Position numbers and translations under genes: made by a program
Origin: a virus
Taxonomy: Duplodnaviria > Caudoviricetes
DNA length: 64,000 nucleotides
IMG/VR virus record: IMGVR_UViG_3300032030_002802
Span: 135,079-199,078 of that record
Strand: one strand, 5' to 3'
Shown: positions 1 to 64,000 of the stretch, piece after piece
Numbering within the stretch: the stretch's first letter is position 1
Layout: the number at the start of each line of letters is the position of its first letter
The notes under the pieces: model-generated
Told to the model about the DNA's origin: nothing
Database searches by the model: none
Seen by the model: only the letters and a program-made list of their open reading frames with translations

Positions 1-1972
1 TAATGCCGGCGTCGACGAGGGTCTGCGACATCTTCGTGGCGTAGTACGCCTCCGAGCCGCCGTTGCCGGCGTCCTGCAGCCGGTACTCGTTGTTGGTCGC
101 CGCCTGACGCGTCACGGCGTGGTCTATCACCTCGGTGTAGGCCGCCAGCGCCGGGTTGCGCGCGAACGCCTCCTTGGTCGCCGTGAACGCGGCGAGGGGC
201 TTCTTGCCCTCCTTGATGTGGCGGTTGTACTGCGCCCTGAACTCGCGCCCGAGGTGCAGGGCGTCCCCGTCTATGTCCTTGAGGGACGCCTCCACCGAAT
301 CGACCAGCCGCCCGACGTCGGCGTCGGACTGCCACGTGCGCATCCCCGAATCGCCGAGGAGCTGCTTCGAGAACTCGAGACGCTGCTGGGACGCCGTGAT
401 CTCGGCCCGCCTGCCCATCTCGGCGTCAGCGCCGCGTATCATCGTGCGCCAGGCGAACCCGCCGGCCTCGTCGTTCATGGACTGGCGCATGGCGTTCATC
501 TGCATCTGGTCGTTGACGAACCTGCGGCCGGCCTCGGCCGAGCCGAACACGGTCGTGAAGAGCCTGTTGAGCGTGGCGCCCATTATGCCGCGGTCGCCGC
601 TCGCGAGGGCCCCCTGCAGCTGCTGCGCCTCGCTGTCGGACACGATGCCCTGCTGGCGGGCGTACGCCAGCACCTGCGCCCCGCGCCCGGCCATCGAGTT
701 CATGTTACGCGACAGCGCCTGGCGGGACTGGTTGCGCAGCCTGTTCGCGAGCATCGGGTCGCCGCGCACGCCACGCGCAGTGATCATGTCCTCCACGTCG
801 GCCAGCAGCCCGACCTGCGCGTCCAGGCCGAACATGCCTCCCCCGTCGAAGCCGAGCGCGAGCATCGACTGGTCGAACCCGGCCGCGTTCTGCAGCACGC
901 CGCGGTTGGCGGCGAGGTTGCCCAGGGCCTCCGTGGACGACAGGTTGTTCGCCGCCGCGACCGACTGGAGCTTCCGCAGCGAGTCGCGCGCCGCGTAGGC
1001 CGCCTTCCCGCTCCGCAGCCAGTCGCCGTTCGTGAGCGCGTCCAGCTTGTCCTCGATGCCGTCCACCTCGTGCGTGAGGTCGCGCATCGCGGCCATCGCC
1101 TCGGTGACGCCCTTCATCCGGTGGCCGACCTCGCGGCCGATGTCCTGCATCTTCCTCGCGCCTTCCTTCGACAGGACGGAGTTCTTCCCGTTCGTGAAGT
1201 CGCCAAGGGCGAAGTCGAGGGCGGTAAGGTCGAGGCCGCCGGCCGCGTCGACCATGCGCTTGGCGAGCCCTCCGGACGTGAGCCCCTCCACGTCGGCGTA
1301 TGACGTGAACATGCCGCGCCCGGCGGCCTTCATCATCACGCCGGCCACCCGCTCCCGGTCGAAGCCCTGCGTCATGGCGAGGTTCGGCAGCAGCGTCATC
1401 TGCCCGTCCCTGGACTGGCTCATCAGCCCGTTCAGCAGCGACGAGAACGCCGACGCCGCGCCCATCGCCTGGTGCTGCTGGCCCACATTGGTGGGGTTCA
1501 GCAGGACGCCCGGCGACAGGAGGTTCATGCGCTGGCCGTACACGTTGTTCGCGGCGGCGATTATGCTGCCGCCGGTCAGGCCCATCCCCGCCATCCCGCT
1601 GTCCAGCAGCGGCATGAGCATCGACCCGAAGAACCCGTTTGCCGCGCTGGCGCCTCCGCCCGAGAGCATCCTCCGCATCTCGGACGGGGATACGCCGGCC
1701 ATGCTGCCGAGCTGCTGGACTATCTCCATGCCGCCAAGCGTGTTCCCTATCTGGCGGCCCAGCTGGCTGTACGTGTTCGCCGTCATCGTGCGGTACAACG
1801 CGCCGTTGACGTGCTTCGCCATCATCGCCTCGTACACGCTCTGGTTCGGCGCCACGTACGGGGCCGTCATGTCGCCGGTGACCGACGCCACGACGTCGCC
1901 GATGGTGTGCCGCAGGCCGTCCAGCCCGGGCGCTGTCCCGGGCACGGTGCTGTACATGGAGTTACCGGCCAT
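1..1972 (-). CDS. Probable tail tape measure protein, 5' part (runs off the window start)
   Basis: Not in the ORF track. ATG at 1972 with GGAGG RBS (1979-1983), open to position 1 (MAGNSMYSTVPG...). Ala/Gly/Met-rich helical sequence directly after the frameshifting chaperone pair. Confidence 0.7.
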   Translation of the reverse strand, partial: MAGNSMYSTVPGTAPGLDGLRHTIGDVVASVTGDMTAPYVAPNQSVYEAMMAKHVNGALYRTMTANTYSQLGRQIGNTLGGMEIVQQLGSMAGVSPSEMRRMLSGGGASAANGFFGSMLMPLLDSGMAGMGLTGGSIIAAANNVYGQRMNLLSPGVLLNPTNVGQQHQAMGAASAFSSLLNGLMSQSRDGQMTLLPNLAMTQGFDRERVAGVMMKAAGRGMFTSYADVEGLTSGGLAKRMVDAAGGLDLTALDFALGDFTNGKNSVLSKEGARKMQDIGREVGHRMKGVTEAMAAMRDLTHEVDGIEDKLDALTNGDWLRSGKAAYAARDSLRKLQSVAAANNLSSTEALGNLAANRGVLQNAAGFDQSMLALGFDGGGMFGLDAQVGLLADVEDMITARGVRGDPMLANRLRNQSRQALSRNMNSMAGRGAQVLAYARQQGIVSDSEAQQLQGALASGDRGIMGATLNRLFTTVFGSAEAGRRFVNDQMQMNAMRQSMNDEAGGFAWRTMIRGADAEMGRRAEITASQQRLEFSKQLLGDSGMRTWQSDADVGRLVDSVEASLKDIDGDALHLGREFRAQYNRHIKEGKKPLAAFTATKEAFARNPALAAYTEVIDHAVTRQAATNNEYRLQDAGNGGSEAYYATKMSQTLVDAGI

Positions 1973-2354
1973 CGCCAGCCTCCTTTGCGTCGCCCTTGCC
2001 GCCAGCGGCCTCCTTGTTCACCCTGCGCCACTCCTCCACGAGCTCCTCGGTCGAGCCATGCGACGCCTTGCGCGTCACGGCGCGGAAATACGGTAGCACC
2101 TCGAGGGCGTCGACGTACATCTCGTGTACCTGGTCGTTCCCGCTGTCGAGCTTCGCGCTTGGGTTGCCGTACAGCGAAGCCAGCATCACGGCGTGCATGA
2201 GCCTGGCGTCGAACATCTTCTCAGACTCGACGACGCCGTACCACAGCGACTCCGAGATGCCGGAGTGCAGGTACGCGCGGCTCAGGGCGCCCGTGTCACG
2301 GCCCCGCAGGCGTGTGGCGATCCCTAGATAGACGCTGCGGGATTCCAAAAATTT
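1962..2354 (-). CDS. Tail assembly chaperone, C-terminal (GT-like) extension reached by -1 frameshift
   Basis: The -1 frame from the A AAT TTT site (2354-2348) reads KFLESRSVYLGIATRLRG... to the stop at 1962, overlapping the tape-measure start. Confidence 0.7.
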   Translation of the reverse strand, partial: KFLESRSVYLGIATRLRGRDTGALSRAYLHSGISESLWYGVVESEKMFDARLMHAVMLASLYGNPSAKLDSGNDQVHEMYVDALEVLPYFRAVTRKASHGSTEELVEEWRRVNKEAAGGKGDAKEAGDGR

Positions 2355-3058
2355 TGATTTGACGCGTCCATTATCATGGCCCAGTACCTCCTCTCGAACA
2401 GGTTGAGCTCGGCATGCAGCGCCGTCACAAGCGCCTCCGGGCGTTCGCCCCAGGCGTTCGCCGCCTTGACCCACGCCGGAGCCTCCACCTCCCCGCCGTC
2501 GGCGGAGCGCATCGGGCCGTACGGGGCGGCAAACTCCGGGAAGTCCTCGGAGATGATGCCGCGCAGGCTCTTTACCTGGGCCGCCAGGAGCGCGTTGCGC
2601 ATCATCGTGAGGTACTCGACGCGCACCTCGACCTGCTTGGAGTTGATGCAGTGCGTGAGCCACGCGATGATCCCGTCGCTCTCGGCTATCTTCCTGCAGC
2701 GGAACACGCCTTTCAGCTTCCCGCCGAACAGCGAGAACGGACGTTCGTACCGGCCGCCGGTCACGAGCGCCTGGAGAAACGCCTCGCGGTCCTCCTCGCT
2801 TATGTCGATCTTGTCCTCGATGAAACTCGTGGCCAGGCCGCGGTGCATGTCCGACGCCCCGCCGGCGTCGGAGAACACGTCCTTCTTGGCCTCCTCAGGG
2901 ACGGGCGCCTCGACCGTCCCCTTCGTCGGCTCGGCAGGCCCCTGTGACCCGCCGTTGCCGGAACCGGCGTTTGCCAGGTCTGCGCCGGTCACCTTGACTG
3001 CGCCGACCTTGCCGGCGGCGAAATCCCGCATTTTCTCCTTCAGGCTCTCTGCTGACAT
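2324..3058 (-). CDS. Tail assembly chaperone (G-like), 244 aa
   Basis: ATG at 3058 with AGGAG RBS. Lies between tail genes and tape measure and ends ...NQNFWNPAASI* across a slippery heptamer. Confidence 0.65.
   Translation of the reverse strand: MSAESLKEKMRDFAAGKVGAVKVTGADLANAGSGNGGSQGPAEPTKGTVEAPVPEEAKKDVFSDAGGASDMHRGLATSFIEDKIDISEEDREAFLQALVTGGRYERPFSLFGGKLKGVFRCRKIAESDGIIAWLTHCINSKQVEVRVEYLTMMRNALLAAQVKSLRGIISEDFPEFAAPYGPMRSADGGEVEAPAWVKAANAWGERPEALVTALHAELNLFERRYWAMIMDASNQNFWNPAASI
2348..2354 (-). promoter_or_regulatory. -1 ribosomal frameshift slippery heptamer A AAT TTT
   Basis: CAA AAT TTT TGG in frame; X XXY YYZ pattern; AT-rich island in GC-rich DNA; the -1 frame is open downstream. 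Confidence 0.75.
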
Positions 3059-3069
3059 AATCTGTCTCC

Positions 3070-5556
3070 TTAAGTTCGCTTGCGTATATGATACGACGAA
3101 AACGCCTCCGCTGTCAACCCCGTTTCGCCGGATTTCACGCTCTCCAGCCCCTGCCTGGTCACGTTTCTCTCGCGATACGTGAAGTAGCTCTTCTGCTCCA
3201 TGGCCTCCTTGCCCGGCCACGGGAACTCGCCGTCCGCGTCCTCCCCCTCGTCCCACTCCTGCAGCCGGCACTTGTCAAGCAGCGGGCGCCTGGCCGCCGC
3301 AAGCATCGCCCACGACGGCTGGTACACGCTGAACACGCCGCCGGCCAGCCCTGCGCTGCCGTCCGTGCCGTACTGCTTCGTCGTGCGGAACTTGAAATCC
3401 ACCCGCGATACGACGCTCGCCGGAAGACGGAGCCAGGACAAATCGTCGACATAGCGCTGGGTCTGGTCCTTGCACATGGCGACCATGGACGAGTACATGC
3501 TCTCCACGTCGACCGGAATGCCGAGCATCATGTGGTTCCCGGCCACGTCGGAGGCGCTCTGGCCTCCGACCGTCAGCACTGACGGGGCGACCAGGGTAGC
3601 GCTCTGGCCGTCGATGACGATGCCGCTCGTGCCCTGGGCGGTCGCGACGACATTGTCCGTGGCCACGGCCGAAACCTGCCGCCCGACGAACACCACGCTT
3701 CCGCTCGGCTTGTCCTCCTTGAGAGACGCTACGCTCACGCCTTCCGAGCCCTGGATCTCGGCCCGGCGCCCGGCCACCGCGACCGTCGACGAGTCGGCCT
3801 TGATGACGACGCCGCCGCTCTCCAGGTCCTCGCCGGACTTGTCCCACGCGGACGGGTCCGCGTCTTTCCTGGACTTGCTCTGTATGAGCACGCCGCGCTT
3901 CATCGACACGACCTGCAGGTTGTTCTCCGCCTTCACGCGGACGTCCTTCTTCGTCGCGCTGAGGTCCATGCTGTTGTACGCCTTCACCACCACGTCGTCG
4001 CCGCCCATGACCACGACGGTGGACCCCGAACGCACCTCGATGTTGGCCGCCGCGTTGAACGTGATGCGGCCGTCGGCCATGATGATCTCCGAACCCCATG
4101 CGTCGCGCAGCACTATGCCGCCGTTCGGGGTCAGCCCGATGTACGAATGGCGGAGGTCGTATTCCTTGTACCGCTCGCTGGCGTTGCCGAGCCTGTCGTA
4201 GTCGTCCTCGGGCGTCTTCAGGTCCTCCTGCCCCGGGACCGCGAAATCCCTGTCAAACTGGATGAACCGCGCGTACGCCTGGCTGTTCCACCAAGCCGCC
4301 GCGTCCCCTAGCGTAAGGCCGATGCCCATCGGCGGGTCGTCCTTGACCTTGAACGGCCTCTTCGGCTTCGGGGAGCCCGCGTCAGTGTTGCCGGCCGGAT
4401 CCCATGCGTAGTGCCTGCGCTTCGGGACGGGTATCCGGTCGTACCGCTCGAAGAGTATGCCGGCCGCGCTCCGCACCGTGAGACGGCCTGAGCTGTCGAC
4501 GTGGTAGTGCAGCAGCCCGCGATCTACGCCGGGCGACGCCATCTCCTCGATCGCCTTGGATGGGTCCGGACTGGCCACGAACACGTTCACGATGTCGCCG
4601 AGATACCCGGTGTACCGGTAGAGGCGCTTCTTGGCCGTCTGCGACGGACGGGCCTGCTCGATCCCGGAACGCCGCTCCTGCGCCGAGAGCGGCTGGACCG
4701 GCGACCACTTGAACGCCGCGTCGCCAGTCTTCCGCACCCCGAGCCGCTCGGGGTGGTACATCGACACGAAGCTCTCGACCGTCAAGTACCCGCAGTCGTT
4801 GAATATCTCGTCGCCGCCCGCTGCGCTGATGTGCCGGAAATGGCCGGACGTGACGCGCACCTGGTTGTCAAGCGCGCTGCACCTGATGCTGGCCATCTCT
4901 GACCCCTTGACTGTAGTCGACACCGCCCCGATCACAAGCCCAGCGCCGGCGTGGTTCAGCAGCGCGTACTCGCCGGGGACGATGTCGTGCGGACGACCGC
5001 CCTGAAACTCGCCGCGGTAGGGGTATTCGGAGTCGGACGCGATCGCCGACGGCCCGGCTTCCGTGAACTGGGCGACGCCGCCCTCCGGAAACTCGGTGTC
5101 CGCCACCTTCGACACGGGGCCGTCCCCGGAGGCGTATCCGTGCGGCGTCGCGTCGGGTATCACACCGAGGATGACGCCGCGCATCGGGCGTCCCTGGGTC
5201 AGCCCGGCCGGCTCCACGCAGACCAGCACCGACGAGCCGGGCGCCGGCATGCAGGCCTGCGACACTCCGTAGGTGTCGCTGAGCACGGGCGCCAGCGTAG
5301 AGCAGACGACGGTGCACCTGCCGCCGTCGACGCTCACCTCGCAGTCGTACGAGCCTATGCCGGAACGAACGACAGAACCCCGCACGATCTGCGGGATTCT
5401 GTCTAGGCCGGCCAGTCGGTCGCAGGTCGGATCAGCCGCCGTCGACGGCGCTCCGCCGAATCCGCGGAACTTGGCTGCCACCTTCCTGACCAGCCCGACT
5501 ACCTGCCGGATCGCGCCGAACGGTGCTTCCGACGTCGGGTGGAACAGGGAACCCAT
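3070..5556 (-). CDS. Baseplate hub/spike protein (gp5/VgrG-like), 828 aa
   Basis: N-terminal OB-fold-like segment (MPAPGSSVLV...GVILGVI) and beta-helix-like repeats (GIVLRDAWGSEIIMADGRITFNAAANIEVRSG...). Confidence 0.6.
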   Translation of the reverse strand: MGSLFHPTSEAPFGAIRQVVGLVRKVAAKFRGFGGAPSTAADPTCDRLAGLDRIPQIVRGSVVRSGIGSYDCEVSVDGGRCTVVCSTLAPVLSDTYGVSQACMPAPGSSVLVCVEPAGLTQGRPMRGVILGVIPDATPHGYASGDGPVSKVADTEFPEGGVAQFTEAGPSAIASDSEYPYRGEFQGGRPHDIVPGEYALLNHAGAGLVIGAVSTTVKGSEMASIRCSALDNQVRVTSGHFRHISAAGGDEIFNDCGYLTVESFVSMYHPERLGVRKTGDAAFKWSPVQPLSAQERRSGIEQARPSQTAKKRLYRYTGYLGDIVNVFVASPDPSKAIEEMASPGVDRGLLHYHVDSSGRLTVRSAAGILFERYDRIPVPKRRHYAWDPAGNTDAGSPKPKRPFKVKDDPPMGIGLTLGDAAAWWNSQAYARFIQFDRDFAVPGQEDLKTPEDDYDRLGNASERYKEYDLRHSYIGLTPNGGIVLRDAWGSEIIMADGRITFNAAANIEVRSGSTVVVMGGDDVVVKAYNSMDLSATKKDVRVKAENNLQVVSMKRGVLIQSKSRKDADPSAWDKSGEDLESGGVVIKADSSTVAVAGRRAEIQGSEGVSVASLKEDKPSGSVVFVGRQVSAVATDNVVATAQGTSGIVIDGQSATLVAPSVLTVGGQSASDVAGNHMMLGIPVDVESMYSSMVAMCKDQTQRYVDDLSWLRLPASVVSRVDFKFRTTKQYGTDGSAGLAGGVFSVYQPSWAMLAAARRPLLDKCRLQEWDEGEDADGEFPWPGKEAMEQKSYFTYRERNVTRQGLESVKSGETGLTAEAFSSYHIRKRT
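3088..3117 (-). promoter_or_regulatory. sigma70-like promoter TTGACA-N18-TATCAT
   Basis: Perfect -35, inside the 3' end of the spike gene, 30 bp upstream of the chaperone start. Confidence 0.6.
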
Positions 5557-5557
5557 G

Positions 5558-5986
5558 TTAGCCAGCCGACATCGACGAGAACTGGAACGTCAGCGACTCC
5601 GACACGGTCGGGTTTCCGGCCTGCGAGCTGAACCCGATGCTCGTGCATACGGCGCCGATGCAGGACAGGCTGACCTCTCCGCCGGAGCACGCCCCGGACG
5701 CGTTCGAGATCACGACGGTCGTGCCGGTGTCGCAGATGCCGCTGGTCATCGTGAGGAAGCTCGTCCCGACGATGCGGCCGATCGTGCCGTTGCCGACGGG
5801 GTTGCTCTTCGCCCAGAACAGGCGGCTGGAGCCTACCTCGTAGATGGGCTGGATGTTCTGCTGGTACTGGATCTGCCAGTTCTGGATGAGGTCGACACCG
5901 TCCACGCCCACGATCGTGAGCCGGCTCCTGTCGGCGACGAACACGTCCGACGCGCCGCCGCGGTTGTATCCGAATATGTCTGCCAT
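5558..5986 (-). CDS. Tail tube protein, 142 aa
   Basis: Follows the sheath; size and motif (LIQNWQIQYQQNIQPIYEVGS) fit contractile tail tubes. Confidence 0.7.
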   Translation of the reverse strand: MADIFGYNRGGASDVFVADRSRLTIVGVDGVDLIQNWQIQYQQNIQPIYEVGSSRLFWAKSNPVGNGTIGRIVGTSFLTMTSGICDTGTTVVISNASGACSGGEVSLSCIGAVCTSIGFSSQAGNPTVSESLTFQFSSMSAG

Positions 5987-6000
5987 AGTTTTACTCCCGG

Positions 6001-8277
6001 TTAGATGACCTGCAGGTGGAGGTCAAAGTTGTTGAACGGTTCGGGCAGGTTGAGCGCCACGTCCGCGTACGCCTTGTCCTGCTCGTTCGGATCGCGGTAC
6101 AGCGAGCGGATCTCCGTGCCGTCCGCGATGACCTGCGGCCCGATGAGGCGGTCGGCCTCGGACGTCTTCTCGAGAAACGCAAGGCCGTCCTCGAGGATGC
6201 CGCGGATCTCCGTCAGGAGGTCGTCGGTGATGTTGTAGCGCCCGATGTACGGGGCGAAGCGTCCGGCGAAGTAGTAGCTGATGCTGTCGAGGTTCTTCAC
6301 CAGGCTCAGCTCCGTCGAGTTGACGTCACCCTGGGCGTACGCCGTGGAGATCTGGTGGCGGACGTAGACGGTCCCGCCGGGCTTGTCCTGCATGAGGATG
6401 AGCGTGCCGCCGGCCGCGATCGCGTTGAGCTCCTCGCGGCTGAACTGGCTGTACACGTCCGGGAGGTCGGAGAAGCCCTTGACCTCCACGTTCGTGATCG
6501 GCTGCTGCGGAAGCACCGAGCAGGAGAGCGCGCAGACCGCGGCCGCCGCGTACATGCCGGAGACGTAGTTCCCGTCGCTCGCGCGCAGCGTGTTCGGGAA
6601 CACGTTGTACGCGCGGCGGTCCTTGTACGACCGCGACGTGTTGGCGATGGCCTCGACGTACTCGCGCTGGGTGCGCGTGTGCAGGATGGTGAACCGGCAG
6701 GGGCTGGTGGCGCCCGCCACGGTGTCTTTGAGCGTCAGCTGCGTGTCGGCGTCGACCGTGTCGACGGTGGTGGCGACGACGGCCCCGGTAGACGTGGTGA
6801 CGAACACGGCGTCGCCGGGACGGACGGTGTCAGTGAATCCGGCGACAGTGCTGGTCTTCGTGGAGTCGCTGGCCGAGTAGCACGTCAGCGTCTTGCCGCT
6901 GACCTTGCAGACCTCGGGGACTCCGTACGTGTTCGGGGTGATGTCGACCTCCCTGAGCGTCGGCTCGCTGAAGATCGCGATGCGCCAGCTCTTCTCCTCC
7001 GGAACAGAGAGGCGCTTGCAGTCCTCGACGATGGCGTCGATTATGGCATGGTCCTCAGTGAGCGGGCAGAAGGCGTAGACGTCGGTGGTGATGGACGCGC
7101 GCTCGAGCGCCTTGGCGTATCCTGCGTAGTCGTCGCTCACGACGCCTATGTAGCGGATGCGCTTGCGGGCCGAGTTGAGCAGCATGACGTGCGCCGCGTA
7201 GGCGAGCGGGTTGTCCTTGTCGACCGCGCCGAGCTCGCTGACTATCTCGCGCTCCGAGCCGAGCTCGTACACGGCATCGGTGTGGTCCGTGCGGAAGTTG
7301 CGCTGGTTGAGGTACGCCTCTCCGCTGGAGATTGAGCACTGGACGCCGAGCACGACCTCGGCCTTGGCGTCGTCCGCGACTGTAACGCCAGTGTCGCCGA
7401 CTGTGAGGGACGTGCCGAGCACGTCGATGGCGTCGAAATGGCGGACGAAGTAACACTGCTTGTTGGCCGGGACGAAATCGGCGGTCACGACCGTGTCGCG
7501 CGAGTACGACTCCGTGAGCTTGAGGGCGAGCACGTACGTGCCGTTGGCCGGGACCGAGGCCACCGTAGCGGTGACGCCGGCGCCTATGTCGAGAGACGTG
7601 TTCACGGCAAGGCTCTGCGGAGTGCCGTGGCTCATTTCAGGCACGTCTGAGGAGGACCATGTGGCCTTGCCGTCCGCAACCGTAATGGTCACGCGGGCGT
7701 CCTTCTCGCCGGTGTAGCCGGTGGGGGTCACGGTAAGCCAGGTGACGAGGGCGCCGCTCTTGTTCCTGACCTCGGGGGTGACCTCGCCGGACTTGGCCGT
7801 GCCGATGCTGATCTCGCGGATCCTCGCGTACTTCTTCTTGCCGCCATCGCCGTCATAGGCGACATAGTCGCCGACCTGGATGGAGACGGACCCGAACAGC
7901 TCTTCCGGATCGTCGCTGACCAGAGACTTGCTGTCGCCGAGCGAGAACTCGAGCTTCGTGCTCTTAGTCTTGTCGGAGCCCACGAGCGTCGGCGTCGAGC
8001 GGCTAGAGATGCTGACGTACGCGTCCACCATCGTGACGCCGCCCCACGTCCTGTCGGGCTCGGAACCGGCGTAGCCGCCGGCCCACAACAGCGTCGTCGC
8101 CGCGCCGGCCTCGTACGTGCCATGGCGGCAAAGGTCGCGCTCGTCCTTGTTGGCGTAGCGGATGAGCTGGTAGTTGGGGCCGATGAGGAATGCGTTCAGG
8201 TTCTGCGTGACCGCGCTCGGCGCCCGCAGGAACTCCTGAAAGACCCTGACCTGAGGAAGGGTATAGCTGTCTGCCAT
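6001..8277 (-). CDS. Tail sheath protein, 758 aa
   Basis: N-terminal YTLPQVRVFQE; C-terminal sheath domain (GGTLILMQ...VRHQIST...ELSLVKNLDSISY...LNLPEPFNNFDLHL). Confidence 0.85.
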   Translation of the reverse strand: MADSYTLPQVRVFQEFLRAPSAVTQNLNAFLIGPNYQLIRYANKDERDLCRHGTYEAGAATTLLWAGGYAGSEPDRTWGGVTMVDAYVSISSRSTPTLVGSDKTKSTKLEFSLGDSKSLVSDDPEELFGSVSIQVGDYVAYDGDGGKKKYARIREISIGTAKSGEVTPEVRNKSGALVTWLTVTPTGYTGEKDARVTITVADGKATWSSSDVPEMSHGTPQSLAVNTSLDIGAGVTATVASVPANGTYVLALKLTESYSRDTVVTADFVPANKQCYFVRHFDAIDVLGTSLTVGDTGVTVADDAKAEVVLGVQCSISSGEAYLNQRNFRTDHTDAVYELGSEREIVSELGAVDKDNPLAYAAHVMLLNSARKRIRYIGVVSDDYAGYAKALERASITTDVYAFCPLTEDHAIIDAIVEDCKRLSVPEEKSWRIAIFSEPTLREVDITPNTYGVPEVCKVSGKTLTCYSASDSTKTSTVAGFTDTVRPGDAVFVTTSTGAVVATTVDTVDADTQLTLKDTVAGATSPCRFTILHTRTQREYVEAIANTSRSYKDRRAYNVFPNTLRASDGNYVSGMYAAAAVCALSCSVLPQQPITNVEVKGFSDLPDVYSQFSREELNAIAAGGTLILMQDKPGGTVYVRHQISTAYAQGDVNSTELSLVKNLDSISYYFAGRFAPYIGRYNITDDLLTEIRGILEDGLAFLEKTSEADRLIGPQVIADGTEIRSLYRDPNEQDKAYADVALNLPEPFNNFDLHLQVI

Positions 8278-8314
8278 AGTTGCTCCTTTTCTTGCTGGTT
8301 ACTTCACATGCGAT

Positions 8315-8343
8315 ATGATACCACAAACGCCGAACTGCGGCAA
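8315..8343 (-). promoter_or_regulatory. sigma70-like promoter TTGCCG-N17-TATCAT with extended TG
   Basis: Intergenic, upstream of the sheath RBS AAGGAG. Confidence 0.6.
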
Positions 8344-8363
8344 TAGGTACCATCTGTTTTTGT

Positions 8364-9113
8364 TTACGTTACCCGCCGCGTCAGCCCCGGCGGCAGGCCG
8401 AGGCCGTCGTCAGGCGGCCTGAAATCCCAGTAGTCCCCCACCTCCAGGCGCCTGCGCACCGCTCCCGAGGTGCGTACAACAAGCTGCCTGAGCTTCGGGG
8501 TCTCCATCTTGAGCGACCACGAATCCGTGAACCGGAAGTCGTAGGCCACCACGGACCCGTACTTCTCGTTCGAGTCCTTGCCCATCGCGTGCATCGGCTC
8601 GCGCGACGCCAGCTTGAACCAGTCGAAGCAGAAGTCGTCGGTGATGACAGGCGAGAACGCGTCGAGGTAGTCGAGCGTCGCGTCCGCGAGTGAGCACGCC
8701 TCCCCGGCCGTGGCGCCGACGTGCACGAACGACACCTGGCCGGCGCCTGTGCGGGCGTAGTGGTACTCGGCCTCCTGTATGTCCCTGCGGACGAGGCCGG
8801 TCGTGTTGCCCGTGATGGTGCCGTACTGTATCGGCGAGAGCTTGACGTAGATGGCAGGGCGGAACTCCGGGTGAGTCGCCTCCCACCTGAGCTCTGTGTC
8901 TATCCAGACCGTCGTCTTGTCGGGATCCTTGTCCCACCTGACGTCGGGCGTGCCGAACAGCCTCTCCTCGGGAGTGCCTCCCCAGAACTGCTGCACGAGC
9001 TCCGTGAAGATCCCGTACAGCACCGTAGGCGTCTTGCGCAGCTGGCAGATCAGCTCGTTCCCCGCAAGCGCGTGGAACGGCTGTATCTCCCTGTCTGGGA
9101 CGTCGTTCAGCAT
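8364..9113 (-). CDS. Probable tail terminator/neck protein, 249 aa
   Basis: Lies immediately upstream of the sheath; RPAIYVK motif and beta-rich pattern. Confidence 0.5.
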   Translation of the reverse strand: MLNDVPDREIQPFHALAGNELICQLRKTPTVLYGIFTELVQQFWGGTPEERLFGTPDVRWDKDPDKTTVWIDTELRWEATHPEFRPAIYVKLSPIQYGTITGNTTGLVRRDIQEAEYHYARTGAGQVSFVHVGATAGEACSLADATLDYLDAFSPVITDDFCFDWFKLASREPMHAMGKDSNEKYGSVVAYDFRFTDSWSLKMETPKLRQLVVRTSGAVRRRLEVGDYWDFRPPDDGLGLPPGLTRRVT

Positions 9114-9114
9114 G

Positions 9115-9918
9115 TCAGGCCACCTCCCGCTTCACGAGGTCGTAGCACTGGTCCGTCGTCGCGGCCTCGCTCACCGAGAGCTGCTGCACGATCGGTATGC
9201 GGCGCATCTCGGCGGCGGACTCGACGGTCTGGACGTAGTACATCTTGCCGGTGCGCACGTCGCGGATCACGTCGTTCTTCTTGAGGCGGGGAGTGCCGAC
9301 GGCCCGCACCGCAAGATGCACGTCGTCCTTCGTCCCGCCCACCTCGTCGTGCGACATGCCGTGCTGCCTCTGCGAGAAGCTGAACCACATGTCGAACGGC
9401 CCGTAGTGGCTCGGGTAGAAACCGGTACCGTGGCACTTGCGGCAGTGCGAGTTGCGCACCTGCTTGGTGATCGGGTCGAGGCAGTCGGGGCACTTCGTGC
9501 CGTACTCGGCCGAAATCCACACCTGGCCCCGCACTCCGGACATCATCCTGGCGTTGAGCTCCTCCTTGCGGAGGATCTCGCGGGCTATGAGGAACTCGCG
9601 GAGGGTCAAGTCGCCTATCGGCAGCACCGGCTCGGAGAAATGCTCCCGCCCGTCGCCGTCGACCAGCATGACCCGGTAATTGCGCGCCGCGGTCTTCCCG
9701 ACCGGCTTGCGCACGTCAGCCCAGTAGTACGTGTCGGCCAGAGGCCCGGAGATGGACTCCCACGGGCCGTCAGGTGTGGGGGCCATCTGGACCGTGAACG
9801 TAAACGGTCCGGGCGCGGAGAACGAGTCGTTGAGACGCCATCGGAACACGAACCCCTGCCCGTGGTAGGGCAGGATCTCAAGCTCTGATATCGGGATGTC
9901 CTCGTACTCGAACGACAT
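9115..9918 (-). CDS. Probable head completion/closure protein with FN3-like N-terminus and Zn-ribbon, 267 aa
   Basis: CPDC...CRKCHGTGF; neck position. Confidence 0.45.
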   Translation of the reverse strand: MSFEYEDIPISELEILPYHGQGFVFRWRLNDSFSAPGPFTFTVQMAPTPDGPWESISGPLADTYYWADVRKPVGKTAARNYRVMLVDGDGREHFSEPVLPIGDLTLREFLIAREILRKEELNARMMSGVRGQVWISAEYGTKCPDCLDPITKQVRNSHCRKCHGTGFYPSHYGPFDMWFSFSQRQHGMSHDEVGGTKDDVHLAVRAVGTPRLKKNDVIRDVRTGKMYYVQTVESAAEMRRIPIVQQLSVSEAATTDQCYDLVKREVA

Positions 9919-9927
9919 TGCCGCGCC

Positions 9928-10365
9928 TCAGTTGATGGTGCCCCAGCCCAGATCCACGTTCACCGAACGCTTCATGGTGGCAACCCACTGCTTGTACTCG
10001 TCCCATAGACGGCCCCCTGCGGAGTCGTACTGCTGGTACTTGTTCTGATCGTCGACCGACAGCCCGCCGGCGCTGTACTGCAGCTGGTTGCGGCGGTACG
10101 CGTGAGCGGCCATGAACAGGAGGTTCGCGGCCGTGCCCCTGAGCAGGGCGTACCTGTACGGGAACTTGTCGTAGTCGTACGCCCCCACGTACGGCGGAGT
10201 CTCGTTCCAGTAGTCCACCGCGTGCGTCATGGCCGCACGTATCTCCTCGGTGGTGAACTGATAGTCGTCAAGCAACAGGTTGGCGTCGGGATCGTTGTCC
10301 CGCAGCCACACCCTGACGTCCACGTCCGTCAGGTACCCGCCGTTGCCTGTCGGGCCGAGCGGCAT
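9928..10365 (-). CDS. Probable head-tail adaptor, 145 aa
   Basis: Helical pattern (DVRVWLRD...FTTEEIRAAM...YSAGGLSVD); lies after the capsid gene. Confidence 0.5.
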   Translation of the reverse strand: MPLGPTGNGGYLTDVDVRVWLRDNDPDANLLLDDYQFTTEEIRAAMTHAVDYWNETPPYVGAYDYDKFPYRYALLRGTAANLLFMAAHAYRRNQLQYSAGGLSVDDQNKYQQYDSAGGRLWDEYKQWVATMKRSVNVDLGWGTIN

Positions 10366-10367
10366 CG

Positions 10368-10547
10368 CTACACGGCCTCCATCACTGACGCAAACCCGGC
10401 GTCGAACTCGTCCGGATGCGCCGTATGCTGCGCGAGACCCACGGACAGCTCGAGCAGGTCCCTGACCTGCTCGCCCTGCAGACCGGCGTCCTCGGCGACC
10501 TTGGCGAAGCCATCCATGAAGCAGTCAAGTATGTTCTCGTCGTTCAT
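10368..10547 (-). CDS. Small hypothetical protein (59 aa) carrying the F-x-x-G-F-x-K-x-A motif
   Basis: ATG at 10547 (downstream of the tRNA): MNDENILDCFMDGFAKVAEDAG. Confidence 0.6.
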   Translation of the reverse strand: MNDENILDCFMDGFAKVAEDAGLQGEQVRDLLELSVGLAQHTAHPDEFDAGFASVMEAV

Positions 10548-10577
10548 AGCGGTATACGCGTGTCTGTTACGGTAAAA

Positions 10578-10669
10578 TGGCGGAGGGGGTGGGATTTGAA
10601 CCCACGGTGCAACTGTCGTCGCACGGCGATTTAGCAAACCACTGCCTTAAGCCACTCGGCCACCCCTCC
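10578..10669 (-). tRNA. tRNA-Ser (anticodon GCU), long variable arm, encoded CCA
   Basis: GGAGGGGTGGCCGAGTGGCTTAAGGCAGTGGT-TTGCTAA-ATCGCCGTGCGACGACAGTTGCACCGTGGGTTCAAATCCCACCCCCTCCGCCA. Confidence 0.95.
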
Positions 10670-10673
10670 AGCA

Positions 10674-10706
10674 AACGGGGCCCGGCCCGTCAAGACCGAG
10701 CCCCGC
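10674..10706 (-). terminator. GC-rich hairpin between capsid gene and tRNA (weak terminator or processing stem)
   Basis: GCGGGGCTCGGTC pairs with GGCCGGGCCCCGT (with G-U pairs), followed by a short T run. Confidence 0.4.
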
Positions 10707-10725
10707 TGCCTGGCTGGCGACGTCC

Positions 10726-11760
10726 TTAGAGGACCGCGCCAGGACCCCAGCCGGCCTTGCCGTCCCTCTGCGGGAACTTCAGGGTGGTGCCGGTGGGAAC
10801 CGTCGAGGGCTTGCCCGTCTGGTTGAAGCGGGCGAGCGCGACGCCGGCGATGTTGCCGAGGCCGAAGCCGCCGGTCCAGTAGGACCACATCTCGAGGAAG
10901 TACGCCTCCTTCTTCATGAACATGGTCCAGTCGTCAAGGTAGTAGGCCTTGCCGAGGAACTCAGGCGCAGCGAAGAAGTACACGTAGTTGTCCGGAACGA
11001 GAGCGGACTTGATCGTGAAGAGGCACTTGACCCCCATGATCGTGTCCATCGTGAGGCCGTTCTTGAACATCTCCTGCGCAAGGTCGCCACCGACCTCGTC
11101 GCGCTTCAGCTTCAGGAGGTCCTGGGCCGTCACGTCATTCATGAGGCAGATGTAGTTGCGGAGGTTGAACTTGCCCTGCTTGTTGCCGCGAGGCATGAGC
11201 TTCTTGGCTTCCGCGAAGGTCTCGCGGTTGAGCGGGTCGTAGAAGTCAATCAACTGCTTCTTGCCGGTGACGATGTTGACACCGTTCGCGTCGCAGTTGA
11301 AGATGATCGAGTTGATCGTCTCGATGAACTTGCCGTCGATCGTCGCGAGGCCGTCCTTGATGGAGTTGTCGACGAGCACCTTGCGGATGTCCATACGGTA
11401 CGTACGGAGCTCGTCGATGTCCTTCTGGAACTTCGGCGTGAGGACGCGGGTGAACGGAATCGCGAAGCGCGGCCCGGTGATGTACTCGCCGGTCGGCGCC
11501 GTCTCGAACGGCACCCACATCGCGCCGGGACCGTCGGGTTCGATCTCCTCGATGATCTGGAGGCGTTCGTCGAGCGTGCGGTCAAGCATGTCGTTGGTCG
11601 CCTTCTGGGGCGGGAGGATCTTGAACGCGAACGAGTCTTCGCGGATGTGGTTGCGGATGTAATCCGTAGCCGCGTCCTCCGCGACTTTCACGTTTCCGCG
11701 CTGGAGCTGCTCGAGGATACGGGCGTTCATCATCGCGGTACTGACATTCTGTGTGGACAT
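10726..11760 (-). CDS. Major capsid protein (HK97-like fold), 344 aa
   Basis: Follows protease, scaffold and decoration genes; IREDSFAFKILPP...PKFQKDIDELRTYRMDI pattern; strongly biased codon use. Confidence 0.8.
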   Translation of the reverse strand: MSTQNVSTAMMNARILEQLQRGNVKVAEDAATDYIRNHIREDSFAFKILPPQKATNDMLDRTLDERLQIIEEIEPDGPGAMWVPFETAPTGEYITGPRFAIPFTRVLTPKFQKDIDELRTYRMDIRKVLVDNSIKDGLATIDGKFIETINSIIFNCDANGVNIVTGKKQLIDFYDPLNRETFAEAKKLMPRGNKQGKFNLRNYICLMNDVTAQDLLKLKRDEVGGDLAQEMFKNGLTMDTIMGVKCLFTIKSALVPDNYVYFFAAPEFLGKAYYLDDWTMFMKKEAYFLEMWSYWTGGFGLGNIAGVALARFNQTGKPSTVPTGTTLKFPQRDGKAGWGPGAVL

Positions 11761-11778
11761 GGTGGGTATCTCCTTTCC

Positions 11779-12603
11779 TTACTTGCCCTGGGGTTTGTTC
11801 GCCGGAGCGGGAGCCGCAGGCGCGGGAGCCGCAGGCGCGGCAGGCGCGGGGGCCGCAGGGGCCTTCACGTCGGAAGCCGCGGCGGTCGCGGGCTTGCCGA
11901 CCTGGAGCGGCTTGACGTTGCCGTCGGCGCCGCCGGTCGCCGCGACGGGGATCCAGGCGGTCGAGAACTCGATCACCATGGCGTTGCCGCCGCTGATGCG
12001 GGCGCCGTCCTTGCTCGCGCCGAGGTCGTTGATCCAGCGGACAAACGGAACCGCGGTCACGTAGCCGACGATGTTCGTGGGATTCGACGCGTCATACGGC
12101 GCGAGCTTGCCATCGGCGATGGTGAGCGGCTGGCCGACATAGTACGAATCCTTCTGCGCCTTGTCGAACGCAGTCGTCTGGTACTCGGCCGGCTGCAGCA
12201 GGCTGATGCCGGTGATGCGGGGACCCTCGATCCCGTCCTGCGCGCCGAAATACGTAGGATTGGACTCGACGCCGTCCCTGTCGATGAACGCCAGGTTGTC
12301 GCCGGTCGCCTTCGTGTACTCCTTGTCGATACCATCCGCCTCCGGCGCCTGGCCGATGTTGCCGGCCATGCCGGCCTGGAAATCGTTGATTCCCATGAGG
12401 GCGATGTACGGAACGGCATTGGGCTTGGCGGCCTGCTCCGCGGTGTAGAGCGCGAAACGGGGAGTCTTGCGGGCGCCCGTCGCGTTGATGTACATGAACG
12501 AGCCACGCTCGATGTTGAGGTTGGCACCGGACTTCTCAACGGGCAGCGTCTTGTCGAGCTGACCGAGCGTGAGGTGCGCGCCTTTCAATGGACTGAACCA
12601 CAT
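11779..12603 (-). CDS. Probable capsid decoration/cement protein with Pro-Ala tail, 274 aa
   Basis: Immediately upstream of the MCP; YYVGQPLTIADGKL...IVGYVT beta-rich motif. Confidence 0.5.
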   Translation of the reverse strand: MWFSPLKGAHLTLGQLDKTLPVEKSGANLNIERGSFMYINATGARKTPRFALYTAEQAAKPNAVPYIALMGINDFQAGMAGNIGQAPEADGIDKEYTKATGDNLAFIDRDGVESNPTYFGAQDGIEGPRITGISLLQPAEYQTTAFDKAQKDSYYVGQPLTIADGKLAPYDASNPTNIVGYVTAVPFVRWINDLGASKDGARISGGNAMVIEFSTAWIPVAATGGADGNVKPLQVGKPATAAASDVKAPAAPAPAAPAAPAPAAPAPANKPQGK

Positions 12604-12627
12604 AGGTCTGTCTCCTTGTTTGTTGTG

Positions 12628-12984
12628 TTAATCCGCTACTTGACCGTACTCCGGATGAAGCTCCGGGAACAGCCTCGCCTCCCACGGATCTACTGAGGAG
12701 GCGGATTTTATCCCGGCCGGAGCCCCGCTACCCAGCGAGTCGGCCGTGAAAGAACTTGCGAGCTTCTCGACGAAACCCCAGATGGAAGAGGGATCCTCCG
12801 CGACCTTCTGGACGAAGACGTCCACGGATTCGCGGGCGATGAGCCCCTGGTCGGCGAGGACCTTCGCCGCACCAGAGGCCCCCTTCACGAAGGTGTCGCG
12901 CTGAGCCTTGTATGCGTCCAGCTGCGGCTGTACGAGTTTGACGTAGTCCGCCGCTTTCTTCAATATCTCTTCGTGACTTGCCAT
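12628..12984 (-). CDS. Small head-module protein rich in K-x-A motifs, 118 aa
   Basis: KKA, KGA, KVA, KLA and KSA in 118 aa; lies between scaffold and decoration genes. Confidence 0.6.
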   Translation of the reverse strand: MASHEEILKKAADYVKLVQPQLDAYKAQRDTFVKGASGAAKVLADQGLIARESVDVFVQKVAEDPSSIWGFVEKLASSFTADSLGSGAPAGIKSASSVDPWEARLFPELHPEYGQVAD

Positions 12985-12996
12985 GTCGCGCCCTCC

Positions 12997-14844
12997 TTAC
13001 TTCGCAGCAGCCCTCGCCGCACGCGCCGCGTTGATAGCGGCGATGAGCTTGGACTCAGCCGTCTTCGGCTCGTCAGTCGGCGCGCCAGCCGCCGCGTCGG
13101 CAGCGGCAGGGGCCGCGGCCGCAGCAGCACCGGCGTCGGCGGCAGGTGCCGCAGCCGCGGCGCCCTCCTCCGGCGCGGGAACCCCCTCGAGCTCGCCGAG
13201 AACCTGCTGGACGTCCTGCGGCGTTAGCTCGCCGCTGGCGACGGCCTCCTGCAGCGCGGTCGCAATCTCCTCGGGGTTGACGTCGCCGGCTGCGCCGTCG
13301 CCGTCACCGTCGGCCCCGGCGCCTGCGTCGCCCCCGACGATCTCCTGGACGAGCTGGTCGGCCTCGTCCTCGGTGATCTCGCCGGACTGCACGAGCGTGT
13401 CGATGGCGTCAGCGACGTCGTCGGGGGAAATGTCGCCGACGCCGCCCTGGGGCACGGAATTGGGGTCAAGCTGCGAAGGGTCGACGGCAACCGTCTGGTC
13501 GATCGCCGCGTCTCCGGCGGCGGGCGCCGCGGCGGCCGCTGCGTCAGGCGCAGCCTGTGCGGCCTTCTCCCCGCCGGCATCGGCGGCTGCAGGGGCCGCG
13601 GCAGCACCGGCGTCCCCGGCGTCCCCGGCGTTCCCGGCACCGCCACCGTCAGCGAGAGCCTGTGCCAGCTCGACGACGACCTGGTCGGCCTCGTCCTCGG
13701 TGATCTCGCCTGACTCGACCATTGCGTCAAGCGTGTCCGCGATCTCCGCAATGCCGCCGTCATCGCCGCCGGCACCGCCGTCGTCGCCACCGCCCGCAGC
13801 CGCGAGGGCCTCGGCCGCCTCGGCGTCCTGGGCCTGCTTGAGGATGAGGTTGATGGCGTCCTGCCGGCCCGCGTTGAACTCGGCCTGCTTCTCCGCGAGA
13901 TCGTTCTGCTCGCGCAGGAAATTGAGGGTCTTCTCGGCGGCCTCCGCGCCGGCGGCCTTTGCGAGCACGCTCTCGGCGAGCTTGGTGCCCTCCTCGGTCG
14001 CAAGCATCACGGCCGCGATCTTCGCGAGCACGTCGCTGGTGAGCTCCATGTCGAGCGCGCCTGCGGCCTTCGCTGGCTTGGCGTCCTTGCAGTCCTTGGC
14101 GTCCTTGGCAGCCTGCGCGGCCTTGGCCTTGCACTTCTCGCACTTGCCGCACGTGCATTCACCGGCGGCAGCTCCGGCGGCCTTCGCGGCCGCCGCGGTC
14201 TCGCCGGACGAACCCTCGCCGGTGGCCGGGACGGTCGCGTCAGTGGTGACCTCGGGCTTCTTGGTGGGCGGGATGACGTCCTTCGTCTGCTCCGGCTCCT
14301 TGCCCTTGTCGGTAATCAAGGCCTCGGCCGTGCCCGCGCCTGCCGCGGGCGGCGTGTCGGAAGCTGTCTTCTGCTCGGCGCCCTGCTGCTCGGCGGGCTT
14401 TGCGGCTGCCCCCTCGGCGGCTGCACCTGCGTCAGCGGCTGATCCCTTGGAGGCGGCCTCCTTGGCGGCGGCCTCCTTGGCGGCGTACCACGCGTCGACG
14501 CCGGTGATGATCTCCGCCGCAAGCGATTCGGCCGTCTTCGCGTCCGCGTCGGACGTGACCTCGGGCTTCTTGGTGGGCGTAAGCGCCGCCTCGCCGGCCA
14601 GGAGGTCGTTCGTGTGGGTGATCTTGCTGTCGTCGCCAGCTCCGGACGTATTGAGACCCGAGTTCGGGACCATCGTCTGGTCCTTGGTCTCCTTGTCGGG
14701 CTCCTTCGCCTCTGCCGGCGGCTTGCCGTCGTGCTCGGAACCGGGAATGCTCGACGGCGGTGTGCCGACGATTTCAGCCTTCTTGGTCTCCAGCGACTTG
14801 CGGAGGCCCCTGATGTAGTCTAGTGTAGGATGTGCCATCTTCAT
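12997..14844 (-). CDS. Probable capsid scaffold protein (Ala/acidic, internal repeats), 615 aa
   Basis: Follows the protease; low complexity; repeats PTKKPEVT x2 and (E/Q)SGE(I/L)T x3; many K-x-A. Confidence 0.6.
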   Translation of the reverse strand: MKMAHPTLDYIRGLRKSLETKKAEIVGTPPSSIPGSEHDGKPPAEAKEPDKETKDQTMVPNSGLNTSGAGDDSKITHTNDLLAGEAALTPTKKPEVTSDADAKTAESLAAEIITGVDAWYAAKEAAAKEAASKGSAADAGAAAEGAAAKPAEQQGAEQKTASDTPPAAGAGTAEALITDKGKEPEQTKDVIPPTKKPEVTTDATVPATGEGSSGETAAAAKAAGAAAGECTCGKCEKCKAKAAQAAKDAKDCKDAKPAKAAGALDMELTSDVLAKIAAVMLATEEGTKLAESVLAKAAGAEAAEKTLNFLREQNDLAEKQAEFNAGRQDAINLILKQAQDAEAAEALAAAGGGDDGGAGGDDGGIAEIADTLDAMVESGEITEDEADQVVVELAQALADGGGAGNAGDAGDAGAAAAPAAADAGGEKAAQAAPDAAAAAAPAAGDAAIDQTVAVDPSQLDPNSVPQGGVGDISPDDVADAIDTLVQSGEITEDEADQLVQEIVGGDAGAGADGDGDGAAGDVNPEEIATALQEAVASGELTPQDVQQVLGELEGVPAPEEGAAAAAPAADAGAAAAAAPAAADAAAGAPTDEPKTAESKLIAAINAARAARAAAK

Positions 14845-14852
14845 TTTCTCTT

Positions 14853-16292
14853 TTAGAGATCCTGCGCGGCAACCAGGGCCAGCAAAGCATCTCGGTTCGT
14901 ATTTGACCCACCGACCTGTGCAGCCCCGTTGAGCGCCGCGGTCAAGGTCGAGACCTTGTACTCCGCGTACTTCAACGCAGTAGCCAGTATCGGCTTGTCG
15001 ATAGTATTAAAACATAATTCACGCGCACCGTCAATATGTGCACCTGCAACTTTTTGAAAATCCCCAGCTCCGTCGATCATAGTGCTGGCGATCATGTCGC
15101 CGACGCTGTCGGTGTCCGTGAACGAAGCCTGCTTCACGCAGGCGTCGGCTGCGGCCACCTCGGAGAACCGCCGCGACGGCCGGGTGGTGAACCTGTCCAC
15201 GTCGAAGTCGCTCGCCCCGGTGAAGTCGAAACGGCCGAGCCACGCGGCCTCCTTGATGGCCTGGGCCGCGAGCCGCCCGACCTCGGCGGCACGCGGGCCG
15301 ACCTCGGCGTACTCGGCGCTCTTCGGGCCCATCGCGTAGCGGCAGAACGCGTCCGGGCCGAGAAACGTCCCGTTGTCGACCAGAAACGCCATGGCCTCCT
15401 TGATCGGCATCCTGCGGAGGGTGTCGATCGTGGCGTCGTCCACACGCGCCTCAGCGGCCTTGGCCACGGGGCCGAAGACCTTGCAGGTATCCGGGGAACG
15501 GGCGTAGTCGTCGTACTGGTCGGCGAGGGCTCGGACGGTCTGGTGCTTGTCGGCCGCAAGGCAGGCGTCGAGCCACGGAGGCTCCACCACGCCGGCCGCC
15601 TTGGCGAGCATCTCGCTCGTCATGGTCTCGCCGGACGCGACCTTCAGGCTGTACGCGATGCGGTCCGCCGGGCGAGGCACGAAGCTGATGTCGAAGAAGT
15701 CGGGCAGGACGTTGCGCATAAACGCCACCTTGCCGTTCTCGGCCACCTTGCCGAGCCCGTTCCGGATGTGGTCGCACATGTTCGGGTCAGCGTTGTTCTT
15801 GCGGTGCGCGCCGCAGACCGAGCACTCGTCCCACGGGACGCGGCAGGCCATGCTGAAGCTGCACTCGCCGGTCTTCTCCAGCGTGTCGAGCCCGGCCTTG
15901 GCCTTGTCCTTGTCGGCCCAGATGAACAGCTCGACGCGGCCCATCTTGTCGTTGTACGCCGACGCCTTGACCGTGCCGAGGATCTCGTCCTTCTCCGCGT
16001 CGTTGTGGTGGCGCCAGAACACGTGGCCGTGCTTCACGAACGTGTCGTGGTACTTGACGCACGCCTCCTTGGGGAACGAGTCGGAGTTGCGGTTCGGGCC
16101 GTAGGTCTCCTCGTCGCCGAGGGCCGTGAGGTGGATGCCGACGTACTTGTCGTCCGTCGGCTTGAGGCTGTCGTAGCTCTGGCCGAAGATGGTCTCGGCC
16201 TCCTTGGACATCGCCGGCGAGTTGAACTCGGCGAACTTCGCGCCGATCTCCGGCACGTCGGCGAACTGCGACGACTCTATGAGCTTTACCAT
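14853..16292 (-). CDS. Prohead (capsid maturation) protease with Cys/His insertion, 479 aa
   Basis: ATG at 16292 with GAGGAG RBS. PNRNSDSF, VFWRHHN, SFSMAC..DECSVCG..CDHI, FFDISFVPRPAD fit HK97-type prohead proteases. Confidence 0.75.
   Translation of the reverse strand: MVKLIESSQFADVPEIGAKFAEFNSPAMSKEAETIFGQSYDSLKPTDDKYVGIHLTALGDEETYGPNRNSDSFPKEACVKYHDTFVKHGHVFWRHHNDAEKDEILGTVKASAYNDKMGRVELFIWADKDKAKAGLDTLEKTGECSFSMACRVPWDECSVCGAHRKNNADPNMCDHIRNGLGKVAENGKVAFMRNVLPDFFDISFVPRPADRIAYSLKVASGETMTSEMLAKAAGVVEPPWLDACLAADKHQTVRALADQYDDYARSPDTCKVFGPVAKAAEARVDDATIDTLRRMPIKEAMAFLVDNGTFLGPDAFCRYAMGPKSAEYAEVGPRAAEVGRLAAQAIKEAAWLGRFDFTGASDFDVDRFTTRPSRRFSEVAAADACVKQASFTDTDSVGDMIASTMIDGAGDFQKVAGAHIDGARELCFNTIDKPILATALKYAEYKVSTLTAALNGAAQVGGSNTNRDALLALVAAQDL
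15006..15034 (-). promoter_or_regulatory. sigma70-like promoter TTGACG-N17-TTTAAT (extended TG), inside the protease gene
   Basis: AT-rich patch ~160 bp upstream of the scaffold start; would drive scaffold-decoration-capsid. Confidence 0.55.
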
Positions 16293-16303
16293 GTCCGTCT
16301 CCT

Positions 16304-17242
16304 CTACTGCTTCTTGTAGTTTGGCTGCGTGCTGGGGCCGAGCAGCTTGTGGAGCAGCATCGCGCCGCCTGCGCCGAGAAGCCCGTACTTGCCGGCGCGG
16401 AGCCCCATCCTGACGCCGGGCCCGACCTTGGGGAATATCCCCAGAAGATTCCCGGCGTGGTAGTGGCGTGCGCTGGTCCAGTTCTTGAGCCATCCCCTCG
16501 GATGCAGGATGGCGTCAAGCATGCCAGAACGCGGCATTCCGTTGCCATGCGCACCTACCTGCTGGATAAGGTCCGCGAACGAGGTGTACCCCCGCGTCAT
16601 CTTCTTGCGGAGATCACCGAGCAGCTTCAGCTCGGCTTTCGCCATCTCGGCGTCAACACCGCGCAACGACCTTACCCTGCGCCGGAGTGAATCCAGGATC
16701 CGGTTTGCACGCCTCGTGCCATCTTCGGTGGCGTCGTACATGGCCAGCCTGTTTTTCAGCGCATTGCGGATCTCCGCAGAAGCGCCGGAACGGACGGCCT
16801 CGTCGTAGAGCCTCCTCGCATCCCTCGCTGCATCCGTGCGTTTGCTGACTGCAAGCCCCCCGAGACGCTGCGTCTCGTCGCGCAGCGTCTTCACCAGTCC
16901 GACCCCCGTCGCGCCGACGCCGACGCCTGCGCCGATACCGGCGGCACGCCCGTAGTTGGAGCTGAGCTTGTCGTTGTCCGGAGCCAGGCTGCCGGAGTCG
17001 CGGAACATCGCAAGGCCCTTGGGGACGGCATACCCGGCCACTCCTCCGAGCAGCGCGCCGGTGAGCGCGTCGCCGACCGGCGCGAGCTTGCTCTCCTCGG
17101 GATCCCGCTCGCCGAGCAGGCTGGAGCCGCCCAGCACGAGCCCGCCAAGCGCGGACCCGATGATCGCGTTGCGCGCGTCCGACCTGGACATCATCTTGCT
17201 CCAGTCGACGGACGACACCATGTCCTTGAGTGAATTGGCCAT
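16304..17242 (-). CDS. Hypothetical glycine-zipper membrane-type protein, 312 aa
   Basis: Several GxxxG hydrophobic segments; basic. Confidence 0.7.
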   Translation of the reverse strand: MANSLKDMVSSVDWSKMMSRSDARNAIIGSALGGLVLGGSSLLGERDPEESKLAPVGDALTGALLGGVAGYAVPKGLAMFRDSGSLAPDNDKLSSNYGRAAGIGAGVGVGATGVGLVKTLRDETQRLGGLAVSKRTDAARDARRLYDEAVRSGASAEIRNALKNRLAMYDATEDGTRRANRILDSLRRRVRSLRGVDAEMAKAELKLLGDLRKKMTRGYTSFADLIQQVGAHGNGMPRSGMLDAILHPRGWLKNWTSARHYHAGNLLGIFPKVGPGVRMGLRAGKYGLLGAGGAMLLHKLLGPSTQPNYKKQ

Positions 17243-18579
17243 CAGTCCTCCTTCCTGCCCGCCGCGGGCGTCTTGGGGTCATACGCCTGGTGGCGCGCCT
17301 TGTCCACATCCGCCAGCGTCTTGGCGTCGTACGGGGACAGGGCCACCGACTGCACCACGCTGCGGAGCATGCTGCGGAGCACCTCCTTGTTGAGCGTGGT
17401 GTCAGGCGAAATCTGGTTCACGGACCGGAACGCCGCTATCACGGCGCTCGGGTCCTCCTGCGACAGCACCTTGTCGCGCACGAGCAGGTCCTGGAGGATG
17501 AGCTGTCGGCGGAGGTTGTTGACGCCCTCTGTCGCCTTCTCGATACGGCGCGCGGAGCCGTTGTCATGGTAGCCCTTCGCAGTGTCGGCCAGGTATGCCA
17601 GAAAGGAGGTAGTCATGCCACCACCGGAACCGGAGCCGCCTCCCCCTTTGCCGGGGGCCTGCTGGCGCTGGACCGGCGTCGCCGTGCGGCGCTGGTACTC
17701 GCCGAGGACGCGCTGCTTCAGCAGAAGGCGCTCGAGGGCGTCCTTGTCGTCCGGAAGAGTCTCCGGGAGCGACGCGTCCGGTACAGACTGGGCCTGCTTG
17801 CGCATCTCCCCCGCGTAGGCCTCCAGGGCCGCGGCCTCGGCCGCGAAATCGGCAGCCTCCTTGATGGCCGCGACGACGTCCCCGAGGTCGCTGACGTCCA
17901 CCACGTGCATGGCGGCGTACTTGTCCAGCAACGATACGTCGGGATCCGAGGCGACCGGCAGGAACTCCGCGACCTTCTCGACGCCCGGCGCGTACCGGTC
18001 GTCCAGCGCGTAGGCCGCCACGAGGCGGGCCACGCGGTCGTGCACGTTGTCGATGCTCACGTTGCGCGAGATGGCCATCGCGATCTTCTCGGCGAGCTCG
18101 TCGGCCATGGAATACGCCGCGCGGGCCTCCTCCTCGGCAGTCTTGACGCACTCGCGGACGGTCTCCGCCGCGCGGACAGCGAGCCAGTCCTTGGCCTCCT
18201 CGGAGAGCGGGGCGTCAGTCACGACGAACTCGGCCATCTTGACCTCTGGGACGACGTAGTCGACCTCGTCCTGCTGGTAGCAGCCGTAGTCGTACTTGTC
18301 GTACTCCGCGGCCTTCTCGGCGGCCGCAGGGGCGGTGAGCCGGCCGTGCACCGTCTCCTTGTCGGCGAGCGAGCACGGGCTGGTCCTGTCGGAGGCCGCC
18401 TTGTAGTGGCAGATGACGCGGGCCGTGTTGAACGTCTCGACGAGGCGATCCGCCTGGTCCTCGTTGAACCCCGCCTCGTTCGCGGCCTTGACGACCGCCG
18501 CGTTCGGGTCGCCCGTGTCCTGGAAATAGGACACGGCGCTCGTAAGCGCGTCCTTCAGCTGTGTCTTGAATGAACTCAT
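17242..18579 (-). CDS. Hypothetical head-module protein with dense K-x-A motifs, 445 aa
   Basis: Coupled ORF with GC3-biased codons; KAA, KMA, KTA, KIA, KVA, KEA, KQA. Confidence 0.75.
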   Translation of the reverse strand: MSSFKTQLKDALTSAVSYFQDTGDPNAAVVKAANEAGFNEDQADRLVETFNTARVICHYKAASDRTSPCSLADKETVHGRLTAPAAAEKAAEYDKYDYGCYQQDEVDYVVPEVKMAEFVVTDAPLSEEAKDWLAVRAAETVRECVKTAEEEARAAYSMADELAEKIAMAISRNVSIDNVHDRVARLVAAYALDDRYAPGVEKVAEFLPVASDPDVSLLDKYAAMHVVDVSDLGDVVAAIKEAADFAAEAAALEAYAGEMRKQAQSVPDASLPETLPDDKDALERLLLKQRVLGEYQRRTATPVQRQQAPGKGGGGSGSGGGMTTSFLAYLADTAKGYHDNGSARRIEKATEGVNNLRRQLILQDLLVRDKVLSQEDPSAVIAAFRSVNQISPDTTLNKEVLRSMLRSVVQSVALSPYDAKTLADVDKARHQAYDPKTPAAGRKED

Positions 18580-19556
18580 TACTGTACCTCCAGTTCCTTC
18601 TCGTCCTTGAAATGCCTCGCGATGGCGGCGTCGAGCTCGGCCGCGCCGGCCTCGATGCCGTTGTCCACTATCTCCGTGTCGGAAATCGTCTTCTGTGCGG
18701 CCAGCTTCGCGCGGATCGCCGCCGTGACGGCCGGCACCGAGTCGACCACCGCCGCCGCGCCGATGATCGTCGGGCGCGTGTTCGCGAGCAGCGCCATGAG
18801 CGTCTTGGCCGTGTCGAACACCTGGCCCGTGCCGGACATCGAGTCGTGCAGCATCTTAGCCTGACCCGTGAACGCGCTCAGCAGCTTGGCGAGGCTCTCG
18901 TGCCCCACGCGGTCGCTGAATATGTGCATGAACAGCCGCGACTGCGCGACGCGCCACATCTCGTTGAGCATGTACTCGCCCGACCGCGCCGTGAGCCCCG
19001 AGGCGTCTCCCCATAGCCACATGGTGACTAGCGTGTCGTAGCCCATGAGGGCGCCGACCATCTTCCACAGACGCTCCGGCGGGGTGTTGTTGCCGAACTG
19101 CCCCTCCGGAAGGGCGAAGTACTGCCGCAGCTGGCACGACCGGCTGAGACGGCCCTTCGGGTCGCGGATGTTGAAGTAGAGCTTCTCGTACGCCTCGAAC
19201 ACGTCGTCCTGGACGTTGCCGCCGCCGATGTCCTCGGATATTACGCTGTAGTCCACGGGGGTGAGCAGCAGCGGCTCGATGCGCATCTTGACGTCCGCTA
19301 CGCTGCTGCCCTGGTACCAGGTCGACGCGAGGCGGAACACGTTGTGGCGCTTCGAGAGCGCACGGCCGGCCCTGACGTGCTGCAGGTAGTCGATCTGCCC
19401 CTTCACCCACGGATCCTGCAGGTACTCGCGGTACATGGGGTCGACCTTCGCGCGCGGGTAGTCCACGGCTGCGGTGGCGATGGCGTTGCGCCAGTCCGGG
19501 TCGAACTGAACCGGATTGTCTATTGGCGTCACTATGCTCTCGCTGCCGTAGTCCAC
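18579..19556 (-). CDS. Hypothetical protein, 325 aa
   Basis: GTG start with GGAGG RBS; coupled to the next gene. Confidence 0.75.
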   Translation of the reverse strand: MDYGSESIVTPIDNPVQFDPDWRNAIATAAVDYPRAKVDPMYREYLQDPWVKGQIDYLQHVRAGRALSKRHNVFRLASTWYQGSSVADVKMRIEPLLLTPVDYSVISEDIGGGNVQDDVFEAYEKLYFNIRDPKGRLSRSCQLRQYFALPEGQFGNNTPPERLWKMVGALMGYDTLVTMWLWGDASGLTARSGEYMLNEMWRVAQSRLFMHIFSDRVGHESLAKLLSAFTGQAKMLHDSMSGTGQVFDTAKTLMALLANTRPTIIGAAAVVDSVPAVTAAIRAKLAAQKTISDTEIVDNGIEAGAAELDAAIARHFKDEKELEVQ

Positions 19557-19574
19557 TGCGTCCTCCGTAATCGG

Positions 19575-20156
19575 CTATTCCTGCGGCTGGGCCTGGTAGT
19601 CAGACGGCTGGCCTCCCCTGATGGCCCTGTCCACGGCGTATATGCCGCCGGCCATGACGCCACCGGTGCCGACGCGGGCGCCCATCGACTTCCAGAACTC
19701 GCGGGTCCGCTCAGCGTCGACCCCCTTGAGTCGTCGGCTGAAGTGCGAGACATCAGCGCGGGTAGGCAGCGACGGGACAGCCGCCAGCTGCCGCCTGACG
19801 GACTCTGCGCGGGCGTTCAGCCGGTTGACGCGGTCCATCACGCCAGTCCCGCCCTCGATCACGCCCTCCAGCTCCCTGTCGCGCAGCTTTGTGATCGCCT
19901 CGAGACGCGACGTCAACTTCGGAATGGCCGACCTGTCCGGGTGCAGCCTGTTCCAGAGGTTCGAGTACTCCCCGCTGAGCCGGTCGAAGCGCGATCCAGT
20001 CAGCAGCTCGTTGTACCTGCCGGCGAAACCCCTTGCACGAGACAGGGCACGCCCCATCCAAGCAGGGAGAGCCTGCTTGTACAGGGCCGCTGGGTCTACC
20101 CCGAGGGCCTCGGCCGCCTTGCAGAAGCCGGCGGCGTATGCCTCGTCTCGCGTCAT
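19575..20156 (-). CDS. Hypothetical protein with AGFCKAAEA leader cassette, 193 aa
   Basis: Begins MTRDEAYAAGFCKAAEALGVDPAALYKQA-LPAW; paralog of 37839-38438. Confidence 0.75.
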   Translation of the reverse strand: MTRDEAYAAGFCKAAEALGVDPAALYKQALPAWMGRALSRARGFAGRYNELLTGSRFDRLSGEYSNLWNRLHPDRSAIPKLTSRLEAITKLRDRELEGVIEGGTGVMDRVNRLNARAESVRRQLAAVPSLPTRADVSHFSRRLKGVDAERTREFWKSMGARVGTGGVMAGGIYAVDRAIRGGQPSDYQAQPQE

Positions 20157-20187
20157 CGTGCTACTCCAAGCTCAACTTGTGCACCCG

Positions 20188-21051
20188 CTACTGCCTCTGC
20201 CCCTGCGCCTGGTCAATCGCCTTGTTGATCATGCGACGTCTCCCGAAGTGTGCGCCAGCCAGGAGAGCACCCAGTATCGGGGAAGCTACAAGTCCTAATT
20301 TACCGGCCAGGGAACCGGTGTGCGCAAGACGTCCAACCGCCTTTGCGACACCAGGGTGCCGCGCTGAGAACGTAGGGGCGAGTTTCCGGACATGGCGTAT
20401 CCAATGTTTCGCCTTCTCGTTCCCTGCACCCATATTGTCCATTGCCGTAAACACTACCGGCACCCCGAGCGTTCCCGCCGTCGCAGAGCCCAATATGCCG
20501 GCCCAGTTACCGACGTTGCTCGTGCGGTACTTCTCGATGTCGATCCCACGGTCCTTCTTCGCCTTGAGCTCCTGTACAAGCCGCTCCTGCGGGGTGTAGT
20601 CCGGGAGATTTGCGCTCACCCAGTCAGACACCCCGTCCGCCACCTTGGCCAGCGCCCCGGGGTCGACCCCCATGGCCTCGGCGGCCTTGCAGAAGCCGGC
20701 GGCGAACGCCTGCTCCTCCGGAGTGGGCTGGGCCTCAGCGGCCTTGGCCGCCCCCTGGGCCTTGCCGAGCAGGCCCGCGATGAGGTTCCTGGCCGTGCCG
20801 ACTCCGTTGCGCAGGCCCTGCTGCCAGCGCGGGTCGGTCATGAGCTTGTACCCGCCGTAGCCAAGAGCCGCGCCAAGCGTGCCCTTGCCAATGCGCTTGA
20901 GCATCGACTGGTCGTCATCCGTGACGGCAGAGCCGCCTAGTGCGCCGCCTCCGGCCATCGCGAGCGCCCCGGCAATCTGCGCAGGGTCAATCGCGGCCTT
21001 GACAAGCACGGCCCTGCGTGCCTGCGAACGAATTGCTGCTGTCTTGTTCAT
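20188..21051 (-). CDS. Hypothetical two-module protein with KTAAIRSQARR leader and internal AGFCKAAEA cassette, 287 aa
   Basis: AAGGAG RBS; glycine-zipper segments on both sides of the cassette. Confidence 0.75.
   Translation of the reverse strand: MNKTAAIRSQARRAVLVKAAIDPAQIAGALAMAGGGALGGSAVTDDDQSMLKRIGKGTLGAALGYGGYKLMTDPRWQQGLRNGVGTARNLIAGLLGKAQGAAKAAEAQPTPEEQAFAAGFCKAAEAMGVDPGALAKVADGVSDWVSANLPDYTPQERLVQELKAKKDRGIDIEKYRTSNVGNWAGILGSATAGTLGVPVVFTAMDNMGAGNEKAKHWIRHVRKLAPTFSARHPGVAKAVGRLAHTGSLAGKLGLVASPILGALLAGAHFGRRRMINKAIDQAQGQRQ
20654..20718. repeat. 65-bp exact repeat, copy 1 (copy 2 at 38296-38360; diverged copy ~20077-20136)
   Basis: gccccggggtcgacccccatggcctcggcggccttgcagaagccggcggcgaacgcctgctcctc is identical in both places. 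Confidence 0.95.
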
Positions 21052-21062
21052 TACTGTTCTCC

Positions 21063-23510
21063 TTACTGGTCTGCGTCTATTGTCTTGCGGCGCAACGTAA
21101 GCGCCAAATTGCCGAACTGCTTGAACACGCTGCGGAGCGTGTCCTCGAGCTCCGTCGTCTCGGACGTGCCGTAGCGCTCGCCGAAGTCCTCGTTCTTCCA
21201 GTAGTACAGGAAGAGGACCCGGCCGAGCCGGTCCACCGCCTGCATGAACGACGGGATGTAGGAGTCGATCAGCGAGCCGGTGTCGTAAACCTTCGCGAGA
21301 CCGCCGATCGACGAGTAGTCGAACACGTGGCGCTGCCCGAGCTGCCCGGCCTGCGCCGCAAGGTCCATCGCCTCCTGGTCGATCGGGGCCTCCCCGGCGT
21401 TGCCGCCCGGGCCGCCGCTCACGTCCGCGCCGCCGTAGCCCTGCTGGGTCTCGCCCTCGCCGCCGATGTTCTCGCCCAGCGGGTTGCCGTGGGGGACCGG
21501 CGGGGCGCCGTACAGGGGCGCGGTGACCTGCTGCTCGTACGGGCCGTACACGGGCGTGCCGGTGTACGGATCCACGCCCGGAGCCTCTGGCGGCGGAACC
21601 GGCATCTGAGCGCCGACGAACTGCGCGGCCTTGCCGAGATGGATGTGCGTGTGCACCTCCCTGTCCTCAGCCGCCTTCGCGAGCAGGCTCTCTGTGTCGT
21701 CCACGGACAGGCCGAGCCCGCCGGTGAGGGACATGCACGCCTGCTTGTAGTTGTACGGGCGGCTGAGTCCGAAGCCGTCGATGCGGACGTAGAACTCAGG
21801 ACCGTCCTTCAGGACCGTGAGGCCGTGGAACGCCGCCTTCTCCATGCCGAACTTGAGCGACGTGATGTCGCCGAGCGACAGGGACGGGGGCTGCTCCTCC
21901 TTGTGCTTGTCGCGAACGTCCCACGGGGCTTCGAGCACGATAGCCCTGTAGTTTGACGGGACGAGGATGCGGTCCCCGGCCTTCACGGCCTTTCCGGTGC
22001 TCTTGGTGAGGGTGAGACCATGGCAAGGGCTATAAGACCGCTCCGGGCGAAGACGTCCGCTGCGGTCGCGGTAGGGGTCGCCCTTGTAAATGTCGAACTC
22101 GCCGTTGCGCGCCCCGTACGAACCGCACGGGCTGCACGCCTCGTCGCAGCAACAGCCGCCGCCCAGGTAGCCGTCGACCTTGTCGTTCTCGCCGGGGGTG
22201 TACTGCACACCGTCGACCCTGAAGCCTACGATGCAGTGCCTTCCGCTCTTGTCCACGAGCGCGTACGTATACCCCTCGGCCATCTGCGACAGCGGGATGC
22301 CCGTGTCGTAGAGCCCGTCCGCCTCCGCGAGGCGCTGGCCCTTGACGTACAGCGTGTCGCAGCCGGTGATCCCGCGCATCTTCAGCGTACCTTCCGGATC
22401 CGTGACGACTACGGTGCGGCCGGGGCCTTCCTGGGTCGGGATCGTCTGGAGCACCCACGCGGGCTGCGTGGTGCCGTCGGCCGTGAGCACGTCGTACTTG
22501 CCGACGCCGTCCGGGGGCGAGAACGTGGCGGCGTGGTCGTACTCGTACGTGCGGGACAGGGACTGCGGGTCGCGCTTGTCGTCGATGAAGAAGCCGTTGC
22601 AGAGCAGGCGCTGGCGGTCGGCGACCGACGTGTCGCCGCTCGCGTCGTCCACGATGCGGAGCTTGGGCTCCTCCGCCTTCTTGCACCCGTTCGCCGTCTC
22701 CCTGAACTGGCGGACGTAGAGCGTCTCGACGTTTGGGTAGACGGTAAGCGCCGCGTTCGCGAACTTGACGTTCGTGCAGAGCGCGTCGAACAGGGACGAG
22801 ACCGCCTTTGGCCCGCCCCGCTCCGACAGCCAGCGCACCAGGTCGCCCGACTCGGCCTTCTTCGAGAGCTCCTTGCCGTTCAGCGCGCCGACGAAACCGG
22901 CGAACGCCTCCTGCATGTCCTTGTCGGACTTGAGCTTCTCGACCGTGGTGCGGCACATGGCGTCCCACGCGGCCTTGAACAGCGACTTGCCCTCCTCGAA
23001 CTCGTCGTAGCCCTCCGCGTCGCGCGCGGCCGCGGTCTTGGAGCCGTACGCCGCCCCGATGCTCGGGCGGCGGACGAAGTCGAAATTCGGGTTCTCGAAG
23101 TCCGGGCGCACCCTCTTCGCGTCAGCCGAGTCGCCGAGCTCGATCGAGTCGCGCTGGATGACGTTGTCGACCCACTCCTCGGTAAGCGGGAAGAACATGT
23201 TGGTCTTCTTTGAGAAGATCATGTCGACTCCGCGCACCTGGTTCGCGATGAAGAAAGCCGGTATGTAGTAGAAGTCGTCGCCGACCTTGAAGCCGAACAC
23301 GCCGATAGCCTTGCTGCCGTCCGGCTCGTGCTCCACCACCTCGAAGCCGAGGACGTAGCGCATCAGCTGCGCCGCCCTGTCGGCCACGAACATGTAGGCG
23401 AGCTTGGAGAAGTCCTGCTCGAGCTGCTCCTCCTGCACGTCCATCTGCGCTACTTTTGAAAGCTGGCCCACTGCTCCAGGCATGGCCGCCCTGAGGTCTT
23501 CGTAACTCAT
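21063..23510 (-). CDS. Large hypothetical head-module protein with K-x-A motifs, 815 aa
   Basis: Long GC3-biased ORF; SKVAQ, SKTAA, SKKAE, CKKAE, EKAAF, GKAAQ; Cys cluster CCCDEACSPC. Confidence 0.8.
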   Translation of the reverse strand: MSYEDLRAAMPGAVGQLSKVAQMDVQEEQLEQDFSKLAYMFVADRAAQLMRYVLGFEVVEHEPDGSKAIGVFGFKVGDDFYYIPAFFIANQVRGVDMIFSKKTNMFFPLTEEWVDNVIQRDSIELGDSADAKRVRPDFENPNFDFVRRPSIGAAYGSKTAAARDAEGYDEFEEGKSLFKAAWDAMCRTTVEKLKSDKDMQEAFAGFVGALNGKELSKKAESGDLVRWLSERGGPKAVSSLFDALCTNVKFANAALTVYPNVETLYVRQFRETANGCKKAEEPKLRIVDDASGDTSVADRQRLLCNGFFIDDKRDPQSLSRTYEYDHAATFSPPDGVGKYDVLTADGTTQPAWVLQTIPTQEGPGRTVVVTDPEGTLKMRGITGCDTLYVKGQRLAEADGLYDTGIPLSQMAEGYTYALVDKSGRHCIVGFRVDGVQYTPGENDKVDGYLGGGCCCDEACSPCGSYGARNGEFDIYKGDPYRDRSGRLRPERSYSPCHGLTLTKSTGKAVKAGDRILVPSNYRAIVLEAPWDVRDKHKEEQPPSLSLGDITSLKFGMEKAAFHGLTVLKDGPEFYVRIDGFGLSRPYNYKQACMSLTGGLGLSVDDTESLLAKAAEDREVHTHIHLGKAAQFVGAQMPVPPPEAPGVDPYTGTPVYGPYEQQVTAPLYGAPPVPHGNPLGENIGGEGETQQGYGGADVSGGPGGNAGEAPIDQEAMDLAAQAGQLGQRHVFDYSSIGGLAKVYDTGSLIDSYIPSFMQAVDRLGRVLFLYYWKNEDFGERYGTSETTELEDTLRSVFKQFGNLALTLRRKTIDADQ

Positions 23511-23830
23511 TGTCCAATCCTCCTGTACCCGGGGATGTTATCGTCTGAAAGCGGTTTCGGCGTAAAGTACTTGTCCGCGATCGCGCGCAGCCCGGCGCCG
23601 ATCGCGCCGCGGATGCCGTACACCGGCGTGGCCACGGAATTGCCGGGCTGGGCCTGGACGGCGCGGATCTGGTCCTTGATGTACTGCTGCTGCATGACGT
23701 TGTACGAGAAATCCGCGCCGACGCGGTTGAGCAGGTCGTCAAGAGTAGGCTGGGGGGCGGACGGGCCGCCGAAGAACCCACCCGCCTCCTTCACCGTGCT
23801 GCGTAGCTCTGCGATCATGCTCATGGTCAT
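23507..23830 (-). CDS. Hypothetical protein, 107 aa
   Basis: ATGA-type overlaps; N-terminal ...TVKEAG. Confidence 0.65.
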   Translation of the reverse strand: MTMSMIAELRSTVKEAGGFFGGPSAPQPTLDDLLNRVGADFSYNVMQQQYIKDQIRAVQAQPGNSVATPVYGIRGAIGAGLRAIADKYFTPKPLSDDNIPGYRRIGQ

Positions 23831-24564
23831 ATCATCTTGTTGGAGTAGCCTACCTGGTAGAACATTTTCTTGTTCGAGCCGAACGAGTCGGGGAGCCCCT
23901 TGCCATAGTTCGGCGTGGTCGACGGACCCGGCGGCTTGATCTTCGCCCCCTCGTACTTGGGGTTGTACGCCCCTCCCCGGATCGCGGCGCTGCCGGCGCG
24001 CGACTTGTACTGGTCGGCGTAGTCGTCGGTGAGCCCCGCGTGGACGCGGTTGACCTCGCTCATGTACTGCTTGGCGTCGTTCACCCTGAAGTCTGCGTCC
24101 CGCACGAACCCCTCCTGGAGGGCCCCCGCGACCTCGGGCGCAGTGGTCATGTTCTCGGAGACGTAGTTGTCGAGCCTCTGGTTCTCCATGTCCCGCAGCT
24201 CGCGGTCGTACGCCGCTGCGTCAGGTACGTTGCTGCCGCCGAAGAAACGGCGTATGCCGCTCGTCCACTTACCGAACCGGTTGCTGATCCAGTTCCCCCA
24301 GCCCGCGTTCGGGCTAAAGGCCCGCGAATACCAGTTGCGGGAGCTGAGCGCAAGTTCACGCGCCTTCTCGGGGGTCATCTGGGCATAGGGGTTCTTCTCA
24401 CGCCACTCCCTGTAGTTGTCGTGCATGTTCTGCGCGGCGGAGTCCCAGAAGAGACCGGCCTCCTTCGTCAGGACGCTGGCGACCCCGTCCGCATAGGCCG
24501 GGGACACCGCACCGGATTTCACGAGCGCGTCGAGCGCGCCCAGGATGTAGGCCGGGGTGCACAT
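23827..24564 (-). CDS. Hypothetical protein, 245 aa
   Basis: Leader AYILGALDALVK...AYADGVASVLTKEA followed by an aromatic/basic domain. Confidence 0.7.
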   Translation of the reverse strand: MCTPAYILGALDALVKSGAVSPAYADGVASVLTKEAGLFWDSAAQNMHDNYREWREKNPYAQMTPEKARELALSSRNWYSRAFSPNAGWGNWISNRFGKWTSGIRRFFGGSNVPDAAAYDRELRDMENQRLDNYVSENMTTAPEVAGALQEGFVRDADFRVNDAKQYMSEVNRVHAGLTDDYADQYKSRAGSAAIRGGAYNPKYEGAKIKPPGPSTTPNYGKGLPDSFGSNKKMFYQVGYSNKMI

Positions 24565-24566
24565 GG

Positions 24567-25064
24567 TTACGACCCCGCTATCACGGCCGGCGCCGCCTGC
24601 TGCGCCTTGCCCTGCAGGACGGCGATGAGCGTGTCGAGCTTGGCGCTGATGTCGGCCTGGGGCTGCTGGGCCTGCTGCTGCGCCGGCGCGCCGTTCGCGC
24701 CGAACGCCGCCATCATCTGCTTGATGAACTTGGTGAACTCGTCGGCCGTCATGTTGATCATGCCGGTCTGCGGCGCGCCTCCCGCCATCGACGGATCAAC
24801 TGGCGGCATGCCGGCCATCGGGTCGCCGCCCGGGGGCATCCCGCCCATCATGGACGGGTCCACGCCGGGGGGCATCCCGCCGGCCCCCGGATCGCCGCCG
24901 GGGGGCATCCCGCCAGCCCCGGGGTCCATTCCAGGAGGCGGCATGCCACCTGCACCCGGGTCGCCGCCAGGCGGCGGAGGGCCGCCCGCGCCGGGATCGC
25001 CCGGAACGAAAGCGCGCTTCACAAGCACGGCGCGGACTGCGTCCGCCATAGATCGTCTGGTCAT
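24567..25064 (-). CDS. Pro/Gly/Met repeat protein, 165 aa
   Basis: AAGGAG RBS; about six (G/M)DPGAGGMPPG units after the leader RAVLVKRA. Confidence 0.75.
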   Translation of the reverse strand: MTRRSMADAVRAVLVKRAFVPGDPGAGGPPPPGGDPGAGGMPPPGMDPGAGGMPPGGDPGAGGMPPGVDPSMMGGMPPGGDPMAGMPPVDPSMAGGAPQTGMINMTADEFTKFIKQMMAAFGANGAPAQQQAQQPQADISAKLDTLIAVLQGKAQQAAPAVIAGS

Positions 25065-25089
25065 ACCTAATTCTCCTTTAGCGGTTAAT

Positions 25090-25118
25090 ATGATACTGCA
25101 TCATCTGGAAAAAGTCAA
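25090..25118 (-). promoter_or_regulatory. sigma70-like promoter TTGACT-N17-TATCAT
   Basis: Upstream of the RBS of 24567-25064. Confidence 0.65.
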
Positions 25119-25364
25119 TGCGTCCCCGGCATTTTTCGACGCGGCCGCGATCACGTCAGCGAACGGCCTCGGCGGCATCAGGCCGAGCCTGACGCAGACT
25201 GCGCCCCAGTCCTTGTCGTCCGGCGTACTCAGGCCCCACGAGTCGCCGGCCAGCCGGTAGAGTATGATCATCGGCGCGCCGGACACGCTGCGCACGACGA
25301 CCATCTGCGCGTCCGGGTCGTCGCACAGCGGCGGACGCATGACGTCCTTCCCGTACACCGTCAC
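25101..25364 (-). CDS. Small hypothetical protein (~87 aa)
   Basis: GTG at 25364 overlapping the upstream stop (GTGA). Confidence 0.5.
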   Translation of the reverse strand: MTVYGKDVMRPPLCDDPDAQMVVVRSVSGAPMIILYRLAGDSWGLSTPDDKDWGAVCVRLGLMPPRPFADVIAAASKNAGDALTFSR

Positions 25365-26386
25365 CCTGCCGTCCACGCGCCGCCTCCCTCCACCATGCGC
25401 TCGCGGACGAGCAGGCGCACCAGCTCGCAGTACTCGTCGTACGTGGGGCTGTAGCTCCCGTCCACGATCTCGGGCAGCCTGCCCCACAGGCCCTCGCGTC
25501 CGCGCACCAGCCTGCGGACGTACTCCAGGTAGGCGTCGTACGTCGGCCCGCGGCCGCCGCCGGAGATGTCGCGTAGGCCGTCCCAGCCAATTCCGGCTAT
25601 CCGCAGCAGCAGACACACCCGGTCCACGTACTCGTCGACCGTCGGGTCGTAACTCCCGTCGACTATGGCCGGCAGCTTCGACCGCAGCGCGTCGTCGTGG
25701 ACGACGAACCACGACAGGCGGCACACGGCCGCGTCGACCTCCTCGGCCGTCGGGTCGTAACCGCACTCCCCGTAAACGGCCTCGGCCACGCCGCCGAAAC
25801 CCAGCATGGCCCGAGACACCGCGTCGACGGCGGCAACCAGCTGCTCGTGCGTAAGCCGGCTGTACGGCTGCGCCGCCAGATCCACCTCGGGAGTCAGGGA
25901 CAGCGGAGCGCCCTTAGTCTGGTCGTTGCGGTACGGGATGTCGTTTATGGAGCCGGTCGGCTCGTACTCTATCTGGAAATTCCCAGTCAACTGGGTCTCC
26001 CGGACGATGCCGTCGTCCACGACAACGGAAAACGAGTACGCCCCGCGGCGAAGCACGTTCATCACGGTGCGCGGAACGGTGATGTGAACCAGTCCGGGAC
26101 GGTGCTCGTCCGGGACGATCCATCCGCCATCGGCCGACCCCGACCATAGCACCGGGCTGAAACGGTTCTCGGCCACGGCCACATATATCTTGACGCGGTC
26201 AAGGTCATCCTTCTTCACCGGCTCGCCGGTGGACGGGACGCGCACAGTAGTGGTGAAGGCCAGCGTGTCGCCGCTGACGCACTTTATGAGCCTGCGGCCG
26301 CCACACGGTATGTTCACCCCGTGCGGCCTGTCGTCGGCTATGCGCCTCTTTCCGTGGTTGTACAGGTGCATTCTCGTCACTCCCAT
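25361..26386 (-). CDS. Ig-like (BppU-N-like) domain plus helical repeat protein, 341 aa
   Basis: GDTLAFTTTV...GLVHITVP...GAYSFSV...LTGNFQI; C-terminal YDPTxxEY repeats. Confidence 0.55.
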   Translation of the reverse strand: MGVTRMHLYNHGKRRIADDRPHGVNIPCGGRRLIKCVSGDTLAFTTTVRVPSTGEPVKKDDLDRVKIYVAVAENRFSPVLWSGSADGGWIVPDEHRPGLVHITVPRTVMNVLRRGAYSFSVVVDDGIVRETQLTGNFQIEYEPTGSINDIPYRNDQTKGAPLSLTPEVDLAAQPYSRLTHEQLVAAVDAVSRAMLGFGGVAEAVYGECGYDPTAEEVDAAVCRLSWFVVHDDALRSKLPAIVDGSYDPTVDEYVDRVCLLLRIAGIGWDGLRDISGGGRGPTYDAYLEYVRRLVRGREGLWGRLPEIVDGSYSPTYDEYCELVRLLVRERMVEGGGAWTAG

Positions 26387-26727
26387 TTGTCAGCGCCGGG
26401 CAGCATCGGCTGCCGCACCGACGGCGAAACCGCCTCTGCCCGCATGGCGGAAACCGTGTCAACGAGCTTGTCGACCATGTCGTCCGTGACGGCGTCCGCC
26501 ACCAGGTCCGCAATCAGCTTGTCCTTGTCGGCGGGCAACTCCGTCTCGTTCCACCGGTCGACGAAGTCCGCTATCCGGCGCAGCCACGCCGTAGTGGCGG
26601 AGATCGACTCCCACGTCCCGCGGACAATGCAGTACCCCATCAGCCACGACAACGCTGCGGCTATGATCTTCCGCACGCGCCCCGGCGTGATTATCTTCGA
26701 CAAAAGCCATCTCTTCAGACTCTGCAT
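26377..26727 (-). CDS. Small membrane protein (holin-like candidate), 116 aa
   Basis: Basic N-terminus and hydrophobic IIAAALSWLMGYCIV; GGAGGAG RBS. Confidence 0.45.
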   Translation of the reverse strand: MQSLKRWLLSKIITPGRVRKIIAAALSWLMGYCIVRGTWESISATTAWLRRIADFVDRWNETELPADKDKLIADLVADAVTDDMVDKLVDTVSAMRAEAVSPSVRQPMLPGADKWE

Positions 26728-26746
26728 ACAGCTCCTCCGCCTACGG

Positions 26747-27091
26747 TCACCGTCCCATGAACTTGACGACCACGTTCACCCCCATGGCTACAAGCACGCC
26801 AATAAGTATAACCTTCGCCGTCCACAGCAGGATCGTCCGGAGAGTGGTGCCCCACTTCTCCTTCTCCTCTATGATGCGCTTGTCGAAGTTGTTCATCCTG
26901 GCTCCGAAGTCATGCCCGAGGTTGACGACCGCCTCGTTCAGCACCCTGAACCCGTACTGCGTCTCCGATCTCATGTTCGCGACATCCTGCTCGACCTTGG
27001 TCAACCGCGTGTCCAGCGTTGACGTGGCGGCCTTGACCGCCGCGAGCTCCTCGCGCAGGACGCACCCTTCCTTTGACGCCGCCATGCACAT
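26747..27091 (-). CDS. Coiled-coil protein with C-terminal TM helix (holin/XhlA-like candidate)
   Basis: LDTRLTKVEQDV coiled coil; ILLWTAKVILIGVLVAMGVNVVV; ATG at 27091 after GGAGG. Confidence 0.5.
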   Translation of the reverse strand: MCMAASKEGCVLREELAAVKAATSTLDTRLTKVEQDVANMRSETQYGFRVLNEAVVNLGHDFGARMNNFDKRIIEEKEKWGTTLRTILLWTAKVILIGVLVAMGVNVVVKFMGR

Positions 27092-27107
27092 GGCCGCCCA
27101 CCTCCGA

Positions 27108-28700
27108 TCAGTCTCCGAACGACGCAGGGAAATTGGTAACCGTGCCGCCAAGAGCCTCTACGACTGCCTTGAGGGCCTTAGCCCTATCGGCCTCCGTGCC
27201 GAAATTAAAATACTTACCGGCAAGCGGCTTGACCGGCTTGCGCGAAGAGTCGATCAACCCCATATTCTCCAGATCCTCACGACGGATGACGCTGTTGTAC
27301 GCATAGTCATTGAATGCCCACGTGACACCCCAGGAGCTAACCTCGATGCCACCGGACCCCGAGGTAACCACTGAGCCGTCGGTAAAGCGGATCCCGCCGT
27401 TATAGCCGACGGACAGCTCGCCATCGAGGACGGCACCGGTGAAATCCGCGCTATCTGCCGTCACCGTACAGCCTGCTGGAAGCCCGAGCGCGGAAACCAG
27501 CTTCTCAGCCTCGGCGAAAGTCCGTCCCACAAACGTAATGTTCGCGAGGCCGGCACACCCCTGAAGTGCGTCTCTGTCGATATAGCGCACGCTAGGCGAT
27601 ATTGTCAGGCTGGTAAGGCCGCGGCACTGCCCGAACGCGTTAGCGTCGATGCGGGTCACGCCGTACGGAACCGTCACGTCGGTAAGACTAGTACAGCCGT
27701 AAAACGTGTAACTCTTAATACTCTGCATATTGGATGGCAGGGTTACCGCGCTCAGACTGGTGCAGCCCTGGAATACAGCGCCGCCAACGCCACCCACGCT
27801 GTCTGGCAGCACCACCTCACGCAAACTCGTACAGTTATAAAACACAGAGTTTCTAACACGCGTTACGCTAGCTGGTATCACCACGTTAGTGAGACTGGTG
27901 CATCCGGAAAACGACTGGGAGGCAAGCTCGGATATACCAAGCGGCAGCACCATGCTCTCGAGACCAGTGCAACCCCTGAACGCCCCTGCCCCGATAGCGG
28001 ACACACTGGTGGGGATCACCACGTTAGTGAGGCCGGTGTAATCCCTGAACGCCCCGCTGCCGATGCTCGTCACACCGGTGCCGATTCGCACAGACACCAC
28101 GTTGTCGAAATTAGTAATCATGCCAGCTGTCAGCTCGCCCTCTATGTTGAAAGAGGCGGCCGTCCTGCCCGCATACACTACGACGGTCTTCCGGGCAGCG
28201 GCCTTCTCAAGCGCCCACGCGCGGGCATTGGCATTCGACGCCGCAATGAAGTTATTCGTGGCGTAGAGCCGTAAACTGTCAACCCACTCAAACAACGCAG
28301 CTATATTCGCGTCAAGCGCATCAGCGATGTTCCTAGTATCACCAGCCAACGCCTCTACGCGCTTAACCACACCCGCATGCCGCGGCCCCAGGACAGACTG
28401 ATCGTACGCCCCGATCAGGTCGTTAACGGCATTGGTGTCGACGCCGCCGGAACCGCCGGAACTGCCTTCGCGCGGCTGTATGACCGTGCGGTCGTACTCC
28501 GCCACCACCTCGCGCACCGCGTTGGTGTCTAGCCCGCCTCCGGTACCGCCCTTGACGTCGACCACGACCAGGTCGTCGCGGTGAAGCGAGCCGAGACGGG
28601 CCTTGACTACCCCGTCGGCATCAAGGCGGCTACTGGCGCAGCTGGCCGTTAACGCCAGCACGATCGCCGTGACAACTCTTTTGTGCAGCATGTTTTTCAT
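27108..28700 (-). CDS. Secreted BspA-type leucine-rich repeat (LRR_5) protein, ~530 aa
   Basis: Signal-like KRVVTAIVLALTASC; about 8 repeats of IPxSVxxIgxxAFxGCTSLxxV; lower GC than flanks. Confidence 0.85.
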   Translation of the reverse strand: MKNMLHKRVVTAIVLALTASCASSRLDADGVVKARLGSLHRDDLVVVDVKGGTGGGLDTNAVREVVAEYDRTVIQPREGSSGGSGGVDTNAVNDLIGAYDQSVLGPRHAGVVKRVEALAGDTRNIADALDANIAALFEWVDSLRLYATNNFIAASNANARAWALEKAAARKTVVVYAGRTAASFNIEGELTAGMITNFDNVVSVRIGTGVTSIGSGAFRDYTGLTNVVIPTSVSAIGAGAFRGCTGLESMVLPLGISELASQSFSGCTSLTNVVIPASVTRVRNSVFYNCTSLREVVLPDSVGGVGGAVFQGCTSLSAVTLPSNMQSIKSYTFYGCTSLTDVTVPYGVTRIDANAFGQCRGLTSLTISPSVRYIDRDALQGCAGLANITFVGRTFAEAEKLVSALGLPAGCTVTADSADFTGAVLDGELSVGYNGGIRFTDGSVVTSGSGGIEVSSWGVTWAFNDYAYNSVIRREDLENMGLIDSSRKPVKPLAGKYFNFGTEADRAKALKAVVEALGGTVTNFPASFGD

Positions 28701-28723
28701 GTCGATAAGTCCTCGCTGTCTGT

Positions 28724-28752
28724 ATTGTACCATGATTCGCCAAAATACACAA
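28724..28752 (-). promoter_or_regulatory. sigma70-like promoter TTGTGT-N17-TACAAT (extended TG)
   Basis: Intergenic, between the RNAP stop and the LRR gene. Confidence 0.55.
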
Positions 28753-28764
28753 GATGGTACCGCC

Positions 28765-31700
28765 TTACTGGCTTAAGATGCTCACGGGGTCGTTCGCGCC
28801 GATCTCGCCGCGCCTGTACGCCCGAATCGCATCGCGCGCGGTCACGAACACACGCGGCCTGGCCTTCGACTGCGGAGCCGTCAGCCTGGCGAGACCGAGG
28901 GTCATCTCCATCATGGGGACGTACCGCGGCGACCGCAGGTCGGTGGTGGAGAACAGGTTCTTGCTCGGAAGCATCTTCTCGATCGCCTCGGCGACGGCCT
29001 TGTCGCTGGACGGGACGTGGAAGTTCATCGTGTCCCCGTCGTGATCGGCGGTAAAAGCCTTCTCGACGACCGGGTTCATCCGCATGGTGTTGCCCTCGAC
29101 GAGCGACGGCCAGAACGCCATGAGGTTGAACTTGTGCCACGTCGGCGCGCGGTCGAGGATGACCGGCCTGCGGCCCATCTCCTCGAGCAGCAGGTCCTTG
29201 GCCACCGGCTCGCGCTTCTCGATCAGCTCGGCCGCGCGCTCCTCGGAGTACCCGCGCCTGCGAAGCCCGCGGATGACGTAGTCCTTGTAGAGCGTCCACG
29301 CCTCGTTCTCCGGGATGCCGCACTGGTCCATGTCGTAGTTCGGCTCGGGGCTGATGACCGCGCGGCCGACCGAGTCGACAGCCTTGGATATGACCTTCGA
29401 CTGGAACAGCCCGAGCTTCGGACTTGTCCCTATTACCTGGCGGATGGCGCCCTTGAGCCGCTTCGCCTGGCCCTCGGGGCTGATCGGGTCGCCAAGCCCG
29501 TATGCAGCCTTGACAGCGTTGTACACGTTCAGCCGCTCCTCCGTGAGCCCGCTGTCCGGTACGTCCTTCTTCAGCTGCGAGAACGCGTCGGCAGATTCGA
29601 TCACGTCGCGGTACAGCTCGTTGATGTCGCTCACGAGGGCCGTGTCGCCCACCTTGGCGATCGGGCGGAACATCGGCGGAATGACCGGGATCTTGGTGAT
29701 CATCCAGTCCTTCGGCTCGACGCCCTGCTTCTTGCACCCGGCCAGGTAGCCGAGCACCTTCACGGCGTTGTCGCGGGCGGACCCGCGGGACTTGCGGACT
29801 ATGTCGCGCTGGCGGCGTATCTCCGCGTCGACGTCGATCGCGCCGAGCGCGGCCTGGAGCGCCTTGCCGCCTGTCATGCCGTTCAGCTGCTCCTCGCCGG
29901 ATATGACGGCCTGGAGCTTCTTGCCCGTGAGCCCGAGCAGCCTGCGGACGGGCTCCTCCATTACCGGATTCGGCACAGGCTCCGGAAGGGCTATCGCGGC
30001 CCACCGGCTGCGGTTTCCGTTGCCGCCGGTGAGGTACGGGTCGAACAGGCCGCCCTTGATCTCCTTCAGCTCGTCGTTGAGCATCCTGGAGTTCTGGATC
30101 ACGCGGCCGCCGGTCAGCTTGTCGGTATCGGCGTCGGTCATCGGGAGGATGTCGGTCGCGCGCTGCCCCTCGACTACGTTGATCCCGCCGGCGCGGAGGA
30201 GGTTCATGGCCTTCTGGTACACGAACGGGACCTGCGGCATCGGAAGCGGACCTCCGCTCCTGACGGCCTTCCAGTACTCCTCGTTCTTCGTGCCGCGGAT
30301 CGTCTGGACGTCCTTCATCACCTCGGTCGCGCCGTGCGCGATCAGGGCGTAGGTGTCGAGACCGGAGTTAGAAACAAGGCAGTCCGAGGCGCAATACTTG
30401 TGCGACCCGGCTACCGTTATGTCGTAGAGGCATATCTCGTCGTCCGGGCCGTGCTTGGGATCCTTGTACGGCTCCACCCGCGTAACAAGCACTGGAACGC
30501 TTCCCAGCGTATACGCCGTGTCCACGCCGACATACTCGTGCGGCATAGCGGCCACCTCCTTCACCAGCCACTTCTTGGAAGGAGGTATGTCCCCTGGACG
30601 CATGTATCTGGCCACTAGGCGAACCATGGCCCTGCACGCATCAGCGGACAAGCCGAGATAGGAGTAGTGACGAATCTCGCCGTTAACGCGCTTATGCAGA
30701 TCCCGAACCGAGACCGGTGCGCCGAGCCTGCCCTGCAGCCAGGATGCAAGGCGCTCGTTCTCGGCATGGGTGAATCCCTGCGTGGATATCGTGCCTGACG
30801 GACTGCCGGTAGGGACGCCGTTCTTAACGTGCCCAACGATGCACCCGTCGTCCACGAACCACGCCACTATGCCGACGTCGCCTATGCGGCTGAGGTCGAC
30901 ACGGTCTAGGTTCTTGCGTCCGAAGCTGCCGTCCGGCTGCCTGTAGAACATGTCCCTGAGGGGAATGACTATGTCGTGCCTGTGCAGCTCGTAGTACGAG
31001 ACGCGTACGCCCTCTCCCGACCCGTACCCGGAACGGCTCTTGCCCTGCGTGCTGCTCCGGCTGGACACGAGTGCACCGAGCGAACGCACCTTCCAGCTGA
31101 CATACATGTCCTGGTGGTGGCTGTGCTGCTCGTTGAAGTACGCCATGTTGGCGGTCTTCCCGCCGCGCACCTTCCACAGCCCGCCGTGCACGTTGCATAT
31201 TGCCCCGTCCCCGAGCATCGACCCCATGAGCAGGGACATCTGGTCATGCGTGGGTACATACCCGTAGCTGGTCAGCCAGTCGCCGGGGCGGACATCTCCG
31301 GCCAGTATCTCGCCGCGGTCCGGCGAGTACAGATGGTGCTGCCGGGTCACGTGCATCGTCTTCCCGGTGTACACCACGCGCTTCCTGGCGCAGTTGTCGC
31401 TGCCCGGAAGCCCGTCCACCGAAATGCTCAGCACCTCCGATACCTTCCCCTTCCGGCAGAACCAGTTGGTCACGAGCGAATAACCCCAGCTGCCGTCGGC
31501 GAACCGGGTCCAAACGTACTCAGGGATGCGCTTCTCCACTATATGGCCTATCGACTCCTCGCCGTGAAGGACGCGGATAGGCTGAGACGCGATGAAGCAC
31601 ATGCGCTTGGCACCGGTCTTGCCGCCCTTGGCCGGCTGCAGGTCGGCGGTGTATCCGCCTGCACCGCCCTTTGCGGAGATCTTCTTGTCGGCCAGGTGGT

Positions 31701-34410
31701 GCATGGCGTGGAAATACACGTAGCCGTCGCCTATGCCGTGCAGCGTGCGTCCGGTCTCCGGGTCGAACACGTCCGCCGTGGGGCTGACCCCGGCCGCGGC
31801 GAGCTGGTTGGACGCCCAGCGGGCCCAGCCCTCTGGCGGAGGGTCCTGCGGGATGCGCACCTGCCGGCCCGTGGCCTTGGCGAGCTTGCCGAGAGCGGTC
31901 TCGATAAGCTGGCCGGGCGCGACCCGCGACGGGATGCCCATCGGGTTCATGAGGATGTCGTACGGCTCGTTCGTGGCCGCGTCGCGCGGCATCTTGTCGT
32001 CCGGCACGATCCGGCCAACGACGCCCTTCAGCGCGAAACGCGGGCTTAGCTTGTCGGCGATCTGCATCGGGGGCGTCGCCTTGACGTTGACCTTCGCGCG
32101 ACCGCGGAACACGGACGAGCTGACCACGGTGCCGGGGTAGTCGTGGTCCCACACCTGGGACTTGTCCGTGAACGCCCCGCGCAGGACCTTGCTGAGCTTC
32201 CCTAGGTTCGCGTCCTCGGCCGTCAGCAGCTTCGGCCCGACGGCGACGGCGATCGGGTCGCCCTTGTTGAGGACCGTCCCCTCCTTGACGACGCCGTTGT
32301 CGTCGAGGGTGGCGTACTGCTCCTTGGTGAAGCGCTTCGGGAACGCGGACATGTACTTGTTGAGCCCGAGCGTGCCGCCGTCCCGCGGGTCCGACTCGAA
32401 TCCGTAGAGACGGTCGGTAGCGAGCTTCTTGGCGGCGGACTCGCTGATGACGATGGCGTCCTCGTAAGAATAGCCCTTGTACGGCAACCACGCCATGCGC
32501 AGGTTGACCCCCATCGACAGCCCGCCGGTCTTCTTGTCCACGAAGTTCGACGCTGCAAGCATGTCGTCCGCAGCCACCTTGTCCCCGACCTTGACGGTGG
32601 GGGTGTAGGTCAAACCGGTGAGCCCGTTGAACGGGAAGTCGGTCACTGTCTCGACGAAGTGCTTCTTGCCCTGCGCGTCCGTCACGGTCACGCCCTTGTC
32701 CGTGACCTTCGTGACGACGCCCTCGGCTGGCGACCGCAGCGTGCCGAGACGCCGGCCGTAGTGCTCGCTCCAGGTCATCTTGCCGTCCGGCATCAGAGAG
32801 TCGACGAGCGGCACCTCGCCCTTGGCCGTGGGCAGGTACTGCCCCCAGAACTTCGCGCCGTAGAACTGGCGCCCGCCCTGCACAGACGTGGGCATGGGGT
32901 TGAGGTTCACGTTCGACGAGAACAGCCCAGACATGCTGGGCACGAAGTAGTCCACCTCGTCGCGCGGCACCATCTGCACGCGTCCGCCCTTCATGGCCGG
33001 GATGCGCTCCGCCTTCGGATCAGGGTTCGGAAACCCGATGACCGAGTCCGAGGCCTTGTCGCACGCTACGTACTCCCTGCGCCCCTGGCGGTTAAGAAAA
33101 AGCGAATACAGCCTGCCGTCGGACCCCTTACGGGCGTGCACGCTGAGACGGGCGTCAACGCCGATCTTCTCGTTCTCGGGACCGGCCAGCACGTCGATGT
33201 AGTTGAGGTTGCCTGGGTTCACCTGCCGCGCCTCGTCCGTCACCACGTCCGCCGACCCGATGCCACCCTCGCCCATGCGGGTGACGCGCATCATCTGCTC
33301 CTCGAGCGCCATGGGGTTCGAGTTGTCCCCCGGCATGGCGAGGCCAGACCCCTGCAGGAGCTCGTTGTGCCACCCAGAGAACGCGCCGCGCCCTACAGGC
33401 TTGAGCGACCCGGCACGGGAGATCTTCGCCATGATGTTGCGCGACAGCTTGCCGGCGTCCTTCTCTATGCGCTCGCGGTACAGGTCCTCGATGCCGAGCA
33501 CGTTGGCGAAACCGGGATTGTCGCGGTCGTCCGGCTTCTCCTCCCCACGGTTGACGTTGAACATCTTGGACGCGGCGCGGAGAAGCACTTCCGGGGTGAT
33601 GCCCTCGGCTGCGATGCCGAGGGTCCTGACCGTGACGCCGGGGTCAAGGGCGAACTTCGGCAGCGTGTCCGCAAGGTACCGCTCCTTCGACACGAGGTCC
33701 TGGGCGGTGGCGTTATAGCCGGCGAACGCGCTGTAGAGCTTGTCGACCGCCGACCGCCCGGCCATGCTCGCGGCCTTCGCCGCATTGGCGTGGGCCACGT
33801 CCGCGCCCCAGGCCTTGACCATCTGCTGGTCTGACACGCCGAGGGCCTTGAGAAGCGGATACAGCGGCATGTTGGCGTGCCCGACGTTGACCGTCACCAC
33901 GCCGGTGGACGGCTCCATGCGCAGGCGGAACCCGCGGCCCGTGCCGGGGCGGACGTTGAACTGCGTCTCGACGTCGCCAGACCGGCGGACGCGGGTGTAC
34001 ACGCCCGGCCGGAGCCTGAGCTGGTTGGCCACCGTGTACTCGCTGCCGTTGTTGATGACCGTCCCGCGGTCCGTGTAGTACGGGACGTGCATGACGACCT
34101 CGTCCTTCTCGTCCACCACGGCGTTGTCGGCCTTCCGGATGAGGCGGAAATGCCCGCTGACCGGCGTGTGCAGCGGCTGGTCGTTCAGGAGCGCGTGCTT
34201 CTGCTGCGCGAGCGTGAACTCCTGCGGGCCGGTGTACCTGACGTCAGACAGCTCAAGCCTGTACGACTTGTTCTCAAGCGGGAAGCGCCTCTTGAGCGCC
34301 TCGAGCGTACCGGAGTAGATTCCGGCACGCGCGGCCTTGGGGTCGTCGAACGCCCGCAGAGTGACGCCCTGCGGGACGATGGGCTCGTCGTCTGTAATAG
34401 TGTCTGCCAT
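28765..34410 (-). CDS. Phage DNA-directed RNA polymerase: beta subunit fused to N-terminal half of beta', intein-containing (1881 aa precursor)
   Basis: ATG at 34410 with AGGAGGAG RBS. Beta motifs INNGSEY..QL, GYSYEDAIVIS, DKLSPRFALKG, NPMGIPSR; beta' motifs GGLFD, PVIPPMFRP, GRAVISP, RAPTWH, TADHDGD. Confidence 0.92.
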   Translation of the reverse strand: MADTITDDEPIVPQGVTLRAFDDPKAARAGIYSGTLEALKRRFPLENKSYRLELSDVRYTGPQEFTLAQQKHALLNDQPLHTPVSGHFRLIRKADNAVVDEKDEVVMHVPYYTDRGTVINNGSEYTVANQLRLRPGVYTRVRRSGDVETQFNVRPGTGRGFRLRMEPSTGVVTVNVGHANMPLYPLLKALGVSDQQMVKAWGADVAHANAAKAASMAGRSAVDKLYSAFAGYNATAQDLVSKERYLADTLPKFALDPGVTVRTLGIAAEGITPEVLLRAASKMFNVNRGEEKPDDRDNPGFANVLGIEDLYRERIEKDAGKLSRNIMAKISRAGSLKPVGRGAFSGWHNELLQGSGLAMPGDNSNPMALEEQMMRVTRMGEGGIGSADVVTDEARQVNPGNLNYIDVLAGPENEKIGVDARLSVHARKGSDGRLYSLFLNRQGRREYVACDKASDSVIGFPNPDPKAERIPAMKGGRVQMVPRDEVDYFVPSMSGLFSSNVNLNPMPTSVQGGRQFYGAKFWGQYLPTAKGEVPLVDSLMPDGKMTWSEHYGRRLGTLRSPAEGVVTKVTDKGVTVTDAQGKKHFVETVTDFPFNGLTGLTYTPTVKVGDKVAADDMLAASNFVDKKTGGLSMGVNLRMAWLPYKGYSYEDAIVISESAAKKLATDRLYGFESDPRDGGTLGLNKYMSAFPKRFTKEQYATLDDNGVVKEGTVLNKGDPIAVAVGPKLLTAEDANLGKLSKVLRGAFTDKSQVWDHDYPGTVVSSSVFRGRAKVNVKATPPMQIADKLSPRFALKGVVGRIVPDDKMPRDAATNEPYDILMNPMGIPSRVAPGQLIETALGKLAKATGRQVRIPQDPPPEGWARWASNQLAAAGVSPTADVFDPETGRTLHGIGDGYVYFHAMHHLADKKISAKGGAGGYTADLQPAKGGKTGAKRMCFIASQPIRVLHGEESIGHIVEKRIPEYVWTRFADGSWGYSLVTNWFCRKGKVSEVLSISVDGLPGSDNCARKRVVYTGKTMHVTRQHHLYSPDRGEILAGDVRPGDWLTSYGYVPTHDQMSLLMGSMLGDGAICNVHGGLWKVRGGKTANMAYFNEQHSHHQDMYVSWKVRSLGALVSSRSSTQGKSRSGYGSGEGVRVSYYELHRHDIVIPLRDMFYRQPDGSFGRKNLDRVDLSRIGDVGIVAWFVDDGCIVGHVKNGVPTGSPSGTISTQGFTHAENERLASWLQGRLGAPVSVRDLHKRVNGEIRHYSYLGLSADACRAMVRLVARYMRPGDIPPSKKWLVKEVAAMPHEYVGVDTAYTLGSVPVLVTRVEPYKDPKHGPDDEICLYDITVAGSHKYCASDCLVSNSGLDTYALIAHGATEVMKDVQTIRGTKNEEYWKAVRSGGPLPMPQVPFVYQKAMNLLRAGGINVVEGQRATDILPMTDADTDKLTGGRVIQNSRMLNDELKEIKGGLFDPYLTGGNGNRSRWAAIALPEPVPNPVMEEPVRRLLGLTGKKLQAVISGEEQLNGMTGGKALQAALGAIDVDAEIRRQRDIVRKSRGSARDNAVKVLGYLAGCKKQGVEPKDWMITKIPVIPPMFRPIAKVGDTALVSDINELYRDVIESADAFSQLKKDVPDSGLTEERLNVYNAVKAAYGLGDPISPEGQAKRLKGAIRQVIGTSPKLGLFQSKVISKAVDSVGRAVISPEPNYDMDQCGIPENEAWTLYKDYVIRGLRRRGYSEERAAELIEKREPVAKDLLLEEMGRRPVILDRAPTWHKFNLMAFWPSLVEGNTMRMNPVVEKAFTADHDGDTMNFHVPSSDKAVAEAIEKMLPSKNLFSTTDLRSPRYVPMMEMTLGLARLTAPQSKARPRVFVTARDAIRAYRRGEIGANDPVSILSQ
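30367..31599 (-). mobile_element. Intein with LAGLIDADG homing endonuclease (411 aa)
   Basis: AKRM|CFIASQPI... LLMGSMLGDG and VAWFVDDG blocks ...LYDITVAGSHKYCASDCLVSN|SGLD. Removal restores KRMSGLDTYAL (equivalent of QRFGEMEVWAL). Confidence 0.92.
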
Positions 34411-34418
34411 GTCTCCTC

Positions 34419-35960
34419 CTAGTACCCCTGCGCATACTGGGCGTCGTCCCCTCCGCCACCGCCGTACATGTTGTACAGGATCATGGCCGGCAGCCCCAAA
34501 GACCCGGCCCCGCCGTAGAACCCCATCTGGCCGAGGTGCCCGGCGGCGTCTCCGTAGTTGCCCTGGGATGCGCTGCTCGCCATGTTGTACAGCGTATCGG
34601 CCTGCCAGCCGGTCTTTCCGAGCGCAACACGCCCTGCGGGCATGATGGTGTCCTTGCCCCAGTTGAACACGTTCTTCGTGGCCTGCCACGGGTGCATGAC
34701 CGTGTTCTGGATGCTCGCACCGGGATGGCGCGCGAAGTTGTACAACCCGCGTACCGGACGGCCTATGCCGTTGCGGGCCGTGTCCCATATGATACGCCCG
34801 GGACCGCCACGGCCGACAACCGTCTTCTTTATGCCCTCCACCGGATTCGCGAACGTGCCTACGGCCTTGAACGGCATAGCAACGGTCTCGCCCATGGCGT
34901 CTACGCCGTTTGCCACCATGTTGCGCGCGCCCTGCATGGCGCGGGCGCCCCACGACGCCCCGGTAGTGCCGGCGCTCGTGGCCGCCGAGGTACCGCGTAT
35001 CGCACTGGACAGAGCCCTCGTGCCCGCCATGACCCCGCGCCCTGCAAGCTTTCCGGCCGCCCCGAAGCCGGCCGTCGCAAGGGTGTCACCAGCCAACGCG
35101 CCGACCGCGGTATTGCCGAACCGGTTAGCGCCCCCGATCCAGCTTCCGCTGTTGCCGCGCAGATCACTGTCGTGGAAGTTGTTCTCTATGAGCTGCCGTT
35201 TCGCCTCGAACGCCGCATCTGCGTTCGCACGCGTGTTCTGGTACGACCTCTTCCTCTTGAGTGCTTCGGTGCTGTTGCCGTACGAACCCCAGTCCAGGAG
35301 GTACTCATTTCCAAGACGAGCCAGCTGCGCGGCGTTGTGCGCCGCGCTGTTCGCCTGTATCTGGAAATTGTTGGCCACGTCATGGCCGATGGTGCCCCAG
35401 TCCTGGTTGGCGGTCCGGTAATACTGCTTCATCCAGTCGGAGTATGACGTACCCTTCGGGGCGCTGGTGAGGTACGACAGGTTAGACCCTACCGCATCGG
35501 CAATGAGCTTGAACGGGGCGGCAATCGCAGTGCCGATGCCCTTGCCCACGGCCGTATCCCCCCATGTCGACACGCCACCGTTAGCCTGGATCTCACGCAT
35601 GATCTCGGCCCGGCTCTTGCGCTTGACGATCTCAGGGTTCTTCCTGGCATAGGCCTCGAACGCCGCCTGGTTGCGCTTCCTCCGCGCCACGACGTCCGGC
35701 AAATTGTCGTACGCCTTGTTCCCGGTAAGCCCGAACTTGCCGGCCTGGGCCCGCTGCGCCGCCTGCGCCTGCTGCCTGCGCGACTGCTCCATCTTGGCCC
35801 CGTAGTCCGCCGGAAGGATCCGGTTGGTGACTACCGCAGGGGCCGCGCGCTTGTACAGCGCACCGCGGATGAGCCCGCCGACAGTCACCCCCGGCTGGCC
35901 CCTGACGCCGTGCATGTGCCCGACGAGCAGGCCCGATAGATCTGTGCCACGCGTGCCCAT
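34419..35960 (-). CDS. Hypothetical basic Gly/Ala-rich protein between the two RNAP genes, 513 aa
   Basis: ATG at 35960 coupled to the beta'-C stop; leader ends GALYKRA; glycine zippers; (R/M)HP(G/W) repeats. Confidence 0.75.
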   Translation of the reverse strand: MGTRGTDLSGLLVGHMHGVRGQPGVTVGGLIRGALYKRAAPAVVTNRILPADYGAKMEQSRRQQAQAAQRAQAGKFGLTGNKAYDNLPDVVARRKRNQAAFEAYARKNPEIVKRKSRAEIMREIQANGGVSTWGDTAVGKGIGTAIAAPFKLIADAVGSNLSYLTSAPKGTSYSDWMKQYYRTANQDWGTIGHDVANNFQIQANSAAHNAAQLARLGNEYLLDWGSYGNSTEALKRKRSYQNTRANADAAFEAKRQLIENNFHDSDLRGNSGSWIGGANRFGNTAVGALAGDTLATAGFGAAGKLAGRGVMAGTRALSSAIRGTSAATSAGTTGASWGARAMQGARNMVANGVDAMGETVAMPFKAVGTFANPVEGIKKTVVGRGGPGRIIWDTARNGIGRPVRGLYNFARHPGASIQNTVMHPWQATKNVFNWGKDTIMPAGRVALGKTGWQADTLYNMASSASQGNYGDAAGHLGQMGFYGGAGSLGLPAMILYNMYGGGGGDDAQYAQGY

Positions 35961-37813
35961 CAGTACTCTCCCTTCGTGGATATGTCCCTGCCGAGCTCGA
36001 CGCCCTTCGCGAGCGACGGAATGGGGTTGGTGCTGTGAAGCTCTGAATGCGCCCCCTGCTGCGCGTCCTCGAGCAGCCGGTCCTTGAGGTACGACGTCCC
36101 GAGACGCGCCATCCAGTTCCCTGAGTACGCCGGCGACTCGGCCACGCTGACCATGTGCGGCATGACGCCGGGGGCTGTCTTGTTCGCGGTGACCTCGGTG
36201 CAGCCGTGCCGCTTGAGCGCCTTGACGACGCTCGGAGTCACTCGAGTCCCAATGGTGTAGTGCAGCACCGGGGCCTCGAGATACTGCCCCACGGCCTTGT
36301 CCAGGGGCACCTGCGCCGACCCCTCGCGCGGCGTGTACCCGCTCGCCCACGCGCTGTAGCGCACTATGTCGCCAGGAAGCGCGTCGCCCTCGGAGTCGGG
36401 GTTCTCCACCTGCACGTTGTTGACCAGGGCGCGCGAGAGGATCTCCACGTTGCGGCGGTTGACGCCGTAATGCGAGTCCCTGAACGCCTGGGTGAAGCGG
36501 TTCGTGAAATACCTGCGTCCCTCGCCGATCCCCTTGTACGCCACGACGTCGGCCGGGGACACGAGACCCGACGACACCGCGTCGCCGGCCTCCACCTTGT
36601 CGCCGGGCTTGACCGACACCTTCAGCGCGGCCGGGACGTATATCTTGTTGTCGCGGTCGTCGTCTAGCACGACGTACTGGCCGCCCTGCGGCGCGTCCTC
36701 GATCGCGGACACGGTGCCGTCGACGGAGGACACGGACGCCTTCACGTCATACGCCTTGGGCACCATCGTGAGGTCCTTGAGCGCGTCGAACCCGACGTAC
36801 GCGCCGAGGTCGGAGCGCTTTCCGCTGTGTTTCGTGTTGAGAGAATTTTGGGCGATCTGCTCGCCCAAGGCCGACGCCGCGTTCACGCCGGCGTTGTACC
36901 CGATCTCCGGGAACCGGCCGGTCTCGCGTATGCCCACGCACATCTTGCACAGGCCGTCCTTGCACCCGCACGTTATCGGCGAGCGGACAACTATCTCGTC
37001 CTCCCCGGACGCGCGGATCTTGTCCAGCACGGGCTTGGTGATGACCGTGCCCGGCTTGAACCCCGCGACCTCTGACTGCAGCACGGACCCAACGCTGTCG
37101 TTGTCGTCAACCGAGACTGGAACGCCGTTGGCCGTGCCACAGTCGTCCGTTGTCACGACCTGGTCGATCGCGGCCGCGTTCATCATCTTGCTGAGGTAGC
37201 CGCCCTTCTGCGTGCCGAGCTTGGTGCCTATGACGCCGAGGCGCGCGCCGTAGCCTGCGGCCCAGTACTCGTGCGGCTTGAGGCCCTCGGCGTACGCGCT
37301 GCCGATGAAGATAGGAACGATCTTGCCGTCGCTGTCAGTGTAGGTGCCGGGAGACGTCAGCATGGCCCCAAGCTGGTTCTTGTTTCCGCGGGCCTTGTAC
37401 TTCGCCTGGATCGCAAACGGGTTGTTGTTCGCGAGGGCGTTCGAGTAGGTCTCGTCGGTAAGCCGCTTCGTCGCCTCGCCGTACAGGGCCTCGATCGCGT
37501 CGTCCTTCTGGGCCTGGGTAAGCCTGCTGTCGGACAGTATGGCCTGCTCCTGACGCTTCACCTCGTCCAGCAGCGGCTGCTTGTCCACAACCGGCACCAG
37601 GTCGTTGAGGGTTATCGTGGACCCCTCGTCGAACGCCGCGTTGCGCCCGAGCTGGACCAGCTTCCAGCACACCTCGCGGTAGCGCTCGGGATGCTCCCGG
37701 GCGAGCTGGCCGAGAAGCGCGTTGATCTCGTCCTGCCCGAGCGTGCGCGTGTAGTCGCGCATCTCGGGAGGAAGGGCCTCGTTCACGAGGAGCTGCCCAG
37801 GTGTTGCGAGCAT
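35960..37813 (-). CDS. RNA polymerase beta' C-terminal half (RpoC2-like), 617 aa
   Basis: ARGNKNQL; bridge helix EGLKPHEYWAAGYGARLG...GGYLSK; DDCGT; RSPITC..GLCKMC; trigger loop LGEQIAQNSLNTKH. Confidence 0.92.
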   Translation of the reverse strand: MLATPGQLLVNEALPPEMRDYTRTLGQDEINALLGQLAREHPERYREVCWKLVQLGRNAAFDEGSTITLNDLVPVVDKQPLLDEVKRQEQAILSDSRLTQAQKDDAIEALYGEATKRLTDETYSNALANNNPFAIQAKYKARGNKNQLGAMLTSPGTYTDSDGKIVPIFIGSAYAEGLKPHEYWAAGYGARLGVIGTKLGTQKGGYLSKMMNAAAIDQVVTTDDCGTANGVPVSVDDNDSVGSVLQSEVAGFKPGTVITKPVLDKIRASGEDEIVVRSPITCGCKDGLCKMCVGIRETGRFPEIGYNAGVNAASALGEQIAQNSLNTKHSGKRSDLGAYVGFDALKDLTMVPKAYDVKASVSSVDGTVSAIEDAPQGGQYVVLDDDRDNKIYVPAALKVSVKPGDKVEAGDAVSSGLVSPADVVAYKGIGEGRRYFTNRFTQAFRDSHYGVNRRNVEILSRALVNNVQVENPDSEGDALPGDIVRYSAWASGYTPREGSAQVPLDKAVGQYLEAPVLHYTIGTRVTPSVVKALKRHGCTEVTANKTAPGVMPHMVSVAESPAYSGNWMARLGTSYLKDRLLEDAQQGAHSELHSTNPIPSLAKGVELGRDISTKGEY

Positions 37814-37838
37814 TGGATCCCTCTACCCGGTTACCGAC

Positions 37839-38438
37839 TCAAGTGGCCGACTTATCGCCGCCACCAAACGCAGCCCTGCCCAGCCCGTACAACCCTCCAG
37901 CGCCGGCAAGAGCCGTACCAGTCCTCGCGGCGATCATGCCGGTTCTCGCGCGACGGGTCGCATCGATCGCCTCACGGCGTTTGGTGATCAGCCCGAGCAG
38001 GTCGCTCTTGAGCTGGTCTATCCTGCCGCGCAGGTTACTACCTACTGTGGCGTTACTGGCCGCCGAGCTGTGCTGGAATTTTGAATACGTGGACCGCGCA
38101 TTAGCCAGCCCCTTGCTGACCGCGTCCTTGTCACGCCCCAGGCTTGCAACAGACTCACGCAGCTGCTTGAGGCGTGAACCGGTGAGCGCACCCCAGTAGC
38201 TCTTTGCGCCGCGGCCCACGGCCTGCCCTACGCGGCTGTTGGCCACGGCCCTACCGGCGTTTGCGATCCAGGCCGGGAGGGCCTCCTTGTACAGGGCCCC
38301 GGGGTCGACCCCCATGGCCTCGGCGGCCTTGCAGAAGCCGGCGGCGAACGCCTGCTCCTCAGGGGTGAACTGGGCCGCTGCGGTCTTTGTCAACGCGGCC
38401 CTGCGGGCCTGCGAACGGATTGCTGCTGTCTTGCCCAT
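37839..38438 (-). CDS. Hypothetical protein with KTAAIRSQARR leader and AGFCKAAEA cassette, 199 aa
   Basis: Shares DNA repeats with 20188-21051 and payload similarity (LPAW...LTGSR) with 19575-20156. Confidence 0.75.
   Translation of the reverse strand: MGKTAAIRSQARRAALTKTAAAQFTPEEQAFAAGFCKAAEAMGVDPGALYKEALPAWIANAGRAVANSRVGQAVGRGAKSYWGALTGSRLKQLRESVASLGRDKDAVSKGLANARSTYSKFQHSSAASNATVGSNLRGRIDQLKSDLLGLITKRREAIDATRRARTGMIAARTGTALAGAGGLYGLGRAAFGGGDKSAT
38296..38360. repeat. 65-bp exact repeat, copy 2
   Basis: Identical to 20654-20718. Confidence 0.95.
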
Positions 38439-38468
38439 TGCTGTTCTCCTTGTTGTCTGCTTTCGACG

Positions 38469-40058
38469 TCAAATCACGCCCTGGGCGTTCAGCCTGCGCA
38501 TGAGCTTGCTGATCTTGGCCTTGTTGGCCCTGATGTAGGCCGCTGCCCCGGGGTCGGCCGCCTCGACTCCTACCTTGCGGTGGCCGCGGAGCCGTCTCCG
38601 GACCTTCGCCAGAACGGCCTTCTCGTCCACGCCGGACTCCGGGTCTGCGACGGTGCTGTCAGCTGCCCCTAGCAGCGCGTCGCGCAGCGTGCCGACGCTC
38701 ACCATGTCGTCTAGCCCTGCGGCCTTCATGTTCATGGCGCGGTCCACGAGCCAGTCGCGGCCGCCCATGGCCGCAAACGCCTTCGCCGACCCGCGGGCTA
38801 CCTTGTTCCACGCCCGGCGGATGATGCCGTCGTTCGGACCGTTCGCGAACTGCGCGTCGATGGCCGCGTCTACCGCGCGGCGGTACGTCTCGGGGTGCTT
38901 GCCGCGAAGTATGTCGACGGCCTTCCGGCGGTCGAAGTTCAGCCCGAAATCAGTGCTGTTCAGGATGCTCGACAGGGCCTTCGGGTCCTGCAGGACCACG
39001 TTGTACACCTTGGACATGTCGGCCGCGGCCATCTTCATGAGGCCGGCAGGGTCCGTCCCGGCGGCTTCGGCGATCTTGACGTACGGCTCCGCGAGGGTGC
39101 GGTTCGGCTTCCCCTCCACGACGTCCATGTAGATTGGCAGCATGGCCGTGATCGCCGCGCACGTGTCGGCCGACGCCTGCTTCTCCTTGCCCTCCTCGCC
39201 CTCCACGAGCGACGGCGTGCCGCCCTCCGTGCGGAACACGATCCTGGTCGGGCGGTTGATGTCCTTCTTGAGCTTCTCCTCGGGGAACTCGCGGTCCATC
39301 ACCTTCTTCGTGATGTACGCCGTGGCCCCGGTGCCGGCGAGCAGTGCGAGGAGATACGCCGCAGTGGGGTAGCGCATGGTATTCGTCAGGCCGTCGGGCA
39401 GGAGGTCAACCCACCCGGCAACCTTCACGGACGTGTCCTTAGACAAGACGCGCTCGGCCGGGCCGATGATAGACATCATGACCTCAGCGCGCTTCGACGA
39501 ACCCGCCATGGCGTCGACATAGGCCTGCTGCGCGGCCTTGAGCTTGCGCTTGAGACGGCGCTCCTGCATCGCGTCGAACATGCGCGACACGACCTCGTAA
39601 GAAAGCAGCCCTCCGGCGGTGAGGCCCAGGGCGTTTGCCACGATCGTGCCGACGCTGTTGGGTCCAGGGTTGCCGTCGCCCGCGGCCTTCACCTCGTCCT
39701 TCTCCTTGGACTTGGGCGGCGCGATCTTGGCGGCGTACCTGCCGGCCTCGCGGAACTGCTGCCCGCCGTTGGCCGTGACCTTGGTCTCCCCCGGCTTGGC
39801 GTCGCGCATGCCGGTGTAGCCGTCGCCGGCCGTCTTCGGGAGGGTGAGCACTATCGTGTCCTCGTCCGTAGACTCCGGCTTCCTGTCCCGCAGCTCGCGG
39901 AACCTGCGGAGGAGGTTGGCGGCCGCGCTGACGCCGGCGCCGCCCAGGACGCCGGCCATGAGCGCAGTGACGAACCGGCGGTTGTTGATGTCGCCGAACG
40001 GTACTGGCAACTGGGTTACGGAATTTGTGCCTCCAGCTGACTTGATCTGCGTGTCCAT
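38469..40058 (-). CDS. Multi-module membrane-type protein punctuated by K-x-A, 529 aa
   Basis: Three hydrophobic GxxxG helices; KSA, KTA, KAA, KRA, KVA, KQA, KIA, KMA. Confidence 0.8.
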   Translation of the reverse strand: MDTQIKSAGGTNSVTQLPVPFGDINNRRFVTALMAGVLGGAGVSAAANLLRRFRELRDRKPESTDEDTIVLTLPKTAGDGYTGMRDAKPGETKVTANGGQQFREAGRYAAKIAPPKSKEKDEVKAAGDGNPGPNSVGTIVANALGLTAGGLLSYEVVSRMFDAMQERRLKRKLKAAQQAYVDAMAGSSKRAEVMMSIIGPAERVLSKDTSVKVAGWVDLLPDGLTNTMRYPTAAYLLALLAGTGATAYITKKVMDREFPEEKLKKDINRPTRIVFRTEGGTPSLVEGEEGKEKQASADTCAAITAMLPIYMDVVEGKPNRTLAEPYVKIAEAAGTDPAGLMKMAAADMSKVYNVVLQDPKALSSILNSTDFGLNFDRRKAVDILRGKHPETYRRAVDAAIDAQFANGPNDGIIRRAWNKVARGSAKAFAAMGGRDWLVDRAMNMKAAGLDDMVSVGTLRDALLGAADSTVADPESGVDEKAVLAKVRRRLRGHRKVGVEAADPGAAAYIRANKAKISKLMRRLNAQGVI

Positions 40059-40061
40059 GTG

Positions 40062-42017
40062 TTACTTTCCTCCACGTTTCTTCGCTATGAGACGCCCGAG
40101 CGCCCTGGCGCCGATGCCTCCGCCGACCGACGCCAGCAGCGCCAGCGGCCCGCCGATCCTGCGTCCCGCGGCGGTGCTGAACATGCCGCGCATGAGCCCG
40201 GAAAACGCCTTGCGCGCGCCGGGGCGCATGGCACCGTACCTACCGGCGTCATGCTTGTCTACCGCGTGCAAAACAGCCTTCCTGACCGCGTCCACGAACG
40301 TCCTGTCGCGGGCGCCGCGCTCCTTGAGCAAGGCGTTGACCGCGCTTACGGTCTTGCGATTGAACCTGCCCGGACTGTTGTACATCGCGTCGCGCAGCTT
40401 CTGGACGGCGTCGCGCTCGATCTTGCCGTAGTCGGCGTTCTCGAGGCCCAACGCCTTGATCGTAGGGCCGAGCCGGTGAATGGCGCCCTCGCCGGAGTCA
40501 CGCGTGTTGATGCTCCTCGCGAGCGCATCCTCGAGCGAGACGCCGCTGTGCAGCAGGCGGGCCTTCTCGCGGCCCAGCGCGGTAGCGGCTGCATCGACCT
40601 GCTGTATCCCGCGCCGCGCCGTGCCGTAATTGTTGTTGCCCCTGTTCAGGAAGGTGTCAGTCATCGTGACCGTCGGGTTGGTGTTGGCGAGAGCCTCGGT
40701 TATGGTCGACGACCCGCCGTACGTGCCATGCAGGTCCACGTTACGGGCCAGGACGTCGTATCCGGGCAGCCGGTCGCCATGCAGTATGAACTCGGGGCGG
40801 CGCGCGTTTATGCGCCGCACCTCGTCCATCACGCCGTTATTCGTGTAGAGGTCGAGCCCCGCCCCCTCGCTGAGGGGATTCTTCTTCCCGTACTGGAGAA
40901 TTATCCTGACGTTCGGGTCGCGCTCAAACGCCTTTGCCACCAGCCGCACCTTCTCGGCCGCGTTCGCGCCGGCCGCGCCGGTCGAGATGAGCATGAACTT
41001 CGTGCCGGGCGTCAGGGTACTGGGGTCGATACCGTTCTGGACGGCGATGTCGCGTATCGCCTTCATGTACGCCGCCCGCTCTCCGCCGCCGAGGGCCTTC
41101 GGCATGTAGTACTTCCACATGCGCCCGAGCCGCGATCTCCGCCCGAACCCGGGGTCGTACATACCCGACCCGGGAAGCAGCTGGTCGGACGGGGAGCGGT
41201 AGTTGGCCTGGAACTGTGTGTCAAGCGCCAAGTTGCGCGTGTGAGGAGACCGTGGATACGCGTACGTGTTCTCTCCGACGGACTTGGCTGCCTCGTTCCC
41301 GGCAAGTGTGCTGTAGTTCATGCCCGCCTCGCCAGAAAGCAGGTACGGAAGATCGGTCCCCCAGTAATGCTTGTGGCCCAGCGCGGCATATGGCGCTATG
41401 TGATCCCGGCCAGCCGCGATGTTGAGAATGCCCTGCTTGCCGACAAGCTTGAACGTGTCGAGCAACTCGCCGGGGGTGAAATTGTCGAACGCGCCAGACC
41501 GCAGCAGGCGAATGGCCTTGCGCTGTGAAACCCCGGCGCCGGTCATGGCCCCGACAATATCGCGAAGGGCGTTGCTCTGCTTCCCTCCGACGTCTGTCTT
41601 CAGCCTCCAGAGACTCCCGAGACGGCTGCCGTCGATCCTTGTGTTGTCTGACCACAGACGCGGATTGCGCTTCACGGCATCGCCGTACCAGGTGCTGTTC
41701 GAGACTTCGCCCCTAGCTATCCCCTCGTCGTTGAACCGGCCGTTCGTATTCACGTAATACGACCCGATGCCGTTGCGGTTGAGCATGCGCGACATGCGCG
41801 ACGCCATGACCGCCTCGCCAGAGCCGTGCGCCAGGCTAAGGTCCGCGCCGGCGTACACCGGTACCCGGAAGTCGGGCTGGCTGGCACCAGGCTGCTTCCT
41901 GGTGAGCCAGCGGACCAACAGCTTATTGGAAAAGTCAGAATCGGCGAGACTGCGGCCGAGCATCAACCCGCCAAGCCCGCCGCCGACAAGCGCGATATCG
42001 TCGGACGTCGTAGCCAT
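40062..42017 (-). CDS. GT-B fold glycosyltransferase-like protein (MurG/MGDG synthase GT28-like) with terminal glycine zippers, 651 aa
   Basis: LISTGAAGA...IILQYGK...VDLHGTYGGSSTITEALANTNP matches the GT28 C-terminal pattern. Confidence 0.55.
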   Translation of the reverse strand: MATTSDDIALVGGGLGGLMLGRSLADSDFSNKLLVRWLTRKQPGASQPDFRVPVYAGADLSLAHGSGEAVMASRMSRMLNRNGIGSYYVNTNGRFNDEGIARGEVSNSTWYGDAVKRNPRLWSDNTRIDGSRLGSLWRLKTDVGGKQSNALRDIVGAMTGAGVSQRKAIRLLRSGAFDNFTPGELLDTFKLVGKQGILNIAAGRDHIAPYAALGHKHYWGTDLPYLLSGEAGMNYSTLAGNEAAKSVGENTYAYPRSPHTRNLALDTQFQANYRSPSDQLLPGSGMYDPGFGRRSRLGRMWKYYMPKALGGGERAAYMKAIRDIAVQNGIDPSTLTPGTKFMLISTGAAGANAAEKVRLVAKAFERDPNVRIILQYGKKNPLSEGAGLDLYTNNGVMDEVRRINARRPEFILHGDRLPGYDVLARNVDLHGTYGGSSTITEALANTNPTVTMTDTFLNRGNNNYGTARRGIQQVDAAATALGREKARLLHSGVSLEDALARSINTRDSGEGAIHRLGPTIKALGLENADYGKIERDAVQKLRDAMYNSPGRFNRKTVSAVNALLKERGARDRTFVDAVRKAVLHAVDKHDAGRYGAMRPGARKAFSGLMRGMFSTAAGRRIGGPLALLASVGGGIGARALGRLIAKKRGGK

Positions 42018-42033
42018 AGTCTGTACCGCCTAT

Positions 42034-42777
42034 CTACGCAGTGGCACCGGCGCGACGTCCCTTGCCCTTGTCCGTGCCCTTGTCCTTGCCGTCGCGCTCT
42101 TTAGCAGCAGACCGGGTGCGGCCACGGAACGCCGTACCCGAGTGCTGATAGGCCAAAGAGCCGAGCCCGCCGGCCGTACCGGCAGCGCCTACAAGAAGTA
42201 GCGTCTTGGCGAGAGGAGACATAGACGCGGGGGCCGGCGCGGGGGCCGGCGCGGGGGCCGGCGCGGGGGCCGGCGCGGGGGCCGGCGCGGGGGCCGGCGC
42301 GCCACCACGGGACGACCCGGCCAGCGCAGCCGTCCCGGCAGAGCCAAGACCCAGGGCCGCGAGAATCCTCCCGGGCGACAAGCGCGTCGTCACACCCTGC
42401 TTCGCGGCATGGCGAAGCTCGCTATACGGACGAGGCGCTCCGCCTGCGCCACCGTAAGCGCCGCCGCTGTAAGCTGCACCACCGCCACCGGCGGGCGGCA
42501 CCGGCGAGTTCCACGCCGACGTGGACGTGTTCCTCGTCTTGATGAACAGCCGGCGCGGGTCGAATTTCGACCAGCCGCTTGTATTGATCTTCGGAGAGGC
42601 CTTCAGCTGGGCGCGACGGAGCAGCCGCACGAGCATCTTCACCTTAGACGATGCCTGTTTCTGCATGCACTGTGCCTGCAGCGCCTCTGCGAACTTCGTG
42701 TGCACATACTGTGCACGCTGTTCGGCGCGCTTCACCTGAAGAGCCGCCGCGAACTTGTCGTATACGTCCTGTCTCAC
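42034..42777 (-). CDS. Hypothetical protein with (AP)n linker between two glycine zippers, 247 aa
   Basis: GTG with AGGAGG RBS; duplicated leader KFAAALQVKRA / KFAEALQAQCMQKQA. Confidence 0.75.
   Translation of the reverse strand: MRQDVYDKFAAALQVKRAEQRAQYVHTKFAEALQAQCMQKQASSKVKMLVRLLRRAQLKASPKINTSGWSKFDPRRLFIKTRNTSTSAWNSPVPPAGGGGAAYSGGAYGGAGGAPRPYSELRHAAKQGVTTRLSPGRILAALGLGSAGTAALAGSSRGGAPAPAPAPAPAPAPAPAPAPAPAPASMSPLAKTLLLVGAAGTAGGLGSLAYQHSGTAFRGRTRSAAKERDGKDKGTDKGKGRRAGATA
42227..42298. repeat. Perfect 12-bp tandem repeat x6 (gcgggggccggc) encoding (AP)12
   Basis: Read directly from the sequence. Confidence 0.95.
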
Positions 42778-42803
42778 TGCCTATTCCTCCTTGATTCACG
42801 TAA

Positions 42804-42832
42804 ATTATAGCACACCTGTTGCGATATGCCAA
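42804..42832 (-). promoter_or_regulatory. sigma70-like promoter TTGGCA-N17-TATAAT (extended TG)
   Basis: Intergenic; heads the unit that runs into the RNAP genes. Confidence 0.7.
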
Positions 42833-42837
42833 TAGTG

Positions 42838-43185
42838 TCACTTCGCCTGGCCGCCTCCGTCGGCACGGCTGTACTCCATCCACTCGAGATACCCGAACCA
42901 CCCGGTCGACCCGTCCTTCCTGGAGAGGGTCTGCCGGTCGTGGACGAGGATCCTGACGGTGCCGAGCTGCGCGCGCTTGGAGAGATCCAGCATGCGCCTG
43001 TTGTACGCCGTCCGGTCTTTCGCCGCGTGCATGTCGAATATCTCGGTCCTGTACTTCGATATCTCGACCACGCGCCCGTACCGCGCCTTCTGCTCGCCCT
43101 CCCGGATCGTGCTCTCGTCCGGGGTGAGGTCGCGCAGGCGCGGAAACAGCGAATCAACGTCAGACTGCAGCCCCGCCAGCATCAC
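42838..43185 (-). CDS. Hypothetical protein, ~115 aa
   Basis: GTG/ATG at 43185/43182 overlapping the upstream stop. Confidence 0.6.
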   Translation of the reverse strand: MMLAGLQSDVDSLFPRLRDLTPDESTIREGEQKARYGRVVEISKYRTEIFDMHAAKDRTAYNRRMLDLSKRAQLGTVRILVHDRQTLSRKDGSTGWFGYLEWMEYSRADGGGQAK

Positions 43186-43514
43186 ATCCCTCCCCCGAGC
43201 CCAGCGGCCATCTCGTCGGCGGCCGACTGGTACAGCTTGATCTTCTCCTTCAGCTCCTCCTCGCGAAGGCGCTTTCCGGCAATGCGGCGGCCGATGATGT
43301 GGCTGGCCACGCCGATGGGGATGCCGGCGCCGGCCGCGGCCAGCACCCACAGCGTCTTGGCGGCGTCCACGCCGCCCTTGGCGGCGTCCAGTATGCCGGC
43401 CGTCTTCTCCTGCGGAAGCGGGCCCAGTTCGGCATCCAGCATGCCGGCGTACGCCAGCGCCCCGGTCTTGATGCACGCGATCCTCTCGCTCTTGTTCAGG
43501 TAGTCTGAAAACAT
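43182..43514 (-). CDS. Small hypothetical membrane protein, 110 aa
   Basis: ATG at 43514; leader ending EKTA followed by LWVLAAAGAGIPIGVA. Confidence 0.65.
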   Translation of the reverse strand: MFSDYLNKSERIACIKTGALAYAGMLDAELGPLPQEKTAGILDAAKGGVDAAKTLWVLAAAGAGIPIGVASHIIGRRIAGKRLREEELKEKIKLYQSAADEMAAGLGGGM

Positions 43515-43519
43515 ACTCT

Positions 43520-44398
43520 CTACTCCCTTATGGCGTTCAATGTTCCTACTCCGAGGCCGGCCAGGGACCCGACGAGCGCGCCGCGCCCGGCCCCGAACAG
43601 CCCGCACCTGACCCCGGCCTCCACCAGCTTGTCGCGGAGCACGTCCTGGGGCAGCGACGCGCTGTCCGCCGCGCCGTTGGCCAGGCCCACCCCTAGCGCG
43701 CCGGCTCCCAGCCCGCCCAACGCCGTGCCCCACAGGGCGCCCTTGGCCGTGCCGGACACCACGTGGCCGAGAAACGACCTGCGCCGCTTCGACCTGGCCG
43801 ACGCGCGCTCGACGGCGTCCTCCAGCCTAGGGGCCAGCCGACCGTAGAGGGCGTTGATCTCGTCCGGGCGGAACATGATCTGCGCCTGCTTCTCGATGCG
43901 CCTCTCCTTACCGTGATGCGGAAGCCCGACAAGACCAAGTGCCTTAAGACGACGAAACAACCGTGCATCCTCACGTACCAGGTCATACATACGGCCAAGA
44001 TCCAGATTCCGCGGCATCCTTGCCCTTCGTCTCGCGTACCACGCAGCTAAAAGCGGTGACACCTCCTTCTCAGCGACTATCATGGCATCTGACGGCATAT
44101 TCCCCATCGGCCCAAGCACCTGAAGAGTATTATCGGCATCACGTAAAACGGTCGGCACTGAGCCAGCCAGAACATCACGACTGAAGATAGCTGGCGAAAG
44201 GTCGTCGGCCCGCTTCTCCTTCCGCTCCGGAAGGCCTGCGTGCGGGGTCTCCGCGAAGTGCCGCGCGTCCTCGTCGGAGATGCGCCGCGACAGTGCCGCA
44301 ACCCGGTTGCGCAGTGAACGGCTTCCGTGGAACTCGCCCTTGTTGTAGGCGTGCACCATCCCGAACAGACGCTGCTGAGATTTGGACCTAGCTGGCAT
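43520..44398 (-). CDS. Hypothetical protein with MPARSKSQQRLFGM N-terminal module (DUF3008-like) and C-terminal glycine zippers, 292 aa
   Basis: GGAGGAG RBS; modules separated by EKRA and EKQA. Confidence 0.7.
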   Translation of the reverse strand: MPARSKSQQRLFGMVHAYNKGEFHGSRSLRNRVAALSRRISDEDARHFAETPHAGLPERKEKRADDLSPAIFSRDVLAGSVPTVLRDADNTLQVLGPMGNMPSDAMIVAEKEVSPLLAAWYARRRARMPRNLDLGRMYDLVREDARLFRRLKALGLVGLPHHGKERRIEKQAQIMFRPDEINALYGRLAPRLEDAVERASARSKRRRSFLGHVVSGTAKGALWGTALGGLGAGALGVGLANGAADSASLPQDVLRDKLVEAGVRCGLFGAGRGALVGSLAGLGVGTLNAIRE

Positions 44399-46931
44399 GT
44401 CCGCTCCTCCCTGTCACGGCCTGGCACTGCAGACCTCTATCTCTCGTGAAGCCGCTTGGCGGCGTCCTCAAGCCGCTCGTGCCGCCATACGCAAAACCTA
44501 CCTTGCCGCTAACACCTGGCGTAACAGCGCACTGTATAAACAGCGGGGTGTCAAGCGTCAGGTATGACCCGCCGAACCTGCGAAGTAACGACATAGCCGC
44601 AACAGTGTCAAACGACTCGATGAACTGGCTATACAGTCTCGCCGGCACCATATACGAGTGCATCCCGAAGCAATCGCCGCCAGACCAAACCGCATACTGA
44701 GGACCGTGTCCATATCCGCCCGGCAAGCCTGGAATGCGTGACAGCCGCCCCCATCGTCGCAGCGTCCACCCCAGCTGCACAATCCCGCTTACGCCAGACG
44801 GATCCGGAATGTTAGCCAAAAGGCGCCCAAGGACATCCTCAGCATCGTCATGGGGATACGCGTCATCCTCGAATATCACCACAAACGGAAGGCCTAAAGA
44901 CTGCGCCATGCGCACTATAGCGGCATGGCCCAACATTACACGTGCGACTAGCGTACGTCCTACCGTCCGGAACCCAGTCACCGCACGTGGAAGATTCCCG
45001 CAGTGCGGGAAACTCTCCCTAAACAGCGCGTAGAACCTGTCTCGCCTCTCCTGGTCTATGCCGAATACGAAAGAGTTACTGAAAAAATCCTCTAACGACA
45101 TGGAGGGGCTATAAAACCGCGGCGCACAGGCCGAACCAACGCCCGCAGCCTGCACCGCTGGCCGTTCCTTACTACTCTGCGGAGACCGGTCTTGATCACT
45201 GGCAAGGACAGGCTTCAGGACCATCCTGTCCATTACACGGCCGACTAGCGACAAACCGCGGGCGCTATTAGCCGAAACGAGATTGCACCCGCGCTGCGGC
45301 GTAAACTCGTCCCCATACCCCCTGGAGTTCCGGTCGTTCAACCAGAAATCACCGACGGTAAGATCCGCGCATGACAACATGCCGTGACCGAAAGGACAAC
45401 GCCTGCACATCTGCAGGCTGTCAAATATAAAATCCTTGCGTTCCACAGTGCGTGACGACCCGTCGTCAAACCCCACTCTGATGGCAAACCCGTGCTGGTA
45501 GCGGAAGTCCAGTGCCGAAACGCGCTTCCCAGCCGTGGCCTGCAGGTCGTCGACGAACTTAGCGAGTTTCGCCGGACGGGAGTACCCGCGACACCTGAAG
45601 TCGACGCATATAAGGTTGTCCGGAGCACCCCCGAGCAGCTTTTTAAGTGCCCTGACGTGGCACGGCGACCCTATGTACATAACCTCGCGGCCGGTACGCA
45701 AATCGGCACGCAGCTGCTCCATGTCTGGCAACGGGCAGAAACTGTACTTGCTCTTGGACAACCGAGCTGCATACTCCTCTATGGTCGTAACGCGCTCCGG
45801 CACGACTCGCTTGAAATCGGACGAGAACGCCGCACCATACACAACCCCGCCACGCTCGAAAACCGAACGCGCGAGCTCGAGCATGGCACCACCGGACGAA
45901 GACGCCGCACGAACCGCCGGGTCACGGGAGTACCCGCAGTAATCAACCGGGCTCGACTTAAGGCACATGTCGATGAAATCCCTTGAACGTGCTACCTCCG
46001 CCGCTATGCGCTCGAATATCTCGTCGTAGTTCCTGACTACCTCGTCCTCGATGCGGACATGCAGCAACTTAATCAGGTGCTGCATGCGGTGGTCGTTCAG
46101 GAGCAGCTTTATGCGGGGGACCCTATACAACAGGGCAAAGCAGAACCCGTGGTACGAGTTAGTCACCACACGGTCCGCCCCCCTGATGAGGCCTAGGAAA
46201 TCGCGCGGATCAACTGCGCCTGTCTTTACGCTGGCGTTGTTACAGACGACACTGCCGTCTGCCGTCGTACGCGACAAGGCCGTAACAGAGCCACGGACCC
46301 TGTACGTAAACGTGCCGCCTGCATAACCTGCCCCGCGCGCTACGCCATGCCACCTGTCATACAGCAGAAACACCGGGTCCACCGTCACGAACCGGTCACC
46401 CCAATAACCGTAACCCTCGCGCAGCCCAGCGGCGATAAAAACGCCCATCGACTTGGTCAAAGCATCCGGGAGAGACCGCCAAGTCGGATTCAAGCCGGCA
46501 CCATACGAGAACACGCACCGTCGCTGCAATTTAGAAATAAGCCGAACTGACAGTACCGGACAACGCAATCTCAAGTTTAACGCCTGATCCCCTCCCACCA
46601 CGACATGGCTGAACCTGTCGAGAAACCCGGTCGGGGCGTCACGCATACTCACTATGTTCAGGCACTCCCGCTCAAACCGGTGGAAAAACAGGTCGTCGCC
46701 ACGGTCGATGCCGAACCGGCTGGGATCTATGTCCATGGTGACGAGCGTCTTGCCGAACTCGTCCCTGAAGTACCGCTGGAGCGCATATGTCTGCAACCGC
46801 TGGCCGTAGTTGCCCTGGTCGAGCAGTATCGTGAGATTCGCGACCGGAATACCGTCACGGCCGGCCATGACGTGGGCGAGCTGCCGCTCCGCCTCGCACC
46901 CGGCCGACACCTCAGTTACATTCTGTGTCAT
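44388..46931 (-). CDS. Fusion: polysaccharide pyruvyltransferase + F420 hydrogenase beta-like + GT25-like
   Basis: NYGQRLQTYAL, VVGGDQ, VDPVFLL, VVTNSYHG; SSSGG..GGVVYGA, SKSKY, GSPCHV, ADLTVGDFW; LGHAAIV..VVIFEDDA. Confidence 0.8.
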   Translation of the reverse strand: MTQNVTEVSAGCEAERQLAHVMAGRDGIPVANLTILLDQGNYGQRLQTYALQRYFRDEFGKTLVTMDIDPSRFGIDRGDDLFFHRFERECLNIVSMRDAPTGFLDRFSHVVVGGDQALNLRLRCPVLSVRLISKLQRRCVFSYGAGLNPTWRSLPDALTKSMGVFIAAGLREGYGYWGDRFVTVDPVFLLYDRWHGVARGAGYAGGTFTYRVRGSVTALSRTTADGSVVCNNASVKTGAVDPRDFLGLIRGADRVVTNSYHGFCFALLYRVPRIKLLLNDHRMQHLIKLLHVRIEDEVVRNYDEIFERIAAEVARSRDFIDMCLKSSPVDYCGYSRDPAVRAASSSGGAMLELARSVFERGGVVYGAAFSSDFKRVVPERVTTIEEYAARLSKSKYSFCPLPDMEQLRADLRTGREVMYIGSPCHVRALKKLLGGAPDNLICVDFRCRGYSRPAKLAKFVDDLQATAGKRVSALDFRYQHGFAIRVGFDDGSSRTVERKDFIFDSLQMCRRCPFGHGMLSCADLTVGDFWLNDRNSRGYGDEFTPQRGCNLVSANSARGLSLVGRVMDRMVLKPVLASDQDRSPQSSKERPAVQAAGVGSACAPRFYSPSMSLEDFFSNSFVFGIDQERRDRFYALFRESFPHCGNLPRAVTGFRTVGRTLVARVMLGHAAIVRMAQSLGLPFVVIFEDDAYPHDDAEDVLGRLLANIPDPSGVSGIVQLGWTLRRWGRLSRIPGLPGGYGHGPQYAVWSGGDCFGMHSYMVPARLYSQFIESFDTVAAMSLLRRFGGSYLTLDTPLFIQCAVTPGVSGKVGFAYGGTSGLRTPPSGFTRDRGLQCQAVTGRSGHAS

Positions 46932-46966
46932 ACTCGTCATCTCTCCTTTCTCGGTCAACTGCGCAT

Positions 46967-46996
46967 ATTATACCACGGTCGACGCAGCCAGCGCAA
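46967..46996 (-). promoter_or_regulatory. sigma70-like promoter TTGCGC-N18-TATAAT (extended TG)
   Basis: Intergenic, upstream of AAAGGAG. Confidence 0.6.
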
Positions 46997-47001
46997 TAGC
47001 G

Positions 47002-50000
47002 TCACGCCAACTCAATCTCGGAGGCCGGGTCGTACGGGGCGTACGTGCCAGTATTCGGCCAATCCGGGTTGGTGTACGGTATGTTCTGCGCGAACTCCTC
47101 ATCCACAGGGCGGTTGTAGCACCTGCAGTCCTTCTTCGACATATACTTGAATCCGCGCGGGCATGCTGCAAACGTGCAATCGCACTTACACCCGCCGTTG
47201 CCGTCCGGGACATACAATTCGCGGATCGACGCGGTCTTCTTCTTGTTCTTGCACTTGTTGTCCGCTATATCCTGTGCACACGGGTCAGAGTCCTGGTCGT
47301 GGGGGATGCTGCTAGACGAAACCGCTGAACCATGAGAGTCAGAGGAACCGTCAAGCGGATAGCCACACGCGCAAGCACATACTGTGCCGCCCGGCAACGT
47401 AACGTTCGTCACCTGGCACGCCGCCTCGTCGGCTGCAGCACAGCCATCGAGCAACGCCTTATCCGACGTGTCGCACTTGCCGGGGTAGACCTCGCACCAG
47501 CACTGCGGATAATTTGGGTCTACCGTCTCGTCGTGGAACTTGGTGCCGTCAGTCCCGCACTGCACCTTAAGACGTGTACAATAGTTCTCAGGCTCCGGAG
47601 GATCAGGCGGATCGGGCGGATCTGGCGGACCGGGCGGCGGTGTGGGAACAACTGCAGAGTCGCAATGCGCGGTCTCGCACGTACCCGTATTTCCGTGGAC
47701 AACCCACTTATAGCCGTTCCTCTCGCAGAACGCCTTAGCCTCACGGTTGACTGGAAAACCGTTGCACTGACAACCGCACTCATCCTTGGTGAAGTTCAAC
47801 TGAACACCACTCTGCGTAGGCTTGCACCATGTGTCAATCCCCTTGCAGTCTACCAACGAGCTGCTGCCAGACTCGCTGGAGTCGTCGCGACACGGTAGTG
47901 CCATGTAGTTCACGACCGCTACGCCAGGAGTCGAGTTCAAAGTCCACTTACCGGCTTCGCGCTTTCCGATAATGGCCCCGCCCTCTACGCTGACCATGAA
48001 ACTGTCACCGCGCACAGTGACGAAGGTGTAGCCGGAAACGACCTCATCGTCAAAAGTGACAGTGTACTCGATGTAGAAATCCAGACAGCTGCTGCCCGAG
48101 CTGCTGAAACTGGAGCTGCTGGAACTGGAGCTGCTGGAACTGGAGTCGCCGGAGTCGCCGGAGTCGCCGGAGTCGCCGGAGTCGCCCGAGCTGCCCGAGC
48201 TGCTGGAACTGGAGCTGCTGGAACCCGCGCCGCGGCCGTCGGAGTCGTCGGGGTCGTCGGGGTCGTCGGGGTGGCCGGAGTCTCCCGGATGGTCGGGATG
48301 GTCTGGCTTCTCAGCGCTGGAGCTGCCCGAGCTGCCCGAGCTGCCCGAGCTGCCCGAGCTGCCCGAGCTGCCCGAGCTGCCCGAGCTGCCCGAGCTGCTG
48401 AAACTGGAGCTGCTGGAACTGGAGTCGCCGGAGTCGCCGGAGTCGCCGGAGTCGCCCGAGCTGCCCGAGCTGCCCGAGCTGCCCGAGCTGCCCGAGCTGC
48501 CCGAGCTGCTGGAACTGGAGCTGCTGGAACCCGCGCCGCGGCCGTCGGAGTCGTCGGGGTCGTCGGGGTCGTCGGGGTGGCCGGAGTCGTCGGGCTTCTT
48601 AGTGCTTGACGTAGCCTCAATAGTGCTGGAGCTGCCCGAGCTGCCCGAGCTGCCCGAGCTGCCCGAGCTGCCCGAGCTGCCCGAGCTGCCCGAGCTGCTG
48701 GACGCAATATAGCCCGGACCATCGCCACTGCTATGGCTGTTACTCTGGGTGCTGTCACTCTGTGCGCTGCCCGAACTGTCGCCGGAGCTGTCGCCAGAGC
48801 TGTCGCCGGAGCTGCCGGAACTGCCGGACGAGCCGGAGCTGGTGGAGCTGCCGGAACTGCCGGACGAGCCGGAGCTGGTGGAGCTGCCGGAACTGCCGGA
48901 ACTGCCGGACGAGTCAGAGCTGGTGGAGCTGCCGGAACTGCCAGACGAGCCGGAGCTGGTGGAGCTGCCGGAACTGCCGGACGAGCCGGAGCTGGTGGAT
49001 GAATCCAAGCTGTTGCTACCACCAGACGGAAGATCCTGACCTGGCTCGCATGTGCACGTAGCGTAATTGTATTTCTTGCCACGCCGCTTGCACTTCCGCG
49101 CCTGCTTGCGGTCGCACTTGTGGTCGTCGGGCTCGTAGCTGTCGTACGGCCAGTACGGATAGTCGTCCGAGTCTAATCCTGTACCTGGATGGCTACTCCC
49201 GTCGTCGGGACACGGATACGCCAGGACCTGCACCAACTCAATACCATCCTCGGCGGATACCTCCCATCTGCCGTTTACGTACCTCCCGCTGATAAGCCCG
49301 TCCCCGGTGTCAACGCCGAACTCCTCATTCTCCGTGCTAAAGATCATGTGCTCCGCAACCGGGTCGTAGCCCTCAACCGTGACCATGTACTCTATGTAGA
49401 ACTCTGTACATCTGCTACCCGTGCTGTTGGACGAACCAGAATTGCCGCCAGAATCGCCGCACGGCCTTGTATCGACCCGCATCACCGCCAAGTCGCCCAT
49501 CGGGTCGGCCTCAACAACCCACCCCCCATTCTCGAAGGTGTACACCAGGCACTCATGATCAGTAACCTGCCTCACGAAGAAATCAGGATCACTCTGCTCG
49601 CTGGTGTTGACAACGACCACGTGCTCAGTCATTGTCGAGTAGTCGACATAATGCGTGGTTATCTCCTGGCAGGGGTGGCCGGTGTGATCGCTGGAGCTGC
49701 CAATGTCGCACGCTTTTACGGACTGCGACGCAATACCGCCTGAAACCCCGGAGGCCAGCTCAATAGAAAGCGTCCAGCTGCCGTTGGCATAATCACCCAC
49801 TACAGCCACATCGTTGACGGCGACCTCCTCCCGAAAATGAGACTCGCCCCCGACGGCGCGATGCCTGACCGTATCCCAAATCACCTCTCCATCCGGGTTA
49901 CCGGTATTATTATAGTAGACCAACGCCGTAATATCGAAACAAGGGTCACCAGAGCTACCCGAGCTGCCCGAACCGCTGGAGCCGCTGGAGCCGCTGGAGC

Positions 50001-51441
50001 CGCTGGAGCCGCTGCCCGAACTGCTGGAGCCGCTGGAGCCGCTGCCCGAACTGCTGGAGCTGCTGCCCGAGCTGCTGGACGAACCGGAGCAGCACACCGA
50101 GTCTCGAGTGAAGCGCAAGGTCAAGCCTATGTCGTCGAAAAATACCTCGCCGAGGTCCAGGGCATCATAACTCCCCGTTGCAGTGGCCACAGAGGAGTTT
50201 ACGGATAAATTCCAACTGCCGTCATCGCCGCGTTTTATGCTTACATAGCCGTACGGGGTACTCCCGCGCCACGCACCCTCGGAATAGTCCAGATCCGCAA
50301 CGTCGCCAGAGCCTGCAACATGCCACGGGGCGTAGCAGTCGCCACCGCAATTGACCTCAGCGTCCGCGGGGGGAAGCGAGCTAGAGCCGCTGATGGAGCT
50401 GCCGCTGCTGCCAGACTGGCTGCCCGAGCTGCCCCCGCCCGAGCTGCTGGACGAGCCGGAGCAGGGGTCAGGGCCGGAGGAACTGGAGCCGCCCGAGTCA
50501 TCGCTGGTGCTGCTCGAAGATTCGCACGGATTCACCGTATACTTGCCTACGGACACGTCCTCCCCCGTGCCCCACACTCTCCACTCACCACCCACGTACT
50601 GAACGTTTATATAACCGTCCGGAGCGACCTGCTCGCCGTACTCGCAGTCACCGTCTTTACGGGGGTCGCCGGTATTCACGGTGTAAGTGTCCCCATGCCA
50701 CTCCCCGTCGCCACCGTATTCCTCACTAACGCGAGACTGGTAGGGGACGGTTATCTCAGCGCATGGCACCTCGGGGCAGGTGTCGCCTGAGCCGGAGGAA
50801 CTGGAGCCGCCGCCAGATACGTCGGCGGCAGGAGACACCAACCGGATCGACACGGGGCTCGGAATATTCCACGGGTATTCCTCCATCGACTCCACGTCCG
50901 ACATAGACTGCCGACTCTGGTTCCCCTCTATCGCGAGATCGGCCAGCGAGTAACAGCCTGAAAACGCGTTAGCCCCGATAGACTCCACAGAAGCCGGAAT
51001 CTGCAGGCCGGCCAGGCTGGAGCAACCTGAAAACGCGTCAGCCCCGATACTGACCAGACTGTCTGGCAAATCAGCACCCGTGAGCCCATAGCAGTTCTGG
51101 AACAGCCCGTCGCCAAGTGCCGTGACGGTGTTTCCCACTACGATGCGGGACACCATGCTAACGTTCGGAATCGCCTCTCTGGTAAGCGCGCCGACTACAT
51201 CCAGTGTAGACGTAGTTCCGTTGGTGTACGTGACATATGTCGCAGCTGGGTCGGGCACGTCTACCGCAGTCTGCCACGCCGGAATACTGGCATCGCCGGA
51301 GGGCCACTCGGTAGCGCCGACCGACTTCGTGGACACAGCCCCGTACTGGGCATCTGTAGCCAGCGGGTAGCCTTTCGGCACCTGGGGCATCTTCGCCGCC
51401 TGAGCCGATACCCGTGACTTGCGCCGACGTATACGCTTCAT
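47002..51441 (-). CDS. Giant Ser/Gly-rich, Cys-rich protein with N-terminal BspA-type LRRs, 1479 aa
   Basis: AGGAGG RBS; about 3 LRR_5 repeats; Cys-bounded beta modules joined by poly-SSG tracts; Cys-rich C-terminus. Confidence 0.85.
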   Translation of the reverse strand: MKRIRRRKSRVSAQAAKMPQVPKGYPLATDAQYGAVSTKSVGATEWPSGDASIPAWQTAVDVPDPAATYVTYTNGTTSTLDVVGALTREAIPNVSMVSRIVVGNTVTALGDGLFQNCYGLTGADLPDSLVSIGADAFSGCSSLAGLQIPASVESIGANAFSGCYSLADLAIEGNQSRQSMSDVESMEEYPWNIPSPVSIRLVSPAADVSGGGSSSSGSGDTCPEVPCAEITVPYQSRVSEEYGGDGEWHGDTYTVNTGDPRKDGDCEYGEQVAPDGYINVQYVGGEWRVWGTGEDVSVGKYTVNPCESSSSTSDDSGGSSSSGPDPCSGSSSSSGGGSSGSQSGSSGSSISGSSSLPPADAEVNCGGDCYAPWHVAGSGDVADLDYSEGAWRGSTPYGYVSIKRGDDGSWNLSVNSSVATATGSYDALDLGEVFFDDIGLTLRFTRDSVCCSGSSSSSGSSSSSSGSGSSGSSSSGSGSSGSSGSSGSSGSGSSGSSGDPCFDITALVYYNNTGNPDGEVIWDTVRHRAVGGESHFREEVAVNDVAVVGDYANGSWTLSIELASGVSGGIASQSVKACDIGSSSDHTGHPCQEITTHYVDYSTMTEHVVVVNTSEQSDPDFFVRQVTDHECLVYTFENGGWVVEADPMGDLAVMRVDTRPCGDSGGNSGSSNSTGSRCTEFYIEYMVTVEGYDPVAEHMIFSTENEEFGVDTGDGLISGRYVNGRWEVSAEDGIELVQVLAYPCPDDGSSHPGTGLDSDDYPYWPYDSYEPDDHKCDRKQARKCKRRGKKYNYATCTCEPGQDLPSGGSNSLDSSTSSGSSGSSGSSTSSGSSGSSGSSTSSDSSGSSGSSGSSTSSGSSGSSGSSTSSGSSGSSGSSGDSSGDSSGDSSGSAQSDSTQSNSHSSGDGPGYIASSSSGSSGSSGSSGSSGSSGSSGSSSTIEATSSTKKPDDSGHPDDPDDPDDSDGRGAGSSSSSSSSSGSSGSSGSSGSSGSSGDSGDSGDSGDSSSSSSSFSSSGSSGSSGSSGSSGSSGSSGSSGSSSAEKPDHPDHPGDSGHPDDPDDPDDSDGRGAGSSSSSSSSSGSSGDSGDSGDSGDSGDSSSSSSSSSSSSFSSSGSSCLDFYIEYTVTFDDEVVSGYTFVTVRGDSFMVSVEGGAIIGKREAGKWTLNSTPGVAVVNYMALPCRDDSSESGSSSLVDCKGIDTWCKPTQSGVQLNFTKDECGCQCNGFPVNREAKAFCERNGYKWVVHGNTGTCETAHCDSAVVPTPPPGPPDPPDPPDPPEPENYCTRLKVQCGTDGTKFHDETVDPNYPQCWCEVYPGKCDTSDKALLDGCAAADEAACQVTNVTLPGGTVCACACGYPLDGSSDSHGSAVSSSSIPHDQDSDPCAQDIADNKCKNKKKTASIRELYVPDGNGGCKCDCTFAACPRGFKYMSKKDCRCYNRPVDEEFAQNIPYTNPDWPNTGTYAPYDPASEIELA
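48088..48997. repeat. Nested in-frame tandem repeats: (gagctgccc)n, (ggagtcgcc)n, (gtcgtcggg)n, 36/45-bp units and a ~300-bp duplicated block
   Basis: All units are multiples of 3 and encode SSG, DSG, DDP, SSTSSGSSGSSG. Confidence 0.9.
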
Positions 51442-51456
51442 ACTAGTTCCTCCTAC

Positions 51457-51672
51457 CTACTCCCAGCCCATCATGCGGCTGTATACAAAATGAAACGCCT
51501 CATCGGCGTGCGGAACGCCGGCCTTGATGTCCATGGCGATCTTCTGCAGGTCCTTTGTGCTGTACTCGCCGATCTGATCGGATATCAGGATGTCGATGCC
51601 GACGCAAGACGGAAACCCCCGCGGGTCGAACCCGCGGGTATCATCAGCCGTCGCCTTGGCCACGCCTGTCAT
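51457..51672 (-). CDS. Small hypothetical protein, 71 aa
   Basis: ATG at 51672 with GAGGTG RBS. Confidence 0.55.
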   Translation of the reverse strand: MTGVAKATADDTRGFDPRGFPSCVGIDILISDQIGEYSTKDLQKIAMDIKAGVPHADEAFHFVYSRMMGWE

Positions 51673-51722
51673 GCCACACCTCGTACGAACCTGGTCATGC
51701 CTAACTGCTCCTAGCACAGGTA

Positions 51723-51751
51723 ATTATAGCACACCGCACGGTGAGATGCAA
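51723..51751 (-). promoter_or_regulatory. sigma70-like promoter TTGCAT-N17-TATAAT (extended TG)
   Basis: Intergenic; heads the unit containing the giant Ser-rich gene. Confidence 0.7.
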
Positions 51752-51812
51752 TATGTGCTGATACGCAAAAAATACGCCCGAACACGATACGGATTCACCG
51801 CACTGGGGACTA

Positions 51813-52601
51813 TCAACGCGCTGGCGTGACCTCAAACCGGCACGGCTCCGGGAAAAGCGAATGCAGGTAGCGCATGGCGGCGTTGAACCCCTCATCCGTA
51901 TAGGCTATATGTGTTGTTGGGTTGTCGAAAGCGGCATCCGACCATATGAACGTATGGTCGGAGACATGCGCGCCGCGCTGCCGGATGAAGTTGAAGTACC
52001 CGGACATTATTATTGCATCTGTCCGGTACTCGTACTCGCTCCACTTCGCGTACGCCAGAAAACGGTCGCGGTCGAACTGCGTCCAGATATGCGGCTCCCA
52101 ATAGTAGATTCCGCCCTCCCCAAGCCCCATCGCGACCCTGCGCAGCCTCTCACGCTCCAGCGTGCGGCGGAGCCTCGAATGCCACTCGTGATTCCTGTCG
52201 TCGTACCACGTGTCGTTCTTGTCGTACTCCCTGAGCCACATGGGCGCAAAGTCGTCCCAGGTGCACACGCGTGTCTGAAACTGGTCGTCAGAGCAAAACA
52301 ATATCCGCTTGGCAATCCCGGGCGTCTCGCACGCGTGGGCCATCTTGTCGATTATGTTCGAGTCCTTCGCGAAAGTAAACCGGTCGCGCCACGGCAAGTG
52401 CGTGACAGCGCTGCGGTTAACCCACTTCGGGCACTCGCCTACTATGTAGACGCTGCGCACGAACGGACAATGGTTCGCCACATTGCGGAGCGCGTATCTG
52501 AGCTCCTCATTACCGTGCTTCGACCCGGTTCCGATCACGAACACCGCGTCGACCGGGTCATTGTCGGCACCCTGTGCCGCCTGTTCTACATGTACATCCA
52601 T
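51813..52601 (-). CDS. Stealth-family-like glycan phosphotransferase, 262 aa
   Basis: VDAVF, EELRYALRNV...PFVRSVYIVGECPKW, LFCSDDQF resemble Stealth CR1/CR2. Confidence 0.65.
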   Translation of the reverse strand: MDVHVEQAAQGADNDPVDAVFVIGTGSKHGNEELRYALRNVANHCPFVRSVYIVGECPKWVNRSAVTHLPWRDRFTFAKDSNIIDKMAHACETPGIAKRILFCSDDQFQTRVCTWDDFAPMWLREYDKNDTWYDDRNHEWHSRLRRTLERERLRRVAMGLGEGGIYYWEPHIWTQFDRDRFLAYAKWSEYEYRTDAIIMSGYFNFIRQRGAHVSDHTFIWSDAAFDNPTTHIAYTDEGFNAAMRYLHSLFPEPCRFEVTPAR

Positions 52602-52618
52602 GTGTACCTCCGTTCCTC

Positions 52619-53359
52619 CTACTGCTTTGACTTAAATGCCGGATACCCCGCTGCCAGGGACCCGCCGACTAAAAACTCGCTCCTGTACGGCTTGCTGCCC
52701 GCGTGATTGTGTGGATCGCCCCGCCCATGCGGGCGCTGCACGGCAAGGCACGGCGTGGCGCAATACGCCACCGTGCGGTCCACGAACTCGGGTCGGTCGT
52801 ACATGTCTACCGTGTGCAGCGGAACACCTCTGAAGGACAGGCTGTCCTCCATCAAGCCAGTCTTCCACAGCAGGCCCTCGCGCGTGAATGCGACGGCACC
52901 GGTTCCGCACAGAACGCCATTGACCGTAGCGCTGGAAAACCGTGACCACGCCCTGCCAAGACCGCCAGTAAAGCCTGCGCCGGCCCTGACATACCACTCC
53001 AGCTTAAGGAACTGCCAATCGTCTGGCAGCTCGGCGAACGAGGATCGGATTACGTCCATGCTGGCAAAACAGGCATCGTCCTCCATTATCAACACCCGCT
53101 TACAACCCCAAGCAAGAGCCAGCTTCATGATCTCGTAGTGCCCCATGGTGCAGTCGAAACCCCCAAACGAGTAGCGCTCGCTGGGCGGAATGAGGTTGCC
53201 CAGGATCCCTGTGAACGGGCTCGGGAAACGCCAGAACCACTTCGCCCTCGGCAGAAGCCCGACTCTGTCAAGCTCGCGCTCGAGCAGCTGCTTGCGCCTG
53301 TTGCTATACCCGGTCCAGTCCTGCACGGCCACCAGGTCAAACATGTCAAACGGATTCAT
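52619..53359 (-). CDS. Glycosyltransferase family 25-like, 246 aa
   Basis: CTMGHYEIMK...VLIMEDDACF. Confidence 0.7.
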   Translation of the reverse strand: MNPFDMFDLVAVQDWTGYSNRRKQLLERELDRVGLLPRAKWFWRFPSPFTGILGNLIPPSERYSFGGFDCTMGHYEIMKLALAWGCKRVLIMEDDACFASMDVIRSSFAELPDDWQFLKLEWYVRAGAGFTGGLGRAWSRFSSATVNGVLCGTGAVAFTREGLLWKTGLMEDSLSFRGVPLHTVDMYDRPEFVDRTVAYCATPCLAVQRPHGRGDPHNHAGSKPYRSEFLVGGSLAAGYPAFKSKQ

Positions 53360-53403
53360 GCTCTTGTATGCACATATGACACGGCTATCACGGATCAGAC
53401 CTA

Positions 53404-54147
53404 CTACACAGCATACGCGCCAACCTCACCTCCAGCCAAATGCCTGCCATACAGCCTATACGCATCCGGACCGCGACGACGCACACCGTCACCAGTCCAA
53501 CGCTGCACTGCAAGCAGCGGTGTTGCAACATATGCGTGTATACCGCCAGTACCATGACTGGTGTCATATGCACTAAACCCGTGCATCGCCTCAAACAACC
53601 GCGAGTAGTCAGCACAGGCCTCTAGTCTGGACACCCTCCACCGCATTCCGACATCAGAATACGCGATAGCTGCCGAGAACCTGGTATCGAACCCTGACAG
53701 CGGGCACCAAGGACCCGAGATATCAGGCACAAACGTGCCTTTACCCCTATAGCCAACCCACTCAAGCTTAGCCATGTCATAGTCCTGTGGCATAGATCTG
53801 AGCCCGTCGGCCAAAGCGCCGACGTCCTTCAGGAAACGAACGTCGTCCTCCAGCACAAGCGCATGCCTACATCCTAGTTCCAGCAGTGTCTTGATTGCAC
53901 GATACTGGTTCATATTGAGCCGGAATCCGCCGATGCTGAAAATATCATTAGCCAGCCGCAGGTTATTGGCAAGCCGCACCATAAACGGGTTGTCAAAGTC
54001 CCAGAACCACTCTACCCGGTCCAATAGCCCTACGCGCGCAAGCTCAGCCCTAAGACTCTCCTTCCTGTGCGCGTAGTCAGTGCTGCTGATCACCGCAACG
54101 GCATCAAACTGATCCCAAATTGACGGGTCAACCTTCGCAACTCCCAT
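53404..54147 (-). CDS. Glycosyltransferase family 25-like (paralog of the adjacent gene), 247 aa
   Basis: ATG at 54147 with AGGAGG RBS; ALVLEDDVRF; shares ELxRVGLL and YxATPxLAVQR with the neighbour. Confidence 0.7.
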   Translation of the reverse strand: MGVAKVDPSIWDQFDAVAVISSTDYAHRKESLRAELARVGLLDRVEWFWDFDNPFMVRLANNLRLANDIFSIGGFRLNMNQYRAIKTLLELGCRHALVLEDDVRFLKDVGALADGLRSMPQDYDMAKLEWVGYRGKGTFVPDISGPWCPLSGFDTRFSAAIAYSDVGMRWRVSRLEACADYSRLFEAMHGFSAYDTSHGTGGIHAYVATPLLAVQRWTGDGVRRRGPDAYRLYGRHLAGGEVGAYAV

Positions 54148-54187
54148 CGGAATACCTCCTCCTGTCATAAGAATCTCTACTTCAGGC

Positions 54188-54469
54188 TTAATGACCGTCC
54201 CGCGCCACCATGAACCACCCAGCCGCGATGGCCGCGCCGGCCGTGGCGAATACCACAATCCCCCACAGCTCGCCCTCGCTGAGCTCGCGTGGCTCGGGAT
54301 CCGGAGCGTCATGCGCCTCGCAGTCACGCCGCTCGCCGTCACGGATGAGCATCGTGTTCCACACGTTGCCCGGGACGCCCATGTATGCCGGACTCGTCAG
54401 GAGATCAGACCCGGACGAGACTGCAGACAGGGCGACGGCCGCAACAGTTAGGATGCGTCTCAGAGACAT
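54188..54469 (-). CDS. Small secreted/membrane protein, 93 aa
   Basis: Signal-like N-terminus and C-terminal TM helix. Confidence 0.6.
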   Translation of the reverse strand: MSLRRILTVAAVALSAVSSGSDLLTSPAYMGVPGNVWNTMLIRDGERRDCEAHDAPDPEPRELSEGELWGIVVFATAGAAIAAGWFMVARDGH

Positions 54470-54474
54470 AACGG

Positions 54475-55146
54475 TCACCCCTCCTTGTCGCCCGGATACT
54501 CCGTGATAAGCTCGGAGTACGGGAGCTTCGCTATGAACTTCTCGCAGAACTCGTGCCACGCCGGCAGCCTGTGGTTCCTGCGCCACCGCCAGATCTCGAT
54601 CAGGTTCTCGTAACTGCACGTCCACGTGATGCGCTCGTACAGGTACGAGTGCGGGAGCATGCGCTTCATCGACCTGAAGATGCGCTCGGCCTCCTCGGTG
54701 TTGCCGTCGCCCTTCGCGAGCAGGTAGTTGTCGCGCGAGACGTTCAACGCCTCGATCGCAAGCTGCAGCTGGTGCGCCTCGAGGTCGGTCTCAGGCCTCT
54801 CGAAGTCGTCCGCGGTGAGGTAGCGGCTCGTGATCTTGTGCATCGTGGACGAGCTGTCGGCTGTCGTGCCGACCTTGTACGTCGCGAACTCGTGCATGAA
54901 GTACGACGGCATCTTGCAGATGTCGACGATAACGCTGATCTGCCGCATGAACTTGCGGTGCGGGGCGCCGGCCTTGATGAGGCGGCGCGCGAGGTCGCGG
55001 TCGGATGTGCCGACTATCGTATCATGCTTGTGCAGGACCTCGTCTATCACGTCCAGCGTGTCCGACTTGTCCCATCCGCTCATCGCGTTGCGCATCCCGC
55101 GCAGCGCGTGCTGCAGGTGCGACACTTCTATGTTGATGAACTCCAT
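54475..55146 (-). CDS. ThyX-like (flavin-dependent thymidylate synthase-like) protein, divergent, 223 aa
   Basis: ALRGMRN, HRKFMRQI, SSSTMHK, LPHSY, RRNHRLPAW; lacks the canonical RHR motif. Confidence 0.6.
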   Translation of the reverse strand: MEFINIEVSHLQHALRGMRNAMSGWDKSDTLDVIDEVLHKHDTIVGTSDRDLARRLIKAGAPHRKFMRQISVIVDICKMPSYFMHEFATYKVGTTADSSSTMHKITSRYLTADDFERPETDLEAHQLQLAIEALNVSRDNYLLAKGDGNTEEAERIFRSMKRMLPHSYLYERITWTCSYENLIEIWRWRRNHRLPAWHEFCEKFIAKLPYSELITEYPGDKEG

Positions 55147-55156
55147 GTGATTCCTC

Positions 55157-55897
55157 CTATGGTTGCCGCTCTGATTCGGCGGACGACATCTCCCTTGCAT
55201 GTATCGCGTCCTGCATCTTGCAAATCTCCTTTTCCGAAAACGCCGACGGAAATGCGCGCATGGTAAGCTCCACCGGGCGCAGAAACCCCTTCGGGGGGTC
55301 CTGCGTCACGTGATGATCCCCATGGCAGTATCCCGACCCGGTGTGCGCACTCCTCTTGCGCACGAACTGCACGAAGAGATCGTATCCCGGAAGATACGTA
55401 CGTGCAACACGCGCAAAATAGTGGTCTATGTGCACAAAACGGTGGCAGTTGATGAACGCATCATATGCCGCCTCAAACACGATGTAGGCATGCGCACCAC
55501 GAGTGTTGCCCGCACGCACGAGCTGAGCCGACAAGATCTCACGCGGCCTCCTGAAGTTGGTGCCAAGCTGCAGCACCCTGCAGTCGTCAGGAAGGTCGGA
55601 CAGGTAGTGGCGCATAAGCTTGGCGGCGTCGGGATGCGGGACAGCGTCGTCCTCGAATATCAGCACAGACGGCATTCCGAGGGCCTTGGCCCTCTCTATT
55701 ATGCCGACATGACTCATGATGATACGCTTCTCCGTACGAAAACTGCCGTTGGTGACCCCGCGCACAAACCGTGGCGGGACGTAGAACCCGGAATCCCCGA
55801 ACACCGACTCCATGACCCTGTAAAACCGACCGAGTCTCTCGTCGTCAATACTTATCACGAACGATCTTGAGAATATACTGCTGATATCGCACACCAT
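55157..55897 (-). CDS. Glycosyltransferase family 25-like
   Basis: FVISID, IIMSHVGII...VLIFEDDA, GAHAYIV; start 55897 (GAGGAG RBS) or 55912. Confidence 0.75.
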   Translation of the reverse strand: MVCDISSIFSRSFVISIDDERLGRFYRVMESVFGDSGFYVPPRFVRGVTNGSFRTEKRIIMSHVGIIERAKALGMPSVLIFEDDAVPHPDAAKLMRHYLSDLPDDCRVLQLGTNFRRPREILSAQLVRAGNTRGAHAYIVFEAAYDAFINCHRFVHIDHYFARVARTYLPGYDLFVQFVRKRSAHTGSGYCHGDHHVTQDPPKGFLRPVELTMRAFPSAFSEKEICKMQDAIHAREMSSAESERQP

Positions 55898-55908
55898 AAA
55901 AGCACTCC

Positions 55909-56697
55909 TCATACGACATACTTCTCGAACGCCCCACAATGACACCAGCCGGGCTTGTCCTGCTCAAGGAACGCCTTGCACATGCACATGGTGTCGGAAG
56001 ACTTCGGCTGACATGCACAGTGCCCGCCGTTCTCCTTCAATGCAGCCTGGAATCGCGCGATGTGCGCGGCGTCCCACTCTGTGTTAAACCGGATGTGCAA
56101 CGCGGTATTAACCTTGACCGGGCTCGGCACAATCCTGGCCAGCTGGCCGGCGAGACCAGCTACCGGTGTCGGATTCGCAATCTTGCCAGAGAGCAGGCCC
56201 TTGATCTTGCCAACCGCGGACGTAGTACCGTCCAAGCCCAGTTTGCCGCGGTCGTAGTCGTGTCCGCTGCCAAAAAACACAGCACGCTTACTGTCACGCA
56301 TACAGGAAACAGCCATGAACGGGAAATAGTTGACATGCCCGTCTGGGGCAATGCACCACTTGAACCCGACGCCGCTGCGCTTGTCCTCGTCGTTGTCGTC
56401 CATGCTGCCGCCGAGCCACCACAGGCCACCGGATTCCTTCATGAACGCAAGGAACTCAGGCGCCAGTATGTTAGCCGTGAACCTGCGGCAGAATCCGCAT
56501 AGATCCCCGTTAGTCCACATCGCGAAGAACGGAAGACCGCGCTTCTCGGCCTCCGTCTTGACGCGCGTGAAGTTCGAGTACCACACGCCGGTCTCGAGCT
56601 CACCGTCGCCTGGTGTACGACGCAGCGCCACCAACTTGGCGGTCACCGAGTCCGGTGCGCCCATGATCCGCTTGAGCATGTCAGCTGAAACAGCCAT
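55909..56697 (-). CDS. Thioredoxin-like domain fused to ferredoxin:thioredoxin reductase catalytic-like domain, 262 aa
   Basis: CGFC; C-terminal HCAC...CMC...CHC. Confidence 0.7.
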   Translation of the reverse strand: MAVSADMLKRIMGAPDSVTAKLVALRRTPGDGELETGVWYSNFTRVKTEAEKRGLPFFAMWTNGDLCGFCRRFTANILAPEFLAFMKESGGLWWLGGSMDDNDEDKRSGVGFKWCIAPDGHVNYFPFMAVSCMRDSKRAVFFGSGHDYDRGKLGLDGTTSAVGKIKGLLSGKIANPTPVAGLAGQLARIVPSPVKVNTALHIRFNTEWDAAHIARFQAALKENGGHCACQPKSSDTMCMCKAFLEQDKPGWCHCGAFEKYVV

Positions 56698-56756
56698 CTT
56701 AACTACCTTTCAATTTTTACTCGATGTTGTGCCGGCACTTATCACCGGCGGGACAT

Positions 56757-56765
56757 AGTATAGCA
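56757..56765 (-). promoter_or_regulatory. Extended -10 element TGCTATACT
   Basis: Intergenic upstream of 56697; no good -35. Confidence 0.4.
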
Positions 56766-56803
56766 CAATCCGTGAAACGCGTGTGAGACAAAATCAGAAA
56801 ATC

Positions 56804-57982
56804 TCATCTGAGGGCGGGAGGACCACTTACTTGCCGCGCGGACATGTGGCTACCGTGCAGTATGCGCACGGCCAGATCCAGCGCAAGCTCGACAGTGTCG
56901 GACATGGTAGTGTACCGGTACGACCCGAGCCTGCCGACAAATACCACTCCGGACGCGGCGGCGAGATCCGCGTACCTGGAGTACACCGCGTCGTTCACGG
57001 AATCGTTTATCGGGTAGTACCGGTCAAGCCCCTCCGCCCACGCTAGCGGATACTCCCTGGATACGATGGTATACCCGTGCGGGCAGTCCTGGCCTGACCC
57101 GCGCATGAAATGCTTGTGCTCGATCGTCCTGGTATACGGCACGGCGTCACAGTGGTTGACCACTGAATTGCCCTGGAAGTCGTCAACGTCAATGCGCTCA
57201 TGGTCAAACATGAGGCTGCGGTACTCGAGTTTCCCAAACCTGTAGTCGAAGTACTCGTCGATGGATCCGGTCCACACAACTGCCACCCCATCCCGCACCG
57301 CATCCGCCACTGTGCCGCGGATATCTCCGTCCCCGGCCCCGAGGCGCACGTCCGCCCCGGAAAGCAGGCGGTCAAAGATCCCGGCGTACCCCCCGACCGG
57401 CAGACCGCTGTGCGCCGTCTTGAAGTAGTTGCAGTCGTACGTAAAACGGACCGGTATCCGGCGCATGACAGACGCAGGCAGCTCGGTACACGAGCGCCCC
57501 CATTGCTTCTCTGTATACCTCCGTATCAGGGTGTTGTACACATCACGCCCGACTACCGACAAAGCGTAATCCTCCACATTCTCGGCAGCGGCAACCGGCA
57601 CGCAGTCATGCAGCAGCCTGTCACGCGCCTCGTCTGGCCGAGTAACGCCCCACAGCCGGTTGAACGTGAACATGTTAGGCGGCATGGCGTACACCTTTCC
57701 GTCGCACGCAGCAACGACTGAATGCAGGTACGGCCGCATATCGGCGAATCTGCAGATATACCGCCACACCCGCTCAGAGCTGGTATTGAAGATGTGCGCA
57801 CCGTATGCGTGGACTGTTATACCGGCCTCGTCGTACGTCCAGCAACTGCCGCCGGCATGGGGCCTTCGCTCCAGCACCGTGACACGCCAGCCGGCGTCGA
57901 GCAGCTCGCGGGAGACGACAGCTCCCGCGAGCCCCGCGCCAACCACGACGCAGCGCCTACGCGCCGTAACCGCAGCCGGCAC
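56804..57982 (-). CDS. glf: UDP-galactopyranose mutase
   Basis: VVGAGLAG, HAYGAHIF, YTEKQWG, LEYRSL, YTRTIEHKHF, YYPIND, GRLGSYRY. Confidence 0.92.
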   Translation of the reverse strand: MPAAVTARRRCVVVGAGLAGAVVSRELLDAGWRVTVLERRPHAGGSCWTYDEAGITVHAYGAHIFNTSSERVWRYICRFADMRPYLHSVVAACDGKVYAMPPNMFTFNRLWGVTRPDEARDRLLHDCVPVAAAENVEDYALSVVGRDVYNTLIRRYTEKQWGRSCTELPASVMRRIPVRFTYDCNYFKTAHSGLPVGGYAGIFDRLLSGADVRLGAGDGDIRGTVADAVRDGVAVVWTGSIDEYFDYRFGKLEYRSLMFDHERIDVDDFQGNSVVNHCDAVPYTRTIEHKHFMRGSGQDCPHGYTIVSREYPLAWAEGLDRYYPINDSVNDAVYSRYADLAAASGVVFVGRLGSYRYTTMSDTVELALDLAVRILHGSHMSARQVSGPPALR

Positions 57983-57983
57983 C

Positions 57984-58691
57984 TTAACTAACCTCCTGCT
58001 CCCTGGACAACGGGACGCGCGGAAGGTTGAGATGCAGCATGCGCACGCCCTTCAACTTCGCACGGCCGTCACGCACGTGACGCCATATCCAAAACCCGGT
58101 CAGCCGCTCAAACATGTACCCGCACTTTCTGGGATCGTCTGCCCGGTTCACGCCCAACGACCCGATCAGCGGTATCAGCACACGGACGCACCCGTTCAGG
58201 AAATCGGCATACTCCATGAAATCAGCCTTCGGCATTATGAACATATTGCCACGGTACAGCACAGTAGCCGTGTCTAGGTACGTAGCGAAGTCATCATAGC
58301 AATCTGGCATAGCCCGCTTCAGCTCCACCAGCAGCTCGTCAAGCCCACCGCCATGGCACGCGCAGAACTGCTTCCGCACAGAGCAACCCAGACGATGAGC
58401 ACAGCATATCACCGTTCCCGGCTCGCCACAGCTCAGTTCCAGTCTATGCCGGTACATGGCGAATCCCACGAAATCAGGAAGCGGCCTGTAGTTGTTTGCA
58501 ACCCAGTACAGAACGGTCGCCTCGTTGAGGTACCGATTGTACTGCCATATGCTATCGCCAGAGTCGTCGCAAACCCTAACACGCTCATCCCGGTACCCTC
58601 CCCCGCCGATCAGTACAAACGGAGGCTTGCTGTATGCGATTGGCAACAGCGACTTGCCGTGGCAGCACACGAATATCTTGGTCTCAGCCAT
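57984..58691 (-). CDS. DUF4422-like (putative galactofuranosyltransferase) protein
   Basis: KIFVCCH, DDSGDSI..NRYLNEAT.LYW, NMFIMPK, GYMFERL; adjacent to glf. Confidence 0.7.
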   Translation of the reverse strand: MAETKIFVCCHGKSLLPIAYSKPPFVLIGGGGYRDERVRVCDDSGDSIWQYNRYLNEATVLYWVANNYRPLPDFVGFAMYRHRLELSCGEPGTVICCAHRLGCSVRKQFCACHGGGLDELLVELKRAMPDCYDDFATYLDTATVLYRGNMFIMPKADFMEYADFLNGCVRVLIPLIGSLGVNRADDPRKCGYMFERLTGFWIWRHVRDGRAKLKGVRMLHLNLPRVPLSREQEVS

Positions 58692-58705
58692 ATGCGCACC
58701 GCCTG

Positions 58706-59293
58706 TCAAGCATTGGCGGCCTCCGCAGGCCACATGACGTAGTCGTACCTGTTCGGATGTGACGCCAGCCAGTAATTCGCCCGCGACATCAGGTCTATAA
58801 AACGAGTATAGTGCTCCGTCGTATCGTAATCCCGCCTCACCCCGGGCGGATCTGCGGAAAACAGGAGCACCGGCTTGTGCTCCGCCAACGTCCGCATAGC
58901 CCCGTACAGAACTGGCACACCGTACTTCCTGGCGTCTAAAACCAAAAGATCGGGAGGCCTGAAACCGGAGAGGGCTACTAGCCGATCCACGGTTGTCAGC
59001 GGCATCGTGTCCGTCTCAATACCTACAACGCGCAAGCTGTCATAGTCAGCAAGCGATCGGTAAATAGCCACAACACGGTCTCGCCAGTCAGAGCCGGGCG
59101 ATCGCGGGATAAGCCCGACCCGGGCGGAAAGACCCTTGCCCGCCGCGTAATACACGCACACGACCGACAGCGTACTGTCCAATACAGACCCTGCAGCACC
59201 AGGCGCAGAACCCGCGCTAGCCTGTGCCGGATCTCCTGTCACCGAACCGGGAGCATCCGTGGTCATCCCTAACACGTCACCTGAAACAGCCAT
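58706..59293 (-). CDS. Hypothetical protein, possibly degenerate FkbM-like methyltransferase
   Basis: TTVDRL...PDLLVLD..VLYGAMRTL...PVL resembles the FkbM C-terminus; no SAM-binding motif visible. Confidence 0.4.
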   Translation of the reverse strand: MAVSGDVLGMTTDAPGSVTGDPAQASAGSAPGAAGSVLDSTLSVVCVYYAAGKGLSARVGLIPRSPGSDWRDRVVAIYRSLADYDSLRVVGIETDTMPLTTVDRLVALSGFRPPDLLVLDARKYGVPVLYGAMRTLAEHKPVLLFSADPPGVRRDYDTTEHYTRFIDLMSRANYWLASHPNRYDYVMWPAEAANA

Positions 59294-59328
59294 TTTTCAC
59301 TACCTCTCCATCCCCAGACCTGACAGTC

Positions 59329-60090
59329 TCACCGGGCCGCAGACGGCGACACGTCCCCGGCCGGAGCGGACGGCAGCAGGCCCCTGAGCGTCGCGCTCTC
59401 CTGCGCGCTGTAGTACTCGTGCACTGCGGCGTCGAGCTTGCGCACCGCCTCGGGCACGTTACCGTCACGGAGCACGGACACAACCGCGGTGATGATGGCG
59501 GCGCCGAAGATGGTCCCCAGCAGGAACGCGCACAGCCTGTCGTGCCAGCGGCAGTCGATTATCCTGTTCCTGACGATAGTGGTCTCCACGCGCCTGGTCT
59601 TGGACAAGGCTATGTCCTCGACGAGCCATCCCTCGTTCGGGACGACCTGCTTCACGCGGTCGTCGTACAGCTCGAGCATGAGCTGGTCCTTCTGGTACAC
59701 GATCTCCGGGATGAACCCGAGATTGTCTGCGCACCAGTCCCGGATGTAGTCAGACGCCCTTCGCTTGACGGTCATGCCGTCCTTCCCGAGTTCGGCCAGA
59801 TACTGCTCCTGCATGACCGGTGGCTTGGATGCCTCCTCCTCGCAGCGGCCGCACTTGCATCCCGTCGCGTGCGTCTCGCCACACAGACGAGGGGCAACGC
59901 GGGCAGTCAGGATCTTGACGGTCTTCCCCTCCGCGTGCATCCGCTTGATCAGCTCGACCATCGGCCGCACCGGCTCGCCGATACGGTCGATGCCCTTCCA
60001 GCCGTCGTACTTCGCGAGCGTGCCGTCAAGGTCGAACCCGTACCAGCCCTCGCCGGAAACACCGTGCGTGTCCTTCTTGTCCTCACTCAT
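59329..60090 (-). CDS. HAD-superfamily phosphatase-like protein with C-terminal TM helix
   Basis: FDLDGTLA, ILTAR, K...LYDDR. Confidence 0.7.
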   Translation of the reverse strand: MSEDKKDTHGVSGEGWYGFDLDGTLAKYDGWKGIDRIGEPVRPMVELIKRMHAEGKTVKILTARVAPRLCGETHATGCKCGRCEEEASKPPVMQEQYLAELGKDGMTVKRRASDYIRDWCADNLGFIPEIVYQKDQLMLELYDDRVKQVVPNEGWLVEDIALSKTRRVETTIVRNRIIDCRWHDRLCAFLLGTIFGAAIITAVVSVLRDGNVPEAVRKLDAAVHEYYSAQESATLRGLLPSAPAGDVSPSAAR

Positions 60091-60310
60091 GGCTCGCCTC
60101 TCCTTTCTGGTCATCGAGTATGTCGCTGCCGACCTTGATCCACACCTTCTCCACGGACTGCTGCCGCATCACCGGCTTCTCCTGGTAGCCGAGCTCGGCC
60201 ATGCGCACGTCCCTGCGGTACGAGACCGCCGTGCACGACACGACGACCGTGACGAAGGCGGTAAGGGCCATCGCCCAGAAAATCAACCAGAACTTGGCGT
60301 CGCCGTTCAT
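60083..60310 (-). CDS. Small membrane protein, 75 aa
   Basis: ATG at 60310 with GGAGG RBS; FWLIFWAMALTAFVTVVV. Confidence 0.65.
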   Translation of the reverse strand: MNGDAKFWLIFWAMALTAFVTVVVSCTAVSYRRDVRMAELGYQEKPVMRQQSVEKVWIKVGSDILDDQKGEASHE

Positions 60311-60657
60311 TTCGCACCTCCGGTCATGGATATGCCGTAATGCTCGGCCGCGTGGCACAACGTCTTCATCAGCTTCTGCGCCACGTCGTGCGGGCCAATG
60401 CCCTTGAGCCCCGCCTCGAACGCGAGGTGGGACAGGTAGAACGCCGCCTTGCACAGGTCCTCGCACGGCTTGGCCTTGAAGGCGTACCGCTGCACGTACT
60501 TGATGACGTTGCCCTGCAGGAAACCGGAGAACGCATCGGCGCCCATCTGGTCCTTCAGGTGCATGAACGAGTCCACCCCGTTGGGGGAGTAGTGGCTCGG
60601 GTTGTTGACCGCCTCCTGGTTTGCAGGAGCGGCCGCGACTGTTGTCTTCGCTTTCAT
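60307..60657 (-). CDS. DUF3310 family protein (phage nucleotide-kinase-like)
   Basis: VNNPSHY, FLQGNVIKY..RY..K...EDL.KA.FYL. Confidence 0.85.
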   Translation of the reverse strand: MKAKTTVAAAPANQEAVNNPSHYSPNGVDSFMHLKDQMGADAFSGFLQGNVIKYVQRYAFKAKPCEDLCKAAFYLSHLAFEAGLKGIGPHDVAQKLMKTLCHAAEHYGISMTGGAK

Positions 60658-61520
60658 CTGTCTTCCTCTTTGATGTTGAACTCAATTTCCATGAACTCCG
60701 CCAGCGCGTCACGCCAGTCCGGCATCTGCGGCAGGCCAGTGAGCCTGATCGCCATCTTGTCCAGCCTCGAGTTGGCCGGCCTGCGGGCTGGCCTGGGGAA
60801 CTCCGCCGCAGAGCATGGCCGGACCACCTGGTCTATGCCAGCTACCCTGAATATCTCCTTCGCGAACCCGGCCCACGACGTGGCGCCCTCGCACGTCATG
60901 TGGAACGTCCCGCGCAGCAGGGGCCGGTCGAGCAGCGCCCGCAGCTCCCGCGCCAGGGCGTATGCGCTCGTCGGATTCCCGACCTGGTCGTCCACAACCT
61001 TGAGAAACGGGCGCGTCCCGTCCGCAAGCTTGAGCATCGTGTGCACGAAGCTCGGCCCGCCCTTCCCGTAGAGCCAGCCAGTCCTGCAGATGCAGTGGTC
61101 CGGACACAGGGCCCTGACCTGCTCCTCGCCCGCTAGCTTGGACCGCCCGTACACGGTGCTGCCGCCGTTGGCCCGGTCGTACTCGGTGTACGGTCTGTTG
61201 GCCATCCCGCTGAACACGTAGTCCGTCGATATCGCTATCAGCCTGACGCCGTTGCGGTCGCACGCGGATGCCACGTTGGCCGACCCGCGGGCGTTCAGCC
61301 CGTACGCCCGGTCGATGTAGTGCTCGCAGGTGTCCACCGCCGTCATGGCGGCACAGTGGATCACCGCGTCGGGCACCCACCGCTGCAGGGCGTCCTCGAA
61401 CCCGCTCTCGTCCATGATGTCGGCCTCGTCCTTGTCGGCCGGTATCACCTCGACGTCGGTCATCACGTCGCTTATGGTGCGACCGAGCATGCCCTGGCCG
61501 CCTGTTACCATCACTCTCAT
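60654..61520 (-). CDS. rfbD: dTDP-4-dehydrorhamnose reductase
   Basis: ATG at 61520; [42 protein letters not shown]. Confidence 0.93.
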
Positions 61521-62404
61521 GCCCGTGTCTCCTTTACCAGTTCCCGCAAATACTCGCCGTAGCTCGACTTGCCGTAGCCGTCGGCCAGGGCCTTGAGGCC
61601 GGCGTCGTCGATCCACCCGTTGGAGCGCGCGATCTCCTCGATGCACGCGACCTGCTGCCCGGTGCGCGCAACTACGGCGCGCACGAAATTCGTTGCGTCG
61701 GCCAGCGACTGGTGCGTCCCCGTGTCGAGCCACGTGAACCCGCGCCCCAGCGTCCGGACCTTGAGGCGGCCCTCGTACAGGTACGCGCGGTTGACGTCCG
61801 TGATCTCGTACTCGCCGCGCGCGGAGGGCTTCAGGTTCGCGGCTATGTCCACCACGTCGTTCGGGTAGAAGTAGAGGCCCACCACGGCGTAGTTTGACCT
61901 CGCGCGGAGGGGCTTCTCCTCCAGCGAGACCGCCTTGCCGGACGAGTCGAACTCCACCACGCCGTACCGCTCCGGGTCACGCACCCGGAAGCCGAACACG
62001 GTGGGACTGCGACTAGCCGACACAGCCAGCAGGAGCGTCTGCAAGTTCGCGCCGTAGAATACGTTGTCCCCGAGCACGAGGCACACCGGGTCGTCGCCGA
62101 TGAACTCGCGTCCGATCACGAACGCGCGGGCTATGCCGTCGGGCCGCTCCTGCGCCTCGTAACTGATCCTCATGCCGAGCCCGGACCCGTCGCCGAACAG
62201 ACGCTCGTAGCTGGGCAGGTCCTGCGGCGTGGAGATGATCAGCACATCGCGGATGCCGGCGAGCATGAGCGTGGAGAGCGGGTAGAACACCATCGGCTTG
62301 TCGTACACCGGCAGCAGCTGCTTCGACACGACGCGCGTCAAAGGGTGCAGGCGAGTACCCGCGCCACCTGCAAGTATAATACCCTTACGTGCTAGAACAT
62401 CCAT
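61517..62404 (-). CDS. rfbA: Glucose-1-phosphate thymidylyltransferase
   Basis: [43 protein letters not shown]. Confidence 0.97.
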
Positions 62405-62406
62405 TA

Positions 62407-64000
<1,594 letters not shown>

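What the first reader, a model, noticed from the sequence alone, without database searches (positions are those of the whole stretch)
10368..44398. Pervasive K-x-A motif in head-module proteins: probable new prohead-protease cleavage code
Seen: K-x-A (often followed by A/G/S/E) recurs in the scaffold (KKA, KTA x3, KQA x2, KIA), 12628, 17242, 21063, 38469 and 43520. It also occurs right after the protease domain (SLKVAS) and at MCP residues 25-27 (VKVAE), often at apparent module boundaries. It looks sparse in sheath, tube and sugar enzymes. Established: T4 and phiKZ prohead proteases cut many head proteins after short Glu-ending motifs (L/I-x-E; S/A/G-x-E). Inference: the protease at 14853-16292 cuts after K-x-A, and the motif can be used to predict which hypothetical proteins are inside the head.
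Basis: partly seen in the sequence, partly recalled or inferred. Interest (0 to 1): 0.8.

Follow-up and report, generated by a model that had tools for sequence, protein, structure and literature searches.

The report
Lys-x-Ala head-protease cleavage code
Several head-assembly proteins of this uncultured 199-kb phage, and the same proteins in hundreds of relatives, carry far more copies of a short Lys-x-Ala signal than chance allows; it most likely marks where the phage's own T4/herpesvirus-type capsid protease cuts (after alanine, not after glutamate as in the studied phages), but no cut has been measured.

Summary
After per-protein composition shuffles, K-x-A is the most over-represented of all residue pairs at spacings 0-3 in the head block (128 vs 79.7, z 6.0). 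It sits at expectation in the rest of the window and of the 199-kb genome. The excess lies in about eight proteins, not the whole 10368-44398 block. It survives local shuffles. It recurs in nine syntenic relatives with 39-58% GC (443 vs 150, z 27), where tail genes show none. R-x-A, K-x-S and K-x-G are not enriched. The fuller motif is (L/F/M)-x-K-x-A followed by S/A/E.

The gene at 14853-16292 has the T4 gp21 / herpesvirus assemblin fold (Z 10.5 and 8.7). Its two best-conserved outer sites flank the catalytic domain. All 120 capsid-protein homologues keep K-x-A near residue 28. A site lies 15-21 residues from the scaffold C-terminus in the window and five of eight relatives.

The best reading (about 0.7) is a prohead-protease code with Ala at P1 and Lys at P3. 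This is a new variant of a known kind, and it is unproven. The motif flags processed proteins, not all head proteins. This scan has noted the same code before on other genomes of this clade.

The parts
14853..16292 (-). Prohead protease, 479 aa. It has an N-terminal gp21/assemblin-fold domain (residues about 33-219, nt about 15636-16196) and a helical C-terminal half. It carries 14 K-x-A sites.
   Evidence: The start at 16292 fits the GC3 frame switch and the homologue N-termini. AF2 model pLDDT is 80. VIA-align hits: 5jbl_A Z 10.5, rmsd 2.7, 134 aa; 1vzv_A Z 8.7; 8j3s_A Z 6.3. H54, S147, C157, C160, C173 and H175 are invariant. K-x-A is 14 vs 4.5. The 117 homologues carry 12-21 sites each.
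15636..15644 (-). K217-V-A219, followed by S220: the predicted release site just after the protease domain.
   Evidence: K-x-A is present here in 98% of 117 homologues. The site lies in the pLDDT<50 linker 213-231. Phage G gp19 has ILEKVASK at the same place.
16197..16205 (-). K30-E-A32: the predicted N-terminal activation site of the protease.
   Evidence: K-x-A is present here in 100% of 117 homologues. It lies just before the folded domain, where pLDDT rises after residue 30.
12997..14844 (-). Scaffold-like, Ala-rich (26% Ala), low-complexity protein of 615 aa with 20 K-x-A sites. One is K594-T-A596, 19 residues from the C-terminus.
   Evidence: 20 vs 11.1, p 0.001; local shuffle p 0.0005. 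Orthologues: 108 vs 48. The C-terminal site recurs in five of eight relatives, and two more have A-S-A there.
12628..12984 (-). 118-aa protein with six K-x-A sites every 14-26 residues.
   Evidence: 6 vs 1.4. Orthologues: 44 vs 9.9, z 12. Site positions are conserved in the alignment.
10726..11760 (-). Major capsid protein, 344 aa. The K25-V-A27 site is at nt 11680-11688, so the predicted mature N-terminus is E28.
   Evidence: 29% identity to Arash gp226, the major capsid protein. All 120 homologues have K-x-A in the first 45 residues with a variable x; the next residue is Q in 115, E in 3, A in 2. The mature part is at expectation, 187 vs 178.6.
17242..18579 (-). 445-aa head-module protein. 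It has 12 K-x-A sites every 18-37 residues through residue 281, then a conserved 164-residue C-terminal domain without any.
   Evidence: 12 vs 4.2. Orthologues: 102 vs 36, z 12. The weak Arash homologue gp220 has 10 vs 3.0.
21063..23510 (-). 815-aa virion protein of unknown fold (weak Arash gp218 homologue; not the portal). It has 11 K-x-A sites in three clusters.
   Evidence: 11 vs 3.8. 150 representatives at under 50% identity carry 1480 vs 580, z 40.7. Sites map to residues 1-40, 150-300 and 550-650 only. No PDB fold match. The portal homologue is elsewhere in the genome.
37839..38438 (-). 199-aa protein. It starts MGKTAAIRSQARR and carries the shared module ...AAGFCKAAEAMGVDPGALYKEA, which holds two K-x-A sites.
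   Evidence: 6 vs 2.5, p 0.025. Paralogous to 20188-21051 and 19575-20156.
20188..21051 (-). 287-aa paralogue with the same N-terminal 20 residues and the same two-site module at residues 103-146.
   Evidence: BLASTP against 37839-38438 gives 80% over residues 1-20 and 70% over 44 residues. 6 vs 3.4, p 0.11.
19575..20156 (-). 193-aa paralogue with the two-site module at residues 4-29, followed by 164 residues without sites.
38469..40058 (-). 529-aa protein with 12 K-x-A sites. Their flanking context is weaker than in the other enriched proteins.
   Evidence: 12 vs 5.7, p 0.005; local shuffle p 0.006. It is not among the 25 genes with most high-scoring flanks.
10368..10547 (-). 59-aa protein with a single site, DGFAKVAED.
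   Evidence: Longer orthologues in three relatives carry 9 vs 3.4.

Best explanation
K-x-A, more fully (L/F/M)-x-K-x-A followed by S/A/E/Q/G, is the cleavage code of the phage's own prohead serine protease (14853-16292).

Inferred mechanism:
1. The protease is built into the prohead with the scaffold and other core proteins.
2. It frees its roughly 187-residue catalytic core by cutting after A32 and A219.
3. It removes about 27 residues from the capsid-protein N-terminus.
4. It detaches the scaffold's C-terminal tail.
5. It chops the scaffold, its own helical C-terminal half, the 118-aa protein and the first 281 residues of the 17242 protein into peptides of about 10-40 residues. These can leave the shell or stay as internal peptides.

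In this reading Ala is P1, Lys is P3 and the hydrophobic residue is P5. Side chains at alternate positions face one way on an extended strand, as in the P3/P1 codes of T4 (L/I-x-E), phiKZ/SPN3US (A-x-E) and herpesvirus assemblin (V/L-x-A then S/T).

Shown here: the enrichment, its specificity, its conservation, the placement of sites and the protease fold. Inferred: that the sites are cut, by this enzyme, after Ala.
For: - Enrichment: head block z 6.0, top of all pairs; the rest of the window 27 vs 28.4. It holds under local shuffles. In the whole genome it is confined to the 140-160 kb bins.
- Relatives: in nine related contigs at 39-58% GC the genes upstream of the capsid gene give z 5.2-8.8 each, and the tail genes give -2.2 to +0.8. 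Protease orthologues give 133 vs 31.
- Specificity: K-x-A z 26.8, R-x-A 0.0, K-x-S -3.3, K-x-G -2.2. L-x-K and F-x-K rank next, at z 9.5 and 7.3.
- Flanks: L/F/M is 3-4 times enriched two residues before K. S/A/E/C are favoured after A, and L/R/P/V/K are disfavoured there. A flank matrix trained on relatives separates this genome's head sites from its other K-x-A sites (p 2e-6).
- Fold: T4 gp21 Z 10.5, VZV protease Z 8.7.
- Placement: the sites at K30 (100% of homologues) and K217 (98%) flank the catalytic domain, and K217 lies in a disordered linker. All 120 capsid-protein homologues keep the N-terminal site while x varies. The scaffold C-terminal site recurs in five of eight relatives.
- Turnover: many sites move between columns among homologues while the number per protein is kept at 12-21.
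- Cultured relatives: Arash gp220, gp222, gp223 and gp225 are enriched and its capsid protein has VKEAG. Phage G gp19 has 8 vs 2.4.
- Precedents: assemblin cuts after Ala at a release site behind the protease domain and at a maturation site near the scaffold C-terminus (PMC4498786). SPN3US gp245 cuts after A-x-E and auto-cleaves (PMC10052503).
Against: - No proteomic or biochemical datum exists for any member of the clade. The Arash supplement holds no peptide-level data, and the phage G capsid paper was not held.
- The scissile bond is inferred by analogy only.
- Some conserved sites lie inside folded regions and are probably not cut: protease K75, capsid K284-x-A286.
- Many sites in the protease C-terminal half fall in confident helices.
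- The phage G capsid protein lacks the motif.
- Orthologues share ancestry, so the large z values from relatives overstate the number of independent events.
- The catalytic role of H54 and S147 was not verified by superposition. No Pfam or PDB sequence match was found.
Confidence: 0.7

Rival explanations
1. K-x-A is cut, but not after Ala or not by this enzyme. The cut could fall after Lys (a trypsin-like rule with Ala at P2'), or one residue further on, or a host or second phage protease could read the motif.
For: Nothing here fixes the bond. Lys is as strict as Ala. Glu often follows Ala in this phage (30 vs 6.3), recalling the Glu-P1 rule of T4 and phiKZ.
Against: In the relatives the residue after Ala is mostly A, S or E, and Q in the capsid proteins, so Glu is not required. 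The alternating hydrophobic/K/A pattern fits P5/P3/P1. When a conserved site is lost, Ala is most often replaced by Ser or Gly. Two relatives have A-S-A at the scaffold C-terminal site. Enzymes of the same fold in herpesviruses cut after Ala. The motif density peaks in the protease itself.
Confidence: 0.1
2. K-x-A is a short docking motif that is not cleaved. It would bind the inside of the capsid shell, the scaffold or the protease groove, and so recruit proteins into the prohead.
For: The motif is specific to the head module and turns over like a short linear motif. It sits in shared leader modules of three paralogues.
Against: Twelve to 21 copies per protease and 20 in the scaffold are far more than docking needs. 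The sites flank the catalytic domain and sit at the capsid-protein N-terminus and scaffold C-terminus, the classical cut positions. The packaged RNA polymerase subunits lack any enrichment.
Confidence: 0.12
3. The excess is a by-product of Ala/Lys-rich helical composition, or of a DNA-level signal, and has no function of its own.
For: The scaffold is 26% Ala and low in complexity. Many sites are in predicted helices.
Against: Global and local shuffles, the reverse pair A-x-K and the other spacings all fail to reproduce the excess. R-x-A and K-x-S/G are flat. Tail proteins and other genes of the same genome are flat. Codons at the motif vary freely (AAA/AAG, all four GCN) in relatives of 39-58% GC.
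Confidence: 0.03

Closest known systems
Bacteriophage T4 prohead protease gp21 (MEROPS S77; PDB 5JBL) and its maturation programme
   Same: It is the best structural match to residues 17-207 (Z 10.5, rmsd 2.7, 134 aa). Both are encoded next to scaffold and capsid genes. Both show predicted self-trimming at both ends. Many sites lie in core or scaffold proteins, and an N-terminal piece is removed from the capsid protein (T4 behaviour from my own knowledge).
   Different: T4 cuts after Glu in (L/I)-x-E. Here the over-represented signal is K-x-A, with L-x-E only mildly raised (132 vs 98). No sequence-level match to Pfam or PDB. This protease carries an invariant Cys3-His cluster and a 260-residue helical C-terminal half.
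phiKZ gp175 / SPN3US gp245 prohead proteases (A/S/G-x-E code)
   Same: These are large phages that package RNA polymerase and many head proteins. Their protease auto-cleaves and cuts multiple sites in propeptides, and the motif is used to predict substrates (PMC10052503).
   Different: P1 is Glu there and, on this reading, Ala here. P3 is small there and Lys here. The capsid protein (344 aa) and gene order differ, so this is a separate, Arash-like lineage.
Herpesvirus assemblin (MEROPS S21), R-site and M-site
   Same: Same fold (VZV protease Z 8.7, HCMV Z 6.3). It cuts after Ala with a small residue following (YLQA-T, VQA-S). One site lies directly behind the protease domain and one near the scaffold C-terminus (PMC4498786). 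The window has matching sites at A219/S220 and A596/E597.
   Different: P3 is hydrophobic in herpesviruses and strictly Lys here. Herpesviruses use two or three sites, whereas this phage has dozens. The third member of the catalytic triad is not identified here.
Bacillus phage G gp19 (head maturation protease)
   Same: It is a sequence homologue of the protease domain (E 6e-16; tblastn 4e-11). It has 8 K-x-A vs 2.4 expected, including ILEKVASK right behind the domain.
   Different: The phage G capsid protein has no K-x-A (A-L-A-Q at the matching spot). Only gp19, gp21 and gp7 are raised, so the code there is weaker or different.

Membership tests
gp21/assemblin-fold prohead serine proteases (MEROPS S77, S78, S21) | Characteristic fold of the catalytic domain | tested here: met
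   5jbl_A Z 10.5, rmsd 2.7, 134 of 165 residues; 1vzv_A Z 8.7; 8j3s_A Z 6.3. The next unrelated rows have Z of 6.0 or less. The Foldseek rows were weak (5jbl_B prob 0.80, E 0.78).
gp21/assemblin-fold prohead serine proteases (MEROPS S77, S78, S21) | Invariant catalytic Ser and His | tested here: inconclusive
   H54 and S147 are invariant in 69 sequences and lie on strands 50-59 and 145-151. Their equivalence to the gp21 and assemblin catalytic residues could not be checked because no superposed coordinates were available.
gp21/assemblin-fold prohead serine proteases (MEROPS S77, S78, S21) | Sequence-profile membership | tested here: inconclusive
   Pfam: no hit at E 0.1 or better. A PDB profile search found none at E 10 or better. 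There is only a weak PHROG match to phrog_18299, head maturation protease (E 2e-4).
gp21/assemblin-fold prohead serine proteases (MEROPS S77, S78, S21) | Gene placed just upstream of scaffold and capsid genes | tested here: met
   The order protease, scaffold-like protein, 118-aa protein, 274-aa protein, capsid protein is kept in the syntenic relatives shown (L003, L010).
T4/phiKZ-type Glu-P1 cleavage code | Substrates marked by (L/I)-x-E or (A/S/G)-x-E | tested here: not met
   In the enriched families K-x-A has z 26.8. L-x-E has only 4.4 (132 vs 98) and no x-E pair ranks higher. This tests sequence enrichment, not cleavage.
Assemblin-type Ala-P1 code | Cut after Ala with a small residue following | not testable with these tools
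   It is inferred from the strict Ala, from S/A/E/Q after it, and from A-to-S/G replacements at lost sites.
Assemblin-type Ala-P1 code | Release site directly behind the protease domain and maturation site near the scaffold C-terminus | tested here: met
   K217-V-A219 is kept in 98% of homologues, in a disordered linker. A K-x-A lies 15-21 residues before the scaffold C-terminus in the window and five of eight relatives. This shows that the motifs are present, not that they are cut.

The most novel reading that the evidence does not exclude
A large, widespread clade of roughly 100-210-kb phages that package RNA polymerase (the Arash-like lineage: 448 capsid-protein homologues and 1842 representative clusters of the 815-aa protein family) matures its heads with a gp21-fold protease. 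That protease would have switched from the Glu-P1 rule of all studied phage relatives to a strict Lys(P3)-x-Ala(P1) rule, converging on the Ala-P1 rule and the R-site/M-site layout of herpesvirus assemblin. The processed head proteome of uncultured members, including genes far from the head module, could then be read from sequence alone.
Probability: 0.6. Interest if true: 0.65.

Novelty: new variant of a known kind. Interest (0 to 1): 0.6.

Why it matters
Prohead proteases are known to set which proteins stay in a phage head, yet a cleavage rule has been measured for only a few lineages, and those I know of in large myoviruses cut after Glu. This would be a strict, sequence-readable Lys-x-Ala rule tied to a gp21-fold enzyme. 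If confirmed, it would:
- give a second specificity class within that fold;
- link phage and herpesvirus maturation more closely, through Ala at P1 and release- and maturation-type sites;
- allow the processed head proteins, propeptides and mature termini of hundreds of uncultured large phages to be predicted.

It is directly testable in the cultured Salmonella phage Arash.

Tried and rejected
Relatives were fetched with the search for related loci instead.
- Pfam and PHROGs gave nothing for most head proteins.
- I first took 21063-23510 for the portal. I rejected this because the Arash portal homologue lies at G000:12344-14095, BLASTP of Arash gp204 found nothing in the window, and the AF2 model matched no portal. 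The protein atlas gave no lead.
- The Arash paper and its supplement hold coverage figures and annotation only, with no peptide-level termini.
- The phage G capsid and mass-spectrometry paper (J Mol Biol 2020) is not held.
- A PDB profile search with the protease alignment found nothing.
- Literature searches found no report of a K-x-A prohead code. This is a limited search, not proof of absence.
- Rejected as explanations: global or local composition, a helix-spacing artefact (other spacings flat) and a DNA-level motif.
- Motif avoidance in uncut head proteins is not clear. 40062-42017 has 0 vs 3.5 and 35960-37813 has 1 vs 3.5, but the 1881-aa RNA polymerase protein has 11 vs 9.6.
Full report
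CONTEXT

The window is the last 64 kb of a 199,078-bp IMG/VR virus record that CheckV rates complete. It has 65% GC. All real genes lie on the minus strand.

The capsid protein (10726-11760) is 29% identical to the major capsid protein of Salmonella phage Arash and 27% to three Vibrio phages. Arash is a 181-kb myovirus whose virions hold multisubunit RNA polymerase (PMC10585845).

Other genes in the window:
- a tail sheath at 6001-8277 (phrog_279);
- split RNA polymerase genes at 28765-37813;
- sugar-nucleotide enzymes at 56-63 kb.

I curated 52 genes from the GC3 frame signal and start-codon context.

Yes.

Window statistics:
- Against 2000 composition-preserving shuffles per protein, seven proteins are significantly enriched: 12628-12984 (6 vs 1.4), 12997-14844 (20 vs 11.1), 14853-16292 (14 vs 4.5), 17242-18579 (12 vs 4.2), 21063-23510 (11 vs 3.8), 37839-38438 (6 vs 2.5) and 38469-40058 (12 vs 5.7).
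- 43520-44398 is not enriched (3 vs 1.5).
- I did not preselect the motif. Among all 400 residue pairs at spacings 0-3, K-x-A is the most enriched in the head block (128 vs 79.7, z 6.0), followed by K-x-x-E. In the remaining genes K-x-A is 27 vs 28.4.
- Shuffling only within 15- or 30-residue windows still gives 87 vs about 37 for the eight proteins. A-x-K, K-A and K-x-x-A are unremarkable.
- Over the whole genome only the 140-160 kb bins stand out (z 5.5 and 5.0). One further gene outside the window, G000:108300-109382, has 12 vs 3.1 with typical flanks.

INDEPENDENT REPLICATION IN RELATIVES

An alignment-based scan of IMG/VR returned eleven loci; nine of the ten full-length syntenic ones were analysed. 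They have 39-58% GC and 52-70% capsid identity.

- In each contig the genes upstream of the capsid gene are enriched (z 5.2-8.8). The downstream tail genes are not (z -2.2 to +0.8).
- By orthologue group: protease 133 vs 31 (z 20), the 118-aa protein 44 vs 9.9, the 445-aa protein 102 vs 36, the scaffold 108 vs 48 and the 815-aa protein 47 vs 21.
- The orthologues of 11779, 16304 and 18579 and all tail groups are flat.
- Pooled, K-x-A reaches z 26.8. R-x-A gives 0.0, K-x-S -3.3 and K-x-G -2.2. L-x-K and F-x-K come next.
- The 443 sites give the logo (L/F/M)-x-K-x-A-(S/A/E/C)-(D/A). Charged residues and Gly are avoided at -2, and L/R/P/V/K are avoided after Ala.
- A flank matrix trained only on the relatives separates this genome's head sites from its other K-x-A sites (Mann-Whitney p 2e-6).
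- Codons at the motif vary freely, so the signal is at protein level.
- 150 representatives (under 50% identity) of the 815-aa family carry 1480 vs 580 (z 40.7).
- The 117 protease homologues carry 12-21 sites each.
- Shared ancestry inflates these z values. Even so, many sites sit in different alignment columns in different lineages while the number per protein is kept.

WHAT THE PROTEASE IS

The gene starts at 16292. An AF2 model built from 69 sequences has mean pLDDT 80.

- Residues 17-216 match T4 gp21 (5jbl_A: Z 10.5, rmsd 2.7, 134 residues), VZV protease (Z 8.7) and HCMV protease (Z 6.3). These are the three best matches of 48,161 representative chains; only the T4 gp21 and VZV rows stand clear of the MCE-domain rows that follow (Z up to 6.0).
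- Foldseek alone was weak.
- H54 and S147 are invariant. So is a C157/C160/C173/H175 cluster.
- No Pfam or PDB sequence match exists.
- Phage G gp19 is a sequence homologue.

WHERE THE SITES LIE

- Protease: the most conserved sites are K30 (100% of homologues), K217 (98%, in the pLDDT<50 linker right after the last strand), K75 (94%, inside the fold) and K278 (92%). K30 and K217 bracket a core of about 187 residues.
- Capsid protein: all 120 homologues keep K-x-A between residues 15 and 34. The middle residue is any of nine amino acids. The next residue is Q (115), E (3) or A (2). The rest of the protein is at expectation.
- Scaffold: a site lies 15-21 residues from the C-terminus in the window and five of eight relatives, ahead of a conserved basic amphipathic tail. 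Two further relatives have A-S-A there.
- The 445-aa protein has a site every 18-37 residues through residue 281, then a conserved 164-residue domain with none.
- The 118-aa protein would be cut into pieces of 11-26 residues.
- In the 815-aa protein, sites cluster at residues 1-40, 150-300 and 550-650 and are absent elsewhere.
- Three paralogues (19575, 20188, 37839) share a module with two sites.

INTERPRETATION

This layout is what a prohead protease programme looks like.
- T4 gp21 trims itself, the capsid protein and the core proteins (my own knowledge).
- SPN3US gp245 auto-cleaves and cuts several motifs per propeptide (PMC10052503).
- Herpesvirus assemblin cuts after Ala at a release site behind the protease domain and at a maturation site near the scaffold C-terminus (YLQA-T, VQA-S; PMC4498786).

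The alternating hydrophobic/Lys/Ala pattern fits P5/P3/P1 on an extended strand, so I place the cut after Ala. At lost sites Ala is most often replaced by Ser or Gly.

None of this shows cleavage. I put the cleavage-after-Ala reading at about 0.7. The rivals are a cut at another bond or by another enzyme (0.10), an uncleaved docking motif (0.12) and an artefact (0.03).

- The motif does not mark the whole 34-kb block.
- It does not mark all head residents. The RNA polymerase subunits and the true portal (G000:12344-14095, 1 vs 2.3) are not enriched.
- The 815-aa protein is not the portal.

CULTURED RELATIVES

- Arash gp220, gp222 (the protease homologue), gp223 and gp225 are enriched, and its capsid protein has VKEAG. 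Published data give coverage only.
- Phage G gp19 carries 8 vs 2.4, including ILEKVASK behind the domain, but its capsid protein has no site.

EARLIER NOTES OF THIS SCAN

After I had fixed my reading, a look-up showed that the same K-x-A code had been noted on at least five other genomes of this clade. These are unchecked AI notes. They agree with this report but are not independent evidence.

VERDICT

This is a new variant of a known kind of system, experimentally untested, and directly testable in Arash.

Noticed in passing
outside the window: G000:C1:108300-109382 (minus strand): A 360-aa protein has 12 K-x-A (3.1 expected), eight of them with high-scoring flanks trained on the relatives. 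This is the densest in the genome. It is a likely protease substrate encoded 26 kb from the head module.
   Followed up: partly
outside the window: G000:C1:12344-14095 (minus strand): The true portal gene (31% identity to Arash gp204, E 8.6e-88) lies about 120 kb from the capsid gene in this linear record. It is not enriched in K-x-A (1 vs 2.3).
   Followed up: partly
window 28765-37813 (minus strand): Three adjacent genes encode split multisubunit RNA polymerase parts: 35960-37813 has Rpb1 domain 5, and 28765-34410 (1881 aa) matches beta-subunit PHROGs. The Arash homologues are among the most abundant virion proteins, so a packaged RNA polymerase is likely.
   Followed up: partly
window 15768-15824 (protease residues 157-175): An invariant C157, C160, C173, H175 cluster sits inside the protease domain. 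It may be a zinc site, which I do not know from T4 gp21.
   Followed up: no
protease homologues P0146, P0160, P0175 (829-839 aa): Some protease homologues are about 350 residues longer and carry Hint-type intein domains (PF13403, PF05203).
   Followed up: no
window 19575-20156, 20188-21051, 37839-38438: Three paralogues share a 26-44-residue module (AAGFCKAAEA(L/M)GVDP...K-x-A), and two of them share the N-terminus M-x-KTAAIRSQARR. This may be a leader or targeting module. 10368-10547 and 38469-40058 have look-alike stretches.
   Followed up: partly
window 27108-28733 and 47002-51441: A BspA-type leucine-rich-repeat protein (PF13306, 9e-54) shares repeats with the N-terminal part of a 1479-aa protein that resembles a tail fibre.
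   Followed up: no
window 24567-25064 and 42034-42777: Two low-complexity proteins: one has repeated DPGAGGMPP units, and the other has a run of eleven Ala-Pro pairs before a hydrophobic stretch.
   Followed up: no
window 44000-60000: GC falls from about 0.66 to 0.59-0.62 over a block of glycosyltransferase-like and sugar-nucleotide genes (UDP-galactopyranose mutase at 56804-57982; RmlD and RmlA follow at 60654-62404).
   Followed up: no
L013 (Bacillus phage G) 16840-17742: Phage G gp19 has K-x-A sites before (LVKTAAKVVKIAP) and just after (ILEKVASK) its protease domain. The phage G capsid protein has A-L-A-Q where this clade has K-x-A-Q.
   Followed up: partly

Follow-up and report, generated by a model that had tools for sequence, protein, structure and literature searches.

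The 199-kb genome of an uncultured phage contains six genes for small, very basic proteins which share a near-invariant cassette of 25-28 residues, with the consensus EAYAEGFCKAAEAAGVDPVALYKQA and K-x-A at its end. Three of them (P0001, P0002 and P0003) lie in the window, i.e. the whole 64,000-nt stretch of DNA that was analysed, and three lie outside it, at genome positions 9017-10441. Judging from sequence comparisons, the cassette most likely acts as a T4-like tag, which loads proteins into the capsid and is then removed. An earlier, sequence-only reading of the window had noted three genes sharing the cassette, and all three were confirmed on the minus strand, although they do not make up the genome total; its observations were confirmed overall, while its interpretation, a recombinable tag loading diverse proteins into the head for injection, is partly supported.

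The cassette family

P0001 (193 aa; 19575..20156, minus strand) has no leader and begins its cassette at residue 4, and P0003 (199 aa; 37839..38438, minus strand) consists of a leader (residues 1-21), a KAAEAQ-type linker, the cassette (residues ~26-53) and a canonical basic tail that ends in a glycine zipper. P0002 (287 aa; 20188..21051, minus strand) has the polyprotein-like layout that had been ascribed to it: its leader is followed by an insert of ~85 residues, a KAAEAQ linker, the cassette (residues ~113-138) and a different tail containing two hydrophobic segments. K-x-A is found at each module junction, and the insert, which has glycine-zipper segments, is free of it. The tails of P0001 and P0003 are homologous, the two proteins aligning over ~120 residues with 39% identity (E 2e-18), so that they share more than the cassette.

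A search with a cassette profile matched at least 328 protein clusters (E<=1e-3) and bore out the suspected variation of payloads, with varying tails found across hundreds of clusters. The cassette is a portable N-terminal module placed before these tails. No Pfam or PHROG family could be assigned to the proteins that it joins, and it marks a family without prior description. The clade carrying this family is deep and comprises ~200-kb phages with a multisubunit RNA polymerase, present as one set, and its nearest cultured relative is Salmonella phage Arash. Of 154 family representatives, 98 (64%) have the cassette starting at or before residue 8, 27 carry it after a short leader, and the remaining 29 have it internally. 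A search pattern in which K/R was fixed collected 133 cassettes, of which 131 end in K-x-A, in keeping with the earlier observation, and in variant cassettes K-x-A-E is displaced by one residue, yet retained. K-A-A-E is also present inside the cassette, in addition to the terminal K-x-A, which makes the picture of a single cut at the end too neat.

The cassette is the best-conserved part of the family proteins, with a helix-GVDP-helix arrangement; in the AF2 model its region forms a helix, a turn and a helix, and the leader has a pLDDT of ~88. Such conservation of a predicted helix-turn-helix, the occurrence of K-x-A inside the cassette and not only at its end, and the survival of K-x-A-E through the one-residue shift would also suit virion head or core proteins in which the cassette is retained as a permanent docking or oligomerisation domain and K-x-A is a binding or helix-capping motif. 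The docking partners would then be sought, at correspondingly low odds, in the shell interior, the portal, the scaffold or packaged RNA polymerase. The last of these would agree with gene order, as the RNA polymerase beta'-C gene lies directly downstream of P0003, a synteny retained in a 96%-identical relative, and a variant family member in another relative, L020, also adjoins beta'-C. The motif statistics given below, however, make a retained cassette unlikely.

Genomic position in the head module

The conserved head module, to which the prohead protease belongs, has a hypervariable slot that houses the cassette genes. The upstream border of the slot is formed by an 815-aa backbone gene (21063..23510, minus strand), whose K-x-A-enriched product shows weak similarity to the Arash virion protein gp218. 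The cassette genes lie on the same strand as the head genes, with gaps of 11-31 bp. The protease gene (14853..16295, minus strand; ~480 aa from an internal Met of a 546-aa ORF) specifies a gp21-fold N-terminal domain and 14 K-x-A. The top structural match to its AF2 model is T4 gp21 (5jbl; Z 9.9, rmsd 3.2 A, 131 residues), herpesvirus assemblins come next (Z 6-6.8), and comparison with PHROG yields a weak head-protease match; on this modeling, the phage is predicted to encode a prohead protease of the T4 gp21/assemblin fold. The major capsid protein (MCP; 10726..11760, minus strand), which is 29% identical to Arash MCP gp226 (E 1e-38), has V-K-x-A at residues 24-27, and K-x-A is kept at residues ~25-27 in four MCPs, Arash included. 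A 445-aa acidic backbone protein (17242..18579, minus strand) contains 12 K-x-A and shares a homologous N-terminus with Arash gp220.

Five looser versions of the cassette had also been proposed. One of them, in a conserved gene of ~59 aa just downstream of the MCP gene (10368..10547, minus strand), is a weak partial cassette (FMDGFAKVAEDAG; E 3e-3, and E 8e-4 in the L019 ortholog), whereas those at 23827, 24567, 34419 and 42034 gave no profile score. A 529-aa protein (38469..40058, minus strand), which was absent from that list, contains a half-cassette, KIAEAAGTDPAGLMKMA, at residues 329-345 (E 1e-4); it is K-x-A-enriched, and in relatives it is always encoded directly upstream of a family member. 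The second cluster of cassette genes (genome 9-10.4 kb) adjoins sugar-metabolism/glycosylation genes, not head genes.

Properties of the tails

The tails behind the cassette are small, basic, Gly-rich, helical and of low complexity, and are modeled by AF2 with low confidence. Their net charge is positive in 98% of cases (median +8 per 100 residues), and only 6% have a hydrophobic segment of transmembrane strength. Many are homologous to each other: RYxELLxGG recurs in them as a common motif, and a glycine zipper lies at the C-terminus. Searches of the tails against Pfam and PHROG revealed no enzyme or known domain. Among the window proteins there was no match to Gly-zipper_YMGG (PF13441), Gly-zipper_Omp (PF13488) or Rick_17kDa_Anti (PF05433); in one relative, a glycine-zipper Pfam match scored 19.2 bits, below the cut-off of 28.9, and the matches recorded for other relatives were marked weak. 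The idea of diverse proteins as payload does not agree with tails that are basic, low-complexity and often homologous, nor with the RNA polymerase subunits, likely packaged and presumed to be the main cargo, which have neither leader nor cassette.

The glycine-zipper-like C-termini, together with the sub-threshold matches in relatives, could instead indicate plain paralogs acting, unpackaged, as tail-anchored membrane proteins of the infected cell (e.g. in envelope remodelling, lysis timing or superinfection exclusion), with the shared DNA reflecting recent duplication and gene conversion only. P0002 does contain segments with KD ~1.4-1.6, one cluster is found beside glycosylation genes, and P0001 and P0003 look like ordinary paralogs over their aligned length. 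However, the rarity of transmembrane-strength segments and the high charge do not fit membrane proteins, the head-module position is conserved out to Arash, the Arash homolog was found in virions, and the polarity of K-x-A within the family would be left unexplained. We regard membrane proteins of this kind, and the roles they might play, as rather improbable.

Distribution of K-x-A

K-x-A is ~4 times as dense in the head block as elsewhere in the genome, and the residue after it is Glu 5 times as often as predicted from composition. In head proteins, counted with the cassette family left out, K-x-A tops all gap-1 pairs (70 observed vs 31.5 expected, z 7.9); the remainder of the genome gives a z of 1.2. 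Every one of the 31 protease homologs contains 11-18 K-x-A, with ~3.9 expected and flat controls. Among the 14 K-x-A of the protease, only 4 are shared by 90% or more of the homologs, and the lysines of K-x-A are conserved no better than other lysines.

Within the family the motif shows a clear polarity: the regions upstream of internal cassettes contain 106 K-x-A vs 50 expected (2.1-fold), and the tails contain 43 vs 134 expected (ratio 0.32, z -9.2), counts that are not fully independent, since the family sequences are related. It is the most depleted gap-1 pair in tails, being absent from 94 of 128, and K-x-G is likewise avoided. The other pairs in the same analysis stayed at ~1.0 (A.K, KA, AK, K..A) or rose to 1.23 (R.A). 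Being enriched in head proteins and ahead of the cassette, and avoided behind it, K-x-A behaves statistically as the site of the protease would be expected to. Binding to a docking partner would hardly account for the specific threefold avoidance of K-x-A, and that of K-x-G, in tails, or for the enrichment across many unrelated head proteins, including the protease and the MCP N-terminus, and the overall pattern matches the behavior of protease motifs in T4 and SPN3US (PMC10052503).

The proteins might also serve as accessory components of the prohead core or scaffold which are fully degraded and expelled in maturation, with no delivery to the host: their genes adjoin those for protease and scaffold, they are helical and of low complexity, and their front half is K-x-A-rich. 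Nevertheless, tails that avoid K-x-A look protected from the protease rather than bound for degradation, and their strong positive charge suits molecules that stay with DNA, so we consider complete degradation very unlikely.

DNA repeats and turnover of the slot

The cassette is also repeated at the DNA level. With 20639..20745 as reference and without regard to strand, further copies are found at 20071-20177 (66%) and 38281-38387 (90%), and an RBS-plus-leader repeat at 20993..21064 has a second copy at 38380-38451 (83%), again without regard to strand. The previously reported 65-bp identity and 56-bp repeat hold to the base: the exact core at 20654-20718 recurs at 38296-38360, and 21009-21064 differs from 38396-38451 by exactly 5 mismatches over a stretch spanning the RBS and MxKTAAIRSQARRA. 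Codon-block shuffles of the window yield exact repeats of 15-17 bp at most. As had been claimed, synonymous positions are included in the identity: where residues are identical, P0002/P0003 and P0002/copy A have the same codon in 87-91% of cases, older paralog pairs in 50-74%. Gene conversion is indicated by this mosaic of codon identity and by the exact tract of 65 bp.

A close relative, L014 (97% identical), possesses one additional whole family gene within a 525-bp indel, which has the 73-bp RBS-plus-leader repeat on both sides, and the content of the slot is different in each relative examined. Presence or absence of a whole gene between such similar genomes agrees with the earlier suggestion that the repeats enable exchange, and the leader repeat itself is a recombination substrate. 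Because cassette and leader DNA are conserved, gene conversion between paralogs and unequal crossing-over would cause the slot to gain, lose and re-pair family genes.

Comparison with known systems

The capsid-targeting sequence (CTS) and internal proteins of T4 provide the precedent for a capsid-loading propeptide (PMC3012670). There, too, a short conserved N-terminal module is present on otherwise divergent small basic proteins (IPI, IPII, IPIII and Alt, which prohead protease gp21 processes), the end of the module coincides with a gp21-fold protease motif, a role for which K-x-A is the candidate here, and the locus is plastic. However, the T4 CTS has ~10 residues, as opposed to 25-28 with an optional leader and inserts ahead; the T4 motif is (L/I)-x-E; IPI* is a folded inhibitor, while the present tails are low-complexity helices; and the present lineage, with its multisubunit RNA polymerase, is not T4-like. 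The cassette consensus shows no sequence resemblance to the T4 CTS, which, together with the K-x-A motif, makes it an analogue of the T4 system and not a member.

A further precedent is SPN3US, whose paralogous ejection proteins carry propeptides that are cut several times (PMC10052503). In SPN3US, phiKZ and 201phi2-1, a gp21-like protease (gp245/gp175) recognizes the three-residue motif A/S/G-x-E, which differs from K-x-A, and N-terminal propeptides with several motif copies are cut into pieces. Paralog families of ejection proteins are among the substrates, and the virion contains packaged RNA polymerase (PMC10052503). Their propeptides are protein-specific, while the cassette is conserved, portable and common to hundreds of clusters, and these giant phages have two RNA polymerase sets instead of one.

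Synteny extends to Arash both at the MCP and at the protease (E 1e-30). Arash gp220 is encoded at the corresponding site, with the gp218-like gene on one side and the protease gene on the other, and has 10 K-x-A (z 4.5), a Gly-rich C-terminus and a divergent cassette, EEQNIVEGLLKTAAAVGKDPDALSKIA, which is a weak match (E 9.4e-5 within one genome). It differs in that the cassette is internal and its GFCK core is missing, and its N-terminal part corresponds to the separate 445-aa backbone gene of the present phage. K-x-A is enriched in Arash gp220, gp223 and gp225, and is dense in the gp220 ortholog of Vibrio phage D181. Mass spectrometry of Arash virions detected Gp220, Gp100 and RNA polymerase subunits, in a proteome whose 116 proteins include obvious enzymes and which is therefore of low specificity (PMC10585845). 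Gp220 and Gp100 are divergent homologs associated with virions in a cultured phage.

Proposed maturation and its implications

From these comparisons we infer packaging and cleavage, the bond at which the cut is made, and what the tail does and where it ends up. The front end, consisting of the cassette with its optional leader helix and inserts, would form a pro-region bringing the protein into the assembling prohead. The gp21-fold protease would cut this region at K-x-A, with the last cut at the K-x-A closing the cassette, and an insert of the P0002 type, flanked by K-x-A junctions, would become a second, separate product, as in a polyprotein. The basic tail, free of K-x-A, would remain beside the DNA inside the head and serve as a charge-neutralizing or ejected internal protein. 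Taken jointly, a cassette pro-region, cleavage at K-x-A, a retained basic tail and a recombining slot form an explanation that we judge to have a slightly better than even chance of being correct.

A broader proposition, to which we give somewhat less than an even chance, is that a whole uncultivated clade of ~200-kb phages packaging their RNA polymerase relies on K-x-A as a hitherto unknown code for head maturation, read by the gp21-fold protease, and on the cassette as a portable address label, whose DNA stays alike enough among genes to serve as a recombination handle. The label would be enough to bring foreign proteins into the capsid, and it is at the labels that small basic head-cargo proteins and modules of polyproteins would be swapped, duplicated and lost. 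The specificity of the protease may be K-x-A, or perhaps K-x-[AG], and the 25-residue peptide is a candidate cargo-loading tag. The analysis of enrichment and avoidance offers a general route to prohead-protease motifs from sequence alone. If the proposed reading is true, capsid targeting and protease trimming in the style of T4 would recur beyond T4-like phages, in a large phage lineage that is still unexplored, with another tag and another cleavage code, and the phage would present a natural case in which DNA-level conservation of a targeting module drives the turnover of the genes behind it.

The cassette genes and their DNA repeats

The window forms the final 64 kb of a 199,078-bp virus record (GC 65%, rated 100% complete by CheckV), and the minus strand carries most of its genes. 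A sequence-only reading had proposed that three of them share a copied cassette, and translation confirmed this conserved 25-28-residue module, ending in K-x-A, in the minus-strand genes P0001 (19575-20156, 193 aa), P0002 (20188-21051, 287 aa) and P0003 (37839-38438, 199 aa). The reported DNA repeats of the cassette and of the RBS plus the N-terminal leader (our repeat families D8 and D15) were borne out as well: 20654-20718 and 38296-38360 are identical to the base over 65 bp, and 21009-21064 differs from 38396-38451, over the RBS and the first 14 codons, by five mismatches. In shuffled sequence, no exact repeat exceeded 15-17 bp.

At identical residues, codon identity reaches 87-91% in the pairs P0002/P0003 and P0002/copy A (one of three further cassette genes outside the window, A, B and C), versus 50-74% in older paralog pairs, and the P0002 cassette is a mosaic, its front resembling P0003 and its ALAKVA end copy A. 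Judged from these sequence comparisons, the likeness of the cassette DNA points to recent conversion or duplication in addition to peptide-level selection. Long exact runs shared by the neighbours A/B, C/B and P0001/P0002 stem from overlapping flanks and were disregarded as an artefact. Terminal redundancy of the genome, considered because of two equal HMM matches, was discarded, the genome ends not being identical.

Extent and architecture of the family

A six-frame search of the genome with a cassette HMM, which the sequence-only reading had recommended, revealed three more genes at genome positions 9017-10441, outside the window. An improved HMM built from 131 cassettes (consensus EAYAEGFCKAAEAAGVDPVALYKQA) retrieved six genes with E values of 3e-15 to 6e-7, as well as a half-cassette within a 529-aa protein (38469-40058, E 1e-4). 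The “looser versions” suggested at five other positions fared unevenly: the small conserved gene following the major capsid protein (MCP) gene, at 10368, gave a weak partial match (E 3e-3), and those at 23827, 24567, 34419 and 42034 gave no HMM match. The leader occurs on this genome in P0002 and P0003 only; none was found beyond the cassette genes, with 24567 scoring E 5.6. In the second cluster (contig L005), the three cassette genes are arranged in tandem (146, 102 and 214 aa) and adjoin genes for an epimerase, RmlC and a GT11 glycosyltransferase, and a 583-aa ORF about 2 kb upstream has a faint portal match in PHROGs (E 0.01). These sugar-metabolism neighbours are neutral to slightly negative for a capsid-loading reading.

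Searched with a profile, 1.84 billion representatives yielded 328 clusters at E<=1e-3. Among 154 retrieved cassette-bearing members, the cassette starts at or before residue 8 in 98, is preceded by a short leader in 27, and is internal in 29. K-x-A closes 131 of 133 cassettes matching our search pattern, which itself fixed K or R at that point. Many of the tails, the basic parts following the cassette, have in common an RYxELLxGG motif and a C-terminal RKxLAAxxGTG...G..Y glycine zipper, so that a canonical full-length family can be recognized; P0001 and P0003, which align over about 120 residues with 39% identity, belong to it. Further tail types include that of P0002, a type found in the relatives' proteins P0012, P0006, P0007 and P0040, and several others. 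As had been anticipated, tails vary between relatives, and modules have been re-paired: P0006 and P0007 combine the P0012-type tail with a P0003-type leader and cassette, and P0010 places a canonical-type tail behind a P0002-type front. P0011 has a different insert and P0008 is a tandem fusion; on contigs L006 and L008, two or three members lie in tandem.

No family in Pfam or PHROGs covers the cassette or the family members, and neither the region nor the members had a match among cultured phages of the INPHARED collection (blastn, tblastn). Variant-cassette queries against cultured phages returned only chance matches (E 5-8) in non-cassette parts, the ESM Atlas returned only generic long-helix look-alikes scoring <0.8, and the motif strings appeared in none of the papers searched.

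Net charge is positive in 98% of tails; its median is +8 per 100 residues in the tails and 0 across the genome. The cassette has a mean charge of -1, and TM-strength hydrophobic segments occur in only 6% of tails. AF2 models P0003 as entirely helical, with a leader helix at 2-21 (pLDDT ~88), a cassette helix at 26-41, a GVDP turn and a helix at 46-65; model confidence in the tail is low.

Head genes, the protease candidate and a hypervariable slot

BLASTP matched three window genes to those of Salmonella phage Arash, the nearest cultured relative: the MCP (10726-11760) to gp226 (29% identity, E 1e-38), the protease candidate (14853-16493) to gp222 (36%, E 1e-30) and, weakly, the 815-aa gene (21063-23510) to gp218 (E 8e-6). 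By sequence, synteny of the window head region with that of Arash can be regarded as established. Between gp218 and gp222 lies gp220, whose cassette, EEQNIVEGLLKTAAAVGKDPDALSKIA, is divergent (E 9.4e-5 within the Arash genome). Both Gp220 and the weaker-scoring Gp100 were detected in Arash virions; however, that proteome comprises 116 proteins, enzymes among them, and is therefore of limited specificity. A PDB sequence search gave no matches for the 815-aa protein or the MCP.

Homologs of the protease candidate number at least 674, and many of them lie on contigs of 190-206 kb. Its AF2 model (pLDDT 72) best matched T4 gp21 (5jbl, Z 9.9, rmsd 3.2 A over 131 residues), followed by herpesvirus assemblins (Z 6-6.8); Foldseek alone placed T4 gp21 at rank 15 (E 0.26). 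One homolog, P0239, is deposited under a Verrucomicrobiota MAG (78-kb contig), which may point to the host or else reflect mis-binning of a phage contig.

Among relatives with proteases 51-87% identical to that of the window, the backbone order is kept, running from the gene of ~815 aa through a slot and genes of ~325, ~450 and ~310 aa to the protease, then to the scaffold (12997-14844 in the window) and finally to the MCP. Slot contents differ in every genome examined: 287 + 193 aa in the window, 179 + 287 + 193 aa in L014, 411 + 175 aa in the contig with P0162, 331 aa in L019, 123 + 86 aa in L020, and 125 + 137 + 168 + 128 aa in the contig with P0260. In the 97%-identical L014, the extra 179-aa family gene lies within a 525-bp indel, both ends of which align to window positions 20992-21064, a 73-bp segment comprising the RBS and leader; this arrangement bears the signature of unequal homologous recombination via the leader repeat.

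Distribution of K-x-A

K-x-A is concentrated in the head-morphogenesis block, occurring 78 times in 3,962 residues versus 229 times in 46,205 elsewhere, and the residue following it is Glu five times more often than expected from composition. With family members removed, K.A is still the top gap-1 pair of head-block proteins (70 versus 31.5 expected, z 7.9) and K..E leads the gap-2 pairs (z 7.0); elsewhere in the genome, K.A has a z of 1.2. In the alignment of 31 protease homologs, the most distant at 38% identity, every sequence contains 11-18 K-x-A versus ~3.9 expected (z 4.7-7.9), and six control motifs are flat. Only four sites (residues 31, 76, 218 and 279) have K-x-A in at least 90% of these homologs, and positional conservation of its lysines is neutral (0.60 versus 0.66, p 0.66). 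Density is kept while positions drift, as would be expected of a short linear motif. K-x-A is also enriched in Arash gp220, gp223 and gp225, numbers 11 in the 311 residues of the gp220 ortholog of Vibrio phage D181, and is conserved as V-K-x-A at residues ~24-27 of four MCPs, including that of Arash.

Within the family, the regions upstream of internal cassettes contain 106 K-x-A versus 50 expected, and the 128 tails contain 43 versus 134 expected (ratio 0.32, z -9.2), making it their most depleted gap-1 pair; 94 of the tails lack it entirely. The control pairs A.K, KA, AK, K..A and K...A stand at 0.95-1.07 and R.A at 1.23. Avoidance of K-x-G in tails (0.43, z -6.9), together with enrichment of K-x-L (1.67), hints that the third motif position may accept small residues. 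In variant cassettes (GFMDKCAELGVDP) the Cys has moved, and the linear K-x-A-E is kept, shifted by one residue. The polyprotein-like layout described for P0002 is indeed seen: there, as in the 331-aa L019 protein, K-x-A clusters at junctions between K-x-A-free blocks.

RNA polymerase and other window genes

The 2062-aa ORF at 28765-34953 and the gene at 35960-37813 constitute a re-cut multisubunit RNA polymerase, the sole one in the genome, whose closest cultured relative is that of Arash (28% identity). In the virion proteome of Arash, the beta and beta' subunits rank among the most abundant proteins (PMC10585845). The RNA polymerase of the present phage lacks the cassette tag.

Inteins occupy different genes in near-identical genomes (L001 and L014 compared with the window). 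In the window, a LAGLIDADG element lies within the beta / beta'-N ORF (28765-34953), with none in the protease (14853-16493) or beta'-C (35960-37813), whereas in the 97%-identical relatives it is the protease (868 aa; Hint/LAGLIDADG) and beta'-C (995 aa) that contain inteins, and beta / beta'-N (1470 aa) is intein-free.

Between beta'-C and beta lies 34419-35960 (~534 aa), whose GALYKRA at residues ~33-39 resembles the last seven cassette residues only; its product and those of 16304-17242 and 42034-42777 have glycine-zipper-like ends. The 165-aa protein of 24567-25064, with Pro/Gly-rich repeats (GDPGAGGMPP-type), is kept in relatives directly upstream of genes of 245, 107 and 815 aa. Downstream of the RNA polymerase genes, 27108-28733 encodes a 541-aa BspA-type leucine-rich-repeat protein (LRR_5, E 9e-54), with far longer counterparts (>1100 aa) in relatives. 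At 48000-50500, the strand coding for a Ser-rich protein carries a very large array of repeats with a 9-bp period (GCTGCCCGA-type).

Overall reading

The analysis does not support the broader proposal that the cassette addresses diverse cargo: the tails are small, basic, of low complexity and often homologous to one another, and the RNA polymerase is untagged. Precedents exist in the capsid-targeting sequence (CTS) and internal proteins of T4 (PMC3012670) and in the multi-cut propeptides of SPN3US (PMC10052503). In comparison with both, the tag described here is new and longer, the candidate protease motif is new, and the phage lineage is different. We infer that the family proteins would be packaged, cleaved and ejected, and on the best reading of our analysis the family would be a functional analogue of the T4 CTS/internal-protein system, combined with multi-cut propeptides of the SPN3US type.

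Follow-up and report, generated by a model that had tools for sequence, protein, structure and literature searches.

The phage studied here encodes an RNA polymerase (RNAP) that is divided over two polypeptides: the β subunit runs head-to-tail into the N-terminal part of β′ on one chain (β::β′N), and the rest of β′ (β′C) is the product of a separate gene. A large phage clade, which includes Salmonella phage Arash, Vibrio phage D69 and many metagenomic genomes of 150–226 kb, has this partition as its conserved, ancestral condition, and in the present genome the β part of the fused gene is interrupted by an intein. All plain coordinates below are positions in the window, the 64,000-nt stretch of DNA that was analysed, and the prefix G000 marks positions in the whole ~199-kb phage record.

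The fused gene and its neighbours

The fused gene lies on the minus strand (28765–34410), and its translation is a single uninterrupted frame in which Pfam recognises RNA_pol_Rpb2_6 of β followed by RNA_pol_Rpb1_1 and RNA_pol_Rpb1_2 of β′ (PF00562, E 3.5e-39; PF00623, E 7e-24). PDB β chains match it with E ~1e-51, and PDB β′ and cyanobacterial γ chains match its β′N part with E ~1e-50. The statement of the initial annotation that β continues into β′ without a stop therefore holds for one frame of 1881 aa, intein included. This length follows from the start of the gene at the ATG at 34410, which is preceded by an AGGAGG Shine-Dalgarno sequence; a 2062-aa open reading frame reaching 34953 was rejected in favour of this start.

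When aligned by MAFFT with Salmonella rpoB, the N-extein (31600–34410, minus strand; Pfam Rpb2_6) comprises β residues 1–937 and ends in ...GGKTGAKRM. Beyond the intein, the C-extein opens with the last ~64 residues of β (SGLDTYALIAHGA ... LLRAGGINV; 30175–30366, minus strand), as delimited by alignment with Salmonella β and β′. We take IADKLSPRFALKGV of the fused chain to be the counterpart of the conserved Lys-containing E. coli β motif GDKMAGRHGNKGV. MAFFT alignment to Salmonella rpoB and rpoC puts the last β residue at extein residue 1001, the β/β′ junction at about 30175 and the entry into β′ at about residue 14. The β′ part (28765–30174, minus strand; Pfam Rpb1_1 and Rpb1_2, and alignments) then corresponds to about E. 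coli β′ 14–555 and contributes the N-terminal ~470 residues of β′ to the chain. LLRAGGINV begins at 30201, GGLFDPYLTG at 30054 and the catalytic DHDGD at 29046 (29032–29046, within TADHDGDTM, precursor aa 1787–1795), all as first annotated. The four-Cys Zn ribbon of β′, reported as missing, is indeed replaced by a 31-residue gap in the MAFFT alignment with Salmonella rpoC; the same gap is seen in Arash and D69, and the ribbon is kept in Salmonella and in Cobetia phage Carin-5. The chain had also been described as ending shortly after the catalytic loop, and in fact 88 aa separate DHDGD from the stop codon, at about β′ 555. Because β continues into β′ ~14–555, both double-psi β-barrels, including the DxDGD Mg site, lie on this first chain.

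The rest of β′ is found, as proposed, on a 617-aa gene (35960–37813, minus strand) that matches RNA_pol_Rpb1_5 (E 7e-17) and begins at about E. coli/Salmonella β′ residue 570 (MAFFT). Against PDB β′ chains, phmmer aligned its residues 3–487 with E 9e-45, a stretch that spans the F-loop and bridge helix, the second Zn site (DDCGT, ITCGC and GLCKMC, with four Cys) and the trigger loop. The β′C protein is 28% identical to Arash gp216 and is the sole PF04998 locus in the whole genome, which likewise has one locus each for PF00562 and PF00623, and thus a single RNAP set.

Between the two RNAP genes lies the 513-aa gene that had been called unrelated (34419–35960, minus strand), and its product indeed has no match in Pfam, PHROG or NCBIfam. 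The protein is Ala/Gly-rich and predicted to be all-helical, with a mean AlphaFold2 pLDDT of 48; an atlas search returned nothing scoring above 0.84, only 8 homologues were present in a large protein database, and it is weakly similar to the gene directly upstream of the fusion gene in the related contig L017. The β′C stop overlaps the start of the 513-aa gene (TGATG), 8 nt separate the stop of the latter from the ATG of the fusion gene, and no terminator-like site was found on the coding strand of the three-gene block. Judging from the sequence, all three genes are translationally coupled. The RNAP genes are part of a one-strand block that also encodes counterparts of the Arash major capsid protein, baseplate-region proteins and other structural proteins.

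An intein in the β part

The chain had been read as continuous β, and for that reason the initial annotation missed a class-1 intein of 411 aa that carries a LAGLIDADG homing endonuclease (30367–31599, minus strand; precursor aa 938–1348; Pfam LAGLIDADG_2, PF03161, 40 bits). It interrupts the β motif GGQRF|GEME, the equivalent of E. coli β ...GGQRF1270 in the MAFFT alignment with Salmonella rpoB. The site is empty in a close relative (P0002/L011, 1470 aa), whose exteins align without gaps at 98.4% identity, and comparison with this allele shows that the insertion is in-frame and precise, exactly between M937 and S.

The intein has Cys1, a block B T85-x-x-H88 and the LAGLIDADG motifs LGDG and VDDG, and it ends in ...CLVSN|S. 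In an alignment of five allelic inteins that are 45–71% identical, C1, T85 and H88, the acidic LAGLIDADG residues D131 and D250/D251, and S410, N411 and Ser+1 are all invariant, and all five terminate in VSN|S. In 9 of 9 alleles at this site, Ser takes the penultimate position in place of the usual His, and other inteins of the fusion gene family terminate in GN or HN; natural inteins without a penultimate His are known to splice. The sequence of the intein had no match in the PDB. Its AlphaFold2 model (overall pLDDT 65, with the Hint part poorly modelled) gave, at a TM of about 0.3, PI-SceI, the TliVMA intein, PI-PfuI and I-SceI as top Foldseek matches, and also I-DmoI. Self-excision of the intein from the 1881-aa precursor (Cys1 ... 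Asn|Ser+1) is predicted to yield an active protein, so that the mature fused chain would be 1470 aa and not about 1880 aa, and the endonuclease is predicted to promote homing into intein-free alleles upon co-infection.

Intein-like inserts (C...N|S/T) occur at at least 8 sites among the homologues, with up to three inteins per fusion gene, which makes this gene an intein hot spot. We found no report in the literature of inteins in phage multisubunit RNAP genes. Eukaryotes and giant viruses carry inteins in their second-largest RNAP subunit (Goodwin et al., 2006; PMC1635734), and these, like PI-SceI-type LAGLIDADG inteins, resemble the present one in combining Hint and LAGLIDADG parts, in sitting in a conserved β/Rpb2 motif and in being polymorphic for presence or absence between close relatives. 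In contrast to these inteins, the host protein here is a bacteriophage RNAP, and the penultimate residue is Ser.

Distribution and comparison with known polymerases

Other phages share this layout. A β::β′N chain with a separate β′C is encoded by Arash (gp206, 1525 aa, and gp216) and by D69 (0261 and 0264), and 127 IMG/VR contigs carry the fused layout. At E ≤ 1e-10 there were 963 matches to the fused chain, about 1000 metagenomic protein clusters, and PF00562 and PF00623 lie on one chain in all 120 of the best 120 of these 963 matches. Separate β′C genes are present in L011, L012, L014, L016, L017 and the P0068 contig, and related phage contigs encode complete β::β′ chains of ~2000 aa with the same junction. 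The sequence of the junction is conserved. In an unrooted β′ tree (IQ-TREE, 435 β′ columns) that included five bacterial sequences and three unfused phage RNAPs, the fused clade formed one branch with support 100/100, apart from the five bacteria and the three unfused phage enzymes. The initial annotation had noted that the novelty of the layout would weigh less if the architecture were already standard in a described phage clade. Since it is standard in a clade that includes cultured, published phages, the novelty is reduced accordingly, and we found no paper describing the β::β′N/β′C subunit partition itself.

The closest counterparts are Arash and the Vibrio phages D69, D181 and D148, which have the identical partition, with a ~1525-aa β::β′N without the Zn ribbon and a separate ~606-aa β′C, and which fall into one clade with this phage in the β′ tree. 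Their split falls at β′ ~553–568 in the alignments. Arash gp206 (OQ632216) is annotated simply as 'beta', and the fusion is not mentioned in the paper on this phage (PMC10585845). The genomes of the Arash group share with this phage homologues of the σ-like gp10, the portal, the large terminase, the major capsid protein and structural proteins, whereas their RNAPs are only about 30% identical to the one described here. Their gene order is reversed, with the fusion first, β′C 5–6 kb downstream and no 513-aa gene between the two; in Arash, an SNF2 helicase gene follows β′C. Arash and D69 have no intein, and in D181 and D148 a free-standing homing-endonuclease ORF breaks up the fusion gene instead.

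Helicobacter and Wolbachia carry rpoB and rpoC in one ORF, with the C-terminus of β joined head-to-tail to the N-terminus of β′; their β′ is complete (the chain is about 2900 aa), the Zn ribbon is kept and the enzymes work with α2 and ω. The head-to-tail join is alike in this phage, but here β′ is cut at ~555–570, the Zn ribbon is deleted and neither α nor ω is encoded. In cyanobacteria and plastids (γ plus β′), β′ is likewise divided into two genes after the catalytic DxDGD region, although γ is not fused to β as in the phage chain. The β′ part of the fused chain aligns to cyanobacterial γ (8syi_D) with E 5e-50, and query residue 1460 pairs with γ residue 550 of 624. The phage cut is thus near, and not at, the cyanobacterial site, because γ extends about 60–70 residues further.

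The RNAPs of phiKZ and AR9 are phage-encoded, lack α and ω, have β′ split into N and C parts and are present as two paralogous sets, virion and non-virion, one of them packaged; their β is in 2–3 pieces and never fused to β′, there is no σ70-family factor, and their sequences are far more divergent from bacterial RNAP (PMC7598289, PMC7824862). In contrast, the present phage has one set, with an unsplit β fused to β′N, and a σ70-like gene. The mReC phages (Weinheimer and Aylward, 2020; PMC7481178), for which a T4-type capsid (PF07068), a terminase (PF03237) and a deep, phage-specific RNAP branch apart from the cellular enzymes are reported, include Cobetia phage Carin-5, the Kleczkowskaviridae and Vibrio phages Va2 and 1.031.O. 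They are likewise tailed phages, of 130–200 kb, with bacterial-like β and β′ and, in Carin-5, an adjacent σ gene, but their β and β′ are separate and unsplit, Carin-5 keeps the Zn ribbon and they occupy a separate branch of the β′ tree. Neither PF07068 nor PF03237 had a match in this phage: the capsid-protein homologue at 10726–11760 matched no Pfam family, and the terminase matched only GpA_ATPase, at 25.5 bits, just below the cut-off.

Accessory factors, packaging and alternative readings

The initial annotation had listed no α, ω or σ gene in the window. For α and ω this extends to the whole 199-kb genome, where a six-frame search with PF01000, PF01193 and PF01192 gave no match at Pfam-level sensitivity, with positive controls found in 14 of 14 genomes. 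Independence of α is plausible for this enzyme, although a very divergent analogue of α or ω may be encoded, or host α may be used. For σ the statement is correct for the window only, as a 250-aa σ70-like ORF preceded by a Shine-Dalgarno site lies 4 kb to its left (G000:130344–131093, minus strand). Its Sigma70_r3 match, with 33.5 bits, exceeds the gathering threshold, its match to RpoD_Cterm is weak, and the protein is 30% identical to Arash gp10; Pfam regions 2 and 4 had no match in this protein, and by eye its C-terminal stretch resembles the helix-turn-helix of σ region 4.2. The polymerase is thus probably not one that lacks a σ factor, given this σ70-family gene, whose Arash homologue gp10 was detected in virions.

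We consider it probable that the two chains form a single phage RNAP that is intein-spliced, σ70-assisted and without α and ω, and that is made late, packaged and used to start early transcription. Chain 1, comprising β and β′ ~14–555, would be complemented by chain 2, which would supply the bridge helix, the second Zn site and the trigger loop. The enzyme would work with the phage's σ70-like homologue of gp10, the covalent β–β′ link may take over some of the role of the α dimer in assembly, and the protein may be delivered from the capsid together with the DNA. Packaging, which the initial annotation had suggested from the position among head-cargo genes, receives indirect support from the structural gene block and from mass spectrometry of Arash virions, where gp206 led all proteins with 3516 spectra and a coverage of 100%, gp216 gave 1210, the σ-like gp10 gave 467, and the SNF2 helicase gp217 was detected too (PMC10585845). 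For this phage packaging may be inferred through these orthologues, which are only about 30% identical.

The same two-chain polymerase might instead be made after infection for middle and late genes, with host RNAP and the phage σ-like factor serving the early ones. A σ70-family factor might just as well work with host RNAP, and the genome has a single RNAP set, in contrast to the two sets that phiKZ-type phages require for early and late transcription. This genome by itself gives no sign of packaging, and the Arash authors themselves cautioned that virion preparations might carry over abundant late proteins, so that abundant enzymes may merely co-purify (PMC10585845). We nevertheless regard a non-virion enzyme as unlikely, because gp206 is the most detected Arash virion protein, accompanied by gp216, gp10 and gp217, and because in this phage, as in Arash, the RNAP genes belong to the structural, late block.

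Far less probable still is that the 411-aa insert is a permanent lineage-specific domain or a dead relic, which would leave the chain at 1881 aa or the gene inactivated. The penultimate Ser, the lack of a sequence match to solved inteins and the low-confidence model of the Hint region would fit such a reading. Against it, the insert splits an invariant β motif, has Cys1 and Asn|Ser at its borders, is missing to the residue from the 98.4%-identical allele and has as its best fold matches intein endonucleases, and its splicing blocks and both acidic LAGLIDADG residues are invariant across divergent alleles. Moreover, this is the sole β gene of the genome, and the GC3 of its exteins is still coding-like (0.92, compared with 0.805 in the intein). 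Finally, the initial annotation had named an interrupted frame at the junction (~30.2 kb) as a refuting outcome. We found nothing in favour of an assembly or sequencing artefact that removed a stop or frameshift there and joined a β and a β′N that are really separate, and we give this reading almost no weight. No such interruption was seen in the best 120 homologous clusters, which derive from independent assemblies and carry both domains on one chain; the same junction is present in the 127 IMG/VR contigs, it is stop-free in the isolate genomes of Arash and D69, and it recurs in the fully fused ~2000-aa relatives.

Division of beta and beta' between two chains

Few enzymes are better conserved than the multisubunit RNA polymerases, and natural re-partitions of beta and beta' reveal which of their covalent links and accessory subunits can be done without. 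The genome studied here is a 199,078-bp IMG/VR virus record with a CheckV completeness of 100%, of which the window forms the right-hand 64 kb (G000:135079-199078, where G000 is the whole genome); the window has a G+C content of 65% and nearly all of its genes lie on the minus strand. The initial annotation had beta running into beta' on one frame, a fused beta' devoid of its N-terminal Zn-ribbon cysteines, a stop soon after the catalytic loop, and the rest of beta' on a separate gene, and all of this is borne out by domain searches and by alignment with Salmonella rpoB and rpoC (numbering shared with E. coli). The fusion gene (window 28765-34410, minus strand) encodes a 1881-aa precursor in which Pfam RNA_pol_Rpb2_6 of beta is followed by RNA_pol_Rpb1_1 and Rpb1_2 of beta'. 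In the alignment, the beta C-terminus LLRAGGINV (matching ...SLGINIELEDE) runs straight into beta' at about residue 14, and the four-Cys Zn ribbon of beta' falls in a 31-residue gap in the window phage, in the cultured Salmonella phage Arash and in Vibrio phage D69; Cobetia phage Carin-5, whose beta' is unfused, keeps the ribbon. The fused chain ends at about beta' residue 555, 88 residues past DHDGD. The separate 617-aa gene, here called beta'C (35960-37813, minus strand), starts at about beta' residue 570, matches Pfam RNA_pol_Rpb1_5, and gives an alignment with PDB beta' chains (E 9e-45) that spans F-loop/bridge helix, second Zn site and trigger loop. For the beta' part of the fused chain, an alignment with the cyanobacterial gamma subunit was obtained as well, but gamma extends about 60–70 residues further, so the phage beta' is cut close to, not identically with, the cyanobacterial one. 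Neither a stop nor a frameshift breaks the beta/beta' junction, and its conservation across independent assemblies settles the junction question. The observed partition is correct and robust.

The ATG of the fusion gene, at 34410, is preceded by AGGAGG and lies 8 nt past the stop of the upstream gene. This 513-aa gene (34419-35960, minus strand) separates the two polymerase genes, and all three are translationally coupled, beta'C to the 513-aa gene by a TGATG overlap and the latter to the fusion gene by TAG-N8-ATG; no terminator-like site was found between them on the coding strand. Nothing usable on the 513-aa protein came from Pfam, PHROGs, NCBIfam, Atlas or an AlphaFold2 model (pLDDT 48).

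The layout had been taken to be unique, which it is not: it is the usual state in a large phage clade that is mostly uncultured and has cultured members. It is the same in Arash (gp206, 1525 aa and annotated only as ‘beta’, with gp216 as beta'C) and in D69 (0261 with 0264). A search of a 5.8-billion-protein collection with the C-extein, the part of the fusion protein that follows the intein described below, gave 963 matches at E ≤ 1e-10. Among the best 120 clusters, PF00562 and PF00623 were on one chain in 120/120, 63 being intein-free at about 1455–1476 aa and 57 longer. Full-length relatives were present in 127 IMG/VR contigs of up to 226 kb. In all gene contexts inspected beta'C was a separate gene, positioned either upstream, separated from the fusion gene by one to three genes, or 5–6 kb downstream of it. 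In annotations, genes of this clade now go under ‘beta’ or ‘hypothetical’, and copies with inteins are given the wrong size. In one subclade (proteins P0085-P0121) the fused polymerase carries a 190–680-aa N-terminal extension with a PF18823 match, joined in some by LysM; on the contig of P0068, PF18823 is found on a separate 689-aa protein.

When longer relatives of beta'C were sought, complete beta::beta' chains of about 2000–2700 aa turned up (P0230, P0231, P0232, P0233, P0235 and P0244), located on phage-size contigs of up to 197 kb and bearing the same Zn-ribbon-less junction as the fused chain. In a beta' tree (IQ-TREE, LG+C20+F+G4, 435 beta' columns; unrooted, five bacteria), the fused sequences grouped at 100/100, the five bacteria at 100/99, and three unfused phage beta' sequences (Rhizobium Kleczkowskaviridae, Vibrio Va2 and 1.031.O) at 97/93. 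Four of the complete chains fell inside the fused superclade (100/100). Fusion and loss of the Zn ribbon thus define the superclade, while the fission state of beta' varies within it, and with fully fused chains of about 2000 aa and split forms side by side, fusion and fission events are recorded within one lineage. The tree holds few bacteria, and support at the node joining the complete chains with Arash and D69 reached only 94/89.

With regard to earlier descriptions, the mReC paper describes phage beta and beta' genes and mentions fusion only for crAss-like phages (PMC7481178), reviews of jumbo-phage polymerases deal with the phiKZ/AR9 type only, and the Arash paper does not remark on the beta::beta' fusion of gp206 (PMC10585845). 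We found no account of the fusion-and-split layout in a literature search of incomplete coverage, which does not prove absence; the layout itself appears to be undescribed. Membership of mReC was tested by capsid and terminase families, and neither protein of the window phage matched the Pfam families reported for that group (PMC7481178).

Inteins in the polymerase genes

The initial annotation read the fused chain as continuous beta and missed a 411-aa intein (aa 938-1348; window 30367-31599, minus strand), marked by a Pfam LAGLIDADG_2 match within the long frame. It starts with CFIASQ, ends with CLVSN, and is followed by Ser. The insertion point lies between ...GGKTGAKRM and SGLDTYALIAHGA, the counterpart in the alignment of E. 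coli beta between GGQRF1270 and GEMEVWALEAYGA; the intein-free DNA site reads GCCAAGCGCAT(A/G) before the insertion point and TCCGG after it. A metagenomic relative (protein P0002, contig L011), an intein-free fusion chain of 1470 aa, aligns to both exteins without gaps at 98.4% identity and is uninterrupted exactly at this site. Five allelic inteins from independent contigs, 45–71% identical, have Cys1, T85-x-x-H88, H400 and the terminal Ser-Asn invariant, as well as the LAGLIDADG acidic residues D131 and D250/D251; the penultimate residue is Ser, not His, in every allele at the ~937 site (extein numbering). An AlphaFold2 model built from the five-allele alignment (pLDDT 65, above 80 in the endonuclease domain) had PI-SceI, the TliVMA intein, PI-PfuI and I-SceI as its best Foldseek matches, and a sequence search against the PDB gave no real match; the class assignment is based on Pfam, the motifs, the fold search and the intein-free allele. 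The GC3 of the intein (0.805 vs 0.92 in the exteins) agrees with the expectation for a more recent arrival. Since the genome has a single beta gene, inteins at the ~937 site would have to splice.

Pairwise alignment of longer homologues to intein-free P0002 revealed intein-like inserts of about 340–440 aa, with Cys or Ser at the start and Asn then Ser at the end, at extein positions ~126, ~412, ~647, ~788, ~799, ~937 (the window site) and ~1255, and a larger insert beside DxDGD at ~1382. About 650 aa of extra sequence in P0046, P0053 and P0097 was considered as a fused beta'C, but BLAST ruled this out; it is an insertion beside the catalytic motif, at ~1382. In the L011 relative, the beta'C gene (L011:5090-8077) holds a 378-aa LAGLIDADG_3 intein (C...HN, then T) in the trigger-loop motif, between AQNSLN and TKHSG, a site equivalent to that between TMR933 and T in E. 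coli; the window beta'C has no intein there. The window phage and L011, about 98% identical, carry inteins at reciprocal sites, and intein presence thus differs between genomes as close as these. With at least eight insertion sites and up to three inteins in one gene (P0020, 2585 aa), the polymerase genes of the clade are among the densest intein targets met in phage data, and with inteins so dense and polymorphic they are well suited as a natural system in which to study how inteins home in phage populations. Introns have been reported in AR9-like polymerase genes, and inteins in the Rpb2 homologues of eukaryotes and giant viruses (PMC1635734); we met with no published intein in a phage multisubunit polymerase gene, again with incomplete literature coverage and hence absence not proven. 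In Vibrio phages D181 (L003:6968-12482) and D148, the fused polymerase gene is annotated as several ORFs, broken up around a free-standing homing-endonuclease ORF; rather than an intein, this interruption may be an intron or a homing-endonuclease gene lying in between.

Partners and delivery of the polymerase

Six-frame searches of the whole genome gave one locus each for PF00562, PF00623 and PF04998, and no match for alpha (PF01000, PF01193), omega (PF01192) or the Pfam sigma regions 2 and 4. A search for a single-subunit RNA polymerase gave no match either, but as its control also stayed silent the result carries no weight. The earlier view that the window lacks alpha, omega and sigma genes extends, at the level of these searches, to the whole genome for alpha and omega; a sigma70-like gene 4 kb left of the window (G000:130344-131093, minus strand) was missed. 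This 250-aa ORF matches Sigma70_r3 above the gathering score and RpoD_Cterm weakly, is 30% identical to the virion-detected sigma-like protein gp10 of Arash, and has a C-terminal stretch that resembles the sigma region 4.2 helix-turn-helix by eye only, with no tool score. The clade presents a bacterial-like core of two chains, with both catalytic barrels on one of them, apparently lacking alpha and omega and having a putative sigma70-type partner.

By ORF-level BLASTP, Arash has homologues of the portal, the large terminase, the major capsid protein (window 10726-11760), several baseplate-region structural proteins, the sigma-like protein and both polymerase genes, at about 23–33% identity throughout. 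In both phages the polymerase genes are placed among structural genes, a position that fits late synthesis and packaging. Mass spectrometry of Arash virions gave more spectra for gp206 than for any other protein (3516, 100% coverage), together with 1210 for gp216, 467 for gp10 and 1148 for the adjacent SNF2 helicase gp217 (PMC10585845). The authors of that study name carry-over of abundant proteins as an alternative explanation (PMC10585845). By analogy with Arash, the polymerase of the window phage is plausibly delivered in the virion. Since Arash is cultured on Salmonella and its polymerase proteins are found in virions, alpha-less assembly and virion delivery are directly testable.

A joint reading of these observations, which we consider unlikely, would have beta::beta'N, beta'C and the sigma70-like protein form a self-sufficient, virion-delivered holoenzyme free of alpha and omega, the covalent beta-beta' tether replacing the alpha dimer as assembly platform. 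A separate chain for the mobile catalytic module (bridge helix, trigger loop), and frequent inteins in catalytic motifs, would then hold the enzyme inactive until it has been assembled or spliced, and such inactivity would amount to built-in timing or packaging control, not mere parasitism.

In one beta'C homologue (P0193) the polymerase chain is fused to an SNF2-family helicase, and in Arash gp217 (L005:41261-42679) directly follows beta'C and is detected in virions; this suggests that the helicase is a RapA-like partner of the polymerase. The window phage genome has a sub-threshold SNF2 match only (G000:91605-91991).

Host and neighbouring genes

A scan of genome contigs with P0002 gave no match, and with an alignment the matches were confined to phage contigs that had been binned into MAGs from six unrelated phyla, so that no host can be named. 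Near the polymerase genes, a 529-aa protein (window 38469-40058, minus strand) without a family match has homologues that adjoin the polymerase genes across the clade (L011_530, L017_526, L014_554 and L016_476). Two BspA-type leucine-rich-repeat (LRR_5) proteins are encoded on the minus strand: that at 27108-28733, of low GC3 (0.69), is 541 aa long, where the close relative L011 has 1177 aa, and that at 47002-51441 has a collagen-like repeat besides. An 856-aa protein (44388-46958, minus strand) combines polysaccharide pyruvyl transferase and F420-hydrogenase beta-like (FrhB/FdhB) domains; its gene lies in a lower-GC block at about 44–60 kb, the surrounding 16 kb having 58–61% G+C vs about 65% elsewhere. 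The relative L014 has genes for a reverse transcriptase (RVT_1) and a Tad2-like protein 7–9 kb downstream of the polymerase genes (L014:22734-24572).
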